Shown here: positions 1-64,000 of the stretch, piece by piece
Numbering within the stretch: the first letter of the stretch is position 1
Layout: every line of letters begins with the position of its first letter
Virus record (IMG/VR): IMGVR_UViG_3300030685_000353
Location: 9,506-73,505 of that record
Length of the DNA: 64,000 bases
Reading direction: 5' to 3' (one strand)
From: a virus
Program-made: the position numbers and the translations under genes
Notes under the pieces: model-generated
Seen by the model: only the letters and a program-made list of their open reading frames with translations
What the model was told of the DNA's origin: nothing
Database searches by the model: none

Positions 1-378
1 AGCAAGCGCTATTTTTGCTATACCCATTATCGATAAGTTAGCAAACGTATTTACAAATGTAGATATAGATGTGGCTGAATTACTCAAAGAATCCAACTTA
101 GTAGAATCGATGTTACCCGTAATAGAAACTAATTCAGATAAAAAGTCGAGTATTACTGATCCATTAGTTGATATCGATTTATTCTTAGCAGATAACGCAT
201 CAGATATTAGTTTTATACTTGTTGCCATACCAGCCAGTACAGCAGAAGAATTCATAGAGGCACTTGGATCTGCCGCAGCATTAGATGTATTAGCTTTTGC
301 TTCAATAGCATGTAAGCTTTTTTCCATTGATCTGGAAATACCAATGAGTGTGTCGAGTTGTTTGTCTTGTAGAGCCAA
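1..378 (-). CDS. N-terminus of a large Ala/Ser-rich structural protein, possibly tape measure (runs off the window)
   Basis: My translation from TTG at 378 (MALQDKQLDTLIGISRSMEKSLHAIEAK...) stays open to the window edge. It follows the tail tube/gp26/gp51-like genes and is preceded by GATATATAATA. The + strand ORF 71..466 is its shadow. Confidence 0.45.
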   Translation of the reverse strand, partial: MALQDKQLDTLIGISRSMEKSLHAIEAKANTSNAAADPSASMNSSAVLAGMATSIKLISDALSAKNKSISTNGSVILDFLSELVSITGNIDSTKLDSLSNSATSISTFVNTFANLSIMGIAKIALA

Positions 379-415
379 AATTGCAGGTTTATTTCGTATT
401 ATATATCTAACACAC

Positions 416-444
416 AAAAAGGAAGAGCAAAACTCTTCCTTTTT
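416..444 (-). terminator. Rho-independent terminator
   Basis: AAAAAGGAAGAG-caaaa-CTCTTCCTTTTT hairpin just after the 446..724 gene. Confidence 0.75.
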
Positions 445-445
445 G

Positions 446-724
446 TTACAATTTAAAGTTCGGTAATGATGGCAATGAACTTGCTATACCTCTTTGCATA
501 CTACTCATCTGTGAATTAATATTCAGATTCGGTACTTGTGAATGTTGCCCCTTTTCTTGTTTCTTCCTTTCATTTTCTTCTTCTTCGCTGAGAATTTTCA
601 ATTCATCCAGCATAATCTCCAATTCATAAAATGGCATCTGTTCAACCTCTGAAGGTTGGCATCTGACATATTTAAGAAGTGATGCTTTAAGCTTAAAGTA
701 ATTTTGAAGAGATATCTGAAACAA
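446..724 (-). CDS. T4 gp51-like baseplate hub assembly protein
   Basis: SLQNYFKLKASLLKY...SEVEQMPFYELEIM resembles T4-like gp51 proteins; lies directly after a gp26-like gene. Confidence 0.55.
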   Translation of the reverse strand: MFQISLQNYFKLKASLLKYVRCQPSEVEQMPFYELEIMLDELKILSEEEENERKKQEKGQHSQVPNLNINSQMSSMQRGIASSLPSLPNFKL

Positions 725-1622
725 GGAAAAGACTTTTGATTCCTCCTCGAAAGTTAATTGGTAAAGCTGTTGCCTCCCCGCATACAGAACAGTTGTTTAA
801 GATTTCAGGTTTGATAGTTTCCTGCATATGTTTAACAAACCAGTCTGCTACAGAAATCTTATCAGTTCCCCAACTATATGAATCTTGTAAAGCTTTTGTG
901 TAATATGCATCATTTAATCCTCTCCAGTCAGAAAATAAAAATGGTGCCCATTTCAAAAATGCTTTATCATATTCTACTTTATTCTGAATTTTATCTTTCA
1001 CGTATCCTTTGATATAATTCATGACACCTAGAGAAGGTAGATATAATTTCAATTCTTCGCCATTAGTAAGTTTAAGATGGAAACATCTTTCATCTTCATT
1101 AAATCTAGTGGCCAATTCAGGTGATGGAGTATAGTACGATAGCATCTCTTTAGAGATACTGCGTTCATCTACAGTTCCACAATTACTACAATTGAAAGAA
1201 ATATTCAACTGATTCTCACCTTGTTTGAATGTCAATTCACGGATGGCAAATACTAAGAAAAATCTGTCAATTTCTTTAATATCTTTATATGATGCTATCG
1301 AATTACCGAATTTTATCTTACAACACTTTTCAATAATCTTGTTCAGTGCATCATCCATGTTAAAAATATCTTCCTCATCTATAGTAGACCAGTGTCTAAT
1401 TTCAGCTGCCATAGCAGATCTGATAGTAATTTCAGTTGAAGCTGGGTAATAAAGACCTTGAGAAGGTAAAGTATCTGGTTTTACTCTAATCCAACCGATA
1501 TCATGTACAAGATGTGTGGGTTCAGCTGTTTTAGATACATTTACCTTTTCCTTGGGTTGATTCTGTGACTCGAAGATTTTTTTAGCTTCATCTTCTGTAC
1601 TAGGAACAAATGTTTCGCTCAT
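693..1622 (-). CDS. T4 gp26-like baseplate hub / tail assembly protein
   Basis: LPSQG-YY, DRFFLVFAIRELTF and two CxxC motifs; next to the tail tube gene. Confidence 0.6.
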   Translation of the reverse strand: MSETFVPSTEDEAKKIFESQNQPKEKVNVSKTAEPTHLVHDIGWIRVKPDTLPSQGLYYPASTEITIRSAMAAEIRHWSTIDEEDIFNMDDALNKIIEKCCKIKFGNSIASYKDIKEIDRFFLVFAIRELTFKQGENQLNISFNCSNCGTVDERSISKEMLSYYTPSPELATRFNEDERCFHLKLTNGEELKLYLPSLGVMNYIKGYVKDKIQNKVEYDKAFLKWAPFLFSDWRGLNDAYYTKALQDSYSWGTDKISVADWFVKHMQETIKPEILNNCSVCGEATALPINFRGGIKSLFLVSDISSKLL

Positions 1623-1640
1623 TATTTTTCTATGTTTATG

Positions 1641-1648
1641 TATTTATA
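1641..1648 (-). promoter_or_regulatory. T4-type late promoter-like TATAAATA
   Basis: TATAAATA on the minus strand ~20 nt upstream of the gp26-like ATG. Confidence 0.5.
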
Positions 1649-1762
1649 ATCGTACGCATATGCGTATCTGATTTATTTAAAATTATAGTATACGTCCGTA
1701 AAAGTTCAGACACAAAAAAGAGGGAACTTACATTCCCTCTTCGTTTATATAAAATGATTCTG

Positions 1763-2329
1763 TTACAAAGTTGTATCGTCAAAATAATCAGCTCTGAATG
1801 TAAAACCAGTGATGGTGTATTTATCAGTAGAATTATAATCTAATTCAATTGCGTTGATATTAGTAGTAGGCCATACAGTTGGGAAAGAATAAGTTCTGAA
1901 TACATCACCAGGTCTGTTGTATACTACGATAGTCATTGGACCACCAGCATAGTCAGCTTTTAAGTGTTGCATACCTGTATTTGTATCAAAGATTTGATTA
2001 CACCAAGCTTTAAGACCTTTGTACATATACATAGAATTAGTGTCATCTAAGTTTACCTCAAAATCTATTGCGATGTCTACAAAAGTTTGATCAAGTTTTG
2101 AATTTGCATAAGAGCGAGTCCATCCTTTATATGTCTGTTGAACACCTGCTGCAGGTGTCTTATCGACATCCAAACCACTAACCTTGATAACCTGTTCCAT
2201 CAATAAAGATGTTGACCAGTTACCTAGACCAGCAGGAGGATTTATAGTAACCTCAAATAAGTTATTATAAACGGGTTCCCAATTCTCCATTGAGGCTCTT
2301 GAATTTCTATAGTGCGGAAGTTTAGCCAT
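1763..2329 (-). CDS. Tail tube protein (T4 gp19-like)
   Basis: 188 aa directly downstream of the sheath; NLFEV, WPTTNINAIELDY and FRADYF motifs. Confidence 0.8.
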   Translation of the reverse strand: MAKLPHYRNSRASMENWEPVYNNLFEVTINPPAGLGNWSTSLLMEQVIKVSGLDVDKTPAAGVQQTYKGWTRSYANSKLDQTFVDIAIDFEVNLDDTNSMYMYKGLKAWCNQIFDTNTGMQHLKADYAGGPMTIVVYNRPGDVFRTYSFPTVWPTTNINAIELDYNSTDKYTITGFTFRADYFDDTTL

Positions 2330-2363
2330 GTTGCTTTTATTTTCTTTTTTTCTAGTTAGTTTT

Positions 2364-2394
2364 AAAGGAGCTTGAAAAAATCCAAGCTCCTTTT
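2364..2394 (-). terminator. Hairpin between sheath and tube genes
   Basis: AAAGGAGCTTG...CAAGCTCCTTTT inverted repeat. Confidence 0.55.
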
Positions 2395-2398
2395 ATTT

Positions 2399-5300
2399 TT
2401 ATGCAACTGTAAATCCACCAGATGAAATCTGGCCAGTTTTTAATACAGTTACTCTATTTATGAATTTCTGAGCACCTTTGACTGGTTCAACGCCGATATC
2501 AATTATTGCAAAATTCTGATCGATTACTTCACCGGTGTTATTTCTACCGTTCATTACTGTAGCATAGTCATATATACCACCAGCTGTCTTAACGTTAGCT
2601 AAGAATTTGTCAACGATAGTTTTAATTTCTAGACGTGTAGTTGAATCGTTAAATTCAAATACATAATTACCCAAGATATCTTCAACAGATTCTTCTATTG
2701 TGATAAGTAAATCACGAACGTGTAAGCTATTGAATGCAGTATTAGTTTTTTGATAAGCAGTTTGATTACCGTAGATTTGGAAACCTGTGTTATTTCTAAA
2801 CACGATTGGATTCCATCCAAATGGCTCTAAATAACCTCTATCTGTATCAGTAAAGTCATACTCAAGTGATACCAATCTAGGATTCGATAGAATACCTCTT
2901 CTTGGACCAGCTGCAATTGAATAAGGTTGACCGTTCAAGAACTTTCTAATAAAGTTGTTTGATACATCAGCTGCGGGAGGAATAGAAATATTCTTGTTAT
3001 TTTCTTTGATAACCAACCAAGGAGCAAAGAATCCAGCAAATTTAGCACCATTATCTTCGTCAGGTAAACTATAAGTGTAAGATGGTCCTAGTGATAGATT
3101 TCCACCTTGTGAAATATAGTAAGTACTTAATACAGGTTTTGGATCAACTAAAGTTGGTACTTCAGTAAATCTAGGATCAGTACTATCAATAAACTCTTGA
3201 ATAGCAGGAGCATTGATAATAGCTAAACATTTCTGTCTGTTCATAGCCAACTTAGATAGTAGATTTTTTGGATAAGATTGTGCATCTAAACCACCGTTGA
3301 AGGTATCTACGATATATCTGTAAGTTATCATATTTCTATCTGCTAATGCAACAGATAAATTAGAAACAGCAGGATCTAAAAGACCAAGAATTTTAGCAAG
3401 TTGAGTTTTTGAACCAGGTAAATGGTATGTTCCCAATTTGAAACCAGAAAGATAAGTGAACTGAACATTTGTTGCAGCTTCTTGAATCTTCTTGAATCTT
3501 GTTATGAAACCGTCTTGTATATGTATTCTTTGGTTAGTAGTTAATTCATAGCCATTAGTTACTTTTCGTTTTGCTATAATTCTAGTTAATACAAATTTAC
3601 TTGAATCACCTGAATTTTCAGGGTCGGCTACCAAATATTGACCAACCTCAGCTTTTGTTCCATCTTCAGTAGAAATATAAACTTTTGTTCTAGTAGAGTT
3701 AGAAGTAGCGTTTAATTCAATGCTAGTTTCGTAATCTCCTACGATAGAATAAATTTTTAGCGCATTAGCTAATGTAGAACCATTTGATTCGCGAATATCT
3801 GAAATGTCCCAATCTCCATCAAATGGTACAAGATAATCTGCAGTAGTCCATGCGAAAAGCTCAATATATTTCACATTTTGAGGATCTCTAGAATACGTAG
3901 CAGTTAAATAATGAGGATTTTGTGAATTTGTATAAACTAAATCACCATTTGCAAGAACTCCAGTGTTAAACTTCTTGTATAAATCAGATCCTTCATATGC
4001 AATGTAGCTATTCGTTACATCAGATAGATATTGTACTTTATCGGGTGCTACTACTAATTTGTAACCACCTGTTGCACCGATTACATCTAGAGCAGAACCA
4101 TAATGTATAGTATAAGTCGTATCTATTTCAGCAAGATTAGCAGCGCCATTGAAATTAACTGTATCAATAGTTAGTATCGTGTTAGAACCTGTTTGACCGA
4201 TATCGTTGGCACGGAAATAAAATCTTACACCAGCCTTTTCAGCATATACGAAATCTCCAGCTGCAATATTAGAGCCAGTACCTGCAATATGGATTTCACC
4301 ATTATTTTTTGCAAATATTGGTGCAGTTAATGAACCTTCAGATGCTTTATCAGGATGTGAAATTGAAATCTTTATAAAATCTGCAGTTTCAGTTATTGTA
4401 TCAACTGTAGCTGTTTTAGTTCCAGTTTGATCTAATAGTAAAGAGCTTCCAGCTTTTAAAGATGTGAAATAACTAATTTCTGCATTAGAAATTAACGATT
4501 TATCCAATACTAGTAAGTTATTAAATTTACCAGTGTTTGTAGTACTATAGAAACTTTCAAAGTGTGCTCCTTGATTAGTTGATGGACCAGTGTAACCATA
4601 TGTCCAGTTTGTAAATGAACCGCTATTGAACGATCCACTAATTACAGTGAAATCAGGTTTTGCTTGGAAATCAAATGTTTCTTTAGCAGCAAAGTTATAC
4701 GATAAGAAATCTACAGTATCTACAGCGGCATTATTTATCATTGTATGACCGATAACATCTAGTCTTCCCATTGCTTCTGTCGCAGTAGGATCGTAGTTAT
4801 TTAGTGCATTTCTATCTAATGCAACGAACAAACCAGTCGTTGCAAAATTACCATTGATTATAGTATCAATTGAATAGTTTACACCATTGTCATCTACTAA
4901 ATCAGGAATTAATGATCCTTGGAAGCTACCGATAGTTACAACATCAGGAGAATTTAAAAAAGCTTGAATTTTATCTTTTTTAAGTCCTTTTGAATCAAAG
5001 TATTGTGCAAATACTGGATCGATACTTAACTGTGCGTTATTTGTCCAGTCTCCTTGTACAATATCGACTTGTACAAAATATTCAGATATATAATCGAATT
5101 CTTTTATATAATCTGGAACATTTCCTGCACCGAACCATTCTCTAGCAGTCAAATTAAATCCTGTTAGATCACCAGTTTTTCTTACAATGATAGAAAAAGG
5201 AATTTGTCCTAGATTAACGACAGATAATAATTTACCAGCATTAGCTGATTGTTCTTTGTTTGCCAACAGATAAGCTGTATCAGGGAAGAAAAATCTTTCC

Positions 5301-5707
5301 TTGTTAAAATACGAGCTGTATAGTTTGTTTACTGTTGTCCCATTTGCTTCTGTAGCACTAAGAGAGAATGATTTGAATGAGTCATAGTCTGGGTTAGCGC
5401 TTTCAATGTCATTATTTAATGGCATCAGTGCAATTGCAAAACAAGGACCTGTTTCTAGACAAGTAAATAGAGATCTGTGAAAGAATGATCCTCTAGCTTC
5501 CAATGTCTTATCAATTTCACCAAAAATCCTTTTAGCAGTCTTTATGTCTTGACAGAACACCGGTGCGTTGATAGGACCTTTTCTAGAGAACCCTACAACG
5601 AGTCTTGTAGTCTGTGTGTTTAAAACGATGCTCTCTGTCTGATCGAATTCTAGAGTGTAAACTCCAGAAGCTTTGAACTGACTAAGATCGAGTCTTATTT
5701 TCGCCAT
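2399..5707 (-). CDS. Contractile tail sheath protein (T4 gp18-like)
   Basis: N-terminal SGVYTLEFD and GFSRKGPINAP; C-terminal AGPRRG, NPIV, GNQT, HVRDLLITIE, FEFND. Confidence 0.92.
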   Translation of the reverse strand: MAKIRLDLSQFKASGVYTLEFDQTESIVLNTQTTRLVVGFSRKGPINAPVFCQDIKTAKRIFGEIDKTLEARGSFFHRSLFTCLETGPCFAIALMPLNNDIESANPDYDSFKSFSLSATEANGTTVNKLYSSYFNKERFFFPDTAYLLANKEQSANAGKLLSVVNLGQIPFSIIVRKTGDLTGFNLTAREWFGAGNVPDYIKEFDYISEYFVQVDIVQGDWTNNAQLSIDPVFAQYFDSKGLKKDKIQAFLNSPDVVTIGSFQGSLIPDLVDDNGVNYSIDTIINGNFATTGLFVALDRNALNNYDPTATEAMGRLDVIGHTMINNAAVDTVDFLSYNFAAKETFDFQAKPDFTVISGSFNSGSFTNWTYGYTGPSTNQGAHFESFYSTTNTGKFNNLLVLDKSLISNAEISYFTSLKAGSSLLLDQTGTKTATVDTITETADFIKISISHPDKASEGSLTAPIFAKNNGEIHIAGTGSNIAAGDFVYAEKAGVRFYFRANDIGQTGSNTILTIDTVNFNGAANLAEIDTTYTIHYGSALDVIGATGGYKLVVAPDKVQYLSDVTNSYIAYEGSDLYKKFNTGVLANGDLVYTNSQNPHYLTATYSRDPQNVKYIELFAWTTADYLVPFDGDWDISDIRESNGSTLANALKIYSIVGDYETSIELNATSNSTRTKVYISTEDGTKAEVGQYLVADPENSGDSSKFVLTRIIAKRKVTNGYELTTNQRIHIQDGFITRFKKIQEAATNVQFTYLSGFKLGTYHLPGSKTQLAKILGLLDPAVSNLSVALADRNMITYRYIVDTFNGGLDAQSYPKNLLSKLAMNRQKCLAIINAPAIQEFIDSTDPRFTEVPTLVDPKPVLSTYYISQGGNLSLGPSYTYSLPDEDNGAKFAGFFAPWLVIKENNKNISIPPAADVSNNFIRKFLNGQPYSIAAGPRRGILSNPRLVSLEYDFTDTDRGYLEPFGWNPIVFRNNTGFQIYGNQTAYQKTNTAFNSLHVRDLLITIEESVEDILGNYVFEFNDSTTRLEIKTIVDKFLANVKTAGGIYDYATVMNGRNNTGEVIDQNFAIIDIGVEPVKGAQKFINRVTVLKTGQISSGGFTVA

Positions 5708-5796
5708 GTTTATGTCTTATTTATTTTAATTGAATATGAAATTCTGCGAATTTTTACTATATATTATAGATCAGTCTTTTATTTCTCTATCGGTTA

Positions 5797-7638
5797 TCAC
5801 ATAAATTCTTTTACGTAACTTATGTCATCACGTTTTTCATCATTGAGCTGACTTAATTCTACTACTGCAGTCTTAAAACGATCAGTTGCAGTATCTATCA
5901 TATCTTCTACAACATAGCCAAAATCTTCAGATAAACAAAATGTTGCACCATACATTGTAGTTACTGCTACGTCATCATATCCTGACTGTGATGAATACGA
6001 TCCTTTATTGTTTATACCGAATGCACTTAGTTCATTATACGTGGTCTCTTCTGTGACTATTATTCGTTTTTCTAGTACAAGCTTTCTCAATTCACGACAG
6101 AACATCATCTTATTATGTTGGTACAATCTTATACCCATCGAGAAAAATCTTGCCTTTTCATTATGTCTAGTATGTAAGAATATCTCATCGTAATAGTTTT
6201 CATTTTTACGCAGTTTTTCTACAAAATAATCGCCTTTGAAGTTCATTTCTAGCGCAACTTTTATGTTCTCTGTTTTGAAAACTTCGAAAAATAAAATTTC
6301 GGCTATCTGTGCCACATCTTCTACAGCCGTAAGATTCGATCTATACATGCCGACTTGTCTTAGTCTAAAGAAACTTCGTTCATCTTCAATTCTATCTTTT
6401 CTCAATTTTCTCATAGAAGCTATACTCATCTCTTCTATTTTAAAGATATTAATTACTGAAAAATCTCGCCCTACTCCATCGGCTAAATCGACTGTAAATG
6501 TAAATTTATCTGTATCTTTTATCTCATCTAAATTAAAGTCTGGATGCCACTTTAAGTCTTTATATTTTATATCGCTGAATTCGAATGCATCAATCTGTTT
6601 CCATACATATTTCTTTACGATCTTTTTTAGATAACGTAATGAATCAGACGTTAACAACAATGAATCTGATGAAATAAATTGGTTACCGTACTCTTGATTG
6701 AATAGTTCTTCGGAACCCAAATTGGCAATTTCTCGTTTCTTCCAATTTTCATCTCTACCTGGTACTTGCCACCAATCTACACGGAATGCAGAATACTCAT
6801 TCTTGCCATCTTGTCCGGGTTCTTTCAGAGCATTTGAATAAATTTCCCAGAACTTATTTTGACCATTAGCGGTCGAGGTTATGATTACACGTGAAATCTG
6901 TGATGATGAAAGTGTAGGATATACAGAACGATAGAACGGTTCAATAAAGTTACCATGGATATGGGCAAACTCATCCATGAATAATAAGTGTAATGTAAAA
7001 CCGATAGCTGCAGTTTTAGTAGTACTCTGACACATGATTCTACATCCATTGTCAAATTTCATTGTCATTACGTTATTCTGAGCTATGCCAGGTTTCATGA
7101 AGAATGGTAATCCCTTTATGACAGATTTTGTCTTGTCAACGATTTCAGCAGCAGTAGCACCTTTATTCGCTAATACCATGACATTCTTTTCAATATTGAA
7201 TAAAACGTACCATGCTATAAATATACCAGTCATAACAGTTTTACCAATTTGTCTACTAGCTAGTACAACAGACCATCTATTATGTTGATAATGGCGTAAT
7301 AAATCTTCTTGATACGGTCGTAAAGTGATTCTTCGTATGCCTTCATCAGTCATTGATACGGCATAATTATTTGCGAAATAGACAATATCATTTGCACATT
7401 TTACAAGCTCTGAAAGTTCATAGTCTGTGTACTCGTATACTAGATCAGCTCCCTTAAAGTCGATATCACCTTCATAAAACGGGGAGCCTCCTATTGGGGG
7501 ATTTCCATTCTCTATCTGTGCACGTAATTCATTAACAAGCTCAGTGTTCCAAACCCTTATTTTTCCATGTTGTTGACCAGATCGTTGATTTTGTTTAAGA
7601 TTTCTATTTGTTAATGGTTGATTCATGTTAAAATCCAA
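5797..7638 (-). CDS. terL: Terminase large subunit (T4 gp17-like)
   Basis: LRPYQ, Walker A SRQIGKT, Walker B LFMDEFAH, ITSTANG, FNQEYG, nuclease VDLADGVGRDFS and DDVA; start may be 7626. Confidence 0.95.
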   Translation of the reverse strand: MDFNMNQPLTNRNLKQNQRSGQQHGKIRVWNTELVNELRAQIENGNPPIGGSPFYEGDIDFKGADLVYEYTDYELSELVKCANDIVYFANNYAVSMTDEGIRRITLRPYQEDLLRHYQHNRWSVVLASRQIGKTVMTGIFIAWYVLFNIEKNVMVLANKGATAAEIVDKTKSVIKGLPFFMKPGIAQNNVMTMKFDNGCRIMCQSTTKTAAIGFTLHLLFMDEFAHIHGNFIEPFYRSVYPTLSSSQISRVIITSTANGQNKFWEIYSNALKEPGQDGKNEYSAFRVDWWQVPGRDENWKKREIANLGSEELFNQEYGNQFISSDSLLLTSDSLRYLKKIVKKYVWKQIDAFEFSDIKYKDLKWHPDFNLDEIKDTDKFTFTVDLADGVGRDFSVINIFKIEEMSIASMRKLRKDRIEDERSFFRLRQVGMYRSNLTAVEDVAQIAEILFFEVFKTENIKVALEMNFKGDYFVEKLRKNENYYDEIFLHTRHNEKARFFSMGIRLYQHNKMMFCRELRKLVLEKRIIVTEETTYNELSAFGINNKGSYSSQSGYDDVAVTTMYGATFCLSEDFGYVVEDMIDTATDRFKTAVVELSQLNDEKRDDISYVKEFM

Positions 7639-8152
7639 ATTTTGTAGACATGATTAGACCGCGTTTATTTGTCATAAAGTCTTTTAATGACAAATCACTG
7701 TTTAACCATGCATCTAGCAAATCTTTATCGTAGATAATAGTACACTCTTCTGCTGATATTGAAGGAGTATCTTCAAATACATATCTCTCTTTGACATTTT
7801 TCGGGGCATATTCGATAGTTTCTAACTTAGCACAATGTCTACAGTAGAAGCTTAGATCTATTCTTTCAGGTGCTCCCCTTAATGTCTTTAACTCATCACA
7901 GTTAAGAAGAAGTAATGTACCACAAATTATACGTGGACCTCCTTCTAATGATTCAATATGAGAATTAGCACAAGAAAAATATCCATCTACTGTACCAATC
8001 TGTAACGGTAAAAAAGATTTAGCTGTTACTTTGCTAGTTCCTAACCATTCTAAATTACCATGTACATCAACTTCACCCTTTTCATTGATAGTATACGGTT
8101 CCTTTTTTGAGGTAGGGTTTTTTATGAGTGACTTTAATTCTTGTATCGTCAT
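7628..8152 (-). CDS. LRR-like repeat protein (SLEGxP repeats) with C-terminal KFGF tag
   Basis: Repeats IESLEGGPRII / LKTLRGAPERI / LETIEYAPKNV; ends KRGLIMSTKFGF. Confidence 0.7.
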   Translation of the reverse strand: MTIQELKSLIKNPTSKKEPYTINEKGEVDVHGNLEWLGTSKVTAKSFLPLQIGTVDGYFSCANSHIESLEGGPRIICGTLLLLNCDELKTLRGAPERIDLSFYCRHCAKLETIEYAPKNVKERYVFEDTPSISAEECTIIYDKDLLDAWLNSDLSLKDFMTNKRGLIMSTKFGF

Positions 8153-8802
8153 TTTATTTCTTCAAATTTATCTTGTCCTTGCTCTTTTATAGCATCATGT
8201 AAAAGTCCGATAAGTCCTCTTGTTCCTCTAAATTTAGAGCTATCTTGTTGTCCCATGACTTCTACGTCACCTTCTCCGACTTCTAGAACTTTTTCTGCTT
8301 TAGAATTTTCATAGTCAAATTTAAGATTCTTGTAATTGTTTTCCATTACAACCATGAATTGTGCTAAATGTTTTACTATCTCCATTTTTGATTTCTGAAG
8401 AGAAGCTAAAACTTCAAATGATCTAGCATGTAAATTACCGTTATCAATTTCTTCCAGTAATTTTTTTATTGCATGTTCAGAGGTTTTCATTTGGGATATT
8501 AAATCGGATACTGTCAATTTATCGACCGACATCTTTTGTTTAACATATTCATGCTCCACTACAAACTCTACAGGCAGATAAAGTAATACCACTGATTCTA
8601 CTATTTCTTCTGCTTTATTGTCAGTTTCTTGTTGTAATACGGCATAGTTAAGAGGTTTAATTGAACTCATAGCAGGCAAATCAACTTTACCAGCTTCTTT
8701 TACTTCGGCTAAATCAGTCCGTAAAATTGTATTTTCGAGGTCTTCAGCGATCTTTTTTAAATGATCCATGTGCTCGTTCGTTGTATTTCGGTTAGTTTTC
8801 AT
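8149..8802 (-). CDS. Probable terminase small subunit (gp16-like)
   Basis: Helical; ARSFEVLASLQK resembles the gp16 PRAxEV motif; upstream of terL. Confidence 0.5.
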   Translation of the reverse strand: MKTNRNTTNEHMDHLKKIAEDLENTILRTDLAEVKEAGKVDLPAMSSIKPLNYAVLQQETDNKAEEIVESVVLLYLPVEFVVEHEYVKQKMSVDKLTVSDLISQMKTSEHAIKKLLEEIDNGNLHARSFEVLASLQKSKMEIVKHLAQFMVVMENNYKNLKFDYENSKAEKVLEVGEGDVEVMGQQDSSKFRGTRGLIGLLHDAIKEQGQDKFEEIK

Positions 8803-11057
8803 TAATGTGTATATGAAATGTAAGGTAATCTTGATTGTGGAATAGCGTTATCGATTATTATTGCGTTATTTGCATCTTTAACGATATTCTGATTAAGCAC
8901 TAGTGATTGTTTGTCTGTTTCGATCTTCTGTGACCAAATTCTTATGTTAGTTAAATCCATATCAGATGCTGGTATAGTATAATTGTATAGTGAGCTTCTG
9001 TCTTGTTTAACAATATTCTTATCTACTTTACCGTATACTAATTTTAAGTCAGAAGAACCACTCTGTGTTTCCCAGATATTCATAGTTAGTTGTGAAAATA
9101 GATTACTCATACTTACACAGATACTATACCATTTATCAGTACTTAAGTTTGGTTGAGTATTTGGGATAGCATAGAAATAACGTGTATCGTTAAATGTCGC
9201 TTGAACGTATCTTTTACCCCATAATTCTAGTTTTGTACCCTTATTGTTTAACATAGAATCGATGAATACTCTTGGTTGAGAAAGCTCAATGTACCAGCCA
9301 GAAGCAGAAACCCATGATGAGTTCCAAGACGGATAAGACAGATTCAAGTAATTTGCTATTCTATCATCTACATATAATTTTATAGTTGATCGATCAATAA
9401 CTTCTATAATTTTGGCATAAACTTCGATAGATGCATTTGACTTCTGAATAGAAATAAAGTCTCCTATCAGATAATCATGTGGTCTATCTAACGATATTAT
9501 CGTTTCTTTTGAAGCTGGTGAATATGGTGAAGATATACGTATTCCACAAGTAAAACGTTTATTTGAATTTATTCTAAACCAAGTAGAATATGATCTATCA
9601 CTATTTATGTCGAAACTAGATATAGCAGAATACTTTACAGATTCTGGCTGATAGCTTTGTGCTGTGTAATTATTGCATTTGAATATTGATACATCAGTTC
9701 CATCGATATATTCCTCTGCGAACATTTCCATGTTCGATGTATAAAGGAATATGCTAAATATTGGATGATTTGTTTGCAGTGAATTTTTACCTGCATAGAC
9801 TTCGAAATATGGGTGTCTATCTCTGGTAACTCCTACATACTTAAACTTCTTAACTGAACTATGATCATCTAATGATAATGTATTTTTCGGTCTAGCATAA
9901 TATGTCTTATTTATGACTAAAGTTTTCACTATATTATCGGGCAAATCTAATTGGACTATATTCTCCGTCAATGTAGAAGACAATTTATAGAAATGTTCAG
10001 CTATAATCAAATAGTTATTCATAAACTGTTCTTCTATTATATCTGTTAAAGGCGATAAGTAATCTCTAGTTACGTCTGATATAGTAGTAGGTTCAACGAA
10101 CTGCTGAGGATTAGATACTGCTTCTGCTTCTTCTTTTTGTGCAATTCCAAATAATTTTTCTACACTTACTGACATAGATTCCAAGTCATCTAAACTTGAT
10201 GATTGTTCAGAATTACTCTTTGGTTGCCATTTGATAAGCGTGGCTTTAAAATATAAAGGCTCATTCATGAAGTCACGAAATATAGTAGAACTAGATATTT
10301 CATAGATACGATTAGTTCGTGGGAAAAATATCACATCTCGTTTCTGTGGGCCTGAACCTTCACCGAAAATTGATTGAAAGTAATCTTTGTCGATCTGAAT
10401 CTCAAATGGCATTTCAAAGTCTTGACCAAAAGGACCCATATTGAGTTTATTATCTGGGAATGCATTGTTTGGAACTACTATCTTCATGCATTGTTTTTCA
10501 TCATGTTGATAGAGTGAATACTCGAGTAAGTATACGTCTTTAGTTCTACCTTTCGGTAAAGCACGATAGTATTGAACTTCATGACCAAATAGTGAATTGA
10601 CCATTAAGTTCAGATCTTTATATAACCTAACAGCTTTATTTACACGATACGGATCCCATGTAGCACCTGTCTTAAATGTTATAGGAGAGGCTGATATATT
10701 ATCTTGATCTTGTATACTCACATACTCGGATCCACTTAATGCTGGTGCAGGAAATGAATCATATTGCAAGTTGACATTATTAACGGTAACCGGTCCACCA
10801 GACATTAGAATATATCTAAATTGGAACCAGAATGATTTTCCGTTTTCGAAAGGGAGAGTATTTAATGATGGAATATTTAGTTCAGAGTATTCGGAGAATG
10901 TTTCATTATCGTATGAATATCTGAATTCCTTTTTTAGGATAGTCCCTGGAGCATTCGCTACTAAATTTTCTTGTATAGTAGTGAATGTTTTAGGGTTGGC
11001 TATAGGAGCTGCATAAGCTAGTATGACATAATCTCCTGAAGTAATAAGTTCTTGCAA
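8802..11057 (-). CDS. gp14-like neck/head-closure protein with extra domains (C-terminal LamG-like)
   Basis: NSLFGHEVQYY...FGQD...GPQKRDVIFFPRTNRIYEI resembles T4 gp14; beta-rich C-terminus with KWYSICV and NIRIW. Confidence 0.5.
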   Translation of the reverse strand: MQELITSGDYVILAYAAPIANPKTFTTIQENLVANAPGTILKKEFRYSYDNETFSEYSELNIPSLNTLPFENGKSFWFQFRYILMSGGPVTVNNVNLQYDSFPAPALSGSEYVSIQDQDNISASPITFKTGATWDPYRVNKAVRLYKDLNLMVNSLFGHEVQYYRALPKGRTKDVYLLEYSLYQHDEKQCMKIVVPNNAFPDNKLNMGPFGQDFEMPFEIQIDKDYFQSIFGEGSGPQKRDVIFFPRTNRIYEISSSTIFRDFMNEPLYFKATLIKWQPKSNSEQSSSLDDLESMSVSVEKLFGIAQKEEAEAVSNPQQFVEPTTISDVTRDYLSPLTDIIEEQFMNNYLIIAEHFYKLSSTLTENIVQLDLPDNIVKTLVINKTYYARPKNTLSLDDHSSVKKFKYVGVTRDRHPYFEVYAGKNSLQTNHPIFSIFLYTSNMEMFAEEYIDGTDVSIFKCNNYTAQSYQPESVKYSAISSFDINSDRSYSTWFRINSNKRFTCGIRISSPYSPASKETIISLDRPHDYLIGDFISIQKSNASIEVYAKIIEVIDRSTIKLYVDDRIANYLNLSYPSWNSSWVSASGWYIELSQPRVFIDSMLNNKGTKLELWGKRYVQATFNDTRYFYAIPNTQPNLSTDKWYSICVSMSNLFSQLTMNIWETQSGSSDLKLVYGKVDKNIVKQDRSSLYNYTIPASDMDLTNIRIWSQKIETDKQSLVLNQNIVKDANNAIIIDNAIPQSRLPYISYTH

Positions 11058-11124
11058 AGCAATATTATATTTTACTATATATTGAAATGCAAGAAAAGTA
11101 TTCTAAATTTAGAGTGAGGTGAAG

Positions 11125-11556
11125 TTATTTGAAATATCCTTGACTTCGCAAGATTTTTTCTAAATCAATTAACTCGGCAGTGAAGCTGTCTCCGAATGTT
11201 TTAGCAGTATAGTCAAACTCTTTTCTTCCAATTTCCTCTTTTTGACAATACCATTTTATCATTTCTTCAGAAAGACCATTCTTTTTCTTTTCTTCTATGA
11301 CTTTCTTTTTAGTTTTTGCATAAATCCAAGGCGGAACAGTTTTATACATTCTACTCATATTTGCATGCCAGTAATCAGATGTTGCTGCTGCGTTAATTTT
11401 TATATGAGATAAAACAGCTACTTGAACAGGATATTTTATGCTAAGAAATCTCGAAGTCATGAAAAAGTTTCGAGCTTTGTCATTATCCATTACTTCTTTC
11501 CACTGTTTTTCGTTAGCAGTAAATACTAACTTAATATAATCGAACAAGGGTATCAT
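11125..11556 (-). CDS. Possible clamp loader small subunit (gp62-like)
   Basis: LFDYI...FMTSRFLS pattern, suitable size, near the gp44-like gene. Confidence 0.35.
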   Translation of the reverse strand: MIPLFDYIKLVFTANEKQWKEVMDNDKARNFFMTSRFLSIKYPVQVAVLSHIKINAAATSDYWHANMSRMYKTVPPWIYAKTKKKVIEEKKKNGLSEEMIKWYCQKEEIGRKEFDYTAKTFGDSFTAELIDLEKILRSQGYFK

Positions 11557-11559
11557 TTT

Positions 11560-12300
11560 TTAATGTTTTAAAGTTTTAAAAGATTTATTTTCTATTTGTA
11601 TATCGAAATCTCGTATTTGATTTCGAGTAATTCTATTTCTATGTACACCAAAGAAATCAGATGCTTTCTTTATAGAGATAAATTCATAATGTTCATGCTT
11701 CCTATAGACATGAACTGTTACACCCTTATTTCCAGGCTTACGTTTGCTCAATATTTTATCTCTCTGTTCAGCTGTCCAGGATTTCCCTGATAGTGCTTCA
11801 GATAAATGTTTACAGTGTTCAAGAGTTCGCGGAGGTAGTTTTATACCAAGATGTGAATTTCGCAATTTGTCTTTAGCTTCGTCAGTATGTGTTTTATTGT
11901 ACATCCCATTTTTATAGCCTGACACTTTCTCACTTATCAATGTTCTAAGTTTTTCTATATCAGCCGGAAGTCTATCTTTTGACCACCCATTCCTGAAATT
12001 TTTCACGAATTTAGATAGATTACCTCCTTGACCACCTGATACAAGGTTGTAACTCATCTTGTCATTTACTGCATCAGTTTGCTCTATCCATATAGCTTCT
12101 CTCTGAGAAAGTTGTTCAAGGGTTTCGCACTCTTCTAATATTTCCTTCTTAAAATTTTCTTTGCCATATTTCTTAATAGCAGACAAGATTGCAGTACCTG
12201 AACCCAGATACCCGTAATAGTTTTTAGCATCTTTCCCTATGTACCATTTGCCGTTTATTTGATTTACAGTTTTGTATATGACCATACCTTTATAGAACAC
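11560..12300 (-). CDS. GIY-YIG homing endonuclease with NUMOD3-type repeats
   Basis: VIYKTVNQINGKWYIG, YLGSG, KYGKENFKKEILE, YNL..GG.GG, then GMYNKTHTDEAKDKL; free-standing. Confidence 0.9.
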   Translation of the reverse strand: MFYKGMVIYKTVNQINGKWYIGKDAKNYYGYLGSGTAILSAIKKYGKENFKKEILEECETLEQLSQREAIWIEQTDAVNDKMSYNLVSGGQGGNLSKFVKNFRNGWSKDRLPADIEKLRTLISEKVSGYKNGMYNKTHTDEAKDKLRNSHLGIKLPPRTLEHCKHLSEALSGKSWTAEQRDKILSKRKPGNKGVTVHVYRKHEHYEFISIKKASDFFGVHRNRITRNQIRDFDIQIENKSFKTLKH

Positions 12301-12348
12301 AAAAGGGAGAAGTTTTAATTTCTCCCTACAAAATTTATTATGAAAGGT

Positions 12349-12684
12349 TTATAGTCCGAAAAGTTTCTGTCCAAATATAGAAATAACAGTTAATGCAAAC
12401 TGAACTATAGCAAATATTGTAACTGCTTTCGTTTTAAATGTTTTCAGATCATCGATCTCTTTCACCATTGCTGCTAATTGAGTAGTCGATATAACTTCAT
12501 CCATTTTTTGTTTCCACTGTCTTAATTCATCAACTTTGTCTTCGCGATCTTTCATAATCGCAAGCTCCTTTTTGATGTCTTGTATTTCTGCATTTAGCTC
12601 AACTATACCTTTCGATAAGGTTTCTAACTCCTTAAGAACGAGTCTTGAATATTCGTTCCACCCGTTTTGTCCATTTTCAGCCAT
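12349..12684 (-). CDS. Coiled-coil protein with C-terminal transmembrane helix
   Basis: Heptad pattern followed by AVTIFAIVQFALTVISIF. Confidence 0.6.
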   Translation of the reverse strand: MAENGQNGWNEYSRLVLKELETLSKGIVELNAEIQDIKKELAIMKDREDKVDELRQWKQKMDEVISTTQLAAMVKEIDDLKTFKTKAVTIFAIVQFALTVISIFGQKLFGL

Positions 12685-12761
12685 TACATAAACTAATTTT
12701 ACTTACTATTTATTTGCATCTACTAGTAATTTTCGATACGCATACGATAGTTAAGGTAAAA

Positions 12762-13136
12762 TTAGAATAATTCATGTATTTTTTGTTTACAGAGATAAAC
12801 TTCCGTATATTTAACAATCAGAGCTTCTATAGTATCTATTTTATACATTTTTCGTGTATTAGACAATGCCGATAAGATATCGCCATGACAGGATATGTTT
12901 CTATGTGGCTTCTTACAAAAACAACCTAGAACTTTGTCTTCTAATTCAAATAGAGAAGATAAAAGCTCTTGGTTATGTAAAATGTAATCCTCGTATTTAG
13001 ATATAGCTTCTGTTCGTGTCTTAACTTTATATGCAGCTAGGGTATGATCTTTATGTGAATAAGGATTTCCCCATTTTGATCCTCTACCGATGTAGATATC
13101 ATAAGCGTCATATCTTAAGTTGACAACAGTTGTCAT
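12762..13136 (-). CDS. DUF4326 family protein
   Basis: YDIYIGRGSKWGNPY...LGCFC...CHGDIL signature. Confidence 0.85.
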   Translation of the reverse strand: MTTVVNLRYDAYDIYIGRGSKWGNPYSHKDHTLAAYKVKTRTEAISKYEDYILHNQELLSSLFELEDKVLGCFCKKPHRNISCHGDILSALSNTRKMYKIDTIEALIVKYTEVYLCKQKIHELF

Positions 13137-14089
13137 TTAACTGATAAAATAGATTGTATTTTGAATATACACGATAACATCGAAATAGTAGGATCAATTA
13201 CTTGTATACGCTGTGCTTGATGAGCTGCAATTTCGTAGATTATTTGTGGAATCGTATTTGTTTTATGCGGATACTTTTCAAATATCCATTTCGGTAATTC
13301 TTCTCCTAATGCTCCTAGTACATCTTCTACTCTTGAAGAATATTGTCCAATTAGAAAGATGTAATTGTTATAAGGATCGGGTGTAGATGCACATAGATTG
13401 AATACATCTTCGAATGACCATTCAGTCTTTAAGATTGCTTCCTGTGTAAGTTTCTTGACACCGGAAATTTGAATCGTTTGAATTTTATTGAACAATTTTC
13501 GCATGTCAGGAAAACTACGTTTTACTAATTCATGTACTGCTCCTTCCTCAGATTCAATTTTTAATTTGGTTAATACTGTAGTAGCTCTAGCTTTTATCTG
13601 AACGAATACTTCTTGTTCTTCTTCTGCATCTACATAATCAAAATTGACAGAAGTAAATCTAGAAAGAATAGCTTCTGGAATTTTATTTATATAGTTAGTA
13701 GTAGCAACAAATCTTGCTTGTTCCGCAAATTTCTCAATTGTACCACGTAATGCTTTGAAGAACTGATCAGATACCCCTTCAATTTCATCTAGAATGATAA
13801 CTTTAAATGCTTCTTCTCCATCCATTACAGATATAGTCGAACAGAATTTATTTATAGTTTCTCTTACTACATCCACAGATGTTTCATCTGAACAGTTAAT
13901 GTATTTATGTGGATGTTTACTTGCTAATATCTTAGCTGTACTCGTTTTTCCTTGACCCGGTCCACCGTGAAAAAGATAATTTTGTTTAAGTTCACCACTT
14001 CCTATAATATCGCGGATACGTTTAGGTAAGATGAGTTGTTCAATTTGTTTAGGGCGTAAAATTTCTGTAAGTAATCTATTGTTGCTCAT
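13133..14089 (-). CDS. Sliding clamp loader AAA+ subunit (T4 gp44 / RFC-like)
   Basis: RP, GGPGQGKT, NCSDETSVD, IILDE, ALRGTIE, SRF, FPDMRK motifs. Confidence 0.92.
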   Translation of the reverse strand: MSNNRLLTEILRPKQIEQLILPKRIRDIIGSGELKQNYLFHGGPGQGKTSTAKILASKHPHKYINCSDETSVDVVRETINKFCSTISVMDGEEAFKVIILDEIEGVSDQFFKALRGTIEKFAEQARFVATTNYINKIPEAILSRFTSVNFDYVDAEEEQEVFVQIKARATTVLTKLKIESEEGAVHELVKRSFPDMRKLFNKIQTIQISGVKKLTQEAILKTEWSFEDVFNLCASTPDPYNNYIFLIGQYSSRVEDVLGALGEELPKWIFEKYPHKTNTIPQIIYEIAAHQAQRIQVIDPTISMLSCIFKIQSILSVK

Positions 14090-14156
14090 TTAAAAAATAT
14101 TTAGAGTTTTCTTTTATTAGATAAAAATAAAAGAAAGTTTAGTGTTTATTTTTTGT

Positions 14157-14336
14157 TTATTGATACGATAAATCAAAACCTTCTAGATTTTCAACGATTA
14201 AATCTTCAAGTAAAAATTTATCTGTATGTAATGTTTGCTCTACGAACCATACACAATAAGCATACCCATCTAGGATATGATCTAGTGTCATAATCGGACC
14301 GCCTGAGCGATGAATAACAAGACTTCCTTCATTCAT
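14157..14336 (-). CDS. YodC/DUF2158-like small protein (59 aa, not in ORF track)
   Basis: My translation MNEGSLVIHRSGGPIMTL...YCVWF contains the SGGPxMT and CxWF signature. Confidence 0.7.
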   Translation of the reverse strand: MNEGSLVIHRSGGPIMTLDHILDGYAYCVWFVEQTLHTDKFLLEDLIVENLEGFDLSYQ

Positions 14337-14385
14337 AAATAAATTGGTTTTGTTTTATATATCGGCACTGTTAAGTACAGCTCAA

Positions 14386-14754
14386 TTATTTCTCTGTGTT
14401 ACTTGGTGGTGGAGAATCAGGTGTGTTGAATATTTGCATCATAATTTCGACAAGGCCGAATATAGTAGAAAACATGTGATTAGATCTGTTCCCTTCGCTA
14501 TCTATTATTATTGCAGCCCATTTACTTTCTCCAGTTAGTTCAGGCGGAAATAGACACAATTCTTTATCACCAATGCCAAATCTATGAGGCCCTGGATTTG
14601 CTAAGATGAATTTACCATCTTGTTGCAAAATTTCTATTTCATTATCTATTACTCGCTTGGCATCACTCATAAATTTATCCGAGTGGATAACTATCTTCTT
14701 ATCTGTACACTCTGAGTGAAAAAGTGTAAGCATTGCTAATGATTCAATAAACAT
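14386..14754 (-). CDS. Hypothetical protein
   Basis: ATG ORF in a co-directional gene run. Confidence 0.5.
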   Translation of the reverse strand: MFIESLAMLTLFHSECTDKKIVIHSDKFMSDAKRVIDNEIEILQQDGKFILANPGPHRFGIGDKELCLFPPELTGESKWAAIIIDSEGNRSNHMFSTIFGLVEIMMQIFNTPDSPPPSNTEK

Positions 14755-14948
14755 GGAAAAATTTTTTTAATTCTGTGTCGTCTTTACTTATAAAGTATTC
14801 ATCATATAGTTTCTTAAAATCCCATGCAAATGAATCTTCAAATAAAAGTGCATCGGCCCTTAATAAATTGTTCAACCCGTCTACTCCATTTGATTCATAA
14901 GCAGATTTAAGTATTTCTGCATTTATATAGCGTTTATTAAAGCTCATT

Positions 14949-15239
14949 TTACCATAATTTATTTTCAGTATTCGGACATTGTTGATCAGTAAGTGATGTT
15001 TTAGCATGTAAGAACCCTCCGCTACCATAAGTGCATTTTTCTTTATTCAATACTATTTTACAAAATGAACATGTTCTGCATAATTCTAAACGTTCATTTT
15101 GTATTTCTGCTATTACTAGCGGTGTATGAACTATGTCATTCTCAACGCGGATAGAATGAATACCTGAAGATATAATTTTTATATCATTATTATCACTATT
15201 GAAGGTGAATGATTCAGAGTTATTGCAATTACATCCCAT
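14949..15239 (-). CDS. Small Cys-rich protein
   Basis: MGCNC...RLELCRTC...C...CP...W; late-like GTATATAAAC upstream. Confidence 0.55.
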   Translation of the reverse strand: MGCNCNNSESFTFNSDNNDIKIISSGIHSIRVENDIVHTPLVIAEIQNERLELCRTCSFCKIVLNKEKCTYGSGGFLHAKTSLTDQQCPNTENKLW

Positions 15240-15271
15240 ATATGTGTTTATATACTTATTTTATGCTAAAA

Positions 15272-16132
15272 TCATATCAGATATGTATCTAGATCATACG
15301 ACAGAGCATTTTTTAAAATATCGCTTCCGAGAATAGAAATAGCTATTGCTGCAGCTATTCTAGAATTAAATAGACCAGGTTGACCAGAATTTTTAGTATA
15401 AGCTGATATGTACGGTTCACCGTCATCATTTAACGATATTTCAGATATCGTTCGCTTATCGCATTTTGACAATACACTTGCTATCCTACGTATACGTTTT
15501 CTATTCTTCAATTTTTCTATCTCAGATAGAGCTATTTCTATTTCACCAAATTCTAATGCTCCTCCACTTACTGACCACCCATCTTCATGAAATTCCTCAC
15601 CTTTATCTTCGATACTAATTTGTAATTTATAACGAAGACTCGATGTGTCGTCAGATATGAAAGAAGATTTAGCAAGCTCATACATATAGTCAGGTATAAA
15701 CTCTATCAAGTCTTCTTTTTGCGTTTTAAAAAATTTACGTTCAGGCGTATTGATGTCTAAAAAGACATATAGCATTTTATGACGTAATCTGTCATATTCC
15801 ATACCCTGTAGTATCAATGGGTAATCTTTATCTTTTACTGTAAATACTTTACCGTTTTCCCAGCCTTTATTTTTTCTATACGGAATATAGAAATCATAAG
15901 TCTGTTCGAATGAAGCTAATGAAAACGTATCAGCTGATACGTTTTCATATAGTGTATTTCCATTTATGTCTTCTACCCAAATCTTCTTTTTGTAGGTTCC
16001 TTCTACTCTTGTAACAATACAAAGATTTTGATCATCATCTAGTAAAATGTCATTTAATCTTGGAGTATGCCATTCTCTTAATGACCAGTCTTTATTTATT
16101 ACATCTTTACTTGCACGATCTTGTTTTAACAT
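15272..16132 (-). CDS. Hypothetical protein
   Basis: 286-aa ORF translationally coupled to the upstream gene. Confidence 0.65.
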   Translation of the reverse strand: MLKQDRASKDVINKDWSLREWHTPRLNDILLDDDQNLCIVTRVEGTYKKKIWVEDINGNTLYENVSADTFSLASFEQTYDFYIPYRKNKGWENGKVFTVKDKDYPLILQGMEYDRLRHKMLYVFLDINTPERKFFKTQKEDLIEFIPDYMYELAKSSFISDDTSSLRYKLQISIEDKGEEFHEDGWSVSGGALEFGEIEIALSEIEKLKNRKRIRRIASVLSKCDKRTISEISLNDDGEPYISAYTKNSGQPGLFNSRIAAAIAISILGSDILKNALSYDLDTYLI

Positions 16133-16554
16133 TAGAATCCAAACTTTCTGCTCATTATTAATCCTCTATGCGCCTGACGTTCCTCAGCTGTCTTAAAAAT
16201 CTTAGAGCCTATTTTTTCCCACCCTTTTAGCTCTTGGTTAGCTCGTTTAATAACTTTATTTATGCATTTTATGATCGAAGCATCACCATCTTCATCTACT
16301 ACACCTACATATTGACGATCTCCAGTCCAGATAGTATATTTTACTGGTTCTTTTACTTCATCATTTTTATGATATATCATGATTTTAAATGCGATATCTT
16401 TTGGAATATCTCCATGAGGCGATATAATTACATCTTCATGAAACTTAAATGTTATAGTACCATTTTTCTCCTGTCTTTTAGTAGAAGCGTAAACTAATCC
16501 TAAAGCTAGAAGCTTATCATATTCTTTAAATTTCGTGAGCTGATCGATATTCAT
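16132..16554 (-). CDS. Hypothetical protein (STxRQxKNGT family) with KFGF tag
   Basis: EYDKLLALGLVYASTKRQEKNGT; ends AHRGLIMSRKFGF. Confidence 0.7.
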   Translation of the reverse strand: MNIDQLTKFKEYDKLLALGLVYASTKRQEKNGTITFKFHEDVIISPHGDIPKDIAFKIMIYHKNDEVKEPVKYTIWTGDRQYVGVVDEDGDASIIKCINKVIKRANQELKGWEKIGSKIFKTAEERQAHRGLIMSRKFGF

Positions 16555-16568
16555 TACATATTGTTATT

Positions 16569-17822
16569 TTAAAATAGAGCTGAAGAACCCGAGTTTGCTC
16601 CTTTAGATGTACCAAGTTTTATGCCAGATGTTACTGGCTTGCCTAATACTCCAACATTATCTTCTGCTCCAACAAATGATCCACCATATCCCTGAGGTAC
16701 AAAGCTTTTCTTATCAGTCCACCAATGTGTTCCTTCTAAGATTTGCTCTCTTGCCATATTAATAGGAGAAGATGTTATTTCATTCGATATAAGTATGAAT
16801 GCATTTTGTATTTCTTTCGGGATAACGTCGAAATTAAGTATAACGAGTGTAATGTTTCTGTGTATAAGTTTTTGAATATCGTCTTTCTTATAGACAATTC
16901 CGTTAGATTTATATACAGTATTCACTGCATCTACAAAAAATTCTGTCATTTCTCCAGATTGAAGATTCTGCCAAGTAACAGGAGATAAAGTAGCTAATGC
17001 CTTATCTAATTTGGAATCAGTCATTCCACGTGTTTTTGTAACGTCTTTTTTATCTATCCATGTGATTACTCCTGGTACTGCATCACCACCGTCTCCTAAG
17101 ATAACTTTACGTGTTGCTACTCTATCAGGATCAGTAATCTGATGATCATTGTGACTAAGCAATATGTCTAAAATGTTGCTTGTTCCTGCCCAACTTTCTG
17201 GATTAAATAAATTGAACAAATCGTCACCGGTAGTATCATTTTCAACATCATTTACAAGTCTAGAATCATAAGTTTCTTGTGTTAATATGATTCTTCTTCT
17301 ATTTGATACTGGATCTAAAACGATAGTAAACGATCCGTTTTTATGAGTCTGAATACACTGGTGTAAATCTCGGTCACCTGTAACAAGCATTACAGATTCT
17401 CCTATGTCATTAAGTCTTCTTGACCATAAAAACAAAAGATCATCAGCTTCTGCATCTTTAACCTTTGATATTATATATCCTTTAGATTGTAAAATTTCAC
17501 CAAACTCGTTCGTTAATTCATAGAATGAAGTCCAATCTATTGTAGGTTTTTCTTCATCATGGGCCCGGTTACTTTTATATCCTCCTCCGTCTATCGGAAT
17601 CTTTTTCCTCCATGAGTTAGAGTCTAAGCACACTATAACTCTATTTACATTTTCTATTGATTTGACTAATGCAGCAAAATCAGTAGCAAGCTTTCTAATA
17701 AAAACTCCCTTGGAATCATCAGATTCCAAGAGAAGTTGTCCTTTTTTTACACCGTAATTACCAATCGTAAATAAAGTTCTATAAAATATGCCACTTGCGT
17801 CTATAACAAGATTTAATTTCAT
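16569..17822 (-). CDS. rnh: 5'-3' exonuclease / RNase H (T4 rnh, PIN/FEN family)
   Basis: LVIDAS, SWRK, YKSNR, EADD, TGDRDLHQ, ILGDGGDAVPG. Confidence 0.88.
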   Translation of the reverse strand: MKLNLVIDASGIFYRTLFTIGNYGVKKGQLLLESDDSKGVFIRKLATDFAALVKSIENVNRVIVCLDSNSWRKKIPIDGGGYKSNRAHDEEKPTIDWTSFYELTNEFGEILQSKGYIISKVKDAEADDLLFLWSRRLNDIGESVMLVTGDRDLHQCIQTHKNGSFTIVLDPVSNRRRIILTQETYDSRLVNDVENDTTGDDLFNLFNPESWAGTSNILDILLSHNDHQITDPDRVATRKVILGDGGDAVPGVITWIDKKDVTKTRGMTDSKLDKALATLSPVTWQNLQSGEMTEFFVDAVNTVYKSNGIVYKKDDIQKLIHRNITLVILNFDVIPKEIQNAFILISNEITSSPINMAREQILEGTHWWTDKKSFVPQGYGGSFVGAEDNVGVLGKPVTSGIKLGTSKGANSGSSALF

Positions 17823-17829
17823 GATGTGA

Positions 17830-18522
17830 TCATTTTTTTTCTTGCATCTTCTTTAGAGATGATCTTAATATTTGATTAATTCTTGTAGTAGTGAGGGAAA
17901 AATGTTCTGCTATTTCTTTAACGTCCATTTCTTCCTTACCGTTCAGGCCATATGCCATTTCTACAACTTCACGTTCTTTCGGTTTTAGTTCATCGAGAAA
18001 TGTATTAACTTTTCTACAAGTTAATTCATCTTCTTCTCTACGAAAGATATCGAGTTTCTGATCTTTATCTTGAATAGTATCAGCTAATGTGTTACCATCT
18101 TCGTTTGGTCGGTCTATTTGAACTTCAGAATATGTGTAGTCAATTCTACCGTCTTTCATAAGTTCAGAAATATGTTCAGGTAATCTAACAACCCGGTTAT
18201 TATGCATACAGTTACGTATGATGGATTGTTTAATATACCAAGATGCACATGTAGTAAAAGATGCACCTTTTTCTGGTTGCCATTTTTCTAAGGCAGTAAT
18301 TAAACCGGCATTACCTTCACCTAACAAATCATGAAATTCGACACCTTTTCCGATGAATCCTCTTGCTATACTTACTACTAATAAAAGATGATTTTTGAAT
18401 AACTTTTCTTTAGCTGCTGTGTTACCAGTTAAAGCTTCTAATGCAATTGCATGAGTTTCTTCTTTAGTTAATCCCTTGTTGTGACGAATTTCTTCAAAGT
18501 AAGTTTTTGTAATGTCTAACAT
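17830..18522 (-). CDS. Phage-encoded sigma70-family RNA polymerase sigma factor
   Basis: HLLLVVSIAR, DLLGEGNAGLITALEK, SWYIKQSI, VVRLP, region 4 HTH EIAEHFSLTTTRINQI. Start moved to MLDI because the longer start lies inside the promoter element. Confidence 0.9.
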   Translation of the reverse strand: MLDITKTYFEEIRHNKGLTKEETHAIALEALTGNTAAKEKLFKNHLLLVVSIARGFIGKGVEFHDLLGEGNAGLITALEKWQPEKGASFTTCASWYIKQSIIRNCMHNNRVVRLPEHISELMKDGRIDYTYSEVQIDRPNEDGNTLADTIQDKDQKLDIFRREEDELTCRKVNTFLDELKPKEREVVEMAYGLNGKEEMDVKEIAEHFSLTTTRINQILRSSLKKMQEKK

Positions 18523-19202
18523 AATTTTATTAATTTTTGATTGATTTATGATACAAAAATAATACAATAATATCGATTAGAAAAATGTGGATGATATTTT
18601 TTTAATTTTCTTTCCATAATAAATCATCTATATTATCACGGATAATGGCATTAAATTCTGGTTCTAATTCTATTGAATCATTAACAATCTTTGATGCTAA
18701 TTTAGTTAGTCGAGTTTCAAATTCCTCAGATAATATCGGTAAAAATAATTCCATTATACAATATGCTTAATTAATGTTAGAATGCCCCAAGTTATGAAAT
18801 AGAAAAAAGCTGTGGAAATTCCAGTTAATAGGAATTTTATAAATTCGAATTGCCTAACATACCGTTCACCCTTGATAGTTAATCTATACCAACGACTGAA
18901 GCATGTAAGAATAAGAATTACGTACCAAACAGATGGATTAATCATTCGACCTTTTAAGTAATTTATACCACACGGTAACTATTTCCCTTTTTTCCTCTTG
19001 TAAAACATATTCATATATCTCTATCATATCTTCCAGTAATGAAATATGTTTAGTTCTTTCCATCATAGATTTCATGTCCGGATTTGACCAATAATCAATG
19101 GGAATTTTAATAAGTTGATCATATAGTTGATCATATTCTGTGACTAATTCTGCTATAGCATCCGGTCCTAAAACTTGTAGCATGCTAAAATCACTTACTG
19201 TA

Positions 19203-19628
19203 TTAGATTGATTGTTCGTCATTTTCTTCTTCAATTTCAGGGGTTTCGTAATCGTTAGATGGAATTTCCATTTCTTCATCAATCTCAATTTCAATTTCAG
19301 CTTCTTCCACTTTTTCTTTACTTTTCTCCTTATCGAGTTTGTTCAGTTGCCGTTCTGAAAGATATACTGTACGTTTCTTAGATAATAAAGCATCTTGAAC
19401 TGTACGATATTCAATTGCCCAAAGAGTATGATCATCCGATTTCCAGCAACTTAATTCTTTATCGTTGACTTTACCTTGTAATTTATACTCGGTAGTTTTG
19501 ATCATGAATGGTACTCCCACATGCTCCATCTTCACATCCATCGCTCTGATAAATTTTTGGCAATCTTGCCAGAAATCTTTTGAAAATAACTCTAATAACG
19601 AATCTGAGTACACATTAATTTTTCTCAT
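19203..19628 (-). CDS. Hypothetical protein with acidic tail
   Basis: ATG ORF, Glu-rich C-terminus. Confidence 0.55.
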   Translation of the reverse strand: MRKINVYSDSLLELFSKDFWQDCQKFIRAMDVKMEHVGVPFMIKTTEYKLQGKVNDKELSCWKSDDHTLWAIEYRTVQDALLSKKRTVYLSERQLNKLDKEKSKEKVEEAEIEIEIDEEMEIPSNDYETPEIEEENDEQSI

Positions 19629-19653
19629 ATAACTGTTTGTTTAATTTTTATTG

Positions 19654-20089
19654 TTAATATCTTGGCAGAAATGCTTCCAATTCTGTTATCCATTCACTTT
19701 TTCTACATGCTATTATACGTAAAGTATCATAACATTGATGTTTCCAATTGTTTTCAATATTGCGTAAAATTGGAAACACGTTAGTTTCAGCTCTTATGGA
19801 TTCTAATTCTATATCGTCATCATCTAAGTGCCATATAAAGTCTGGATTCTCTTTAAAAAAATTCAGACTTGTTTTTCATATTACAGAAATGAATATTCTC
19901 GATGGGAATTTTTAATTCTTCGGCAACATTGAATACTTCAGTATTACTTACTTTATTGCCACTATTATCGGCAAATTCGAATCTACCAGTGACAATATGT
20001 ACATCATGTCCAGCATATATAAGTTTAGATGCTAATTTTTGTACACATTCTAAAGTCAGTGTGGAATCGAAATCAAACGATACTTTCAT
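19654..20089 (-). pseudogene. HAD-family hydrolase split by a +1 frameshift in a T7 run
   Basis: SFDFDSTL and VTGR in the first frame; after GAA TTT TTT T the +1 frame reads KENPDFIWHLDDDDIELE... to TAA at 19654. Confidence 0.7.
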
Positions 20090-20540
20090 TTGCTAATATT
20101 TTTTCTAATTTGTCAGTTATTACTTTCCAATTTTCATTGTCTTTTTCTCCGAATTGCCACCATTGGCCTTTGAAAGTTTCCTGGCCGTATTTACCGGAGT
20201 CATCAATAAGTATATCTCCTATGAGCAAATCTTTTTGAGGACATAATATTAATCGTTCTAACATTTTGGTACCAAAATGTCGTTGAATACTTTCGGCCTT
20301 TTCAGTATAACAAGCAATATTGTTAATAGAAGGCCTGGTCAGGAACCAAAGTTCACATCTATCTTCAAATTGTTTAAAGAATTCCATTGCACCTTCAATA
20401 GGTGGTAAATATTTGAACAGACCAGTCATTGACCAAGGCCATGTTTGCTCAACGTCAGTTATAGCAAATTCACGCCATGCAGCTGCTCCTTTTGCCATAT
20501 CGAAGAACGTATGATCCATATCGATGTAAATTCTCAACAT
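20073..20540 (-). CDS. 5'(3')-deoxyribonucleotidase (NT5C, HAD)
   Basis: IYIDMD, LPPIEGA, EK, KDLLIGDILIDD. Confidence 0.85.
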   Translation of the reverse strand: MLRIYIDMDHTFFDMAKGAAAWREFAITDVEQTWPWSMTGLFKYLPPIEGAMEFFKQFEDRCELWFLTRPSINNIACYTEKAESIQRHFGTKMLERLILCPQKDLLIGDILIDDSGKYGQETFKGQWWQFGEKDNENWKVITDKLEKILANESIV

Positions 20541-20950
20541 AATGATCTCAGTTCCTTTCCTAGATCAAAATTATTTGAAAGTTTTTTAATCAACTCAACA
20601 GGAATTATTACGACATTAGTAGTAACAATTTGTAAGAACTCAATAGTTTTTACTTCATATTCAACATGTTCATGTTCATAGCTTTGTTGCCACTCAAACT
20701 TAACGAGATATGAATCTGTGTTCGGATATACTATCCGTCCTATCGATGTGTTAGTTTCATTGTTATAATGAATACTTTCAATATAAAATCCTGAACGTTC
20801 TTTTAGTAGATTGATCACTAATGGCTTACCAATAGTAACGTCTACATTAACTCTAAGCTCCACTTCAGCGTCTAAGAAATCTGATAGAGGATCTATTTGT
20901 TCATCTATACAGCGTAGAACGAAGTATGTACTATCACTTAAATTACTCAT
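20534..20950 (-). CDS. Hypothetical protein
   Basis: Overlapping operon-like arrangement. Confidence 0.55.
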   Translation of the reverse strand: MSNLSDSTYFVLRCIDEQIDPLSDFLDAEVELRVNVDVTIGKPLVINLLKERSGFYIESIHYNNETNTSIGRIVYPNTDSYLVKFEWQQSYEHEHVEYEVKTIEFLQIVTTNVVIIPVELIKKLSNNFDLGKELRSLC

Positions 20951-21420
20951 TTATGCAATTGTTTTAATGTTTCACGAATTTCGATCCAATCTGTTTCATG
21001 TTCAAATCCAGCTTTGTCATCTACTATGACACTTACATAAAACTTTTCTTCAAAATATCCAGTCTTCGTGTTTAAAATCCCTGGGTTTTCATTGAATGAA
21101 TCAATGTCGATATATTGTTTCTTGAAAAAATTTAAAATATTGGGCTTTTCTTCAGGATAGCATGAAGACCATAAAATTATTTTAGATTCTGGATAAGATC
21201 GTATTAATTTTATAACTTCTCTTGCCTGAGGGTTTATCCACTCGTAATCACCAGATTGATAATTACTTTTTATGCAAGTACCGTGTAAATCTATACACCA
21301 AAATATACGTGTATATCTTTTTTCTTGCAATTGGGCATATGCTCTTTTTATTGCATTACTTATCATAATAAAACAAAGTGTAAATTTGATTTGAAGAGGA
21401 TATTGATACAATATCAACAT
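20947..21420 (-). CDS. HAD-like phage protein
   Basis: CIDLHGT, ILWSSC, NENP, VDDKAGF; true start probably ~21366. Confidence 0.7.
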   Translation of the reverse strand: MLILYQYPLQIKFTLCFIMISNAIKRAYAQLQEKRYTRIFWCIDLHGTCIKSNYQSGDYEWINPQAREVIKLIRSYPESKIILWSSCYPEEKPNILNFFKKQYIDIDSFNENPGILNTKTGYFEEKFYVSVIVDDKAGFEHETDWIEIRETLKQLHK

Positions 21421-21835
21421 TAGAAGTATTAACGAAGGTGGTTAATCGTATTTCTTCTTCGAATTGTTCAACTTTTAAAAGTGGTCTTGGAATTAAAGTT
21501 GATATAGATTGATCTGGTAGTTCAATTGTTTGAGTATAAGAAGATATTTTCTCCAGCCACTTCTTATTCTTTTCTGGAATAGTAGAAAGTATTTCATCTA
21601 CTTTTATGTCTGCTTCATTTTCTAGCTGAACAAATATAGACAATAAAACCTGTAATGAATCAGCTGCTTCTTCGATTAGATGTGCTCTATCGTACGGTTT
21701 ATAACTAAATCCCAAATATTTTATAACTTCAGTACAAAATTCACCAAATTCTTCGTTGAATTTTACAATTTTTACAGGTAACGATTTATTTTCATATTTC
21801 GATATGTACCTTATCTCTTTAATTATTCTTTCCAT
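21356..21835 (-). CDS. MazG-like NTP pyrophosphohydrolase
   Basis: KFNEEFGEF...IEEAADSL acidic motifs. Confidence 0.75.
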   Translation of the reverse strand: MERIIKEIRYISKYENKSLPVKIVKFNEEFGEFCTEVIKYLGFSYKPYDRAHLIEEAADSLQVLLSIFVQLENEADIKVDEILSTIPEKNKKWLEKISSYTQTIELPDQSISTLIPRPLLKVEQFEEEIRLTTFVNTSNVDIVSISSSNQIYTLFYYDK

Positions 21836-21893
21836 ATATTTGAATATAACCTAAAAGGTATCTGCAGTAAAACATATAATGTTAATGTTTCAA

Positions 21894-22250
21894 TTAAATT
21901 CCTAGTGCATCTCTTATCTCAGCAGATTTCATGTCTTTACCTAATCTATATGCATCATTCCTGAGTCTTTCGATAGAGTTATAGATGCAATCTATCTTAG
22001 TATATTTTAATGCTTGCTGATCGATATATTTTTGAATACCCTCGATTGGAACCTTTGCTTTGATCATAGCAGTAATTTTTTTACCGGGTATAGTATCTTT
22101 GTATATCTTACCAGAAATTCCAAGAATACAATTACTTACCCAATATGAAATATCATTCTGTGATATTGAATGATCACCGAGTATGTCAAATACTCTTACA
22201 GCTGAACATCTTTTTTCACCTTTTCCTATTACAAATTCATTCCAACTCAT
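21894..22250 (-). CDS. Hypothetical protein
   Basis: ATG ORF immediately downstream of the tRNA-like gene. Confidence 0.6.
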   Translation of the reverse strand: MSWNEFVIGKGEKRCSAVRVFDILGDHSISQNDISYWVSNCILGISGKIYKDTIPGKKITAMIKAKVPIEGIQKYIDQQALKYTKIDCIYNSIERLRNDAYRLGKDMKSAEIRDALGI

Positions 22251-22264
22251 ATTGTTTTATTTTG

Positions 22265-22345
22265 TGGTCTCCGGAGGATTCGAACCTCTTACATATCAGG
22301 GTTAGAATCTGACGCCTAGTCCACCGGGCATTATGTTCGAAGACC
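22265..22345 (-). tRNA. Atypical tRNA with CUA (amber-suppressor) anticodon
   Basis: Acceptor GGTCTTC/GGAGACC + A73; D arm GCC-CGGTGGACTA-GGC; anticodon arm TCAGA-TTCTAAC-CCTGA (anticodon 22303-22305); T arm GAGG-TTCGAAT-CCTC; 9-nt connector; early-type promoter directly upstream. Confidence 0.7.
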
Positions 22346-22392
22346 ATGATTGATTAATTATGATACAAAAATATAACAAATTCTATATTCTA

Positions 22393-22419
22393 GAAAAAGG
22401 GATCCGAAGACCCCTTTTC
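22393..22419 (-). terminator. Rho-independent terminator
   Basis: GAAAAAGGGATC-CGAA-GACCCCTTTTC hairpin. Confidence 0.6.
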
Positions 22420-22429
22420 TTTTTTCTTT

Positions 22430-22951
22430 TTAATATCTAGTAACGTCAAATTCTGGATCAAATTTAGCTTTTAAAGATAGATACAATTCATATTCTTGTT
22501 TGTAACGTTGTTCTGCCGCAAGTTTTGCTCTTTCTTCAGCTTCTTTTGCTCTACGAATAGAATCATTTTTTTCAGTTTCTATTTTCTTAACTAGATCATC
22601 TAAATAAGCTTTAAATATTTCATTTATGGCATCAGTATTTTGATTAGTATGTTTTATTGCAACCATACGCTTTGCACAATATGTAGTGACAAGAAATAAT
22701 TTGTGAGATATAACATTCTTAGTATTTTGTCCATGATACGAAATTTCTCTATTGATATTAATAGAAGTTACATTATTTTTATGTAATACGAAAATATTCT
22801 CTTTATCCTCAGATAATTTTACTACGAAAAATGATTTCTGATCACTATATACGCCTTTATATCCACTACGAATGGAATACTCAAAAATGTGTTTTGATGT
22901 TTCTTCGATGTACTTGATAATGTCCAATTTGATTTCTTCTGTTGTTTTCAT
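22430..22951 (-). CDS. Hypothetical protein
   Basis: 173 aa with a coiled-coil C-terminus; directly downstream of the Pth2-like gene. Confidence 0.6.
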   Translation of the reverse strand: MKTTEEIKLDIIKYIEETSKHIFEYSIRSGYKGVYSDQKSFFVVKLSEDKENIFVLHKNNVTSININREISYHGQNTKNVISHKLFLVTTYCAKRMVAIKHTNQNTDAINEIFKAYLDDLVKKIETEKNDSIRRAKEAEERAKLAAEQRYKQEYELYLSLKAKFDPEFDVTRY

Positions 22952-22960
22952 GTTGTTTTT

Positions 22961-23293
22961 TTATTTTTTTAAAATTAGGGGTAAATTAGATAGTTCTTTT
23001 CTTATGGGGGAATTTGCATATAGACATAAGGATGTACACTGATCAATGTCTGGTTCGTAGAACTTTGACACTTCAGTGACATCCTTGTATTTATCGTAAT
23101 AAAAATCTAAATGTAATTCTGTAGGAACTGATAGACAGATAATGGAATTCGATTCCTCTTTCCAAGAGGAAAATCTATCAGGGTAAATATGTGCAAAATC
23201 AGCTATTGAGTGAGCGGATTGTACAACTTGATATCCAGGGTGGATATCAGATCTTGTAATAATGACTAGTTTCGGTTCTTTAATCTATAGCAT
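22961..23293 (-). CDS. Pth2-like peptidyl-tRNA hydrolase with in-frame TAG at codon 3 (not in ORF track)
   Basis: ML*IKEPKLVIITRSDIHPGYQVVQSAHSIADF...W...IICLSV...FYEPDIDQCTSLC...LSNLPLILKK. The R.D..G...Q.AH, EPD..T and LPL motifs fit PTH2. No other in-frame ATG. Confidence 0.75.
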
Positions 23294-23343
23294 AATAAAA
23301 AATTATTTGTTGTTTATATATCAATATAACATATTGTTCTGTC

Positions 23344-23781
23344 TTAGAAAATTTCTAGCATTTTTATAGCATCTTGTTTAGTCATGATCTTGCCATAATA
23401 ATGCCAATTAGCTTTAGTGGTATTTATTAATCTATCCGTTATCCGAGAGACTAACATTTCGCGTTCAATATCAGTAGATGTATAGTCATTAAAAACATTA
23501 TACACTGTCCAATTCTTTTTATAATTCTCTACTTTGAATCCACGTCTTATGCACTCATCATATAGTTCAAAATACCTGTCTAGAGTAAACTTACCCTTAT
23601 TTGCAAAGAAAATTACATGACCCGATCCAAGTGTAAATTTATCTGGTGAATCTGAAAAATCTTTACCCTTGTCTATCCTTTTCTTGTATACTGAAGGTAG
23701 TCTTTTGATTTCTCTATGTTCAGCTAACAAATGTTCATCTGTCAGATTTCTAACATTAATGGCAGAATTAATACGTGTCAT
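23344..23781 (-). CDS. denV: Pyrimidine-dimer DNA glycosylase (T4 endonuclease V)
   Basis: MTRIN...LTDEHLLAEHREIKR...FTLGSGHVIFF...ECIRRGF. Confidence 0.92.
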   Translation of the reverse strand: MTRINSAINVRNLTDEHLLAEHREIKRLPSVYKKRIDKGKDFSDSPDKFTLGSGHVIFFANKGKFTLDRYFELYDECIRRGFKVENYKKNWTVYNVFNDYTSTDIEREMLVSRITDRLINTTKANWHYYGKIMTKQDAIKMLEIF

Positions 23782-23826
23782 TTTTTTTTGTTTTAATATA
23801 ACACATTTTAATTCTGCCATAAACTA

Positions 23827-24111
23827 TTAGAGCTTTTCTAAATCATCATTTAGTCTCTGTAGGAATGATTCAATTCCGTCATCTCCACTTATTAGCCAAT
23901 CTACTCGGTTAGCATAGACTTGTGCTATACGAATAGCCTGTACTGCGTCTTTAAATTTAGATATTACCTCTTCGGGATATTCATAAAAGTTAGCATCCTC
24001 CCAGGATTCTCTATGATCCCTTGGCTTTCCGCTATTTACTATTTCCTGTTCGATTGAATCAGCAATATATCCAAGATAATACTGCTTATGATCAAATGCC
24101 CCTCCACTCAT
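23827..24111 (-). CDS. Hypothetical phage protein
   Basis: MSGGAFD...VDWLISGDDG. Confidence 0.6.
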   Translation of the reverse strand: MSGGAFDHKQYYLGYIADSIEQEIVNSGKPRDHRESWEDANFYEYPEEVISKFKDAVQAIRIAQVYANRVDWLISGDDGIESFLQRLNDDLEKL

Positions 24112-24115
24112 AAGA

Positions 24116-26374
24116 TTAGATTTTAGTTATTTCACAACTAGTACCTGAACAAGCCTGAGCTGCGAAATCATTAATATCTTTATATGCTGGTCTATCTAAG
24201 ATTTCATTGAAGTCTACAGCTTTCATCTGTCTATTAATAACTTCCCATTTGTGTAGCAAGTGTACATCTTTTAGACAGTTGACAGTTTTTCTGATGTCTC
24301 CTTTGAAATAATTTTTAGCATAACGTTTTGCTCTATCTATCCAGTAACGTTTGAGAAGTACATCTTCTCTTGTACCTGAGATAGGGATCGATCTGTCTAT
24401 TACACTATCACAAGCTGACCAAAGGTTTCCTTTAAAGTAATGCAAGCCATCTACAATCATTCCTGAAGCAAACATTGCACCTTTTCCGTAATCTTCTAAA
24501 ATTTCTTGCATAGTAGAAACAGAAGTAAATGGAGCTTGGTGGAAATCTTTATCTCCAAATTTAGAAATAAATGATACTGCATTGAATACATCCTTATTTT
24601 CCCAGATATAATCTATCACTTCATCTTTTTCTTCTTCACCAACAATAACTGTACAACTTACATTGTGACTTATATTAGGATATACAGAAAGTTCTCTGTC
24701 TGTTCCTTCATTTACCCAATTCTCTTGTACAAGTTTTATTTTTTCTAAGTGTTCGATAGCACCTAAATCTTTCTTATATAAGCCATCCTTTGGGTTTTCG
24801 ATAGGTACAAATACTACATAGTCAGTCTTTGTTTCAGAGAATACAGAATCTTCCAATAAGAACTCCATATTCTGTTCAAGCCATTTTGCAGTATCTGTTT
24901 CTTTACTAAGTTGCATGATACGGAAATAACGTTCACTATGTTCAGGGTGTATACCTGAGGCTGTTCCTAAGATAACTGATGCATTACCAGAAGGTTTAAC
25001 ACAAGTGGTTCTTGCAGCTGGATTGATACCGATTAATTCCGCTACTTCTCTGTTGATAGATTTAACCAAGTTTGCTCCTTCTTTTAACAATGCTGCATTG
25101 AAAAGTTTAGGGTTATTCATCCAGCCAGTAATTGATACACCAAGTAATGCTTCTCTTTTGAAAATTTCCTCAGTTACTTTTCCTAGATATGGGAAATTAG
25201 TCCAACCAGCTTGGAATGTACCTTGAATTGAAGCACTTTTACATGCCTTTAAGAATTTATCCTTAGTCGAACATGATTCAGCATTAATTTCTGTAAGATT
25301 ACAACCTTGTATACCAAGAAGATTTTCATTGTCCGATATAAATTGTGCAATTTGTTCATATTGAATACTTTCAAAATCACCTTTCCAAAGCATTGGAATT
25401 TTTGAAATTTCAAAACAAGGATTGAACATGTCGAACCATGAGTTTGCAAATACGAATCCGATATCAGATCTACCATCATTCATCTTTACGATTTCTGCAA
25501 ATCGTTCGTATGATGTTTTAGTACGAAGTAATATTACAGAGTTGTTACTTCTTGCTCTATGTGGATTGACACTAAACCAGTCACCTATTTTAGCATTAAT
25601 CATTTCGTCATCATAAGGATCGACAATTAGATTCATTGCTGATCTTCTTACTCCTCCTGACAATACTGCATTAGAAATATGACATAAAATGTCAAAACCT
25701 AAGATAGGACGTACTGTATCACCTTCAGTGTTTATCCATTTGTTAATAAGTTCTTCTATTCTGTTAATTGAACTTCTTAAACCTTGTGAACCTGGAGCTT
25801 TAAAACCACCACTAATGAAAGATCCTTTTTCACGGATAAGTGAATAATCAAACTTTATTTCATATCCAGCATATTCTGGAAACGGTTGTTTGTCTACGAA
25901 GTAAGATGACATTAATACCCCTAATGAATCAGCCCAGCCTTCTATTGTATCGGGGATAACAAAGGTTTTTGTTCCCAATGTTCGTTTCTGTATCTTAGAA
26001 ATATTTGCCACGAAAGGTTTTAGTACGCCTACTCCTACTCCACAACCCGATAGCATCAAATAGAAGATTTCCTGAAATGCTCTATTTCTTGCTAAATAAG
26101 TAGATGTACAATTATACAAACGTGTATTGTGTTTGTTCAACTGTTCACCACGATATTGCAATGTTCGTTGTGATGCCAAGATAGATTTATCTTTCATAGA
26201 AGCTAATGCTATGTCAGAATATGGTAGAATTTTATCGCCATACTTATCTATGTGTGATTGCATGATATTTTCACATGCTTCTTCCCAATTTTCATATCTA
26301 TCCAATGACTCATTCCACTTGAAATAATCAGAGTATAGTTTTAAATCGGATAAGAATTTTTTTCCTTTTTGCAT
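24116..26374 (-). CDS. nrdJ: Ribonucleotide reductase, probably class II (NrdJ/RTPR-like)
   Basis: YNCT, SGCGVG, SGGVRRSA, SNNSV, NPCFEI, CNLTEIN, TTCVKPSGNAS, C-terminal CSGTSCEI; no beta subunit nearby. Confidence 0.82.
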   Translation of the reverse strand: MQKGKKFLSDLKLYSDYFKWNESLDRYENWEEACENIMQSHIDKYGDKILPYSDIALASMKDKSILASQRTLQYRGEQLNKHNTRLYNCTSTYLARNRAFQEIFYLMLSGCGVGVGVLKPFVANISKIQKRTLGTKTFVIPDTIEGWADSLGVLMSSYFVDKQPFPEYAGYEIKFDYSLIREKGSFISGGFKAPGSQGLRSSINRIEELINKWINTEGDTVRPILGFDILCHISNAVLSGGVRRSAMNLIVDPYDDEMINAKIGDWFSVNPHRARSNNSVILLRTKTSYERFAEIVKMNDGRSDIGFVFANSWFDMFNPCFEISKIPMLWKGDFESIQYEQIAQFISDNENLLGIQGCNLTEINAESCSTKDKFLKACKSASIQGTFQAGWTNFPYLGKVTEEIFKREALLGVSITGWMNNPKLFNAALLKEGANLVKSINREVAELIGINPAARTTCVKPSGNASVILGTASGIHPEHSERYFRIMQLSKETDTAKWLEQNMEFLLEDSVFSETKTDYVVFVPIENPKDGLYKKDLGAIEHLEKIKLVQENWVNEGTDRELSVYPNISHNVSCTVIVGEEEKDEVIDYIWENKDVFNAVSFISKFGDKDFHQAPFTSVSTMQEILEDYGKGAMFASGMIVDGLHYFKGNLWSACDSVIDRSIPISGTREDVLLKRYWIDRAKRYAKNYFKGDIRKTVNCLKDVHLLHKWEVINRQMKAVDFNEILDRPAYKDINDFAAQACSGTSCEITKI

Positions 26375-26480
26375 ATATGTAATAAATTTTGTAAATCTGT
26401 AATGGTTTTAGTGTATAATCATTAAGGTTCTTGCTGCTCATGGTACGCATAAATAAGTATGAACTTTTTTATCAGTCTAC

Positions 26481-26488
26481 TATAAATA
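26481..26488 (+). promoter_or_regulatory. T4-type late promoter-like TATAAATA
   Basis: TATAAATA 20 nt before the ATG of the + strand glycosyltransferase. Confidence 0.55.
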
Positions 26489-26508
26489 GATAGTTAAAAG
26501 TATATAAT

Positions 26509-27144
26509 ATGGAACATTATCGTATGACAGTTGTAATGCCGTGTTTTGGTAGACCAGCTAGAACGAGAAGAATGATAAATTGTATTTTATCTCAGACAGC
26601 AGAACATTGTGAGATTTATGTGGTAGGAGATGGGTGTCCACATTTTCAGACTATTATAGATTCAGGTGAAGCAGAATTCTATAAAGAAGTAGCAAAGAAG
26701 CGAAATAATACTCTGCATATATTCAACAACGATAAGAATGTCGGCGGATATGGAACTTCTATAATACAGTCTGCATTAGTGAATGCAAAAGGTAGATATT
26801 TTATGATTCTGGGTAATGATGATATAATATTACCTAATCATTTTGAACATTACTTGAATGAGATAGAAAATAGTAAGTATGAATTAGTGTATTTTAATAC
26901 ATATATGAAGCCCACAGACTCTATAAGAAGTACAAAATTCGAAATAAATCACATAGGTCATTCAGAGATCATATTTAAAGTAGATATAGGTAGAAAAATA
27001 ACGTATGATGTTTCATATGGACATGATTGGCGGTTTATCCACGATATCTCTAAACATACTAATAGAATTAAAAAAGCTGCATCTATAGATTACACATATA
27101 TAGTCATGCATATACCAGGCCATAAAGAAGAAATTATTGATTAA
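26509..27144 (+). CDS. Family 2 glycosyltransferase
   Basis: [32 protein letters not shown]. Confidence 0.85.
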
Positions 27145-28441
27145 CATGAATGAATTGAAAACTTACTCACTACGAATAATTGATCCAGTATCGAAAGATT
27201 ATATTGTAACTAAGAAACTGAAAGCTGTAAATGAAACATTGTCAGGAGATTTAGATGTTTCTTTTGATGCAAAAAATGCCATCATAGATAAAGGGAAAGC
27301 TAAGTTTTTCTTAGATCAGGAAGAATTAGAGTTACCCCTTGAAACTTTTCTCTGGTTGCCATTGGGTGAAAAGATAGACATCAAAGAAGCTACAATAGAA
27401 CTCAGACATTTGGATATGAAATATCCAGACACTTTCGAATATAAGCTTTTGGTAGCTACACCGAAAATGATAAAGACTAATCAGACTTATAATGTAAGTG
27501 TGACAGCTCATTTTGTAGTATATTTTGGTTCAAACTATTATTTCTACGATAATAAAGGAGTACTGTTATACACTGCACCTTTTGCATACATAGAATTCCT
27601 GCCTTGGGGTAGTATGATATCTAATCTACGTATTTGGAATCCTTTTACAGGTCTCTTTTCTGACGAATCTCTCTATAAGAAACATAACATTTTAGGTGCT
27701 AATGGAACATCTGGAACTTCAGGCATCAGTGGTACATCAGGATCTAGTGGAACATCAGGTGAATCAGGAACCAGTGGAACTTCGGGTTCTTCTGGTGAAA
27801 CAGGAACTAGTGGAACATCAGGTGAATCAGGAACCAGTGGAACTTCAGGCATTTCAGGAACTAGTGGAATTGATGGAGTAAATGGTGAAGATGGTGTACC
27901 AGGAGTAGATGGAATAGTATATGTATGGGAAGGATCATGGGAAAATGAAAGACATTATGCTGCATATTCAGTAGTACGTTATAAAAATGCTATATGGGTA
28001 GCTATATCTGACAATTCAGACGAAGAACCCGATAAATCTCCAGACTCATGGGATATAATGATGGGTATGGGTGGTGATTCTATGATTTCTACCCTCAAGT
28101 TCACTTTGACTTCAAAAGAATTTTCACACTTAAAAACTATACCACTGTCACTAATCAAAGTTGATGAAAATGCTGCAATAGAAATTATATCTTCAGTTAT
28201 TATATCCTCTACTCCTAAGATACACAATAATTTCGATATTGCACTATGTGTAGGAAATGATATAATAGGTGGATTTGAAGATGTTCTAAACAATGATAAG
28301 ACAGTTAATAAATGTGCTTTCTTCGATAACTCTTCTTATTTGATAGGCAAACCTGTAATGTTACGATCTACCACAGATATTCCTGAAATAGAAGATGCAA
28401 AACTGATACTATCGATATCGTTCAGATACATTTACATTTAA
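27137..28441 (+). CDS. Collagen-like (G-T-S repeat) fibre/decoration protein with CBM5/12-like module
   Basis: Long GTSG.SG triplet run followed by WEGSW...[16 protein letters not shown]...P....W. Confidence 0.75.
27697..27915 (+). repeat. Coding G-X-Y tandem repeat (GGAACNTCA / GGAACNAGT units)
   Basis: Imperfect 9-nt periodic repeats encoding GTS/GES/GSS. Confidence 0.85.
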
Positions 28442-28447
28442 ACACAT

Positions 28448-28477
28448 AAAAGAGGAGAATCAAAGTTCTCCTCTTTT
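28448..28477. terminator. Bidirectional terminator between convergent genes
   Basis: AAAAGAGGAGAA-tcaaag-TTCTCCTCTTTT. Confidence 0.8.
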
Positions 28478-28713
28478 TTAGTTTAATTTATTACTTATGC
28501 CGAGCTCTTTCCTAACTTCTTCAACTTCTTCTATAGTAAGAACATATTCAAGTTCTTGTATACGTCCTCTGAACTCTGTCAGTATATCTACATATTCAGT
28601 TATTTTAGCATGATCAGTATAAAATCTCAGATTACATACAAATGTTTTTTCTGTTTGTGTCCTAGCATTATACATGTCACGTAATCTAGAAATTAACTTT
28701 CCTCTTACATCGT

Positions 28714-29412
28714 TCATAAATAAAATTCTATATCAGCGGTAGTTTTTTCAGTACCTTGTAAATTTAACGTTAGTGGCACATCAATTATTTTAGCTGGGCC
28801 TTGTTTAAATCTACGAGGTTCAGCAGTAACATAGCTTTCAATGTTGCGAAATCCAAAGTTTGTGATAACGGAGAAATTAGAAAGACTACTAGCAGCTGAA
28901 AATTCAGAATTTAATCTATACGGCAATGCAAGATAACCTTGAACCGTGTGAAATTCCAAAACTTTTTCTTGATATTCAAATCCATACTTATTTGTAGAAT
29001 GTTTCACGGCAGTAACACTATAGTTGATATTCACTTTACCATAATATACATACGGTCTATTTTGCAACAAATAAACATGTCCTACTGTCAAATGTTTTTT
29101 CGTTATTATGCCAGTACCGGATTTCTTTACAGTAGCAAAACGTTTAGCTACAACTTTGCTGAATACACATAGAGATTCATCTTTGATAACGATATCTTCG
29201 AAACATTCTTTATATTGTACTGGAGTCATAGATGTTAGAGTAACAGCTAATTCACCAGACTTTGAATATTTCCATCTACCTCCAAGTGCTTTAACTTGAT
29301 CGGGATCAGATAATAGAGTCAAAAAATCTTCTTTATCGTATGCAGTAATAGCTGTACGAACACTCGTTCTCGATCCTCTTGATGTATGCAAAAAGATAAA
29401 TTTACTTGACAT
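28714..29412 (-). CDS. Hypothetical protein
   Basis: 232-aa ORF in an operon. Confidence 0.6.
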   Translation of the reverse strand: MSSKFIFLHTSRGSRTSVRTAITAYDKEDFLTLLSDPDQVKALGGRWKYSKSGELAVTLTSMTPVQYKECFEDIVIKDESLCVFSKVVAKRFATVKKSGTGIITKKHLTVGHVYLLQNRPYVYYGKVNINYSVTAVKHSTNKYGFEYQEKVLEFHTVQGYLALPYRLNSEFSAASSLSNFSVITNFGFRNIESYVTAEPRRFKQGPAKIIDVPLTLNLQGTEKTTADIEFYL

Positions 29413-29863
29413 CTTTTTCTTTTTTATTTCCGGCGTTAAATAGCATTACGAATAAGTTCTCTATTTTACCATAGATGAATTCATATGCATCCATGAATAA
29501 TTTGCCAAATACCCAATTTAAACATGATACTGGCCATAAAAACCACCATCTGAATACTGCAAATCTAAGATCGAAATCACTCTTTTCAGTAGTGCTTAAT
29601 TCTTTTCCTTTAAAATAAGTACGGATTAATGAAAAGATGAAACCGATTAGGACGTATCCGATAATATTTTTCCATGTAAATACATGCAATACCGGTAAAT
29701 TTCCCCATAAGTAATTCACTGCAAGAAAGACAAGTGTTACTGCAAATGCAGATGATCCACTGTCAGACAAATCTGAAACGAAAAGGAGAATAATAAAGAT
29801 TAACAATGACAATGCGAGAATCCACGAACTGCCAAATAAAGTAAAACCTAGAAGTAAACTCAT
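29402..29863 (-). CDS. Membrane protein
   Basis: Several hydrophobic segments, WWFLWP. Confidence 0.7.
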   Translation of the reverse strand: MSLLLGFTLFGSSWILALSLLIFIILLFVSDLSDSGSSAFAVTLVFLAVNYLWGNLPVLHVFTWKNIIGYVLIGFIFSLIRTYFKGKELSTTEKSDFDLRFAVFRWWFLWPVSCLNWVFGKLFMDAYEFIYGKIENLFVMLFNAGNKKEKDVK

Positions 29864-29906
29864 ATTTTTTTATTTTAATGATTAGATAAAATATAACAAA
29901 TGCATG

Positions 29907-30347
29907 CTACAATAGAAAATTATCGGCACACCATAGAATATCAGACTTTGGATAATCATGCACGCTTTTAAATCTAAGAAATATTAATTCGTCCGAAACG
30001 ATATCGCCATTTGTACCTACATAATATTTAGCACCTTTAGGTATACGCCAAACAGTATTCGAAAATCCAGTGCTTTCACGTTTAGCATGTAGTCCATTTT
30101 CTATGTCCCATCTGAAGTGTTTATAAAACCAACCTAATTCTACAAAATGTTGGGAAGTTTTACGTTTCTTGAATGTTGCTGTTTCTCTCAAAGAATACCA
30201 ATGATTCTCAAAGAAATGTCCGTATAATGCAATTTTCTCATTTTTAGTTTCAGTAGCTTTTTCTACTAATACTACAGAACATTTTTTATAGACTTCTATG
30301 TCTTTCTTAGCAGTTTTGGCAAAGTAATGGGTAGTTTGTAGGCACAT
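29907..30347 (-). CDS. MCLxT...IPKG family paralog 1
   Basis: MCL.T, AK.DI.VYK, GLHA, W.IPKG..YY shared with 31139 and 31671. Confidence 0.75.
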   Translation of the reverse strand: MCLQTTHYFAKTAKKDIEVYKKCSVVLVEKATETKNEKIALYGHFFENHWYSLRETATFKKRKTSQHFVELGWFYKHFRWDIENGLHAKRESTGFSNTVWRIPKGAKYYVGTNGDIVSDELIFLRFKSVHDYPKSDILWCADNFLL

Positions 30348-30348
30348 A

Positions 30349-31146
30349 TTATAAAATGTTTTCTTGTTCTTGTTCTTGTTCTATTTTATCACAATTTGGA
30401 TTAAACTGTGCAACTTCTTTAAGTTCTACAATTTTTTCTTTTATCGTAGTACTAATCTTTTTTGGCTTTAATTTAGATTCTTCTATTATCATCGGTTCTA
30501 TGACATATTTCCAGTCTGATATACTACGATACAGATAACAACCTACAGACATTTTTCTATTTCTGTCTTTGTCGATATTAAAGTATGAGCTGCTACTAGA
30601 TGAAAAATGATACTGATGTTCAGTTGAAAATACAGGATATGGTCCAATCCGATGAGAAGCATGTACGAAATCATCATTTGACCATAGAGGAAATAATGTA
30701 GCTAACTTCTGTGTCCAATCTCGTTCACTAGCATATCTATAGCCAAATTGATCCATGATAAATTTTATTTCAGCTGGTTCAATATGAATGCTATCCATAG
30801 TAAATTCTTTTATGAAAATATCGAATAATTCAGCTTTAATATCATCTCTACTATCGTTCAATTTGATAATTGAAGAATACGCATCATTATATGCATCAAC
30901 TAAATCTCTGAAGTTTATGAATTCTACGTAAGCTTCATGTCTAACTGCATTTCTCCTTCTTGTGGCTTTACTAGAAGGATTATTTGATGCAAACTGAATG
31001 TATGCATCATACATGACCAAGTATTTAACCGCTTTTGTACGTTGTGAATCAATATCAGTTAGTTTATCGTACAATTTTACTAACATCTGTATCTGCTTTT
31101 CAGATATATCGGAATATTTCTTTATGAATTTTGTATAACTACTCAT
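30349..31146 (-). CDS. Hypothetical protein
   Basis: 265-aa ORF. Confidence 0.6.
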   Translation of the reverse strand: MSSYTKFIKKYSDISEKQIQMLVKLYDKLTDIDSQRTKAVKYLVMYDAYIQFASNNPSSKATRRRNAVRHEAYVEFINFRDLVDAYNDAYSSIIKLNDSRDDIKAELFDIFIKEFTMDSIHIEPAEIKFIMDQFGYRYASERDWTQKLATLFPLWSNDDFVHASHRIGPYPVFSTEHQYHFSSSSSSYFNIDKDRNRKMSVGCYLYRSISDWKYVIEPMIIEESKLKPKKISTTIKEKIVELKEVAQFNPNCDKIEQEQEQENIL

Positions 31147-31669
31147 CTCTCCACTTTATTAGCTTCTCCATTTTTTCTGTCTTCGTTTTCATCGGTCCAT
31201 AAAAACTTTCAAATATCATCTTTTCTGCTACAATATCATTCTGTGTACCCAAATAGTATTTTGTACCTTTTGGTATTATCCAAATAGTATTTATTGATCC
31301 CCTTAATTTAGTGGAAACTCTAGCATGAAGACCATCATCTATCATCCAAAAGAACCCATCCAATTTAAAAGTTTTCTTAAACGTTGCAGTTTCTTCTTTA
31401 CTATACAAGTAAGAAGATTGAAAAGAACCTCGTAATTGAATAGCACAATATTCTTCTTTTCGTGAATTGTATTCATCATGACGATAGATAGTAGTATCTA
31501 CAGTATTGTAAAATTCATTACGATAATATCCTAAACTGTTTGATCCAAGAAAATATTTTTTCTTTTCAAGCGTAGATTGATTGAAAACACCCATAATTCT
31601 GCAATGCTTATATACTAAAATATCTTGCTTGGCAGTTTTTGGGAAAAAGTGTGTAGTTTTTAAGCACAT
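31139..31669 (-). CDS. MCLxT...IPKG family paralog 2
   Basis: Same motifs as 29907. Confidence 0.75.
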   Translation of the reverse strand: MCLKTTHFFPKTAKQDILVYKHCRIMGVFNQSTLEKKKYFLGSNSLGYYRNEFYNTVDTTIYRHDEYNSRKEEYCAIQLRGSFQSSYLYSKEETATFKKTFKLDGFFWMIDDGLHARVSTKLRGSINTIWIIPKGTKYYLGTQNDIVAEKMIFESFYGPMKTKTEKMEKLIKWRDE

Positions 31670-31670
31670 A

Positions 31671-32177
31671 TTAACATTCAGTTAAAGTTGTTGTATTATC
31701 TTTCCATTGTATGATGAAGTGTTTTTCATGTGACCATTTGCCCCAATATCCATGGTGATCAGGATCTAAGATGTATAGATATTCTCCTGCTTCACCATTT
31801 AGATTACTATGATTATAAGGTAGTAGTCTTGAAAAGTTCAATCTGGTAGATACTATCTCAGACTCAGACTTATAGTAACATGAACCTCTTGGTATAATCC
31901 ATTCAGTATTGTTACGAAACTTGTTGTTTATATTAGCATGCAATCCTTCTTCGATATTAGCACGATAATTAAATAATGAATTTTGAACAACTTTCACTCC
32001 TAATCCGGAACGTTCTTTTTTATTGTATACATGTCCTCTTCTCACAGCAGCTTTCAATTCTATCACTGTGGGATTGAATTCATCACCTTCATACTTAAGA
32101 TAGATTTCACAATTTTTGTACACTACGATATCTTTCCATGCAAATCGTGGAATAATTTGAGAGGTTCTTAAACACAT
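31671..32177 (-). CDS. MCLxT...IPKG family paralog 3
   Basis: Same motifs as 29907. Confidence 0.75.
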   Translation of the reverse strand: MCLRTSQIIPRFAWKDIVVYKNCEIYLKYEGDEFNPTVIELKAAVRRGHVYNKKERSGLGVKVVQNSLFNYRANIEEGLHANINNKFRNNTEWIIPRGSCYYKSESEIVSTRLNFSRLLPYNHSNLNGEAGEYLYILDPDHHGYWGKWSHEKHFIIQWKDNTTTLTEC

Positions 32178-33125
32178 ACTATTATGCTAATTTAATTTTG
32201 GATTTAAAAGAATAAATGATTGTACTGCTATAGTAGTCATAGAAACTGTTTTTTCAACTTCTGGACCACCTGGAAAACTATATTCTTTAACCATCTTAGA
32301 AATGAATGACATGTTCGATACTGCTTCACAGGGTGTTAAAGAATTCCACCAAGCTGTAATTTCTTTAGTTAATTTCATAATTTTCTTTTTCGTATTTCAC
32401 GTTCTAAACATCTTCTTTGAATATGTTGAGGTCCTTTACTAATAGTCCAATCATACATATAGTACAAAACTTTTAATTCACTATCAGTTAAATCTCTTGC
32501 TTCTTTTACTATTCTTCTAGCAGAAGTTCCCCACCACCAATTAAAATATTTTGTAGTATCTCTTACCATATCTAAAAGTTTGAATTTAAAAAATCTTTCC
32601 AAGAAACCCAACCACAATCTTTATATGTTTTGTTAGGCCTTAGTGGTAGAAAACCTACTGCCCAACCTTGCATTTTTTTCACAAATTGGGCTTTTGTCTT
32701 TATATTGGGATAATGGGTTGCCATATGAGCTTTTGACTCTTCGTATGTCCAATAGTTCATAAAATGATATTCAAGAGGATTATTATACAGATGATCAAGA
32801 TGGAAATCAGTGACCATTTCAAGCTATATTTGAGTATTTTTCTACTGTACATCTACAATACAATCATTATTTTCGATATGTCTATGTACTTTATCCGGAT
32901 TTATGTATACGTGTGGAAGATTAACAGGTTCAGACAATCTCCAACATCTATTAATTTTTTCACCAACAACTATTGTATTGTTAGGAGAAATAAATGCTAT
33001 TCTTCCTCCCGGTGCATTATCTAGTACCGCAAAAACTTCGAATTTAACTATCTGTTCTCCGAAATCAGTTTTTACTGCAATCGTTATCTTATCTCCTTTA
33101 TTCATAATAACATATTTTGTGAAAA

Positions 33126-33785
33126 TTAAAAAACTTTTGTTTGATCACCACATTTACCTACCTCTTTTTTCTCCATACGTTCTTCCCAGTCACCAATACT
33201 GCATGGATAATTTCTACAATTGTCACATGCATACTCTTTTACTAGTGATATAATTTCAGGTGTATTACCTGAACGTTCTACACGTCCTATACTTTGCAGA
33301 TTTCTTATTTCATCTTCAGTTGATACTGGACCCATATCGATCGGATCCATTAGAATTATGTTATTGGTAGTTTCTCTGAACTTAGCAAGTTTACGATTCA
33401 TTTCCATCATCTTCTCGTCAATCATCTCGGCTGCACTGGGTAGAGGTTTTAGCCCATCATCTGCTTGTTTAATTTCACATATCATACAATCTAAGAAAGC
33501 TTCTCTACTTTTTCTGTCATAAGAAGGCCACCAATGACTAGTATCACGAGGTTTTTCTATTCGCTTATCAGTTTTACTGTAGAAATTTGCATTCTCATAC
33601 GTGAATAGAGGAATACAACGCTCTAAATCATTATATCCTTTACAATAATGATTATAATGAGCTAAAGATTTGCTTATTTGCCAACATAATCCTCTTCTAC
33701 AGTCATCTTCGAATAGTTCAATCTTCGCTCTTTCCAGTACTTGAATCTGTTGTTTCAGTGTCAGTCTTTTTGATTCTATTTGCAT
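33126..33785 (-). CDS. GLC...YWW family paralog 1
   Basis: I.S..TL..Q, GLC, IP.F, WW, R.AFL shared with 33980, 34889 and 35323. Confidence 0.7.
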   Translation of the reverse strand: MQIESKRLTLKQQIQVLERAKIELFEDDCRRGLCWQISKSLAHYNHYCKGYNDLERCIPLFTYENANFYSKTDKRIEKPRDTSHWWPSYDRKSREAFLDCMICEIKQADDGLKPLPSAAEMIDEKMMEMNRKLAKFRETTNNIILMDPIDMGPVSTEDEIRNLQSIGRVERSGNTPEIISLVKEYACDNCRNYPCSIGDWEERMEKKEVGKCGDQTKVF

Positions 33786-33979
33786 TTCGTCTAAATTTAA
33801 AAAAATATACGATTAGTAAAACGATAAGTAGAGGTAATGTTAATGGCCATAGTAAGCCAATTCCAAATACTCCGAGCATTGGATTCTCTACAACTTTATC
33901 TCTATTTTTAGGTAACTTATCGTCTAAGTATTTTGTAATCAGAACAGCTGCTGCAAATCCTGATACATAAATTTGTGTT

Positions 33980-34429
33980 CTATTCAGCATTGAAATAGTT
34001 TTTAATTGATCTCAAATATCCGGCAAATCTCTGTTTAATCTCATCCACTCTTATTGTCCACTCGATTTCATGCATCATCATGAATAGAAAAGCTTTTCTT
34101 GATATGAAATCATCTTTTGGCCACCAGTATCTATCGTGTGCCATTATTGGCTTACTTATTCCAAAACGTCTAGAATACTTTTTAGCAACCTCAAATCTTA
34201 GTTGAGGAACATATCTGTGTGATAAAACAACATTATCAGGTCCGACAAAACCAAGCTCTCTAATTGCTACTGCTACATAATAGCATAATCCATGAGTAAG
34301 AGGCATTGGTAATGTATCAACATCTTTCCTCATAATTTCATCAGCTCTCCTCAGAACTAGTAGCTGATCAAGTAATCCGATCTTATCCGACTTTATAGTT
34401 ACTTTCATATTCTTTATTTTAGATTCCAA
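33980..34429 (-). CDS. GLC...YWW family paralog 2
   Basis: Shared motifs. Confidence 0.7.
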   Translation of the reverse strand: MESKIKNMKVTIKSDKIGLLDQLLVLRRADEIMRKDVDTLPMPLTHGLCYYVAVAIRELGFVGPDNVVLSHRYVPQLRFEVAKKYSRRFGISKPIMAHDRYWWPKDDFISRKAFLFMMMHEIEWTIRVDEIKQRFAGYLRSIKNYFNAE

Positions 34430-34668
34430 GTAACCGATCTATAGCATCATCCCATTGATGGAAAATACATTCTCTCCTAGGAATTTTACCTTCAACCGGT
34501 ATTTCAATAAGTTCATCTTCATATTTAAGTTTCCATCCAGTCTCTTTTTTCTCACGGATATCAGCTAATAAAATGAGAAACTCTATCTCATTTATGAAAC
34601 CCTCGGTTTCTCCAATAGGATTAAAGACTTCTACTGTCTCAATCTGAATTCTACACAGTTTAATCATA

Positions 34669-34899
34669 TTACTTTACAAAATTTGGTTTTCCTTCAAATA
34701 CTTCCCATGATAAGTGAATCCATCCACTAGGGATATAGTGGCTAACCATTTTACTGTCTAATATTCTATGACCTCCACTATCACTTACGTTCAAATGTGT
34801 TGGCTTGTCTATTGTTACAGTAGCTCCATTAGCCCATCGATAAGTTCTAGATTTCTCTGAAGATATCTCTTTAAATACTAATCCACTTTCATTGTACAT
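34669..34899 (-). CDS. Small phage protein
   Basis: ISSEKSRTY...LNVSDSGGHRI...HYIPSGW. Confidence 0.6.
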   Translation of the reverse strand: MYNESGLVFKEISSEKSRTYRWANGATVTIDKPTHLNVSDSGGHRILDSKMVSHYIPSGWIHLSWEVFEGKPNFVK

Positions 34900-35326
34900 A
34901 CTTTATAAGTTTATTGTAAGCATCCTTTAAATGATTCTTAATCTTAGTCTTCATTTCTTCCCATACAATAAGAACCTCAATTCTTACTAAGATTTGTTCA
35001 AAGTATGCAATACGTGCAACTTTATTTTTGACGTCCCACCAATATCCCATAGTTTCATTACACAGTTCTGGAACTTCAAACTTATGTTTCTTTGCATATT
35101 TCTTTGCAATCTTGTAATCAAACTGAGGAATGAACTCTCCCAAGGTATTGTACGATATTTTCCACGAATCCCTTTCACGTTCAGTTCCCTCAAAATGCTT
35201 AATTAATGCATTATACGTATAGTTACAAAGACCTACTTTATCATCTAACGTTTTCAGTGAATTAATGACACTTTCAACTATCCCTTTCTGTTCCAGTAGT
35301 GTAATTCTTTCCGATTTTATTTTCAT
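34889..35326 (-). CDS. GLC...YWW family paralog 3
   Basis: Shared motifs; closest to 35323. Confidence 0.75.
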   Translation of the reverse strand: MKIKSERITLLEQKGIVESVINSLKTLDDKVGLCNYTYNALIKHFEGTERERDSWKISYNTLGEFIPQFDYKIAKKYAKKHKFEVPELCNETMGYWWDVKNKVARIAYFEQILVRIEVLIVWEEMKTKIKNHLKDAYNKLIKYVQ

Positions 35327-35769
35327 ACCAACTTCGTTAGTTTTGTAATTGATTCTTTAACATCTGACTTCACATTTTCCCATAAATCACCAATAGTAAT
35401 AAGGATCGTCACTCTCACCATCATTTGATGCAAGTATGCTAGTCTCGATAGCTTATCATCAACTGGCCACCAATACCCTGAACTGAATGTAGATTCATCT
35501 AGTCTAGTTAATGGCATTTCATAGTGATGTTGTTTCGCATACTTCTTTGCTGTCTTCAAATTGAACTGAGGGATGAACTCTCCCAAACTAGTATGCGTTA
35601 TTTTCCACGGTTGCTTAATGTTACCTGTGGCATTTGAGTAACTGACTAATGCAGTATAGAGATAGTAACAAAGTCCTTTATTTTGAACAGAGTCTTTCAC
35701 CAATGACATAGCAATTCTGAGCACTGCTTCCTGTTCCAATAAAGTAATTTTTTTCGATTTGATTTTCAT
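35323..35769 (-). CDS. GLC...YWW family paralog 4
   Basis: MKIKS..ITLLEQ and LGEFIPQF...AKKYAK shared with 34889. Confidence 0.75.
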   Translation of the reverse strand: MKIKSKKITLLEQEAVLRIAMSLVKDSVQNKGLCYYLYTALVSYSNATGNIKQPWKITHTSLGEFIPQFNLKTAKKYAKQHHYEMPLTRLDESTFSSGYWWPVDDKLSRLAYLHQMMVRVTILITIGDLWENVKSDVKESITKLTKLV

Positions 35770-36136
35770 TTGAACTCCGTTAAGAATAGAACAATATAAA
35801 ACATAGAATAAATCAGCATAATAGGCATTCCGATCATTATAGCTGGATATCCGTGTGTAAATTCACCATTAGTTACATAGTCCATAATTTTCCATATTAG
35901 GAAATAGCCTATTAGAAATAAAGTGAACCCTAAGACATAATTCATACATTTTCATTTTGATAGAATACAATTACTAATAATTGATAGAATACAATATAAC
36001 CAATTAGATACTCAAAAGAAACTGATTACTCTGATCAAATCTGTGTATAACTCAACATGCTTCAAAAGCTTCATAGTTGTTGGATTTGATAAGGTATCTA
36101 TGCATAGCTGCGTTACTATGGTGGTAGTTGAAGTAG

Positions 36137-36229
36137 CTGGGTACTCTGAGGTTATCTGAGGAATATCTGAGGTGATACTGAGTACTCTGAAGGATATCTG
36201 GGTAGTCTGAAAGAACTGAAGAATCTGAT
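36137..36229. repeat. Ten CTG(A/G) units at ~10-bp spacing
   Basis: CTG at 36137, 36146, 36156, 36167, 36178, 36187, 36198, 36207, 36216, 36225. Confidence 0.65.
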
Positions 36230-36266
36230 GCAGATCGAACCAGGGAGAATCTAGCTTAGCCCCGCC

Positions 36267-36437
36267 CTATGTTCTCTGCGAGTTGGGCACCTATATGCGC
36301 ACCTTTGTACAAGCAGCTGATCCTTTTGAACAAGCTTTGCAGCTGCTTGTACCTTACTTGCTCCTAACTGCTTGCTAAGCTGTCCACTATGTTCCCCTCA
36401 AGTTGGGCACCTATAGTGCGCATCTAAGTACAAGCAG
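36267..36437. repeat. Two ~50-bp imperfect direct repeats
   Basis: CTATGTTC-n5/6-AGTTGGGCACCTATA(G)TGCGCA-n5-GTACAAGCAG at ~36267 and ~36387. Confidence 0.8.
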
Positions 36438-36466
36438 TAGGTGGATGAATCACAAGCAATCTACTC

Positions 36467-36826
36467 CTAGATTGCTTCCTGTATTACAGGTGTGTTATCC
36501 ATTACCAAGAATGAGGTTCCTGAAGTTCCACTTCCGTATGTACGGTAAAAGTCCTGCTTATCGAGGATGATAGAGCTTATTCTTCTCCATTCCTTCTCAT
36601 CGTCATCTGTAAGCCATACCTCTGTATGACCACTTTTCCGAGTCTTAAGGGTGGATACCGTACAGTGCTTACTGTAGAAGTAATGTACTTTCTCAGTATC
36701 ATGCTTGCTTTTGTAACATACGATAACTAACACCTTCATCCCTTTAGTCAGCTTATCCGGAGATAGTCTAGAGGTACGATGTTTAAGGTATTCTGCTTTC
36801 GTTGTTGGGTTAGCCATGTCTCTCAT
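36467..36826 (-). CDS. Hypothetical protein
   Basis: Last gene of the early cassette region. Confidence 0.55.
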   Translation of the reverse strand: MRDMANPTTKAEYLKHRTSRLSPDKLTKGMKVLVIVCYKSKHDTEKVHYFYSKHCTVSTLKTRKSGHTEVWLTDDDEKEWRRISSIILDKQDFYRTYGSGTSGTSFLVMDNTPVIQEAI

Positions 36827-37288
36827 ATTATATTGTTAGAGCAAAATTGACAGTTTCTTATTTTGCATGTTTTACAATCGTAAATTGATGTATTATTATC
36901 GATCCAATCTTCTTCCATGTGGTTTTATTTTTAATTACAATACAAATATAACACATTTCTATCATAGTGGGAAACGCTAGATAAAAAGAAGTGCAAGAAT
37001 GAAACAGATTGATAAGACGTAGAACGAAATGACGACTTTTGGGAATGTAAGTTTCATGTCTGTAGCATTTTGATTAGTAATAAGTACCTATTTAGGAGTC
37101 TTTAAGATTAAGGACGAATACTCGAAGGAATTGGCGTTGGATAATGGATTAGATATTTAATCCGAAATCTATGAACGTAGTAGTCTTTCCTTTCATGAAA
37201 TCTCCATACGAGGGAGCTGCGATATTGTTCTTTGAACAGTAAATGCAATACAGTAACCAGAGTTTGAATGGGTTCATATGTCTATTTG

Positions 37289-37501
37289 TTATTCATCTTC
37301 TTCTGATGGATCTAGTTCGATTAGTTCAAATTCCTGAAAGAGTCCTTGGACGAAAATGTCAACTTCTCGGTAGGTTTGAAGGATGTCTTTATAACGAAGT
37401 ACACATTCGATGAAATTCTCAGTACATTCTGGAGTCAAATATCCATTAGCGAGATCGATTAGATATTGACGAAGTTCTTCTAGTGTGATAGGCTGTTCCA
37501 T
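37289..37501 (-). CDS. Small acidic protein
   Basis: 70-aa ATG ORF. Confidence 0.55.
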   Translation of the reverse strand: MEQPITLEELRQYLIDLANGYLTPECTENFIECVLRYKDILQTYREVDIFVQGLFQEFELIELDPSEEDE

Positions 37502-37527
37502 GATAATGGTTTATATTAATGATGGTT

Positions 37528-37570
37528 CCAAGTTTAAGACGAATACTCGAAGGAAACGTCTTAAACTTGG
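37528..37570. repeat. Perfect 14-bp inverted repeat
   Basis: CCAAGTTTAAGACG-15nt-CGTCTTAAACTTGG. Confidence 0.8.
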
Positions 37571-37583
37571 TCTATCCTTGCTG

Positions 37584-37967
37584 TTAATGATTACGATAGT
37601 ACTCTTTGCGTCTATTTACGATTCCTCTGATGCAGCAATGTAGAGCTTCGATAGGGTCAGTGAAGAGGATGCGATCTACCATATAGCTGATGAACTGGTC
37701 ATTTCCATAATTAGCAGGGCGTTTGACTTTTATCACTGGGTTTATCTGATACATCTGATTCCAGCCGACGTGTTTAACTATTCTACGTACATATCCTGAT
37801 GAATATATGCCGTAGTAGACTTTTGATTCAGTATCGAAAATGAAGATAGTTCCATTCTTCCGTTGAGTATCTGAAGAAACATCTGATATACCACCTATCT
37901 GACAAAGTGTAAGAAGAATGTGTTTTCTGATGTCGTCTGTGAGTGTGAATGTATGTGGGGTTGCCAT
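37584..37967 (-). CDS. STxRQxKNGT family protein without the KFGF tag
   Basis: VSSDTQRKNGTIF...YGIYSSGYVRR. Confidence 0.65.
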   Translation of the reverse strand: MATPHTFTLTDDIRKHILLTLCQIGGISDVSSDTQRKNGTIFIFDTESKVYYGIYSSGYVRRIVKHVGWNQMYQINPVIKVKRPANYGNDQFISYMVDRILFTDPIEALHCCIRGIVNRRKEYYRNH

Positions 37968-38139
37968 AATATTAAGAACAGATGATTTGACCTACTACAT
38001 AGAATACAAGGCATGAAAAGAGGGTGATTTCCCAAGGAGAAGATTTTTTGATGAGTTGTTTGATACGTTTCATATTGTTTAATTTTTAATTACAATACAA
38101 ATATAATACAATTCTATCAAGTGGGGAAACGTAAGATGA

Positions 38140-38301
38140 TTAATCTTGAAAATGTTTTATCGAACTGTCTTCGTCTTCTTCATCCTTTTCGATGTTGGTT
38201 GAAAAGGACTTGTCGTAGTCCTCTTCTTCCTTATCTATGTTAACAGAGAAGTTATCGTAGTCATCCTCTTCTTCTTTCCAATCACTTCCAAATAGTGTCA
38301 T
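38140..38301 (-). CDS. 53-aa highly acidic, internally repeated micro-protein (not in ORF track)
   Basis: MTLFGSDWKEEEDDYDNFSVNIDKEEEDYDKSFSTNIEKDEEDEDSSIKHFQD; ATG overlaps the upstream stop. Confidence 0.6.
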   Translation of the reverse strand: MTLFGSDWKEEEDDYDNFSVNIDKEEEDYDKSFSTNIEKDEEDEDSSIKHFQD

Positions 38302-38819
38302 TAGTCTATCAGAAATTTGAGGCGGTACATTCTTGTGTTGCCATTATCGTAAGGGTCATTGATGATTCCGTGGAATATCCAAAGGTCATCTGATTCCACT
38401 CTATCAGTAGCATCTAGGATACATTTAGTTATTTCGCGAAGGGAAGTAGGAGCGTTGTCCACTTTGATATCGATTGCGATATCACAATCTTCTGTGGCCC
38501 TGCCATTGTTTTTAACAGATGAACAATAGATTTTATGACCGTAAAATTTGAGGGACTTTTCCAGTTTGGCTTTCTGTTTCAGAAGAAGTTCGTGACGAGG
38601 ATCGATTACTGTGACATCTACTGTTTCTTTGTAGTTCTCAATGTCATTGAAGATCGTGGAAGAGTTAATTCCAGTACAAATTGAAAGCATATTGGCCATG
38701 TCTGAATGAGTAAAGATCGGATCATTCGATAGATGGTTATGAGCGTTCTTGATAAGAAGTTTGTAGTGCTCTTTAATGTGTCGTTTATCGACTTCTAATT
38801 GTGAGGGAATATTGTTCAT
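38301..38819 (-). CDS. Early hypothetical protein
   Basis: Directly downstream of promoter copy 38831. Confidence 0.65.
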   Translation of the reverse strand: MNNIPSQLEVDKRHIKEHYKLLIKNAHNHLSNDPIFTHSDMANMLSICTGINSSTIFNDIENYKETVDVTVIDPRHELLLKQKAKLEKSLKFYGHKIYCSSVKNNGRATEDCDIAIDIKVDNAPTSLREITKCILDATDRVESDDLWIFHGIINDPYDNGNTRMYRLKFLID

Positions 38820-38882
38820 AAGTTTTATTTTTAATTACAATACAAATTTAATACAATTCTATCAATATTGAAAACGCTGGAG

Positions 38883-39389
38883 CTATAATTTTTGCAGTTC
38901 AGAGAGTCGAATTCTTATCCTTGCAAGTTCTTCATCAGTGTAAGTGCCCGGGATGATATTTTGAGGATTTATGCGACTCCAAACGACTTTGCCGTCATGT
39001 ATTAAGTCCCATGATATAAATTGGTTAAATCTGAGCTCTTTCTTTTTACCTTTCTTTCTGAGTATGAGAAGGTCATTATCAAGTCCGTAGCTTCCGAAGA
39101 TGTAGCATTCGCATTCTTGAGCGGTTTGGAAGCAGTGGATTGAATCATCCTGGTATTCGTGTAATCGAATAGTGACTTTATCTCCAGGTTTGAGTCCCAT
39201 ACTCTCAAGGTGTGCTTGGCCGTAGATTTCTTCTTTCTTTTTGTAACTTTCTAATACGGCTAATTCACTTTCACAAATATGATCGATCTGTTCCGCTGTA
39301 AGTAGACAACGGGTAGTTTGGAAGTACCTCATTCCCATATATTCTCTTACTTCTTGAGTCATGTAGTCCCAAAGTTCTGTTTTTGTCAT
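38883..39389 (-). CDS. Early hypothetical protein
   Basis: 168-aa ORF. Confidence 0.6.
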   Translation of the reverse strand: MTKTELWDYMTQEVREYMGMRYFQTTRCLLTAEQIDHICESELAVLESYKKKEEIYGQAHLESMGLKPGDKVTIRLHEYQDDSIHCFQTAQECECYIFGSYGLDNDLLILRKKGKKKELRFNQFISWDLIHDGKVVWSRINPQNIIPGTYTDEELARIRIRLSELQKL

Positions 39390-39865
39390 CTTAGCGTTGA
39401 TTACGTGAATTGTAGCGATCGATTGTCTCTTGATCAGTTTGACCGGGTCTGGCTTCTATTTGAACTCCTTTTGCCACTGTAACCATGCGTCCTTTTATTA
39501 CTCCCATTGCTAGTTTCGTAGCTGGTACTTTACTTTTGTATACTCCGTATTTTGTATTATTGTCCATATTGATTGTTTTATTAATTACAATACAAATATA
39601 ATACAATTCTATCAAAGTGGGAAAAGCTTGATAAACTAAAATCCGTCGAATCCTAAAGTTACTGCCTCTTTGAGGTTTGCAACTTTTTTGGCGTTAGGGT
39701 ACGTGGTCATGATTTCTTCCTCTGTGAGGATATTGTGAACAAGAACTTCTCCATGTAACATGCATGCTACGTATTTCTGAGAAGCGACAGCCTTACCGAA
39801 AGTAGCGTACGTTTTATCGACTGGTAAAAAGTAGAGGTTTCCTATTGTGAATAACATAATTTGTC

Positions 39866-40210
39866 TTATTTTGTGGATGGTGTGATTGGTAGAATGTAAA
39901 CGTATCCATCGTATCCTTTGCATTTCCCTGAAGTGCAAGAAACGTAAGAAATAAGGTAATAAAAAGCCTCTGGGCGTTCTGAGTTTTCTGATTGGAGGAA
40001 AACTGATTGGTGAACAGAGCATCCTGATGGATATCTATTCTCTACTCTGGTTTCTGGATCGCCATACCAAGTGACTAATTGATGGGCTGCATTCCATAGA
40101 TTGTCTCCTTGTTTAACTGGAGTTCCGAAATCTGCTGCATCCTCGAAGATTTTAACTGCTCTTTTTTCTAAAAGTGCTTTACAATGGAATCCTTCTTTAT
40201 ATACTGACAT
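39866..40210 (-). CDS. Early hypothetical protein
   Basis: MSVYKEG start just downstream of promoter copy 40224. Confidence 0.65.
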   Translation of the reverse strand: MSVYKEGFHCKALLEKRAVKIFEDAADFGTPVKQGDNLWNAAHQLVTWYGDPETRVENRYPSGCSVHQSVFLQSENSERPEAFYYLISYVSCTSGKCKGYDGYVYILPITPSTK

Positions 40211-40273
40211 AATGTATGATATTTTAATTACAATACAAATATAATACAATTCTATCAGTATGGGAAACGCTAA

Positions 40274-40696
40274 TCAATTTTTTGACAATTTTATTTTTCG
40301 TGCAAGTTCTTCATATGAATAGTCTCCAACTACTGCATCCATTATGAGAACATCGGGTGATTCAATGTTAGTACCCTTTCCATTGATAGTATCTCCTTTG
40401 GCGTAAGTATTATGTAAGGCGTTCGTAATGCCACTTTGTGAATAATAATGCAGAGTGCCATTGCCATCCTTTACGATTATGTCGTACATAGCGGAATATC
40501 CTACTACAATAATCGGTCGTTTCAGAGTATTGAGTTCATGACATACGTACTCATTATACTCATCGATATTTTGGGGTGAAGCTACTTTACGAAAGTCTTT
40601 GTCAACTTGGTAGATCGTGCCTATTGTGAATCCCATATATGCATTGCCTGCCATTAAAAATAGTGCTATTGCACCGATGATCAGTATCTTTTTCAT
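40274..40696 (-). CDS. Secreted or membrane-anchored protein
   Basis: MKKILIIGAIALFLMAGNA signal-like N-terminus. Confidence 0.65.
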   Translation of the reverse strand: MKKILIIGAIALFLMAGNAYMGFTIGTIYQVDKDFRKVASPQNIDEYNEYVCHELNTLKRPIIVVGYSAMYDIIVKDGNGTLHYYSQSGITNALHNTYAKGDTINGKGTNIESPDVLIMDAVVGDYSYEELARKIKLSKN

Positions 40697-40698
40697 GT

Positions 40699-41289
40699 TT
40701 AAAATTTTGAAATAGGAAAGTGGAACGGAAATCTTGATTGGTATGCGGATTGTCTACGTAAGAACTTTAGTTCTCCTTCTTCTCTTTCTCTGTGAAGGTC
40801 TAAGAGGTCCTTTTCGCGATCAGATTGATTAACATATACTCTGATTCTGCCATTTAAACAGAAACCGAACGTTTGTCCTTTATTTATTTCTACATTTCCC
40901 GTGACCATATTAGTGATTGGGAATGTAATAACTATGCCATCTCTAGGGGTTTGAGTTACCGCTTGGACGCGTTCAGTAACTGATACAGGTTCTTTATCAC
41001 CAAAGAAGTGTAGGCAATAAATTGTATCACCAGCTTTAACATCTTCAAGTTCTTTATAGTCGAGGCGGTTGGCTTTTGCCATAATGTCAGCTGCTAGAGC
41101 TTTACATTTCTCGATTATTTCTGGTTGGTAAGGTAGACATTTTCCAGCCTTCCATTCTTTGCCACCGACTGTGACTTCTGTCTTTTCTGGGACTCCCGAA
41201 GGTAAATCACCACTGTACTGAATAAAGGCTCTGAATACTCCTGTATTCGTGAATCGAACCGTGATGTGTACTTTATTTGTTGTGTTCAT
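40699..41289 (-). CDS. Early hypothetical protein
   Basis: ATG just downstream of promoter copy 41302. Confidence 0.6.
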   Translation of the reverse strand: MNTTNKVHITVRFTNTGVFRAFIQYSGDLPSGVPEKTEVTVGGKEWKAGKCLPYQPEIIEKCKALAADIMAKANRLDYKELEDVKAGDTIYCLHFFGDKEPVSVTERVQAVTQTPRDGIVITFPITNMVTGNVEINKGQTFGFCLNGRIRVYVNQSDREKDLLDLHREREEGELKFLRRQSAYQSRFPFHFPISKF

Positions 41290-41566
41290 TTGATTTATAA
41301 TTTGATTACAATACAAATATAATACAATTCTAATGAAGTGAGAAACGTAAGTTTACAATTTTGTAACTATAGCGTCTGGAACGACTTCTTTTATTGCGAT
41401 ATCTAAAAATTCGTGACCAGTGTTAAATGCGACTAACATGTGGTTAGTTATATGTCCTGTTTCGATTAAGATAGTAGCTATTTGGCTATAATCTAATCGT
41501 TTACGTATCAGGACAAGAACTTCAGGGTTCTGACATGTTATCTGAAGTCCATTCGGCGTTTGATCT

Positions 41567-41872
41567 CTATTTATTGTTATCAGTGTCATTTTGTTCTCTT
41601 CGTGCTTTGCGTAGTTTAACCAATTCTGAATAGTTAATAAGTGTCATGTCATACATTCCTTTTGGCCACCGTGAAAGTTCGGCATTCTCATTGAACGTAA
41701 GTTTATCGTCTTCGTGCATTATATAATACTCCTGAGTGAGGTTCGCTTTAAGGAGGTCTATTTGGAAAGAAGTTAGTTCAACGTCATTGTTCAAAACTCC
41801 AGCATATTTGTCATCTTTCGTATAGACCCTTAGGATAGGGTATGTGTATCTTCTAATTGGGAACTTTTTCAT
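41567..41872 (-). CDS. Hypothetical protein, similar to 34419..34667
   Basis: V.V....G..N..E....D....Y....ED pattern shared. Confidence 0.55.
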   Translation of the reverse strand: MKKFPIRRYTYPILRVYTKDDKYAGVLNNDVELTSFQIDLLKANLTQEYYIMHEDDKLTFNENAELSRWPKGMYDMTLINYSELVKLRKARREQNDTDNNK

Positions 41873-41878
41873 AGTTGA

Positions 41879-42250
41879 TTATTTTGTTGTTACAAATTCG
41901 AGTTCGTCTCCGTATACTGTGCTGTATTTAGTTGTGATATATGCACGAATATAATATTTTGTGTTCGGTTGGAGGTCGCTTAAGTTGGCAGTAAAAGTGA
42001 TTGGAGTTTTGGCCTTTTCAAACAATTCTTGATTCAGTGACATAATTTTGGTATCACGAATAGTGGGTTGTGGATGTGTAGACCAGACTACTCCAGTTTC
42101 TGTTAAAGAGCTTACATGAATGCCGTATCCACCAGATGTCGCATAATTAGCGGAAATCTTGGTTACGGGCGTTGTACTGATATACTGTGTGGTCTCTGAT
42201 GTACAACTGAGAGTGAAAAGGATAAGGGCGAAGAGGATATACTTTTTCAT
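41879..42250 (-). CDS. Lipoprotein with fibronectin-III-like domain
   Basis: MKKYILFALILFTLS-C lipobox; GVVWS, LSDLQPNTKYYIRAY, YGDELEFVT. Confidence 0.8.
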   Translation of the reverse strand: MKKYILFALILFTLSCTSETTQYISTTPVTKISANYATSGGYGIHVSSLTETGVVWSTHPQPTIRDTKIMSLNQELFEKAKTPITFTANLSDLQPNTKYYIRAYITTKYSTVYGDELEFVTTK

Positions 42251-42451
42251 TATAAATGGAATAAGATGATGAATACTAATCCTAAGATAATTGAAAGTGC
42301 CACGAGGCAAATTTTCTGATAAGTAGTGAAGCGTTTCATATTGTTATGTTTTAATTACAATACAAATATAATACAATTCTATCAGTTTGGGAAACGTAAG
42401 CAAAAAAAAAGAAGAGAACTGAGTCCCTTCTTCTTTTTAACAGATTGTTTT

Positions 42452-43135
42452 TTATTTAGCTATAAAGTGAACTGAAAGCATACCGGGTGAGTCTGTGGCT
42501 GGAGCGATCATTACGTCTTTCCAACCGGCTTCCAAGTAGAGTGCCTTGACTTCTTCTAGAATATCGGTGCTTATGCCCTTTGCGTTAATAAAAGAGTGAA
42601 TGAAACCGTCTTCTCTAACGTCTTTCGGGTTAGCGTCTTTAACATGAGCTTCGAAGATTGCCACTGTTTCTTCAAGGGAAAGATCGGGGAAGAACTTTTT
42701 AGGCCCGGTTACAGAGAATGGGCTTTCTTCTCCTACTGGAGGAAGAGAAATGGGCCAGATACCAACCATATCGGCTTCTTTAACTTCATATCCTGAATCA
42801 TGGGCTAATGCTTGAGCTTCTATGAATCCGATTCGAGTTCCTGGTGCATTAACCAGTACGGCATAGAATGATTCAGGGTCTCCATTATGAATATCAAAGA
42901 CTACGAGGTGGTTTGGATCGGGCATACCTCTGTGTACTGGAATCAACCAACTTTCTGGATAACCAAATTTGTCATCTTCTTCAATGAGGTTCATTTGAGG
43001 ATGTGACCTTAATAGAAAGGTGATGTTAATGTTGTTCTTTTCGAAGCCGGAAATACTCCAATTTCTGTTTGATATGAGGATGCAGGGGTTACATCTTGCA
43101 TCTGAAATTTCTGATTTGAAAATAATTTTGTCCAT
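42452..43135 (-). CDS. Early hypothetical protein
   Basis: Bounded by promoter copy 43149 and a hairpin at ~42402-42438. Confidence 0.65.
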   Translation of the reverse strand: MDKIIFKSEISDARCNPCILISNRNWSISGFEKNNINITFLLRSHPQMNLIEEDDKFGYPESWLIPVHRGMPDPNHLVVFDIHNGDPESFYAVLVNAPGTRIGFIEAQALAHDSGYEVKEADMVGIWPISLPPVGEESPFSVTGPKKFFPDLSLEETVAIFEAHVKDANPKDVREDGFIHSFINAKGISTDILEEVKALYLEAGWKDVMIAPATDSPGMLSVHFIAK

Positions 43136-43196
43136 TTGATTTTATTATTTGATTACAATACAAATATAATACAATTCTAACGAAGTGTAAAACGTA

Positions 43197-43559
43197 TCAA
43201 TAATTATGTAATCTAAGTGTGTGGTCGATATAAAAATCTACAAGGGACTCGATGAATCCATTTCCTTTCGGGAGGTACAGTTCAGAATAATCGTTGGTTA
43301 AAATTTCTTCACGTTTTCCCATTATTGTAACTGTGATGCATTCCTCGTTTGAACCGAAAGTCTTCGTGAATTGTTGGAACTCGTACTTTTCAGTTATTTC
43401 GTCACCATTTCTGAATTTAATGGAGATGTCTGATTCGCATTCGTCTACAGTACCGGTTACTTCTTCTACGAGGTGATGCCATCTCCAATTTTCGACATTT
43501 CCTGCTTCTGCCTTGATTACAGTGGCATCACCTTGTAGTTTTAAAAGTGTCTTTAACAT
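43197..43559 (-). CDS. Early hypothetical protein
   Basis: 120-aa ORF. Confidence 0.55.
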   Translation of the reverse strand: MLKTLLKLQGDATVIKAEAGNVENWRWHHLVEEVTGTVDECESDISIKFRNGDEITEKYEFQQFTKTFGSNEECITVTIMGKREEILTNDYSELYLPKGNGFIESLVDFYIDHTLRLHNY

Positions 43560-44133
43560 TTCTTTTTCCCTTTCTTTTTCTCAATTAGAGGTTTAGGGGC
43601 TAAAGAAGATCGGAACCATGCTGCATTTGCGAAAGAAAATTCTGGTGCTTCTTCTTTTTGAAAGAGTTCAGGGTGGCGGGTTCCTGATGCTATGGATTGT
43701 GCTACGGCAGAATTTGTGTCTACCGAACGTGCTGAATGTTTAAATCCTGATAAAGTTTTGTCTTGTACGTCTCCGATATGTCCTGATCTCATAATGTATA
43801 ATTTTATATTGTTGTTTTTAATTACAATACAAATATAATACAATTCTAACAGTGTAGGAAACGCTACTCAATTTATTTATTCATGATGTTTTTTACAATT
43901 ATAAATCCGTGCTCTTCTGGAACGTACTATTGAGGTGACTACTGCAATAATGATCGATTCTGCATTGATCAAGATTACGTCCCCTATTTTCGGTCTGATG
44001 CGGTCTGAATTGAACTGTGTCGTTCGACCTCTGTGCAAAATCTTGATTATATGTTTCATGTGGCTTAGCAGACGCATAAGGCTTTGTGCCTTTGTGCCCA
44101 TATAGTGCGCAATGTTTGTCTTAAATGTACAAG

Positions 44134-44170
44134 AAACTGCATCCTTATAATTGTTAAGGATGCAGTTTTT
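44134..44170 (-). terminator. Strong hairpin after the H1-like gene
   Basis: AAACTGCATCCTTA-taattgt-TAAGGATGCAGTTT. Confidence 0.7.
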
Positions 44171-44187
44171 ATATTTCCTTACCCGGA

Positions 44188-44760
44188 TTAATTATGGGCT
44201 AGGATGGCTTTTTTCAATTTGAAAATCTTTTTGTTACCTTCGATTTCGATACGTAACCATTCATCTCCTTTTTCATCTTTGTCGTAAACTTTCAGGAGTT
44301 TTCCTTCTTGAACCCCGGCTGATCGGAATTTTGAATTTCGGGCTGGGAGGAATGATACGATTTGGTCAGCTTTAAGAGCGGTTTCCGGAGTCATAAGGTT
44401 GGTGGCGTTCGGTGTGATACCATCGATAACTTTCGGAGTAAGTTTTACCTTTGCAGGTTTTTCAGCTTTTGGTGTTACCACTTTTTCAGCTTTTACTTTG
44501 GCCACTTTTTCAGCTTTTGGTTTTTCAGTTTTTTCCTTGGCTACCTTTTCAGTTTTAGGTGCTTCTGTTTTTTCAGCTTTTGGTTTGGCCACTTTTTCAG
44601 CTTTTGGTTTTTCAACTTTTGCCTTTGGAGCTGTTTTTTCGTTACGAGATGCTACGATTTCTTGGGCTGAGGCTAAATCTTCAGGAGATAAGTTACCAGT
44701 AGCGATTTTTTTGTTAAGTTCAGTTGTACTGAATTTTGACATTGGGTTTGTTGTTGACAT
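44188..44760 (-). CDS. Histone H1-like Lys/Ala/Pro-rich protein
   Basis: Repeated PKAEKVAK/EKPKAEK units between small globular ends. Confidence 0.7.
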   Translation of the reverse strand: MSTTNPMSKFSTTELNKKIATGNLSPEDLASAQEIVASRNEKTAPKAKVEKPKAEKVAKPKAEKTEAPKTEKVAKEKTEKPKAEKVAKVKAEKVVTPKAEKPAKVKLTPKVIDGITPNATNLMTPETALKADQIVSFLPARNSKFRSAGVQEGKLLKVYDKDEKGDEWLRIEIEGNKKIFKLKKAILAHN

Positions 44761-44799
44761 AATTTCTAAGTTTTTGGAAGTTTATAAAATTGTTATTGA

Positions 44800-45021
44800 T
44801 TAATTACTATACAAAAATAATACTTTTTGAATGAATGGTAAAAAGTATTTCAAATTATTTTTTCGTTTTGTAAAAGAAATGTTTAGTTTGATTTACTATA
44901 CAAAAATAATACTTTTTGACTGAATGGTAAAAAGTATTTCAAATTATTTTTTACGTTAAAAAATAATGTTTGGTTTGATTTACTATACAAAAATAATACT
45001 ATTCTATAGGTTAGTAAAACG
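44800..45021 (-). repeat. Three tandem promoter copies (~88-bp period)
   Basis: TTACTATACAAAAATAATACT at 44804, 44893 and 44980; the first two units also share TGAATGGTAAAAAGTATTTCAAATTATTTTTT. Confidence 0.85.
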
Positions 45022-45816
45022 TATCGAAAAAATTATTCCTCTATAATAAGTTTATTTTCGAACATAGAAGGAAATTCGGTAACGTTCTCACCTTCTATTT
45101 CTAGCATCTTACATACTATTTTTTCTTGCTTGTCATGGACAGTAATTTTGCCGTACGAATCAAATTGAAGCTCTATGCCTAATTTAGTCATCAGGTCTTC
45201 AATCTGTCTGAGTTTCTGAGTTGTTGGATGTGTCTCCAGTAGTCGCTTTGCCATCTTTGTGATCATTTATTAGTGGTACAAATATCATTAGTGCTAGTAA
45301 AAGTGTAGCGACTAAGAATGAAAAAATTAACTCTTCGAAAATATTGAGTTCCATTAGTCGAGGATTTCAAATTCTGCTTCCTCTACAACTCTAACTTCTG
45401 CTGTGGCGAGGTAAATGAATACCAAAAGTGCCATAATTTCAAGATCTGTCATATTATTGTTATGTTTTAATTACAATACAAATATAATACAATTCTATCA
45501 GCTGGGGAAAAGTCTGGTCAATAATTTTGTTTTAACCAAGACTTGAAGCTATTCTTTTTATTTCGTTGATCGTTTTGAGTCTTAAGCGTGGCATAGAATA
45601 TGTCGTACTCTTTATAAATTTCATCCCAACTTGGCTTCGTGAAGTCGTTTTTAGGATAGGAATACATTTCGTACCCTAATCGATCTACCAATTTACGGGC
45701 TGAGGCTTTCATTTCGTCATCGTGACAATCATTTTGATAATTTCCTAATGCCACTGCTATTAAAGCTATCTCTTTACACGATAGTTTCGTTTTTATTACT
45801 CCATTAATGTCCATAA

Positions 45817-46032
45817 TTATCTGTATAAAATTACATGTTCACCGAAATATTTTTCAAATACACTTATAAGATTCTCGTAATCTCCAGAGGTTAATTCAGC
45901 TTGAATTGCGTCGTGGTCGAGGCCGAGTTGTTTAGATAAGTCGCTGGCATATCCAAGTAATACAAATGCATTGCCTTGTGGTCCAGTCAGATCTAGACTT
46001 GGATATTCCGGTTCAATTTTTTTCCTTATCAT
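45817..46032 (-). CDS. Small phage protein
   Basis: LDLTGPQGNAFVLLG...SGDYENL. Confidence 0.7.
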   Translation of the reverse strand: MIRKKIEPEYPSLDLTGPQGNAFVLLGYASDLSKQLGLDHDAIQAELTSGDYENLISVFEKYFGEHVILYR

Positions 46033-46095
46033 TTTTTTATTATTTGATTACAATACAAATATAATACATTTCTAACAAATGGTAAAAAGCTTTAC

Positions 46096-46890
46096 TTAAA
46101 AACCGAACTTTTTTCCTAAAATTTGTCCCCGTCTTGTATGAACCTCTTCATGTGATAATAATACTATACATTCATTTCGCTTCAATTCATTGTAGCCGCT
46201 TCTCCATTTCTTGTAGAGCAGATCTGCAGCTTTATCCCATCCTTCTTGGGTTTCAGCGATGAATGCCTTATCCTCGTAAAATAAAAATGCATTCCCTTTA
46301 ACACCTATTGTAGCATTTTGATTCATTTTGGCATATCCATAACCATTGAACTGTGCCCATGAATTTCGAGTACATATTAATCTCATTGTGAAAAAGTTAC
46401 TCAAGTCAAATAGTTCATTTTTCGAGTCGATTATTACAAAATGAGGCAATGTTAATAAAATGCCAACCTCAGTGTCAGAGTTTATGTAACTTATATTGAA
46501 GCCAGCTTTTTTGTATTTTTTTAATTCAGTGTGCTTTGCCTTACGGAGTAAAGATTCAGAGTCAATATTTAATTCTCTAAGGCGTTGCTCCTCTTCATTT
46601 TGTTTTATCCTTTTAAGGAGCTTTAATAACCCATTCTTCCACCCTTCTAAAGTGTCAGGAATAAAACTTACGCATGGTCTATTGTCGCAATTTATTTTTC
46701 CGCCATGATAAATTTGATATGACACTTTATAATCATCATTATTGTATCGCTGACGTGATTTTAAGGCCTTTATTTTAAATGTCGTTACAGCTTGCCTATT
46801 CGTTCTAATATTCTCAAAGCCCATCTTCAGAATCTCTTGATATTCAGGGAGGTTCTCAATTACTTTGCGGGTGGTTTCATCAATAATCAT
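46096..46890 (-). CDS. STxRQ-family protein with KFGF tag
   Basis: LPEYQEILKMGFENIRTNRQ; ends HTRRGQILGKKFGF. Confidence 0.7.
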   Translation of the reverse strand: MIIDETTRKVIENLPEYQEILKMGFENIRTNRQAVTTFKIKALKSRQRYNNDDYKVSYQIYHGGKINCDNRPCVSFIPDTLEGWKNGLLKLLKRIKQNEEEQRLRELNIDSESLLRKAKHTELKKYKKAGFNISYINSDTEVGILLTLPHFVIIDSKNELFDLSNFFTMRLICTRNSWAQFNGYGYAKMNQNATIGVKGNAFLFYEDKAFIAETQEGWDKAADLLYKKWRSGYNELKRNECIVLLSHEEVHTRRGQILGKKFGF

Positions 46891-47028
46891 AAAAGTTATT
46901 TTTAATTACAATACAAATATAATACAATTCTTCCAACTGGCAAAAAGTAAACATAAAAAAGTGGCCCCTCTTCACAGAGAAACCACCCGGTGGCCGAAGC
47001 CGTGTAATCAAAAATCTTATGAAACTCT

Positions 47029-47119
47029 TGGTGCCGAGGGAGGGTTACGATTCCTCATTCCTTCGTCAGAAGGACTTACACAGCAGCTGAAGCCATGTCT
47101 ACCATTAGTTTACCTCGGC
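47029..47119 (-). tRNA. Non-canonical tRNA-Leu(CAG)-like RNA with encoded CCA
   Basis: GCCGAGG/CCTCGGC-A-CCA acceptor; AATGGTAGAC D-loop; ATGGC-TTCAGCT-GCTGT arm; long variable arm TCCTTC-TGAC-GAAGGA; aberrant T loop ATCGTAA. Confidence 0.55.
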
Positions 47120-47219
47120 CACACTCCGTCCGATTATTACGAACCAAATCGATTATGGCATAGCCAATCGGAGGGCAGTGTGGGATTGTTTTGATCAAAA
47201 CAGACGGTGATCAGCCATC

Positions 47220-47287
47220 GTGGGGTTAGCAGAATCGAACTACTCTTTGCCGTGCACTAGCCGTCCTAACCGATAGACGAAACCCCC
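47220..47287 (-). tRNA. tRNA-Glu-like RNA with collapsed anticodon arm
   Basis: GGGGTT/AACCCC acceptor, TCGTCTATCGGTTAGGAC D arm, AGTAG-TTCGATT-CTGCT T arm; the anticodon arm is short and unpaired. Confidence 0.55.
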
Positions 47288-47743
47288 AGAGTGTATAGCT
47301 ATACCACTCCTTTCTGTCCTTTAGCAGGACATAATGCTTGTCGTAGCCATTGTATTTAACGAATTTGCAATAACGTTAGCTACGTTACTTATATTTTTCT
47401 TTGTCACCTTACCTCCTACATATACACGTGATACTTCTACTTTATCGAGGTGTATTCCTGTGTCTACTTTGACCTCTGTTACCTCCACTATACGATATGT
47501 ATTAACGGTATGTTCTTCTGCAATGTAATGTGCCATAATTGATTTATTTTATGATACAAAAATAAACAAAAAACTCATTATGGTAAAACGCCTATACACA
47601 TGCGTTCTTGTGCATTTTGTACAAGCAGCAATTGCAAGGTTGCCATATATAAACCATTAATCGCCTTATTATTGTCATAATACCAGAGTTTACGTCTTTG
47701 AAAAAGGTTTAAATGATATATAAACCAAAATAAATTTGAAAAT

Positions 47744-47884
47744 ATGAAGGTGATAGCTTATATTCTACTCGGCATTCTTCTTACAATTGGTCTAGCTTAT
47801 GGAGGATTTGTGCTCTGGGCTAACCGTATATTGAAAGATTTTGTAATAGGTGACTTAGATTTTGATGAAGACGAAATGATTTAA
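47744..47884 (+). CDS. 46-aa single-pass membrane protein (not in ORF track)
   Basis: MKVIAYILLGILLTIGLAYGGFVLWANRILKDFVIGDLDFDEDEMI; late-like GATATATAAAC upstream. Confidence 0.5.
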   Translation: MKVIAYILLGILLTIGLAYGGFVLWANRILKDFVIGDLDFDEDEMI

Positions 47885-48303
47885 AACCCGAATTTTCGTG
47901 ACTTAATCATGCCTCGCTTGACATGTTTCCATTCTTCCCATAATGTATATTCTGATTTCTCGAACAGTTTCCAATCAGTAGGAAACTCTTCTTTGATAAA
48001 TTTATAGCTCAAACGTATTGCCATAATGCGAGTTGCTACAGAAGACCAAGGAAGATCTGCAATGATGACTTCCTGATGCATTCCTACGACTACTGTTTCT
48101 ACCTTACCCTCAACTGGCTTAAAGTAAAAAACTTGGGCCTTAAGTGCTGGCATATTTTGTAATCCAGAAGTATTTGTGCAATGATCTGAAAGTATTTTAT
48201 CTAAGTACCAAGAACCCTGTTCAGTCACAAGAACAGGGGCAATCCCCTGTTCCCATGGCCAAATACCTAAGCATTCCAGTATTGTATCAACCTTTGTGTT
48301 CAC
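47881..48303 (-). CDS. Hypothetical protein with KFGF tag
   Basis: Ends HVKRGMIKSRKFGF. Confidence 0.7.
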   Translation of the reverse strand: MNTKVDTILECLGIWPWEQGIAPVLVTEQGSWYLDKILSDHCTNTSGLQNMPALKAQVFYFKPVEGKVETVVVGMHQEVIIADLPWSSVATRIMAIRLSYKFIKEEFPTDWKLFEKSEYTLWEEWKHVKRGMIKSRKFGF

Positions 48304-48862
48304 TTACTAAGCGTTTATATTCGGTGATTATATCGAGCATATACTGTACCATTTCTCTTGCAGATTCAGTACCAGAAACGTTATTCGGATAACCGGTAGA
48401 GTAGTCTCCTATATACCAAGTATTACGAGCATAATAACCGGATGTGTATATCTTAGCAGCTTGTGACTTTCTCGTAAACTCAGCTTTTTCATAATCCTTT
48501 TTTGCAAAAGTACTACCAGTCTTACTGATAAAGAAATTATCTGATTCATCCACGATTTCTACTTCAATTGTACGTTGGCCTTTCTTTTTGGCTAGTTCAT
48601 CGTTAATGATACGTAATCCCTTGGTCACATATTCACCTTTGCCATTTAAAATAGCTAGAGCTTTTTCTAGTGAAGTAGTTGGTATGTCGAATCTGGCATT
48701 ATCTTTACGGAAATAGAATCGTTTGCTTTCGCGGAAACGTGGAACTTGATAGACAAATTCTACATTAGGTGCTATTTCAATACGTTCAGTTTCAGTGATT
48801 TTATCAGAAAATGATAAGACCGTACGATGTGTGATAGTCTGTAGGTGATCTATTTTTGTCAT
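48287..48862 (-). CDS. Hypothetical protein, paralog of 48859..49404
   Basis: IVDESDNFFISKTG.TFAKKDYEK vs VIEESEKYFITAKGAFSKEDFEK. Confidence 0.65.
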   Translation of the reverse strand: MTKIDHLQTITHRTVLSFSDKITETERIEIAPNVEFVYQVPRFRESKRFYFRKDNARFDIPTTSLEKALAILNGKGEYVTKGLRIINDELAKKKGQRTIEVEIVDESDNFFISKTGSTFAKKDYEKAEFTRKSQAAKIYTSGYYARNTWYIGDYSTGYPNNVSGTESAREMVQYMLDIITEYKRLVSEHKG

Positions 48863-49404
48863 TTGGTTACCTCCTTTGCTTTAAGATTGTCGTATTCTGC
48901 GAATACGGCTAAAATATAGTCAATTAATGTGATATACTGAGCAATTCCAGACTCTATGAAACCAACAAATTGGTTATTATAGTAGAACTGATCCTTTGTG
49001 ATCTTTAAATGCTTAAACACCGGAGGAGCCATTGTTTTTTCAAAGTCTTCTTTACTAAATGCTCCTTTGGCAGTTATGAAGTATTTTTCAGACTCTTCGA
49101 TTACAGTGGCACGAATGATACGTTTCGTCTTAAGGTTTAACAAAGCTGGTTCTTCAGTGGCAGTATTTGTTAGGAACTCCTTAATGCGAAGCAGATCAGT
49201 AACAGTTGCTTTTTGGCAACCAAATGCTACTAAATGATTCGAAAAATAAAATGCGGCGTCATATGATCGAATACATGGTGTATTATATGTTAACACATGC
49301 ATTCCTATGTTTTCAGACCTGGTTCGCTTCTTAAAGAATGAATCATTTTCATCCATTGACAACGACACAACTTTACGTTGAATAATCTCTTCTGTTCGTA
49401 TCAT
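48859..49404 (-). CDS. Hypothetical protein, paralog of 48287..48862
   Basis: Shared motif; downstream of promoter copy 49415. Confidence 0.65.
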   Translation of the reverse strand: MIRTEEIIQRKVVSLSMDENDSFFKKRTRSENIGMHVLTYNTPCIRSYDAAFYFSNHLVAFGCQKATVTDLLRIKEFLTNTATEEPALLNLKTKRIIRATVIEESEKYFITAKGAFSKEDFEKTMAPPVFKHLKITKDQFYYNNQFVGFIESGIAQYITLIDYILAVFAEYDNLKAKEVTK

Positions 49405-49524
49405 GTTTTAGTTTTAAATTACAATACAAAAATAACTAAAAAAGCTCATTAAAGAAAACGTAGCTAAGCCTCTCTTAAAATAGGTTTGTGTTAATGGCAC
49501 CATATATGCGCATCTATTCACACT

Positions 49525-49556
49525 GCAAAGGGTCTTCATCTCGAAGACCCTTTTGC
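49525..49556 (-). terminator. Hairpin after the DNA ligase gene
   Basis: GCAAAGGGTCTTC-atctc-GAAGACCCTTTTGC. Confidence 0.6.
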
Positions 49557-49559
49557 TAC

Positions 49560-51503
49560 TTAAAACAAACTATGGCTAGCTGATTTATCCGGGTTTTGCG
49601 TTCCGGTATTTTCGTCTATTGGAGGCAGTTCACTGAATAGTTCTGTATATGTCATAATCTTGACTCCTCTTAGAGTGGCTTGTGACATTTTACCAGAGCT
49701 TGAAGAGTGTGAATCAGTTAAGAGGATTTTTGCCTCTTTAAGTCCACAGTGATAATATCCATGCTTACCGAGGAACTTTTCGAGGTCACCTTTCGTTTTG
49801 AAACCAGAAGATGATGGAGAACCGGTCATTTCATATCCGATACCACCTTGGACATCTATTTCATTTTCGATTGTAATACCACGATCTTCGAGTAGCTTTT
49901 TAAAGTTGTAGACTTTTACCCATTTAGGATCATTTATTTCAAATCCATCTACCGCTTTCTTTTCGAGGCCGCTGAATGAGAATGTCTGACCAGCTATTTT
50001 TCTAGCTAACTGTTTGGATGCAGTATGTCCGATGCCGTCGAAGCCAAGAGCTAGTATGACTCTAAAGAAAGGTATTATGGTTACCTTATCAATTTCTTCA
50101 AGCAATGCATCCAGGGTTCTTCCTTCCTTGAATTCGCCGGTTTCAATTAGCTTTTCCTTATTGAACTTTTCTTTGTCGAATAAGTCCACTATGGATGTAT
50201 ATCCGGCTTTATAGAGGGTTCGTGCTGTTTCAGTACCAAAATATGCGAGTTTAATAGTTCCAATTCCACCTCTGAAGCGTCTGAACATTTTTCCTTCGCA
50301 TTCCTCGTTTGGACACATTAGGTGAATCGTATCGACTACAGTAGGAGTGCCACATACCGGACATGTTAGCGGGTAGTGAAATAACTTTTCATTACCGGGC
50401 TTATTGACCTTTGCGATAATCGGAATAATATCTCCCGATTTAACAATGGTTACTTCGGCACCCGGATAAAGCTTTTCACGGATAATATAGCCAAGGTTAA
50501 AACCTGCTGTGTTCTGAATCGTTGTCCCGTCAAGGTCGATTGGGTTTAAGCGGATGATTGGCGTAATTTCTCCTGTGGTTCCTACTGTGAATCGATAGTC
50601 TTTTACCGTGGTTCGTGCTTCCTGAGGTGGAAACTTGATTGCGATGGCCCAATTTGGGTGGTGACCTGTATCCCCCATTTCTTTCCTCATATGTTCCGGT
50701 GCTTTAACAACGAAACCATCTAGCTGATATAGCGAATCATTTTCACGATGGGCTTTCATTTCCCAATACACTTTTTCAAATTCTATAGCTTTGAACTTGA
50801 TAGTGAAGGGTACAGGTAGATTTTGAGATGTTAACCAGGTCTGTGTATCTTTTGGGAAATCGTAATCACCGTCATGAAGCCGAACTTCTACCGGTAAAAA
50901 TTCTATATCCTTTGTACTTTCTGTAATCTGGTCTGTGTTTAACATACCAGCTACAAAATTTCTGGAATTTTTAATTTCGGGCTGTATTGCCTTATATTTA
51001 AGGTAATTGGCAATTGAAAGGATAGCTTCGCATCGTATTTCTACGTCTCCGGTAATTCCTTTCAGAGTCTTGGGAACTTTATTGATGAATTTTGGGGTCA
51101 AATCTTTACCATATTCTTTATCTCCTCTTGAAAGAGTTTGAAGGTATCTACCTGTTTTGTAGATATGGTTAATTGCATTACCATCGAACTTAGGTGAACC
51201 TTCGAATTCAGTATCAACTGGAAACTGAGTGAACCATTTTTTCATTTGTTCTAGTGGTGGTACTCCAGCTAATGTAGCTTGGTGTTTTGCTAGGCTACAC
51301 ATCATACTTAAATGAGGGTATTTCTGTGTCCTATCAGAGGTAGTACCTACAATTTCAACTACTTCAGAACCCATTTCTCTTAGGGTTTCCTCTAATTCAT
51401 CAAATTCTGCATCTGACATGATTTCTTCTCCAGCATAATATGCTTCTTTTGCTTGGAGATATAATGCTTCCAATTGAATTTGTTCCTTTGTCTTTTTTGC
51501 CAT
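49560..51503 (-). CDS. ligA: NAD+-dependent DNA ligase
   Basis: YY...MSDAEFD, KFDG, SRGD, DGFVVK, WAIAIKFP, KSGDIIP, Zn finger CPVC..CPN..C, HhH and BRCT-like end. Confidence 0.95.
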   Translation of the reverse strand: MAKKTKEQIQLEALYLQAKEAYYAGEEIMSDAEFDELEETLREMGSEVVEIVGTTSDRTQKYPHLSMMCSLAKHQATLAGVPPLEQMKKWFTQFPVDTEFEGSPKFDGNAINHIYKTGRYLQTLSRGDKEYGKDLTPKFINKVPKTLKGITGDVEIRCEAILSIANYLKYKAIQPEIKNSRNFVAGMLNTDQITESTKDIEFLPVEVRLHDGDYDFPKDTQTWLTSQNLPVPFTIKFKAIEFEKVYWEMKAHRENDSLYQLDGFVVKAPEHMRKEMGDTGHHPNWAIAIKFPPQEARTTVKDYRFTVGTTGEITPIIRLNPIDLDGTTIQNTAGFNLGYIIREKLYPGAEVTIVKSGDIIPIIAKVNKPGNEKLFHYPLTCPVCGTPTVVDTIHLMCPNEECEGKMFRRFRGGIGTIKLAYFGTETARTLYKAGYTSIVDLFDKEKFNKEKLIETGEFKEGRTLDALLEEIDKVTIIPFFRVILALGFDGIGHTASKQLARKIAGQTFSFSGLEKKAVDGFEINDPKWVKVYNFKKLLEDRGITIENEIDVQGGIGYEMTGSPSSSGFKTKGDLEKFLGKHGYYHCGLKEAKILLTDSHSSSSGKMSQATLRGVKIMTYTELFSELPPIDENTGTQNPDKSASHSLF

Positions 51504-52172
51504 ATTGATTGTTTTAATTACAATACAAATATAACACATTTCTCTTCAATGCCAAAATGCTATCAAATTTTTTTGATAGCATATTTAAAGCTCTTTGCTC
51601 AGTTGCATTGTAGAAGAATATGAAGTATCTGTCTATACAGAATATGTTCTGCATTCTGGAAACATGATCTAACCATAATTCTTGACGGGTAAATCTTGTC
51701 TTATAACTTACGCTTAATTGTTCTTCAAATATGTCGTAACTTGAATGATCAAGATCAGCGTATTCAGTAGGTGTCAATTCTACATAATTAGCATACTTGA
51801 ATATTGTACGTATACGTGATATACGATCGTCGATTCTGGATATCCTTAGAATTCTCATCGTAGTGTCCCCTGCAATCTGTTTATTTCATAGCGTAGTTCT
51901 TTAGCTTCGTCTGAAATGAAACTTTTTAAGTTGGCGTATCGAGCTTCTAATGCTTCAATTTGTATACTCGCTGCGATCTGAGTATTTCGTTTTTTCGTGC
52001 CATATGCTGGTTCGCAGTAGTTCGGGTCCTCTTTATTGTCTTTTCTAACTGAAAGGGGGCGTAAACCAGAGAAGTCATAGTCATCTTTTTTCATAACCTT
52101 TATGGAACGTGTTAGTTTAAATTTGGTTCCAATACAAAGGTAAACAAAAGAAGTTGTGTTAGAAAACGCAGC

Positions 52173-52889
52173 CTACTTTTTTTCGATATTTTGTTCCACA
52201 AATTCAGCAACCTTATCGAGATCGGCCTCTAGCATTTTCAACTCGTATACCTTTCCTTCGTCACCTGCATCTTTGCGTAATTGATCTCTTTCAAGTTCCG
52301 CTTTCTTTCTCTCTTTCAGATCAGTAGCATCTTTGATTCGCCATTCATTTAATGTAAGCAATGCTCTGTAACTTGGCCAAATGTCCACAACTTCAGCTTC
52401 AGGGTTAAATATGAGGTCTGGATCGTATGAGATATACTGTATACGAGCAATGTCTTTGCAGTGGTTATCTCTAAGTGCTCCTGTTTCAATTTCCCATTTA
52501 CGAGCAATGATACGTTCTGCGATAGTGTATGAATCCCTGGTTGCATTTGTTTTAACAATGACTTTTAAACCTCTACCAGATGGTGTAATATAGGCAGCGT
52601 ATACGAATGGTAAAGTTCTAGCTATGTCTTTCACTTCCTCTACATTGTCAATATTATCCACATCCAAGCAGATGACTCCATTGTAAACATCAAGGCCGGC
52701 AATTGATCTATGGGAAAAGGTGCCTGTAGGTGTAAAGCATGGCAGATAGTCTTTCGCCTTCAGGTCAGTATGGCATTTTTCAATACGTTTTTGCCATTCA
52801 GTGCTTTTAATTCGTTCTAAGACATCAGCTATGGTACATTGAAGTACCGGAGCTGTGCTTACTCTATTTTTAAATGTAGTAGTGTTCAT
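52173..52889 (-). CDS. BT4734/BF3469 (VirE N-terminal) domain protein
   Basis: KDYLPCFTPTGTF..R, YNGVICLDVD, TPSGRGLKVIV, DNHCKDIARIQYISYDP. Confidence 0.85.
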   Translation of the reverse strand: MNTTTFKNRVSTAPVLQCTIADVLERIKSTEWQKRIEKCHTDLKAKDYLPCFTPTGTFSHRSIAGLDVYNGVICLDVDNIDNVEEVKDIARTLPFVYAAYITPSGRGLKVIVKTNATRDSYTIAERIIARKWEIETGALRDNHCKDIARIQYISYDPDLIFNPEAEVVDIWPSYRALLTLNEWRIKDATDLKERKKAELERDQLRKDAGDEGKVYELKMLEADLDKVAEFVEQNIEKK

Positions 52890-53251
52890 TAGATATTTTC
52901 AAGGATTTCACGTACCGTTTTGATAAAGAATTCGGAGCATTTTGGGGATTGTAAAGCTGTTTCAATATCTGAATCAGATGCCTGTTGAAAGTATTCGTGG
53001 TATGATTTAACAATAGATACCGCTCCTATTTCATGTGCATCATATTCGATAGTACCACATGAGGTAGTTATTTTTGGTTCGCCGTAGAAATATGTAGCAG
53101 CTCCAAAATGTGAATCAATAGGAATCACGAGCATTAAATTCCGGTCTTCAAAAAGTGAATATGGTTCATCACATACTACTAATACTGGTCTACCACAACC
53201 CTTATACATCGGGCGAATGGGTGTTTTTGGTGTTGTTTGTTGTTCTGACAT
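52889..53251 (-). CDS. Early hypothetical protein
   Basis: Downstream of promoter copy 53266. Confidence 0.55.
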   Translation of the reverse strand: MSEQQTTPKTPIRPMYKGCGRPVLVVCDEPYSLFEDRNLMLVIPIDSHFGAATYFYGEPKITTSCGTIEYDAHEIGAVSIVKSYHEYFQQASDSDIETALQSPKCSEFFIKTVREILENI

Positions 53252-53295
53252 AAGATGTTTATTATTTGATTACAATACAAATTTAATCAATTTTC

Positions 53296-53931
53296 TTATA
53301 TGTCCAAAACGCTATCGAATTTTAATTTATTACAGTCAGATAGCGTAGCCCAGAATCGAAGAGCTTTCTGCTTCTTCATCTTTTCAGGCTTCATGCTATC
53401 AGCTCGCTTCGTAATTTCTTTGAATCCCTTGGCATAAAAAGTGATGCTTGAATAGTCACCTTTTCCTTTGCGAATGTAGATTCGATCCACAGATAAGACA
53501 GTTCCAGCTGGTAGCGTTACGATAAGCTTCGAACTTGTCTTCAAAATGTTATAGATATTATGTCGATAGACGATGTTATCTGCATTCCATTTTACATACT
53601 CTGGGTTGTTCAGTCTTGCTTCTTCACAGGCTTGGTTGTATGCTAACGTATCCACATATGATCGGAAATTGGCCGTCTTCTTGAACCTTGGATCATCAGT
53701 ACGAGGGTACTCAATCATGTAATCAACCGGCCTCATGATCGGTACTTCATTGGATATCCAGCCATTTAGAACTTCTTGTTTGTCGGGATATGAGATGAAA
53801 CCTCTTTCAAGACGGTAGCCCATAGCTACGCCTAAGTCTTCATTTCTGTATTCGTCGTGTAATTCAAATGACCAATCTTCTGCGAGTTTGAATGAATCAC
53901 CTATTTCGGGTACGTATAATTGTTGCATCAT
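53296..53931 (-). CDS. Phage hypothetical protein
   Basis: LYVPEIGD...W.F.L..EYRN...LPAGTVLSVDRIYIRKG...YSSITF...RFW. Confidence 0.7.
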   Translation of the reverse strand: MMQQLYVPEIGDSFKLAEDWSFELHDEYRNEDLGVAMGYRLERGFISYPDKQEVLNGWISNEVPIMRPVDYMIEYPRTDDPRFKKTANFRSYVDTLAYNQACEEARLNNPEYVKWNADNIVYRHNIYNILKTSSKLIVTLPAGTVLSVDRIYIRKGKGDYSSITFYAKGFKEITKRADSMKPEKMKKQKALRFWATLSDCNKLKFDSVLDI

Positions 53932-54021
53932 GGGTAAAAAATTAAAAGCGTTATGACAAAAGATAATAGTAATGCTAGTACTATTCCCAATGCCTTTTTG
54001 AAATTCTGTTTGTCTTTGGTA

Positions 54022-54663
54022 CTAATATCCATAATTCTTTGTTTCTTTTCGGCATTTAAGTTGCCAGTGGACGTTATTAGCGACTCTGTTTCCGTCTTCT
54101 AGTTTTGCATTTGGTCGTTTAAGTACCCAACCTTCATACATTTCTATTGTGACTATGTTTTCCCATAATATTTTAAAGTTATCAGGGAATGTCTCTACAA
54201 CGAAACAGTTAGCAGATATACGTCTAATATATGGATCATAAGATGTGGTATCATACATGTTGGCTAAAAGATTTAGTCGTGTATCTAAATCCATTCCTAC
54301 AAGTTGTAAGCCATTGAATACGAGTATATCCCATATAACGAATTTACCGTTAAATAGGTTATTATTAATATCACGTTGTGATTTATTCATGTATTCGCCT
54401 GTTAGAACCATCCAGCCTTCTCCTCTATGTAGCCGTGCTAACTCTTCTTTATCTATGAGAAGCTTATTTTTGAACTGCTCCTTATGTCTATTGTAAAAGA
54501 AGACTTGTTTGCCGTTCGTGAATAGTACTGAACAAGAGCCGTTTAACTTGGCTTGACCTACCATACCCATTTCCTCGAACCGATCAAGGGTCTCTGGTGG
54601 AGTCTTGGATTCGGGTCGAGGAGGAAACAAGTATCTGAAAGTGTCGTAGATGTACTTTTTCAC
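54022..54663 (-). CDS. Minimal ATP-dependent ligase-like nucleotidyltransferase
   Basis: Motif I QAKLNGS, NRH, GEYM, WDIL, EGWVLK, WQLKCR; probable GTG start at 54663. Confidence 0.75.
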   Translation of the reverse strand: MKKYIYDTFRYLFPPRPESKTPPETLDRFEEMGMVGQAKLNGSCSVLFTNGKQVFFYNRHKEQFKNKLLIDKEELARLHRGEGWMVLTGEYMNKSQRDINNNLFNGKFVIWDILVFNGLQLVGMDLDTRLNLLANMYDTTSYDPYIRRISANCFVVETFPDNFKILWENIVTIEMYEGWVLKRPNAKLEDGNRVANNVHWQLKCRKETKNYGY

Positions 54664-55350
54664 GAGTGTTTTCTTATGAAGTCTAACATAGAAGTACCAT
54701 TTTTGAAACAATCGCAGCCTCTGTTTACTTTAAAGTCTTTGGCTGTATCTGGAGCGGATGAACCATTTAGTTCATATACAGGGCATGAGTTGTTACAAGA
54801 TGAATGTTCTCTGTCACATATTTCGTATAACTCAGTTGCAATATCCTTATCGGATATGAAGACCTTTGTGGCCACTTTAATAATCAGGCTCATTATTTTA
54901 TTTCGTAATTGTAAGTTGTACTGTATTCTCCACCGGTTTTTATGGTTACATTATTTCCAACGATTGAGAATGTGATAGCTTTTTGTTTACGTAAGTATTC
55001 GGCGATACTTGCTTTCTTTTGTTCAACTGAACAAGTTGAGTTAATAAAAGCTTTTACTTGTTTTCGGATGTCTCCTTTTGCAACTGTTTGTTTTGTACCA
55101 ATACCATTTGCGTTTAAATCGATTCTACCTGTAGACATAATTTCTGAGTTTTTAAGTGTTATTTTTAATTACAATACAAATATAATACAATTCTATCATC
55201 TACCAAAACGCTTCCTAATTTCTTGTTCTGCTATGATTACGTAATTGTCTACAGCCGCTGACCAGATAGTATATGCGATTTCTCTTGATATATTTTGTGG
55301 TTCGTATAGACATTTGTTCAATGACCACCAAGTTTGAAAGTTCATGTTGT

Positions 55351-55809
55351 TTATTTTTTAAATCTATTAATTTCTACCGAGGTTTGCCATGGGTAGTTCT
55401 CAAGCTTGTCTTTTATCTTTTCATTGAAATCAATTCCTTCTTCGAGGAACTTTTCCACTAGAGCTTTGTATCGTTCCACTAAGGCTGGTATTTCTTTAAC
55501 ATACCATGCACAAAGGCATGTTTCCAAGTAACATTCATTTCCCTTTTGAATATGTAAATGTACACAGTACCGTTGTCCATCTGTTTTGAAATAGCTAGCA
55601 TTGCTTCCAGTCGTGATGAAATAATTGATATCGTCTTGATTATTGTCTGTTGAAGTGGCAATGTATGACTCAATCATGTTATCCCATAGATGTACTTTAT
55701 CCATTGCATCGGCTACATATCCATTAAATTCGAAGTGGCCATTGCTAACATAAGTGAATTTAGGGCCTAAAAGTTTAGAGAACTTTCCTTTTGTCTGTAT
55801 CTTTTCCAT
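55351..55809 (-). CDS. Hypothetical protein
   Basis: 152-aa ORF. Confidence 0.55.
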   Translation of the reverse strand: MEKIQTKGKFSKLLGPKFTYVSNGHFEFNGYVADAMDKVHLWDNMIESYIATSTDNNQDDINYFITTGSNASYFKTDGQRYCVHLHIQKGNECYLETCLCAWYVKEIPALVERYKALVEKFLEEGIDFNEKIKDKLENYPWQTSVEINRFKK

Positions 55810-56389
55810 TACGATTTTCCCTTTTTAAATGCTTTGAGGCGGTTTGCGATGTAGGTATCAGCTTTATCGTGATTAACAAATCGATGAATATGCGTAACCC
55901 CAATGATCTTTCTGAGTTGAGTGTTGGTATACTTCCAGTTTGCGTTAACCATAGGAAGTTTAGTGAAAGTACCATCATAGAGGTATACTGCTACAATGTC
56001 TGCATTTGGGCCAAGTTCTGTTATTCCCATGATTAAAGATTTAAAAAAGTTCGTATTTCTGAATAGAGTGTGTCACCGTCGATGTACATGAATTCACCTG
56101 ATCTGTAATTTGTACCGATTCCGTGTTTCAATAAGATTGTTCCACCTTGGATATCATCTCCACTTATAAATGAGAATACAGAAACCGGCTCCAGATTAGC
56201 CATTATAAAAGCGCCGTACTGAGAGAATGTGTATCGTGAAAAATCTTTCTTGATGAGGTCTACTATTTCACCATCATATAGATCGAGCGTTGTTTTGTGA
56301 AGGAACTCTTCTAGAGTTAATTCTTGTGTAAAGGAAGGAGTATTCATTGTATTGTTTATTTTAATTACAATACAAATTTAATCAATTTT

Positions 56390-57010
56390 CTATAAGTGGG
56401 GAAAAGCCTTATATCTTTTTTTGAGTTCTAATTTTTCTGTCTGTTTAATATCGACGATCTGTTCAGAGGTGAAAGCTTGAAATTTATTCTTTTTATTTAC
56501 ACAACCCCAGCTATCAGGAAATTTGTATTCTACGAGCCATTCAGTATCTTCTTCTTTGAACGTGAAACCAAGCTTGATTTTAGACTTCATATAGTCTCGG
56601 TAATCTCGATTCGCTTTTTCTACATTGCATTTTTTACATGCTGGTAGCCAATTATCTGTATCGTTCGGATCACATCCTTCTGACACAGGTATTTTGTGAT
56701 CAATAGTGGCTAGAAGTGGATTCTTATTGTTAACGTATGCTAACTTGATATCTCTTTCTCCTGCTTCTAGAGGGCCTTTATTGCAGTAGTGACAGCGTAA
56801 TTTACCCTTTTTGAATTTTCCAAGCCACCAATGGCGAAGATCAAGATATAGGTCGAGTTTTTTCATGTTATCTGTATGGTCGGTGTCTTGTTCGAAATAA
56901 AAGTTATTGAGAAGCACAAGCGAAGCTTGACTTTGAATATGCGGCGTGTCCGGGTAGATGGAATGTATGACACGAAACGCCTTCGACTTGTACTTCTCAA
57001 TGATTATCAC
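56390..57010 (-). CDS. HNH endonuclease
   Basis: CHYC...TIDHKIP..EG....NWLPACKKCNVEK. Confidence 0.88.
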   Translation of the reverse strand: MIIIEKYKSKAFRVIHSIYPDTPHIQSQASLVLLNNFYFEQDTDHTDNMKKLDLYLDLRHWWLGKFKKGKLRCHYCNKGPLEAGERDIKLAYVNNKNPLLATIDHKIPVSEGCDPNDTDNWLPACKKCNVEKANRDYRDYMKSKIKLGFTFKEEDTEWLVEYKFPDSWGCVNKKNKFQAFTSEQIVDIKQTEKLELKKRYKAFPHL

Positions 57011-57134
57011 TTCCTAACTTTCTTTTTGGGTGATTGGAACTTCCAAGGCCGTTCATGTCCTTTTCGTTTCTCTATAAATAGAGGAGCCATATATCCAGGC
57101 TCTCTTACTATATAATTCCATTCTCTTGCGTATA

Positions 57135-57452
57135 TCATGGCAGTTTTTCTAGAAGTCCTTTAGCTTCTACGAGTTCAGTTAATGCATCTGTTAAACCTTG
57201 TTCTAATGCGGCATCATATGTTTTCACCATGCCTACATATCTATTACCCATAAGGGTGGTGCCGTCTTCCTCTAAATGTTCCACTACTGGAAAGTATGCC
57301 GTTAAAGAGGAGCATCCTACCCGTATATTGATGTCGTATGTTTCACGAAACCAATCTGATACTTCTGAAAGTGTAGGCGTATCTTTCAGATACTTATGCT
57401 TGAAACCTAAGGCTTCTGCGTTCTTGACAATTTCTGCGTTTGCGTTTATCAT
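57135..57452 (-). CDS. Hypothetical phage protein
   Basis: PTLSEVSDWFRE...TYDAALEQGL. Confidence 0.6.
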   Translation of the reverse strand: MINANAEIVKNAEALGFKHKYLKDTPTLSEVSDWFRETYDINIRVGCSSLTAYFPVVEHLEEDGTTLMGNRYVGMVKTYDAALEQGLTDALTELVEAKGLLEKLP

Positions 57453-57690
57453 TCTCCTATGTCCTCCTGTGTTTTCTTAGAACGTTTCAATATATCAATT
57501 AATGGATCAATTTGATCCTGTTCAATCCAAATCCGGTGCATTTCCTTGTCTTGCAACTGCTTGATGATTATCGTATCTGGAGCTTCCTTATAAGTCAGTA
57601 CGATAATTGAATGTCCTTTAGTAGTCGGGCTACCTTTTGTTAATATAACTTCTTGTTTCATATATTTTTAATTACTATACAAAAATAAAC

Positions 57691-57724
57691 AAAAGCCTCT
57701 ACATATAAAAACGTAGAGGCTTTT
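57691..57724 (-). terminator. Hairpin overlapping a promoter element
   Basis: AAAAGCCTCTAC-atataaaaac-GTAGAGGCTTTT covers the -33 part of promoter copy 57668. Confidence 0.6.
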
Positions 57725-57729
57725 GTTAG

Positions 57730-58401
57730 TTATTTTTTTACTTCAGGTTTGATAACGTCGTTCTTGACATTTTTGATTTGATAAACCGGACGGATTTCCT
57801 CGATCATACTTGTTACAGTGGCCTTTTTCTTTTTCTTGGCCAATTCTTTGATCAAAGAAGGGATGTCATTGATAGTGCCTTTTTTGATGGAATAAGAGGT
57901 AGTGGCAGCGATTAGAGCTTCTTTGTCCTCTTCTTCAATTTTTTTACAGTTCTCGATGAGGTTAGAGATTATTTCACCGTACTTTTCAATCAGCTTGGCA
58001 TCCATTGTATAGACAGTGGTTTCCTCAGTGATAGTTCCAACTCCGTACTTTTCAATAAGTTCAATGTAACGGTCTTCGTCCACTTTTAAGTAACGGTCAG
58101 TTGGGATAATCATCAGTGATGAATTTTCCTTGCCTACTGCTCCAGTGGCGATAACATTAAAAGAACCTGGGAATTTGTCGGTGGTGTTGTACAGTTTAAC
58201 GAATTCAGATATACTGCGTTCTTTAACCTCTCCAGTTAAAATTGTAGCTTCCGCTTCGAGTTCGTCTTTCTGACGATTTACCTCGGCTAGTCGATGCATA
58301 GTAGCATGGAATGCCTTGTCTTTGATAACTACTTCGGTCTTCTGCTTTGTTGGTTTAGCAGATGGTCCGGTTTCTTTTGCCTTTTTAAATAGATTTGCCA
58401 T
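57730..58401 (-). CDS. Early hypothetical protein
   Basis: Lys-rich 223 aa with its own promoter (58413) and terminator. Confidence 0.7.
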   Translation of the reverse strand: MANLFKKAKETGPSAKPTKQKTEVVIKDKAFHATMHRLAEVNRQKDELEAEATILTGEVKERSISEFVKLYNTTDKFPGSFNVIATGAVGKENSSLMIIPTDRYLKVDEDRYIELIEKYGVGTITEETTVYTMDAKLIEKYGEIISNLIENCKKIEEEDKEALIAATTSYSIKKGTINDIPSLIKELAKKKKKATVTSMIEEIRPVYQIKNVKNDVIKPEVKK

Positions 58402-58458
58402 ATTGTTATGTTTTAATTACAATACAAATATAATACAATTCTATTCAATGCCAAAACG

Positions 58459-58923
58459 CTAAAACCCAAATTTGCGTCCTACTATCAGGCCTCTCTTTAA
58501 GTGTCTTTCCTCTGGAGACTTGTAAATCTTATACCCTGCATTCTCTAAGTACCGAATCTCCTTTATAAATTCTGTAATTATATGTTTAAATCTCAGGTTC
58601 CAGTCATTTACTGTCATTAAATCAGTATCACGAACACGAAGTTTATTCGTCCGTACAGGATTTGATCTACGCTGTGTTACTTTGTAACACTTGCCGTCTT
58701 TGTTAAATGTGATAGAGTAGTTATGCATATTCTTACCAGCAGGAACTTCGATATGTGCTGGGTCAAATGATAACATGATCATGTTATTGCCATCAATTTT
58801 TACGTCACTTATTTTAATGCCGAGGTCTTCTATCTGTTTGAATCCTGCAAATTTTTTCACGTCAGATAGTGTATATCCAGCCTTCTGCTTCTCTTTCGCC
58901 TTTATGAATAAGTTAGAACCCAT
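58459..58923 (-). CDS. STxRQ-family-related protein with KFGF tag
   Basis: VKKFAGFKQIEDLG; ends HLKRGLIVGRKFGF; likely start MGSNLF. Confidence 0.7.
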   Translation of the reverse strand: MGSNLFIKAKEKQKAGYTLSDVKKFAGFKQIEDLGIKISDVKIDGNNMIMLSFDPAHIEVPAGKNMHNYSITFNKDGKCYKVTQRRSNPVRTNKLRVRDTDLMTVNDWNLRFKHIITEFIKEIRYLENAGYKIYKSPEERHLKRGLIVGRKFGF

Positions 58924-59704
58924 ATTTTTTTGACAATATAAGACCCCTATGTGCATGGCGATCTTCTTTAGACTTCCAAACTTTGAAATGTTTATTTTTT
59001 TCCCATGATGTGAGCTTCTTTGAACATATTCGTGTTATATGGTTAAATGCATTATTCCACCCTTCTTCAGTACGAGGATCGAAACTTCCATTTGGACAAG
59101 TTCCCCATTGCGCGGATCCACCTCTCCATGAATGACGATAAGTTACAGTTCGAATGTAACCCGATTCACCAAATAGTGAAATTCGTTCATTGTAAAAATC
59201 ATCAAGAGATGGTGAATCACTATTGTCTTCAGGGATCATTAAAAAGTCAAGTGGCCATCCGAAAGAAAGAGTCATATTCTTAATCTGTTTCGGAGTTGAA
59301 GCTAATACCCATCCTGTATCAATGAACTGTTTATATGCTGGAAGTGCTTTAACTTCTTCTAATGTCAAAATTTTATCTCCAGGACGAAAGCCTGTTTCTG
59401 CGACAGCTTTACCATGCTTATTTTGCGGTATGTATTCTCCGTCACATATAAAAATTTCTTTATCGTATCTTGTACCAGCTGGACTCCACCAAACCATATC
59501 GAGGTATGCGTAGACTCCATCTGTATATTTTTCTACCCTTTTCGTGTATCTAAATTCTAGGGGTTCACTAAAGGCTTCCTTTTCAAAAAACTCTATTAAA
59601 AGGTGTATCTTTTCGGCGATAGTCCCTTTTCCTAGTTTGATTTTCTGTATACCTTTATCGATATTGGCAGCTACTGCTTTGTTATAAACTCTTGGAGTAC
59701 TCAT
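58913..59704 (-). CDS. STxRQ-family protein with KYGF tag
   Basis: LPAYKQFIDTGWVLASTPKQIKNMT...SGYIR; ends HAHRGLILSKKYGF. Confidence 0.7.
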   Translation of the reverse strand: MSTPRVYNKAVAANIDKGIQKIKLGKGTIAEKIHLLIEFFEKEAFSEPLEFRYTKRVEKYTDGVYAYLDMVWWSPAGTRYDKEIFICDGEYIPQNKHGKAVAETGFRPGDKILTLEEVKALPAYKQFIDTGWVLASTPKQIKNMTLSFGWPLDFLMIPEDNSDSPSLDDFYNERISLFGESGYIRTVTYRHSWRGGSAQWGTCPNGSFDPRTEEGWNNAFNHITRICSKKLTSWEKNKHFKVWKSKEDRHAHRGLILSKKYGF

Positions 59705-60474
59705 GTTATGGTTCTGTTTTTGTATTGGCTAGCTTAGCGTTCTTTACTTCTATAATATTTAGATATTAATTGTATTCCTCGACGTCAATAGTTCTGTCTG
59801 CAATGTAATACCCAATTATTTTTTAGTTAAAAGTTCTCTGTTCTTGCCATTTTTACTGCCACTATAAAAGCTTCCTCTTGGCGAAATTGATCTTCCATGA
59901 ACCCGATGTTGCATTCTGCTTCTCTCGATTCATCTAAAATCTTACCATGATCTCTAACTTCTAGCATTTCTGATACTGACATGATCTCTGTGTCATATCC
60001 AAGTTCTTCTGTTTCGATGATTAAATTACCAATTTGTGACATAATGTATATATTTTTTGATTACAATACAAATATAATCAATTTCTAATAGCTGCCAAAA
60101 CGCGAAGAGGAAGTCTAAATTAATAGGCTTCCTCTAGTACTAATCGTTCAGGAATTTGTCCTGATCATTAACTATTTTGTGTCCACAATTGTTACAACAA
60201 TCGTCTGATTTTCTAATTGCAGAATTTTCTTCTTTGCAATGTGGACACTTCTGAAAGTAATACAGTTTATTCGAGTTCTTTTCCATGTTCGTATGCCACT
60301 AAAAATTCCATGCCAGGAGGTTTATCTCCTTCCACTTTAACCACGTACTTATATTTACCGGCAATGACTCCTACTACTGTAACTTTATGCCAAGAATCGT
60401 TATCTGATGAGATTAACATTTCCCGAGGAAATCCTAGCGTGGAAATTAAAATGTCCTCGGGCTGTTTTGTATTT

Positions 60475-60774
60475 TCAATAGCCATCTTCAAGTATTGCTT
60501 CAAGTATTGCTTCAACTTCTTCTACAGGTAAAGAAAATTCTTTTCCATTACTGATATTTGTACAGTAAATTGTAGGCCCCATTGCAGTTAATTCACCGTG
60601 CATATGGTATTTTACCCAATTATCAAAACCTTCTCCATTTGTCCATTCATCAATTTGATCGAAGTCCCAACCACGTGAGTCTTTTAAATGTTGGGTTAAG
60701 AAACCTTCGAATACGGCGCAGAATGTACCTTTGTCGTGACCTTCAATAATTTGTTCTTGTGTTAGCTTTGCCAT
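60475..60774 (-). CDS. Early acidic hypothetical protein
   Basis: Downstream of promoter copy 60797. Confidence 0.55.
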   Translation of the reverse strand: MAKLTQEQIIEGHDKGTFCAVFEGFLTQHLKDSRGWDFDQIDEWTNGEGFDNWVKYHMHGELTAMGPTIYCTNISNGKEFSLPVEEVEAILEAILEDGY

Positions 60775-60824
60775 AAGATTTGTTTTTTATTTGTTTTTAA
60801 TTACAATACAAATATAATACAATT

Positions 60825-61136
60825 CTATTCAATACCAAAACGCGATTTGACATATTTTATGATACGTTGCATCAATTTCAGTCCTTTATCACCTACCTCT
60901 ACTGTAATCTCTATAGGCTTAATCTGTACTTGTTTTTCCCAGTACGGACATAGAATACATCCAGGGATTGCAGTACCGCGAGCTTTCTTCGCTTCTTCAT
61001 TTCCACACCACCAAGAAATTACTCCCTTTAGGTGATTGCAGTCACTACATGATTTCTTTTCTTCGGGTGGTACTAACTTCCACTGTTCATCAGTGAGTTC
61101 ATTTATCACCTGTTGTGTCATTTCACTCAGTTTCAT
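60825..61136 (-). CDS. Cys-rich hypothetical protein
   Basis: CSDC..WWC...CILCPYW. Confidence 0.55.
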   Translation of the reverse strand: MKLSEMTQQVINELTDEQWKLVPPEEKKSCSDCNHLKGVISWWCGNEEAKKARGTAIPGCILCPYWEKQVQIKPIEITVEVGDKGLKLMQRIIKYVKSRFGIE

Positions 61137-61472
61137 TTTCTGGTCGTATTAGAGCAACTAACTCATTATGAGTCGCTTGTATGTTCGATAATAGAGTACT
61201 GACTGCTTCTCTCCTTTCTTCTTCTGGAATCGATTCCCAATCTGCCGGTGTTAAGCTTTCAATTTCATAGTTAGACATATCCAGTAATTTCGTCCGGGTT
61301 CTGTCTTTTTCAATTTCTTGCAATTGTCGAATAAGTTCAGGGATTTTGTCATACTCTACTAGGACAGTATCAGGCCTTTCGCCATGTACTCCTGTGGATT
61401 GCTTAATAGCCAGAATGTCTTCCTTTTGGTCAGAACAATCGTTAAATTAGTCTCGCTTTTTACTACTGACAT
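61123..61472 (-). pseudogene. Frameshifted small gene related to 57449..57661
   Basis: MSVVKSETNLTIV then, after a one-base shift, SDQKEDILAIKQ...DKIPELIRQLQEIEK, which joins the annotated 61123..61323 frame. Confidence 0.5.
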
Positions 61473-61757
61473 ATTGTTAGTTTCCAATGATTGATGTTTC
61501 TTCGATTTCTTGAGCGAAGTATCCGTACTGTCCACTTGCTACTTTTTCTTCAAGTTCTTCTTCATCATAGCCCAAATACTCCGCTGCTAAGACGATCGCC
61601 GTATCCTCGTCAATAGCTCTAACTGGAACCAAAGTTGGTGATTCCCAGGCTTCCTGATCGGTAAATGTTACAATGAATAGTTTGTTCATATTATCAATTT
61701 TTGATTATTAATTTTTGATAATACAAATATAATACAAATCTAACCCATACCAAAACG

Positions 61758-62201
61758 CTAGAACCCAAATATATGTGCTACTAGCTTAGTCTTTCTGTCC
61801 TTTGCGAAGTCTGCAAGTGTCATACCTGAGTCGTAAAAGTCTGGAGCCCATTCCATAGGCATTTTCGTCCTTTTCCATTCCTCAGAGTTCACGATTAGCA
61901 TGATCGTACTTTCCCTAGCCTGTATGCAAATTGCATTGATCTTTTCTTCGTAAGTCTCAAAGTTCGGCATCTTTGACATACGCTTAAGAATGTCGTACTC
62001 TTTCTTCAGAGCTTTTATCTTAAGTTCTGTAGCCTCATTTTTTCGCCTACAAATATCGTTCAATTTTTGTAGTTTTTCGCGTATAAAATTGTCTAATGTA
62101 TCGTCTAGCCATTGTGATGTCTTGGCAGCGATTCTCTTTTTACATTCCTCTTCTGATACAGGCGTTTTCAGACCAAGAAGTGACATTAAAAACTTATTCA
62201 T
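61758..62201 (-). CDS. Hypothetical protein with degenerate FGF tag
   Basis: Ends SGMTLADFAKDRKTKLVAHIFGF. Confidence 0.65.
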   Translation of the reverse strand: MNKFLMSLLGLKTPVSEEECKKRIAAKTSQWLDDTLDNFIREKLQKLNDICRRKNEATELKIKALKKEYDILKRMSKMPNFETYEEKINAICIQARESTIMLIVNSEEWKRTKMPMEWAPDFYDSGMTLADFAKDRKTKLVAHIFGF

Positions 62202-62456
62202 TGTTACAATATATTATTAATCAGGTGTCATGCAATGCATTGTCGAGTATCATAACGTATATCAGTATGGTACCTACCTCATAAGAGAAATGTTCTGAGT
62301 GAATTACCGTCATCACTTTTGAACCAGTTTCAGACAAAGGCAAGTCTGAAAGAGACTTGCAGCGTAGATAAAAGTCAATGAACCTGGCGATTTCATTTAA
62401 CAATACCTCTTCTGGAATGTTAAACTTCTCCGATGCCTGTTCTATGACCTCTAATT

Positions 62457-62909
62457 TCATTTCACAATTTTACTTCGTGGATGCATCAAAGCATTCATTC
62501 TGGCCAACGCATTCATTATTGCACCAGTCAGATCATCAATCGTAGCATGCTGGTAGGCAATGTCGTTGTAGTACTTTATCGAGTGGAAAGCTTCTTTGTG
62601 TTCCACCTTGAGCTTGTCATAAATCTCCTTGATCTGTGGCAAGTAGTTTTCTTCCACCGGAGCATCAGTACCGACCAATTTCAGTTCCACTTCCACCTGA
62701 AGAGTGATCCATCCAATAGGGTACTTGTCAGTTGATCCATCAGCATATGTCAATTGGCAGGTGAAGTCCTTTTCAGTAGATTCAATCTTGGTCACAGTCC
62801 TGCCGATAATCCAGTCGTCTCCTCGTACTGTTTTCAGATCTATGTCTGAAGTCTTGCCACCCATTCTTAAGTAGTCAGCGTAGCTTATTTTCATTGTCTG
62901 TCTCATCAA
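62457..62909 (-). CDS. Hypothetical protein
   Basis: 150-aa ORF coupled to its neighbours. Confidence 0.55.
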   Translation of the reverse strand: MMRQTMKISYADYLRMGGKTSDIDLKTVRGDDWIIGRTVTKIESTEKDFTCQLTYADGSTDKYPIGWITLQVEVELKLVGTDAPVEENYLPQIKEIYDKLKVEHKEAFHSIKYYNDIAYQHATIDDLTGAIMNALARMNALMHPRSKIVK

Positions 62910-63157
62910 AATCCGAATTTCTTGGTTATTTTTTCAATTCTCTGCTTCCGCCTAGCCTCTCTGTCCTCACAGACTGCATTGATCAAATATTCGTAGCTGA
63001 TCCTTTCGAATTCGATAAAGCTACATTGCAATGCATGGTAGAATTCTCGGAAAGTCCTTTGAACTCGCCTCCTTTTATCCATCTCATAAGCTTCCAAAAT
63101 CCATAAGTTGAACCCCGGAGGCTTAGCAGAAATTGTTGAGTGTAATGCTGAGTGCAT
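62906..63157 (-). CDS. Small protein with KFGF tag
   Basis: Ends RKQRIEKITKKFGF; start may be 63082. Confidence 0.55.
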   Translation of the reverse strand: MHSALHSTISAKPPGFNLWILEAYEMDKRRRVQRTFREFYHALQCSFIEFERISYEYLINAVCEDREARRKQRIEKITKKFGF

Positions 63158-63190
63158 ATTGTCTATTGTTTAGCTTCGAATTTTCCATAC

Positions 63191-63620
63191 CACCTATATA
63201 GTGGCCAAAACGAAGCAGTTATTTCAAGTTAGAGAACTCCCTATCCATCGTGCTTACAGTCTCATAGAACGATTAGATCGTGATAAAGTAATCTGGGTCC
63301 ATGCCAGATTCAATGATATCCGCTAGTAAAAGTTCCTGAGTCGAGAATACCTTATCATAATAGTCGCATTTGAGGCCGTAGCCTAGTTTCTTTTTTGCCA
63401 TGAGAAATGTTTGATTTGATTATGATACAAAGGTAATACAATTCCACTCATGACCAAAACGCAAGTCTTTCACTTCAAAAAAAGTTGCCTACCTATAGTA
63501 CCTGCCAAACGAAGCTGTTCTTGCTATGCGCCTTGCCAGCCAATCAGGAATTCCCATAGAAATGTGACCTACCTACATGAAATGAGGTTCCACCTATATG
63601 GAGGCCAGATTGAAGCAGTT
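63191..63620. repeat. Three copies of ACCTATA-n5/6-GCCA(AAC/GATT)GAAGC(A/T)GTT
   Basis: At ~63191, ~63491 and ~63591, at the start of a GC-richer, apparently non-coding right end. Confidence 0.6.
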
Positions 63621-64000
63621 TCATACAGGATATTTCTTGCTTACGTAGGCGCCTGGTTAAGTCACTCCACAATGCATTGCAGTCTATTGGGGTCACTGGC
63701 TTGACTACGGAGCATCGTCGTACTGTACTGAGCCGAACTATTCACAGTACAGCGGGCGCGCTACTTCGAGGTAGTCTGACTACCTATGGTACTTGCAACT
63801 TGAAGCTGATAAGGACGCCTCTGTGGTGTGCCAATCAAAATATCTCAAAATTTAGGTGCCGTGGTGTAATTTTTTGATGGAGGAGCGGCAGAGGCGCTGG
63901 GTTGCAGTGGTACATCTGAGTATTGTGTAGGGGTGTCCGGTGCGGTGATACGGCTGTATGTTGGTGGCCCTATGCATTTTGGCCCAACCTTGCACAACCT

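Follow-up and report, generated by a model that had tools for sequence, protein, structure and literature searches.

T4-like phages load diverse, fast-evolving proteins through a short shared signal, and the T4 internal proteins have an N-terminal capsid targeting sequence which is cleaved by the prohead protease. C-terminal tags read by AAA+ machines include the ssrA-type and basic MuA-type tags for ClpX and the ESCRT-III MIM helices for Vps4/CdvC; for MIM, an AAA+ ATPase of the classical clade recognises a C-terminal helix. MinD/FtsA-type membrane tails are short, basic, hydrophobic and C-terminal. In poxviruses, ankyrin-repeat proteins carry a C-terminal PRANC/F-box-like motif directed at the eukaryotic ubiquitin system. 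Portable, interchangeable C-terminal docking motifs are described for T4, in which gp43, gp33 and gp55 have interchangeable clamp-binding tails (PMC2988020).

The window (the whole 64,000-nucleotide stretch of viral DNA analysed here) contains eight minus-strand ORFs ending in [KI][FY]GF-stop (Table 1). The tail that they share is attached to many small, soluble, otherwise unrelated proteins in one lineage of large T4-like phages. No part of phage genomes is less well understood than the small early proteins, and one conserved handle on 8 to 24 such proteins per genome fragment gives experimental access to all of them together.

A C-terminal tail kept by protein-level selection

All eight ORFs end at the stop positions given in the original prediction (the lower coordinates in Table 1) and their last residues read exactly as reported there. 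[FY]GF stands at the end of 8 of the 893 stop-to-stop frames in the window (at least 30 aa, six frames), and the only internal [KRI][FY]GF is a KYGF in frame 28714-29445. Window statistics were based on a greedy, non-overlapping set of 115 ORFs (19,330 residues). In this set [FY]G[FILM] occurs 14 times internally and nine times as the final three residues, compared with 0.08 terminal cases expected (binomial P = 3.6e-16), and the stricter core RG-x6-[FY]G[FILM] occurs six times at the end and never internally. The motif is not equally common inside proteins; an equal internal frequency had been named in the original prediction as an observation that would count against it. The ninth terminal case, ORF 12349-12684 (ending FGL), was not counted as tagged, since it contains a membrane-like segment and lacks the RG core.

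A profile of the tail gave matches only at the extreme C-terminus (32 of 32 in the contigs G000 and G001), while the best internal score among the 291,426 six-frame residues of the two contigs was 7.2 bits. The weakest members are 61758 (...KTKLVAHIFGF) and 62906 (...RIEKITKKFGF), which are without RG; they score 18.7 and 22.5 bits, respectively, in both cases at the very end of the protein. The tag is always terminal, as had been claimed.

The eight window tags are followed by TAA (five), TAG (two) or TGA (one). Comparison of the 32 tags from G000 and G001 gave 3089 cases of a shared amino acid at a position, of which 1429 (46%) also shared the codon; Gly -2 is encoded by GGA in 16, GGG in 11, GGT in four and GGC in one. 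This variety of codons, with use of all three stops, places selection at the level of the peptide and not of the DNA, which bears out the original proposal; the tag is kept by protein-level selection.

Originally described as 11 residues long, the conserved unit in fact comprises about 20: a helix N-cap [ST]x[ED][ED], often a histidine at -14, and then RGxIx[GSA]xK[FY]GF. The full consensus is [ST]-x-[ED]-[ED]-[F/R]-x-H-x-[KR]-R-G-x-[ILV]-x-[GSA]-[KR]-K-[FY]-G-F-COOH. Among 51 distinct tails, R-11 is conserved in 49, G-10 in 46, [ILV]-8 in 46, [GSA]-6 in 50, [FY]-3 in 51, G-2 in 51 and F-1 in 46, which places small residues at -10, -6 and -2 and aromatics at -3 and -1. The last 14 residues of these 51 tails carry a mean net charge of about +3.6 (range +2 to +6). 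Related pairs differ much less in the tail than in the body: body identities of 40%, 45% and 42% go with tail identities of 20/20, 19/20 and 17/20, respectively.

Table 1. Tagged ORFs of the window, with the segments coding for their tails
ORF	Length (aa)	Coordinates	Strand	Body or remark	Tail coded by	C-terminus and stop
t7628	174	7628..8152	(-)	LRR-like body	7631-7690	...SLKDFMTNKRGLIMSTKFGF-TAA
t16132	140	16132..16554	(-)	paralog family	16135-16194	...KTAEERQAHRGLIMSRKFGF-TAA
t46096	264	46096..46890	(-)	paralog family	46099-46158	...LSHEEVHTRRGQILGKKFGF-TAA
t47881	140	47881..48303	(-)	ORF-list start GTG	47884-47943	...LWEEWKHVKRGMIKSRKFGF-TAA
t58459	up to 165	58459..58956	(-)	paralog family	58462-58521	...KSPEERHLKRGLIVGRKFGF-TAG
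t58913	263	58913..59704	(-)	paralog domain is the C-terminal half	58916-58975	...KSKEDRHAHRGLILSKKYGF-TAA
t61758	147	61758..62201	(-)	degenerate tail	61761-61820	...GMTLADFAKDRKTKLVAHIFGF-TAG
t62906	83	62906..63157	(-)	degenerate tail	62909-62968	...EDREARRKQRIEKITKKFGF-TGA

For t58459 the start is in doubt, as the listed position overlaps with the t58913 end. P0010, a relative of t47881, has a slightly different start.

Distribution of the tail and bodies of the tagged proteins

The search of relatives proposed in the original prediction showed that the tail extends beyond the window. G001, a 140-kb T4-like viral contig, has 24 tagged ORFs; its ORF set contains 23 tagged ends compared with 0.22 expected, and 17 of the 23 lie within the first 24.3 kb (P = 4.6e-9). 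Early-region enrichment within the window was not significant (6/9, P = 0.24). A third contig, G005, has three tagged ORFs, and one metagenome contig carries a tandem array of three tagged genes; genomes with multiple clients thus come from several lineages. Among 1,835,955,588 proteins (1.84 billion) the profile search gave only 40 matches, 40/40 of which end at the last or next-to-last residue. One tagged gene was also found on each of three bacterial contigs, of which two are labelled Bacteroidia; the tail is a phage tag, as first described, in the T4-like phage contigs but is not confined to them.

No trace of the tag was found in Pfam, PHROGs, PDB sequences, 50,697 GenBank phage records or the searchable literature, in agreement with the original remark that no description of it was known. 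The eight window proteins have no Pfam or PHROG match at E = 0.01 or better. A set of 31 tagged proteins gave one weak Pfam match (LRR_EndoS, E = 4.2e-4) and one PHROG match (phrog_2028, E = 2.7e-4), and none of ten further tagged proteins scored above the curated Pfam cut-off; 0/41 tagged proteins scanned had a family-threshold match in Pfam or PHROG. Membrane-like segments are absent from all tagged proteins, which therefore look soluble.

The bodies are diverse. With the last 24 aa removed, 61 tagged proteins, some of them near-duplicates, fall into about 30 phmmer groups, and LRR-like bodies account for 19 of the 61. The original division of the window proteins into one LRR-like, four related and three unrelated bodies holds roughly: BLASTP relates t16132, t58459, t58913 and t46096 (E = 8e-6 to 5e-15), and in t7628, t61758 and t62906 the tail is the sole shared part, but the similarity of t47881 to t58459 is confined to the last ~45 aa.

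The two bodies modelled with AlphaFold2 differ in fold, which speaks against full-length homology of all eight. That of t7628 (pLDDT 90.9) is modelled as an LRR-like solenoid with β-solenoid strands at 20-127; short strands are regularly spaced over residues 52-127, and the repeats align with the ...LxSLxGxPxxV... units of relatives. Its best Foldseek matches are LRR and L-domain proteins, though weak (E = 0.13 or worse). The body of t16132 (pLDDT 81.9) is modelled as an α/β sandwich, and its fold matches (Z 6.4 at most) cover only residues 1 to about 116, excluding the tail. Together with the phmmer groups, these models support the portability first proposed for the tag.

No untagged member of the six-member paralog family was found (6/6 tagged), so descent with the tail explains the sharing within that family. 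Taken further, all tagged proteins could be fast-evolving offspring of one or a few ancestors, with the tail as a structural cap whose helix completes the fold and has no shared partner. The fully tailed family fits this idea, as does the divergence of small phage proteins, which outruns sequence comparison. It is nevertheless unlikely, since the two modelled bodies have different architectures, the fold matches of t16132 leave the tail out, and the LRR repeats also occur in a Vibrio phage protein that lacks the tail. A cap would also have no need of the strict terminality seen in 40/40 and 32/32 matches.

The location of the tagged genes bears on loading into the virion, in which the tail would carry proteins into the prohead for injection with the DNA. 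T4-like phages do load proteins by a short shared signal, and t7628 lies among packaging and tail genes, immediately upstream of the large terminase gene. However, most tagged genes are in regions dense with host-sigma-type promoter-like repeats, outside structural modules, and the bacterial cassettes which also have the tag lack any virion context, making this role distinctly unlikely. Repeat copies lie just upstream of the t46096 start (46910-46927), at 46052-46069, and just downstream of the t58459 stop (58421-58438).

Binding to a sliding clamp, as by the tails of T4 gp43, gp33 and gp55, would suit a T4-like phage with a clamp loader, and the T4 clamp ligands carry a common interchangeable C-terminal motif (PMC2988020). 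That motif is given there as hydrophobic and acidic (PMC2988020), whereas the tail is basic. Furthermore, two typical clamp clients in the window, an RNase H-like protein and a NAD-dependent ligase, share another tail (...SSALF and ...SHSLF), no replication or transcription enzyme is among the tagged proteins, and a search of G000 and G001 with PF02916 found no clamp gene. On either side of t16132 lie the gene for the RNase H-like protein and an ORF of 286 aa (15272-16132), for which no clamp-like look-alike was found; the window fragment yielded no polymerase gene. A clamp motif is disfavoured and very unlikely.

Predicted structure and candidate partner of the tail

The tail is predicted to be a single α-helix, at 156-172 in t7628 and 123-138 in t16132, although the tail reaches a pLDDT of only 71-86 and both models were built from shallow alignments (13 and 16 rows). 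The helix runs unbroken through R-G, with no turn, in both models. The sequence ...G-L-S-x-E-D-F...K-R-G... prompted a comparison with SAP, HeH and XRE-type helix-turn-helix domains; there was no Pfam match. Conserved residues occupy all faces of the predicted helix, an arrangement also compatible with packing in cis against the helix's own protein, as for a structural cap.

Like MinD/FtsA-type tails, the present one is short, basic, hydrophobic and C-terminal, and it might be an amphipathic membrane anchor. This is likewise disfavoured and hardly probable, as the last 11-18 residues have a low helical hydrophobic moment (0.14-0.18), smaller than after shuffling of their order (z -0.5 to -1.1); for the last 11 residues the mean helical moment is 0.16 (z -1.0).

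Small residues at every fourth position of the predicted helix, flanked by aromatics, form a small-xxx-small stripe (G-10, [GSA]-6, G-2) through which the tails of different tagged proteins could pack into mixed oligomers. Many tagged genes stand side by side, which favours this reading, but the strongly basic character of the tails would oppose self-association without a counter-ion, and homotypic association is rather unlikely.

The same basic charge, with its two invariant aromatic positions, could allow the K-K-F-G-F end to bind DNA or RNA and so hold proteins on the nucleoid, phage DNA or transcripts. The last five residues may resemble the RNP1 strand core of cold-shock and RRM domains. 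Such a tether is also unlikely, given that the tail is predicted to be a helix and not a strand, that none of the 31 and ten tagged proteins matched a Pfam SAP, HeH, HTH, CSD or RRM domain, and that binding of nucleic acid has no obvious need for a strictly terminal position.

The preferred reading, in which about even confidence can be placed, is that the tag, ~20 residues long, serves as a portable docking helix at the C-terminus, read in trans by one common partner. The tail would then be a common handle, and the one partner would recognise every tagged protein. Naming that hub could point to the targets of the whole tagged class. A protease or unfoldase as partner would make the tag a genome-wide timing device for the phage, and a host hub would make the LRR-like and other tagged bodies an adaptor set aimed at it.

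An AAA+ unfoldase or segregase-type machine is the leading but tentative candidate for this partner, doubtful on balance, and is suggested because the sole non-phage context of the tag is a cassette with a classical-clade AAA+ ATPase. Gripped by their free C-terminal helix, the tagged proteins would be removed by the machine at a set time, the tail acting as a degron, or remodelled. In all three bacterial contigs with a true tag an AAA+ ATPase lies within about two genes of the tagged gene, and in 3/3 it is of the classical clade; in two of the three it is IetA/IteA-like by score, resembling CdvC, Cdc48, FtsH and PAN. A cassette protein of ~270 aa was found in one of 401 sampled genomes of the phylum, the query's own. 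The link to AAA+ machines comes from three rare cassettes.

The phage fragments yielded no homologues of the cassette partners and no classical AAA+ unfoldase of the CdvC/Cdc48/FtsH-like kind; the AAA-family genes found in phages are a clamp loader, MoxR-like genes or weak matches. That the tail also turns up in bacterial AAA+ cassettes suggests a part for the tag in host-phage conflict, as something either recognised or employed there. A bolder and rather improbable scheme has one machine (an AAA+ unfoldase or other hub, of phage or host) reading the label on about one in ten genes of the lineage, the host having copied the label onto a bait protein in a rare cassette of AAA+ ATPase and putative nuclease. 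Handling of the bait by the phage label-reading system, or competition from phage tails, would fire or disarm the cassette, amounting to an arms race over a shared C-terminal tag.

Comparison with known systems

The T4 clamp tails are likewise short motifs at the extreme C-terminus of unrelated proteins of T4-like phages (PMC2988020). They are exchangeable between proteins and dock all of them on one hub, as the present tail may do in trans. However, they are hydrophobic and acidic and occur on about three replication and late-transcription proteins, whereas the present tail is basic and predicted to be helical, has a G/[GSA]/G stripe and occurs on 8 to 24 small proteins per fragment. It thus has a different chemistry and about ten times more clients.

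With the T4 capsid targeting sequence the tail has in common that a single short signal marks small phage proteins which evolve fast and vary as a set. The targeting sequence is N-terminal and cleaved; the tag is C-terminal, has no evident cleavage site and is also bacterial.

The ssrA, MuA and MIM tags are terminal, short, transferable and dependent on a free C-terminus, and the present tag may be likened to them. The likeness to MIM comes from the CdvC/Cdc48/FtsH-like ATPase that neighbours the tag in bacteria. In contrast, these tags have no sequence similarity to the tail, and the phage fragments yielded no ATPase of this kind.

In the poxvirus PRANC proteins a large viral family of repeat proteins is combined with a short C-terminal motif, much as LRR-like bodies (19/61) are combined with the tail here. 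There is no homology between the two, and the present tag is also on non-repeat bodies. By analogy with the poxvirus proteins, the tail would link binding bodies of different kinds to a single machine of the host.

A strictly terminal tag under peptide-level selection

The C-termini of the eight tagged minus-strand ORFs in the window read exactly as in the original prediction, with a tail of about 20 residues (...RGxIxGKKFGF-stop; positions are counted back from the last residue, -1). The claim that the tag lies at protein ends and not internally was borne out in the window ORF set, where RG-x6-[FY]G[FILM] occurs six times terminally and never internally. Eight of 893 stop-to-stop frames of at least 30 aa (six frames, window) end in [FY]GF, and the only internal [KRI][FY]GF in these frames is one KYGF. 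Among the 115 window ORFs of a greedy set (19,330 residues), [FY]G[FILM] occurs 14 times internally and at nine ORF ends, against 0.08 expected (P = 3.6e-16). ORF 12349-12684, which ends in FGL, was considered as a ninth tag and is taken as a coincidence; this ORF lacks the RG core and includes a membrane-like segment.

Varied codons, also noted in the original prediction, recurred in 32 tags (Gly -2 is GGA in 16, GGG in 11, GGT in 4 and GGC in 1). Because codons differ, identical residues share a codon in 46% of comparisons at tag positions and all three stop codons occur, a DNA repeat is ruled out. A true DNA repeat directly downstream of three tagged genes begins past the stop codon. It is clear that this C-terminal element of about 20 residues is under peptide-level selection.

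A 22-residue tail profile run against six frames of the source record (G000) and a 140-kb T4-like viral contig (G001), 291,426 residues in all, gave 32 matches of ≥ 16.9 bits, all at the extreme C-terminus; the next-best score was 7.2 bits. Because the profile was built from the same tails, detection is circular, but this does not apply to the lack of internal copies. An exhaustive search of 1,835,955,588 proteins with a last-40-residue profile returned 40 at E ≤ 1e-3. All 40 matches end at the last or next-to-last residue. Ten of them were looked up and came from metagenome sources only, without a name.

Nearly invariant across 51 distinct tails are R-11 (49), G-10 (46), I/L/V-8 (46), G/S/A-6 (50), K/R-5 (39), K-4 (34), F/Y-3 (51), G-2 (51) and F-1 (46, with I or L in the rest). 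Further upstream are F-16 (33) and H-14 (26), with acidic residues at -17 and -18 following Ser or Thr.

The predicted portability of the tag across bodies is upheld: after removal of the last 24 residues, phmmer sorts 61 tagged proteins, near-duplicates among them, into about 30 groups, of which an LRR-like family (n = 19) is the largest. Related pairs have body identities of 40, 45, 42 and 51% versus tail matches of 20/20, 19/20, 17/20 and 14/20, respectively. A rival explanation takes the tail for a purely structural cap, passed on by descent. The LRR repeat unit of the tagged LRR-like proteins also occurs in a Vibrio phage protein whose C-terminus lacks the tail; no untagged paralogs of the t16132 family (named, like t7628, by stop position) were found in G000 and G001 at E < 1. 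A word-index homolog search with t16132 returned only itself. No Pfam or PHROG family threshold was reached by any of the eight window proteins or of 31 + 10 tagged proteins.

Tag-bearing phage contigs

The window spans bases 9506-73505 of the 73.5-kb IMG/VR record G000 (35% complete, CheckV estimate). It is AT-rich (G+C 31-39%), its genes lie on the minus strand nearly throughout, and it has no nucleotide-level match among 50,697 GenBank phage records. The T4-like modules among its large ORFs encode a tail sheath, a T4-type large terminase, a baseplate protein, a clamp-loader ATPase, an RNase H-like 5'-3' exonuclease, an NAD-dependent ligase, a homing endonuclease and a sigma-70-family factor. 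The closest deposited phages by terminase, only 32-39% identical, are huge uncultured phages, Sphingomonas phage PAU, Tenacibaculum phages PTm1 and PTm5 and Prevotella Lak phages. Two further small paralog sets in the window, recognised by shared N-termini, have no KFGF tail. The phage records are fragments, and ORFs were called with a simple greedy procedure.

An 18-base promoter-like repeat, TTGTATTATATTTGTATT, occurs in 23 copies with ≤ 3 mismatches in the window (0.6 expected), usually with CGTTTTGG about 20 bases upstream. The copies probably mark about 20 early promoters. The repeat fits a sigma-70-type pair, TTGGCA-16-TATATT, and also a Bacteroidetes-type TTTG / TAnnTTTG pair. Several of the ORF starts as listed (MYYICIVIK..., MCYICIVIK...) result from reading through TTGTATTATATTTGTATT and are not true N-termini. 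The terminase relatives, two bacterial contigs labelled Paludibacter and Bacteroidia, and the promoter consensus point to a Bacteroidota host, a call that stays tentative because the consensus fits sigma-70-type hexamers too. Past 36.9 kb lie six of the eight tagged genes and most TTGTATTATATTTGTATT copies; this enrichment of tagged genes is not significant (P = 0.24), since about half of all ORFs are there.

Scanning viral contigs with a back-translated pattern led to G001, which is 57% complete and encodes a T4-like portal, a Rad50-like ATPase, a topoisomerase subunit and a helicase. Twenty-two of its ORFs end in [FY]GF and two more in FGL or FGM; [FY]GF-stop occurs 26 times versus four for a reversed control. 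Tagged ORFs cluster strongly: the first 24.3 kb has 48 of the 238 ORFs and 17 of the 23 tagged ones (P = 4.6e-9). G000 and G001 have almost no other genes in common (BLASTP) and share the promoter-like consensus, a close TTGTATTATATTTGTATT variant being present in eight copies in G001; the two records seem to represent different portions of related genomes. The largest tagged protein (468 aa) is also encoded on G001, directly downstream of genes for a MoxR-like AAA ATPase and a DUF2201 metallopeptidase/VWA protein.

Of the other tag-bearing contigs, G005 (19.8 kb, 41% G+C) has three tagged ORFs, G002 has one and G003 nearly duplicates the t7628 region. A metagenome scan yielded at least 22 further good cases (ORF ≥ 60 aa and ≥ 18 bits), several repeating the same contigs; those listed include one contig with three tandem tagged genes and two with two each. 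A GKKFGF-stop scan of viral contigs (38 stretches) gave no new tagged lineage: four stretches were true, already-known tails, and the others had no RG core or lay in tiny frames. In viral contigs there is also an unrelated family of long proteins (L275, L283, L291, L296, L299, L301 and L304) ending ...SK(V/I)GSV(V/A)(K/R)SIGKKFGF, with the last seven residues as in the tag, a Ser/Val/Gly-rich lead-in and no RG core; its terminal hexapeptide may reflect convergence or chance. The chief false positive of the pattern scans was a conserved DNA element (L009, L011, L012, L014, L017 and L019, and L016 and L020-L022, in viral contigs; similar metagenome loci), which reads ...RKRGRIFLRKFGF-stop in a 39-aa frame. 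In other copies that frame is interrupted by stops, and the element is probably non-coding.

In five reference phages (PTm1, PAU and two huge uncultured phages, all four nearest by terminase, and the Vibrio phage with LRR homologs) there was no excess of terminal [FY]GF over the reversed-pattern control (7/10, 5/5, 15/15, 8/10 and 11/8). A tblastn search of the 50,697 GenBank phage records with a 58-aa tail-bearing protein gave one irrelevant match (E = 5).

A rare bacterial cassette

When one genome for each prokaryote species was scanned for the pattern, 66 matches were obtained. Of these, 63 were put down to chance (very short frames, stops inside the frame, or Trp where a stop is expected); the other three are genuine tagged ORFs (127-299 aa), two on the contigs labelled Paludibacter and Bacteroidia and the third on a 4.4-Mb chromosome. 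In all three cases a classical-clade AAA+ ATPase lies within about two genes of the tagged gene, which adjoins a gene for a conserved protein of about 270 aa. At two of the three loci the ATPase (554-559 aa) is IetA/IteA-like (PADLOC, NCBIfam), with CdvC, Cdc48, FtsH and PAN as next-best matches. A WYL regulator is present in two of the three cassettes, as are further small genes (two small proteins), and a serine-recombinase-like gene lies near the cassette in L151.

The protein of about 270 aa has no match in Pfam, PADLOC or NCBIfam and, judged by eye from its sequence (...GVYIWGF...PYYVG...), looks GIY-YIG-like. The cassette is rare: of 401 genomes sampled from the phylum, the query's own was the only one in which this protein was found. 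No homologs of the cassette partners were found on the phage fragments. The cassette looks like an undescribed defence-type system. The original view of the tag as a phage element therefore stands only in part: many unrelated small soluble proteins from at least three phage lineages carry it, and so does one component of this rare bacterial cassette.

Coordinates of features in the window, the G001 contig and bacterial contigs
Feature	Location	Strand	Remarks
TTGTATTATATTTGTATT repeats	window 18550-63441	mostly minus from 36939 on	intergenic
Homing-endonuclease-like ORF	11560-12300	-	phrog_314, E 2e-38; replication module, directly downstream of clamp-loader genes
RNase H-like 5'-3' exonuclease	16569-17822	-	ends ...GANSGSSALF
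NAD-dependent ligase	49560-51539	-	ends ...DKSASHSLF
Paralog set 1	29907-30347, 31139-31669, 31671-32177	-	N-termini MCLQTTHYF.../MCLKTTHFF.../MCLRTSQII...
Paralog set 2	33126-33785, 34889-35326, 35323-35769	-	N-termini MKIKSERITLLEQ.../MKIKSKKITLLEQ.../MQIESKRLTLKQQ...
Locus of 468-aa tagged protein	L056:1940-6814 (G001 41940-46814)
Bacterial cassettes	L150:8460-13875 (G006), L151:8910-14365 (G008), L152:5893-10153 (G007)

Predicted structure and possible partners

The AlphaFold2 model of t7628 (pLDDT 90.9, 16-row alignment) is a short-strand solenoid followed by helices 134-140 and 143-152 and a continuous helix, 156-172, formed by the tag. That of t16132 (pLDDT 81.9, 13 rows) is an alpha/beta sandwich, whose long helix spans residues 91-114 and whose last helix (123-138) is the tag. 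Tail pLDDT is 71-86 in both models, which rest on shallow alignments. Fold searches with t7628 gave only weak LRR/L-domain matches (E 0.13 or worse), and those with t16132 gave generic or uncharacterised alpha/beta matches (best PDB Z 6.4, best BFVD E 4.8e-3) that end near residue 116, before the tail. From the two models and these searches, the bodies are predicted to differ and the tail to be an added C-terminal helix. The tag is strictly terminal and predicted to be helical; ESM Atlas look-alikes of the tail were unspecific helical matches only, and its profile had no meaningful match among PDB sequences.

A helical wheel, calculated by our own arithmetic from the conserved positions, has a small-residue stripe (G-10, [GSA]-6, G-2), a hydrophobic stripe (F-16, I-8, F-1) and a basic stripe (R-11, K-4). 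The first could serve a rival function, homotypic bundling of tails. A predicted complex of t16132 with t7628, probing tail-tail or tail-LRR contact, had an ipSAE of 0.00 in both runs, which were made without controls and count neither way. Tethering to nucleic acid is another rival. Membrane binding is also among the rivals; an amphipathic anchor is disfavoured, the helical hydrophobic moment (0.14-0.18) lying below that of shuffled versions, and no tagged protein has a membrane-like segment.

Loading into the virion is a further rival. As a separate feature, many tagged metagenome LRR-like proteins from other contigs (P0036, P0039, P0042, P0044, P0045 and P0020) start M-K-x-(I/L)-x-x-F-x-x-F-(I/L)-N-E-S, which may resemble the N-terminal signal by which T4 internal proteins are targeted to the capsid and cleaved; the N-terminus of t7628 differs from it.

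RNase H-like exonucleases and NAD-dependent ligases are typical sliding-clamp clients. Those of the window share a second ending, S-x-L-F following a Ser/Gly-rich stretch, which differs from the tag and may be the clamp-binding motif of this phage. Neither a clamp (PF02916) nor a PDZ domain (PF13180) was found in G000 and G001, and ORF 15272-16132, considered as a clamp, gave nothing clamp-like by phmmer against PDB or among Atlas look-alikes. Clamp binding by the tag itself is disfavoured because the T4 clamp-binding motif is hydrophobic and acidic (PMC2988020), whereas this tail is basic (charge about +3.6).

We infer that the tag acts in trans and offers a single partner a common handle, since the tail is independent of the body, better conserved than the body and seems to need a free C-terminus, and since T4 offers a precedent in the interchangeable C-terminal docking motifs of its proteins. 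As to that partner, there is a weak lean towards an AAA+ unfoldase or segregase-type machine, a doubtful assignment made because, outside phages, an AAA+ ATPase alone recurs beside the tag. The tail would then be a timed degron or remodelling handle for such a machine.

In keeping with the original prediction, no relevant paper describing the motif was found in the literature (main texts), nor was any family containing it. Tags shared at the ends of phage proteins are, as a kind, already known.
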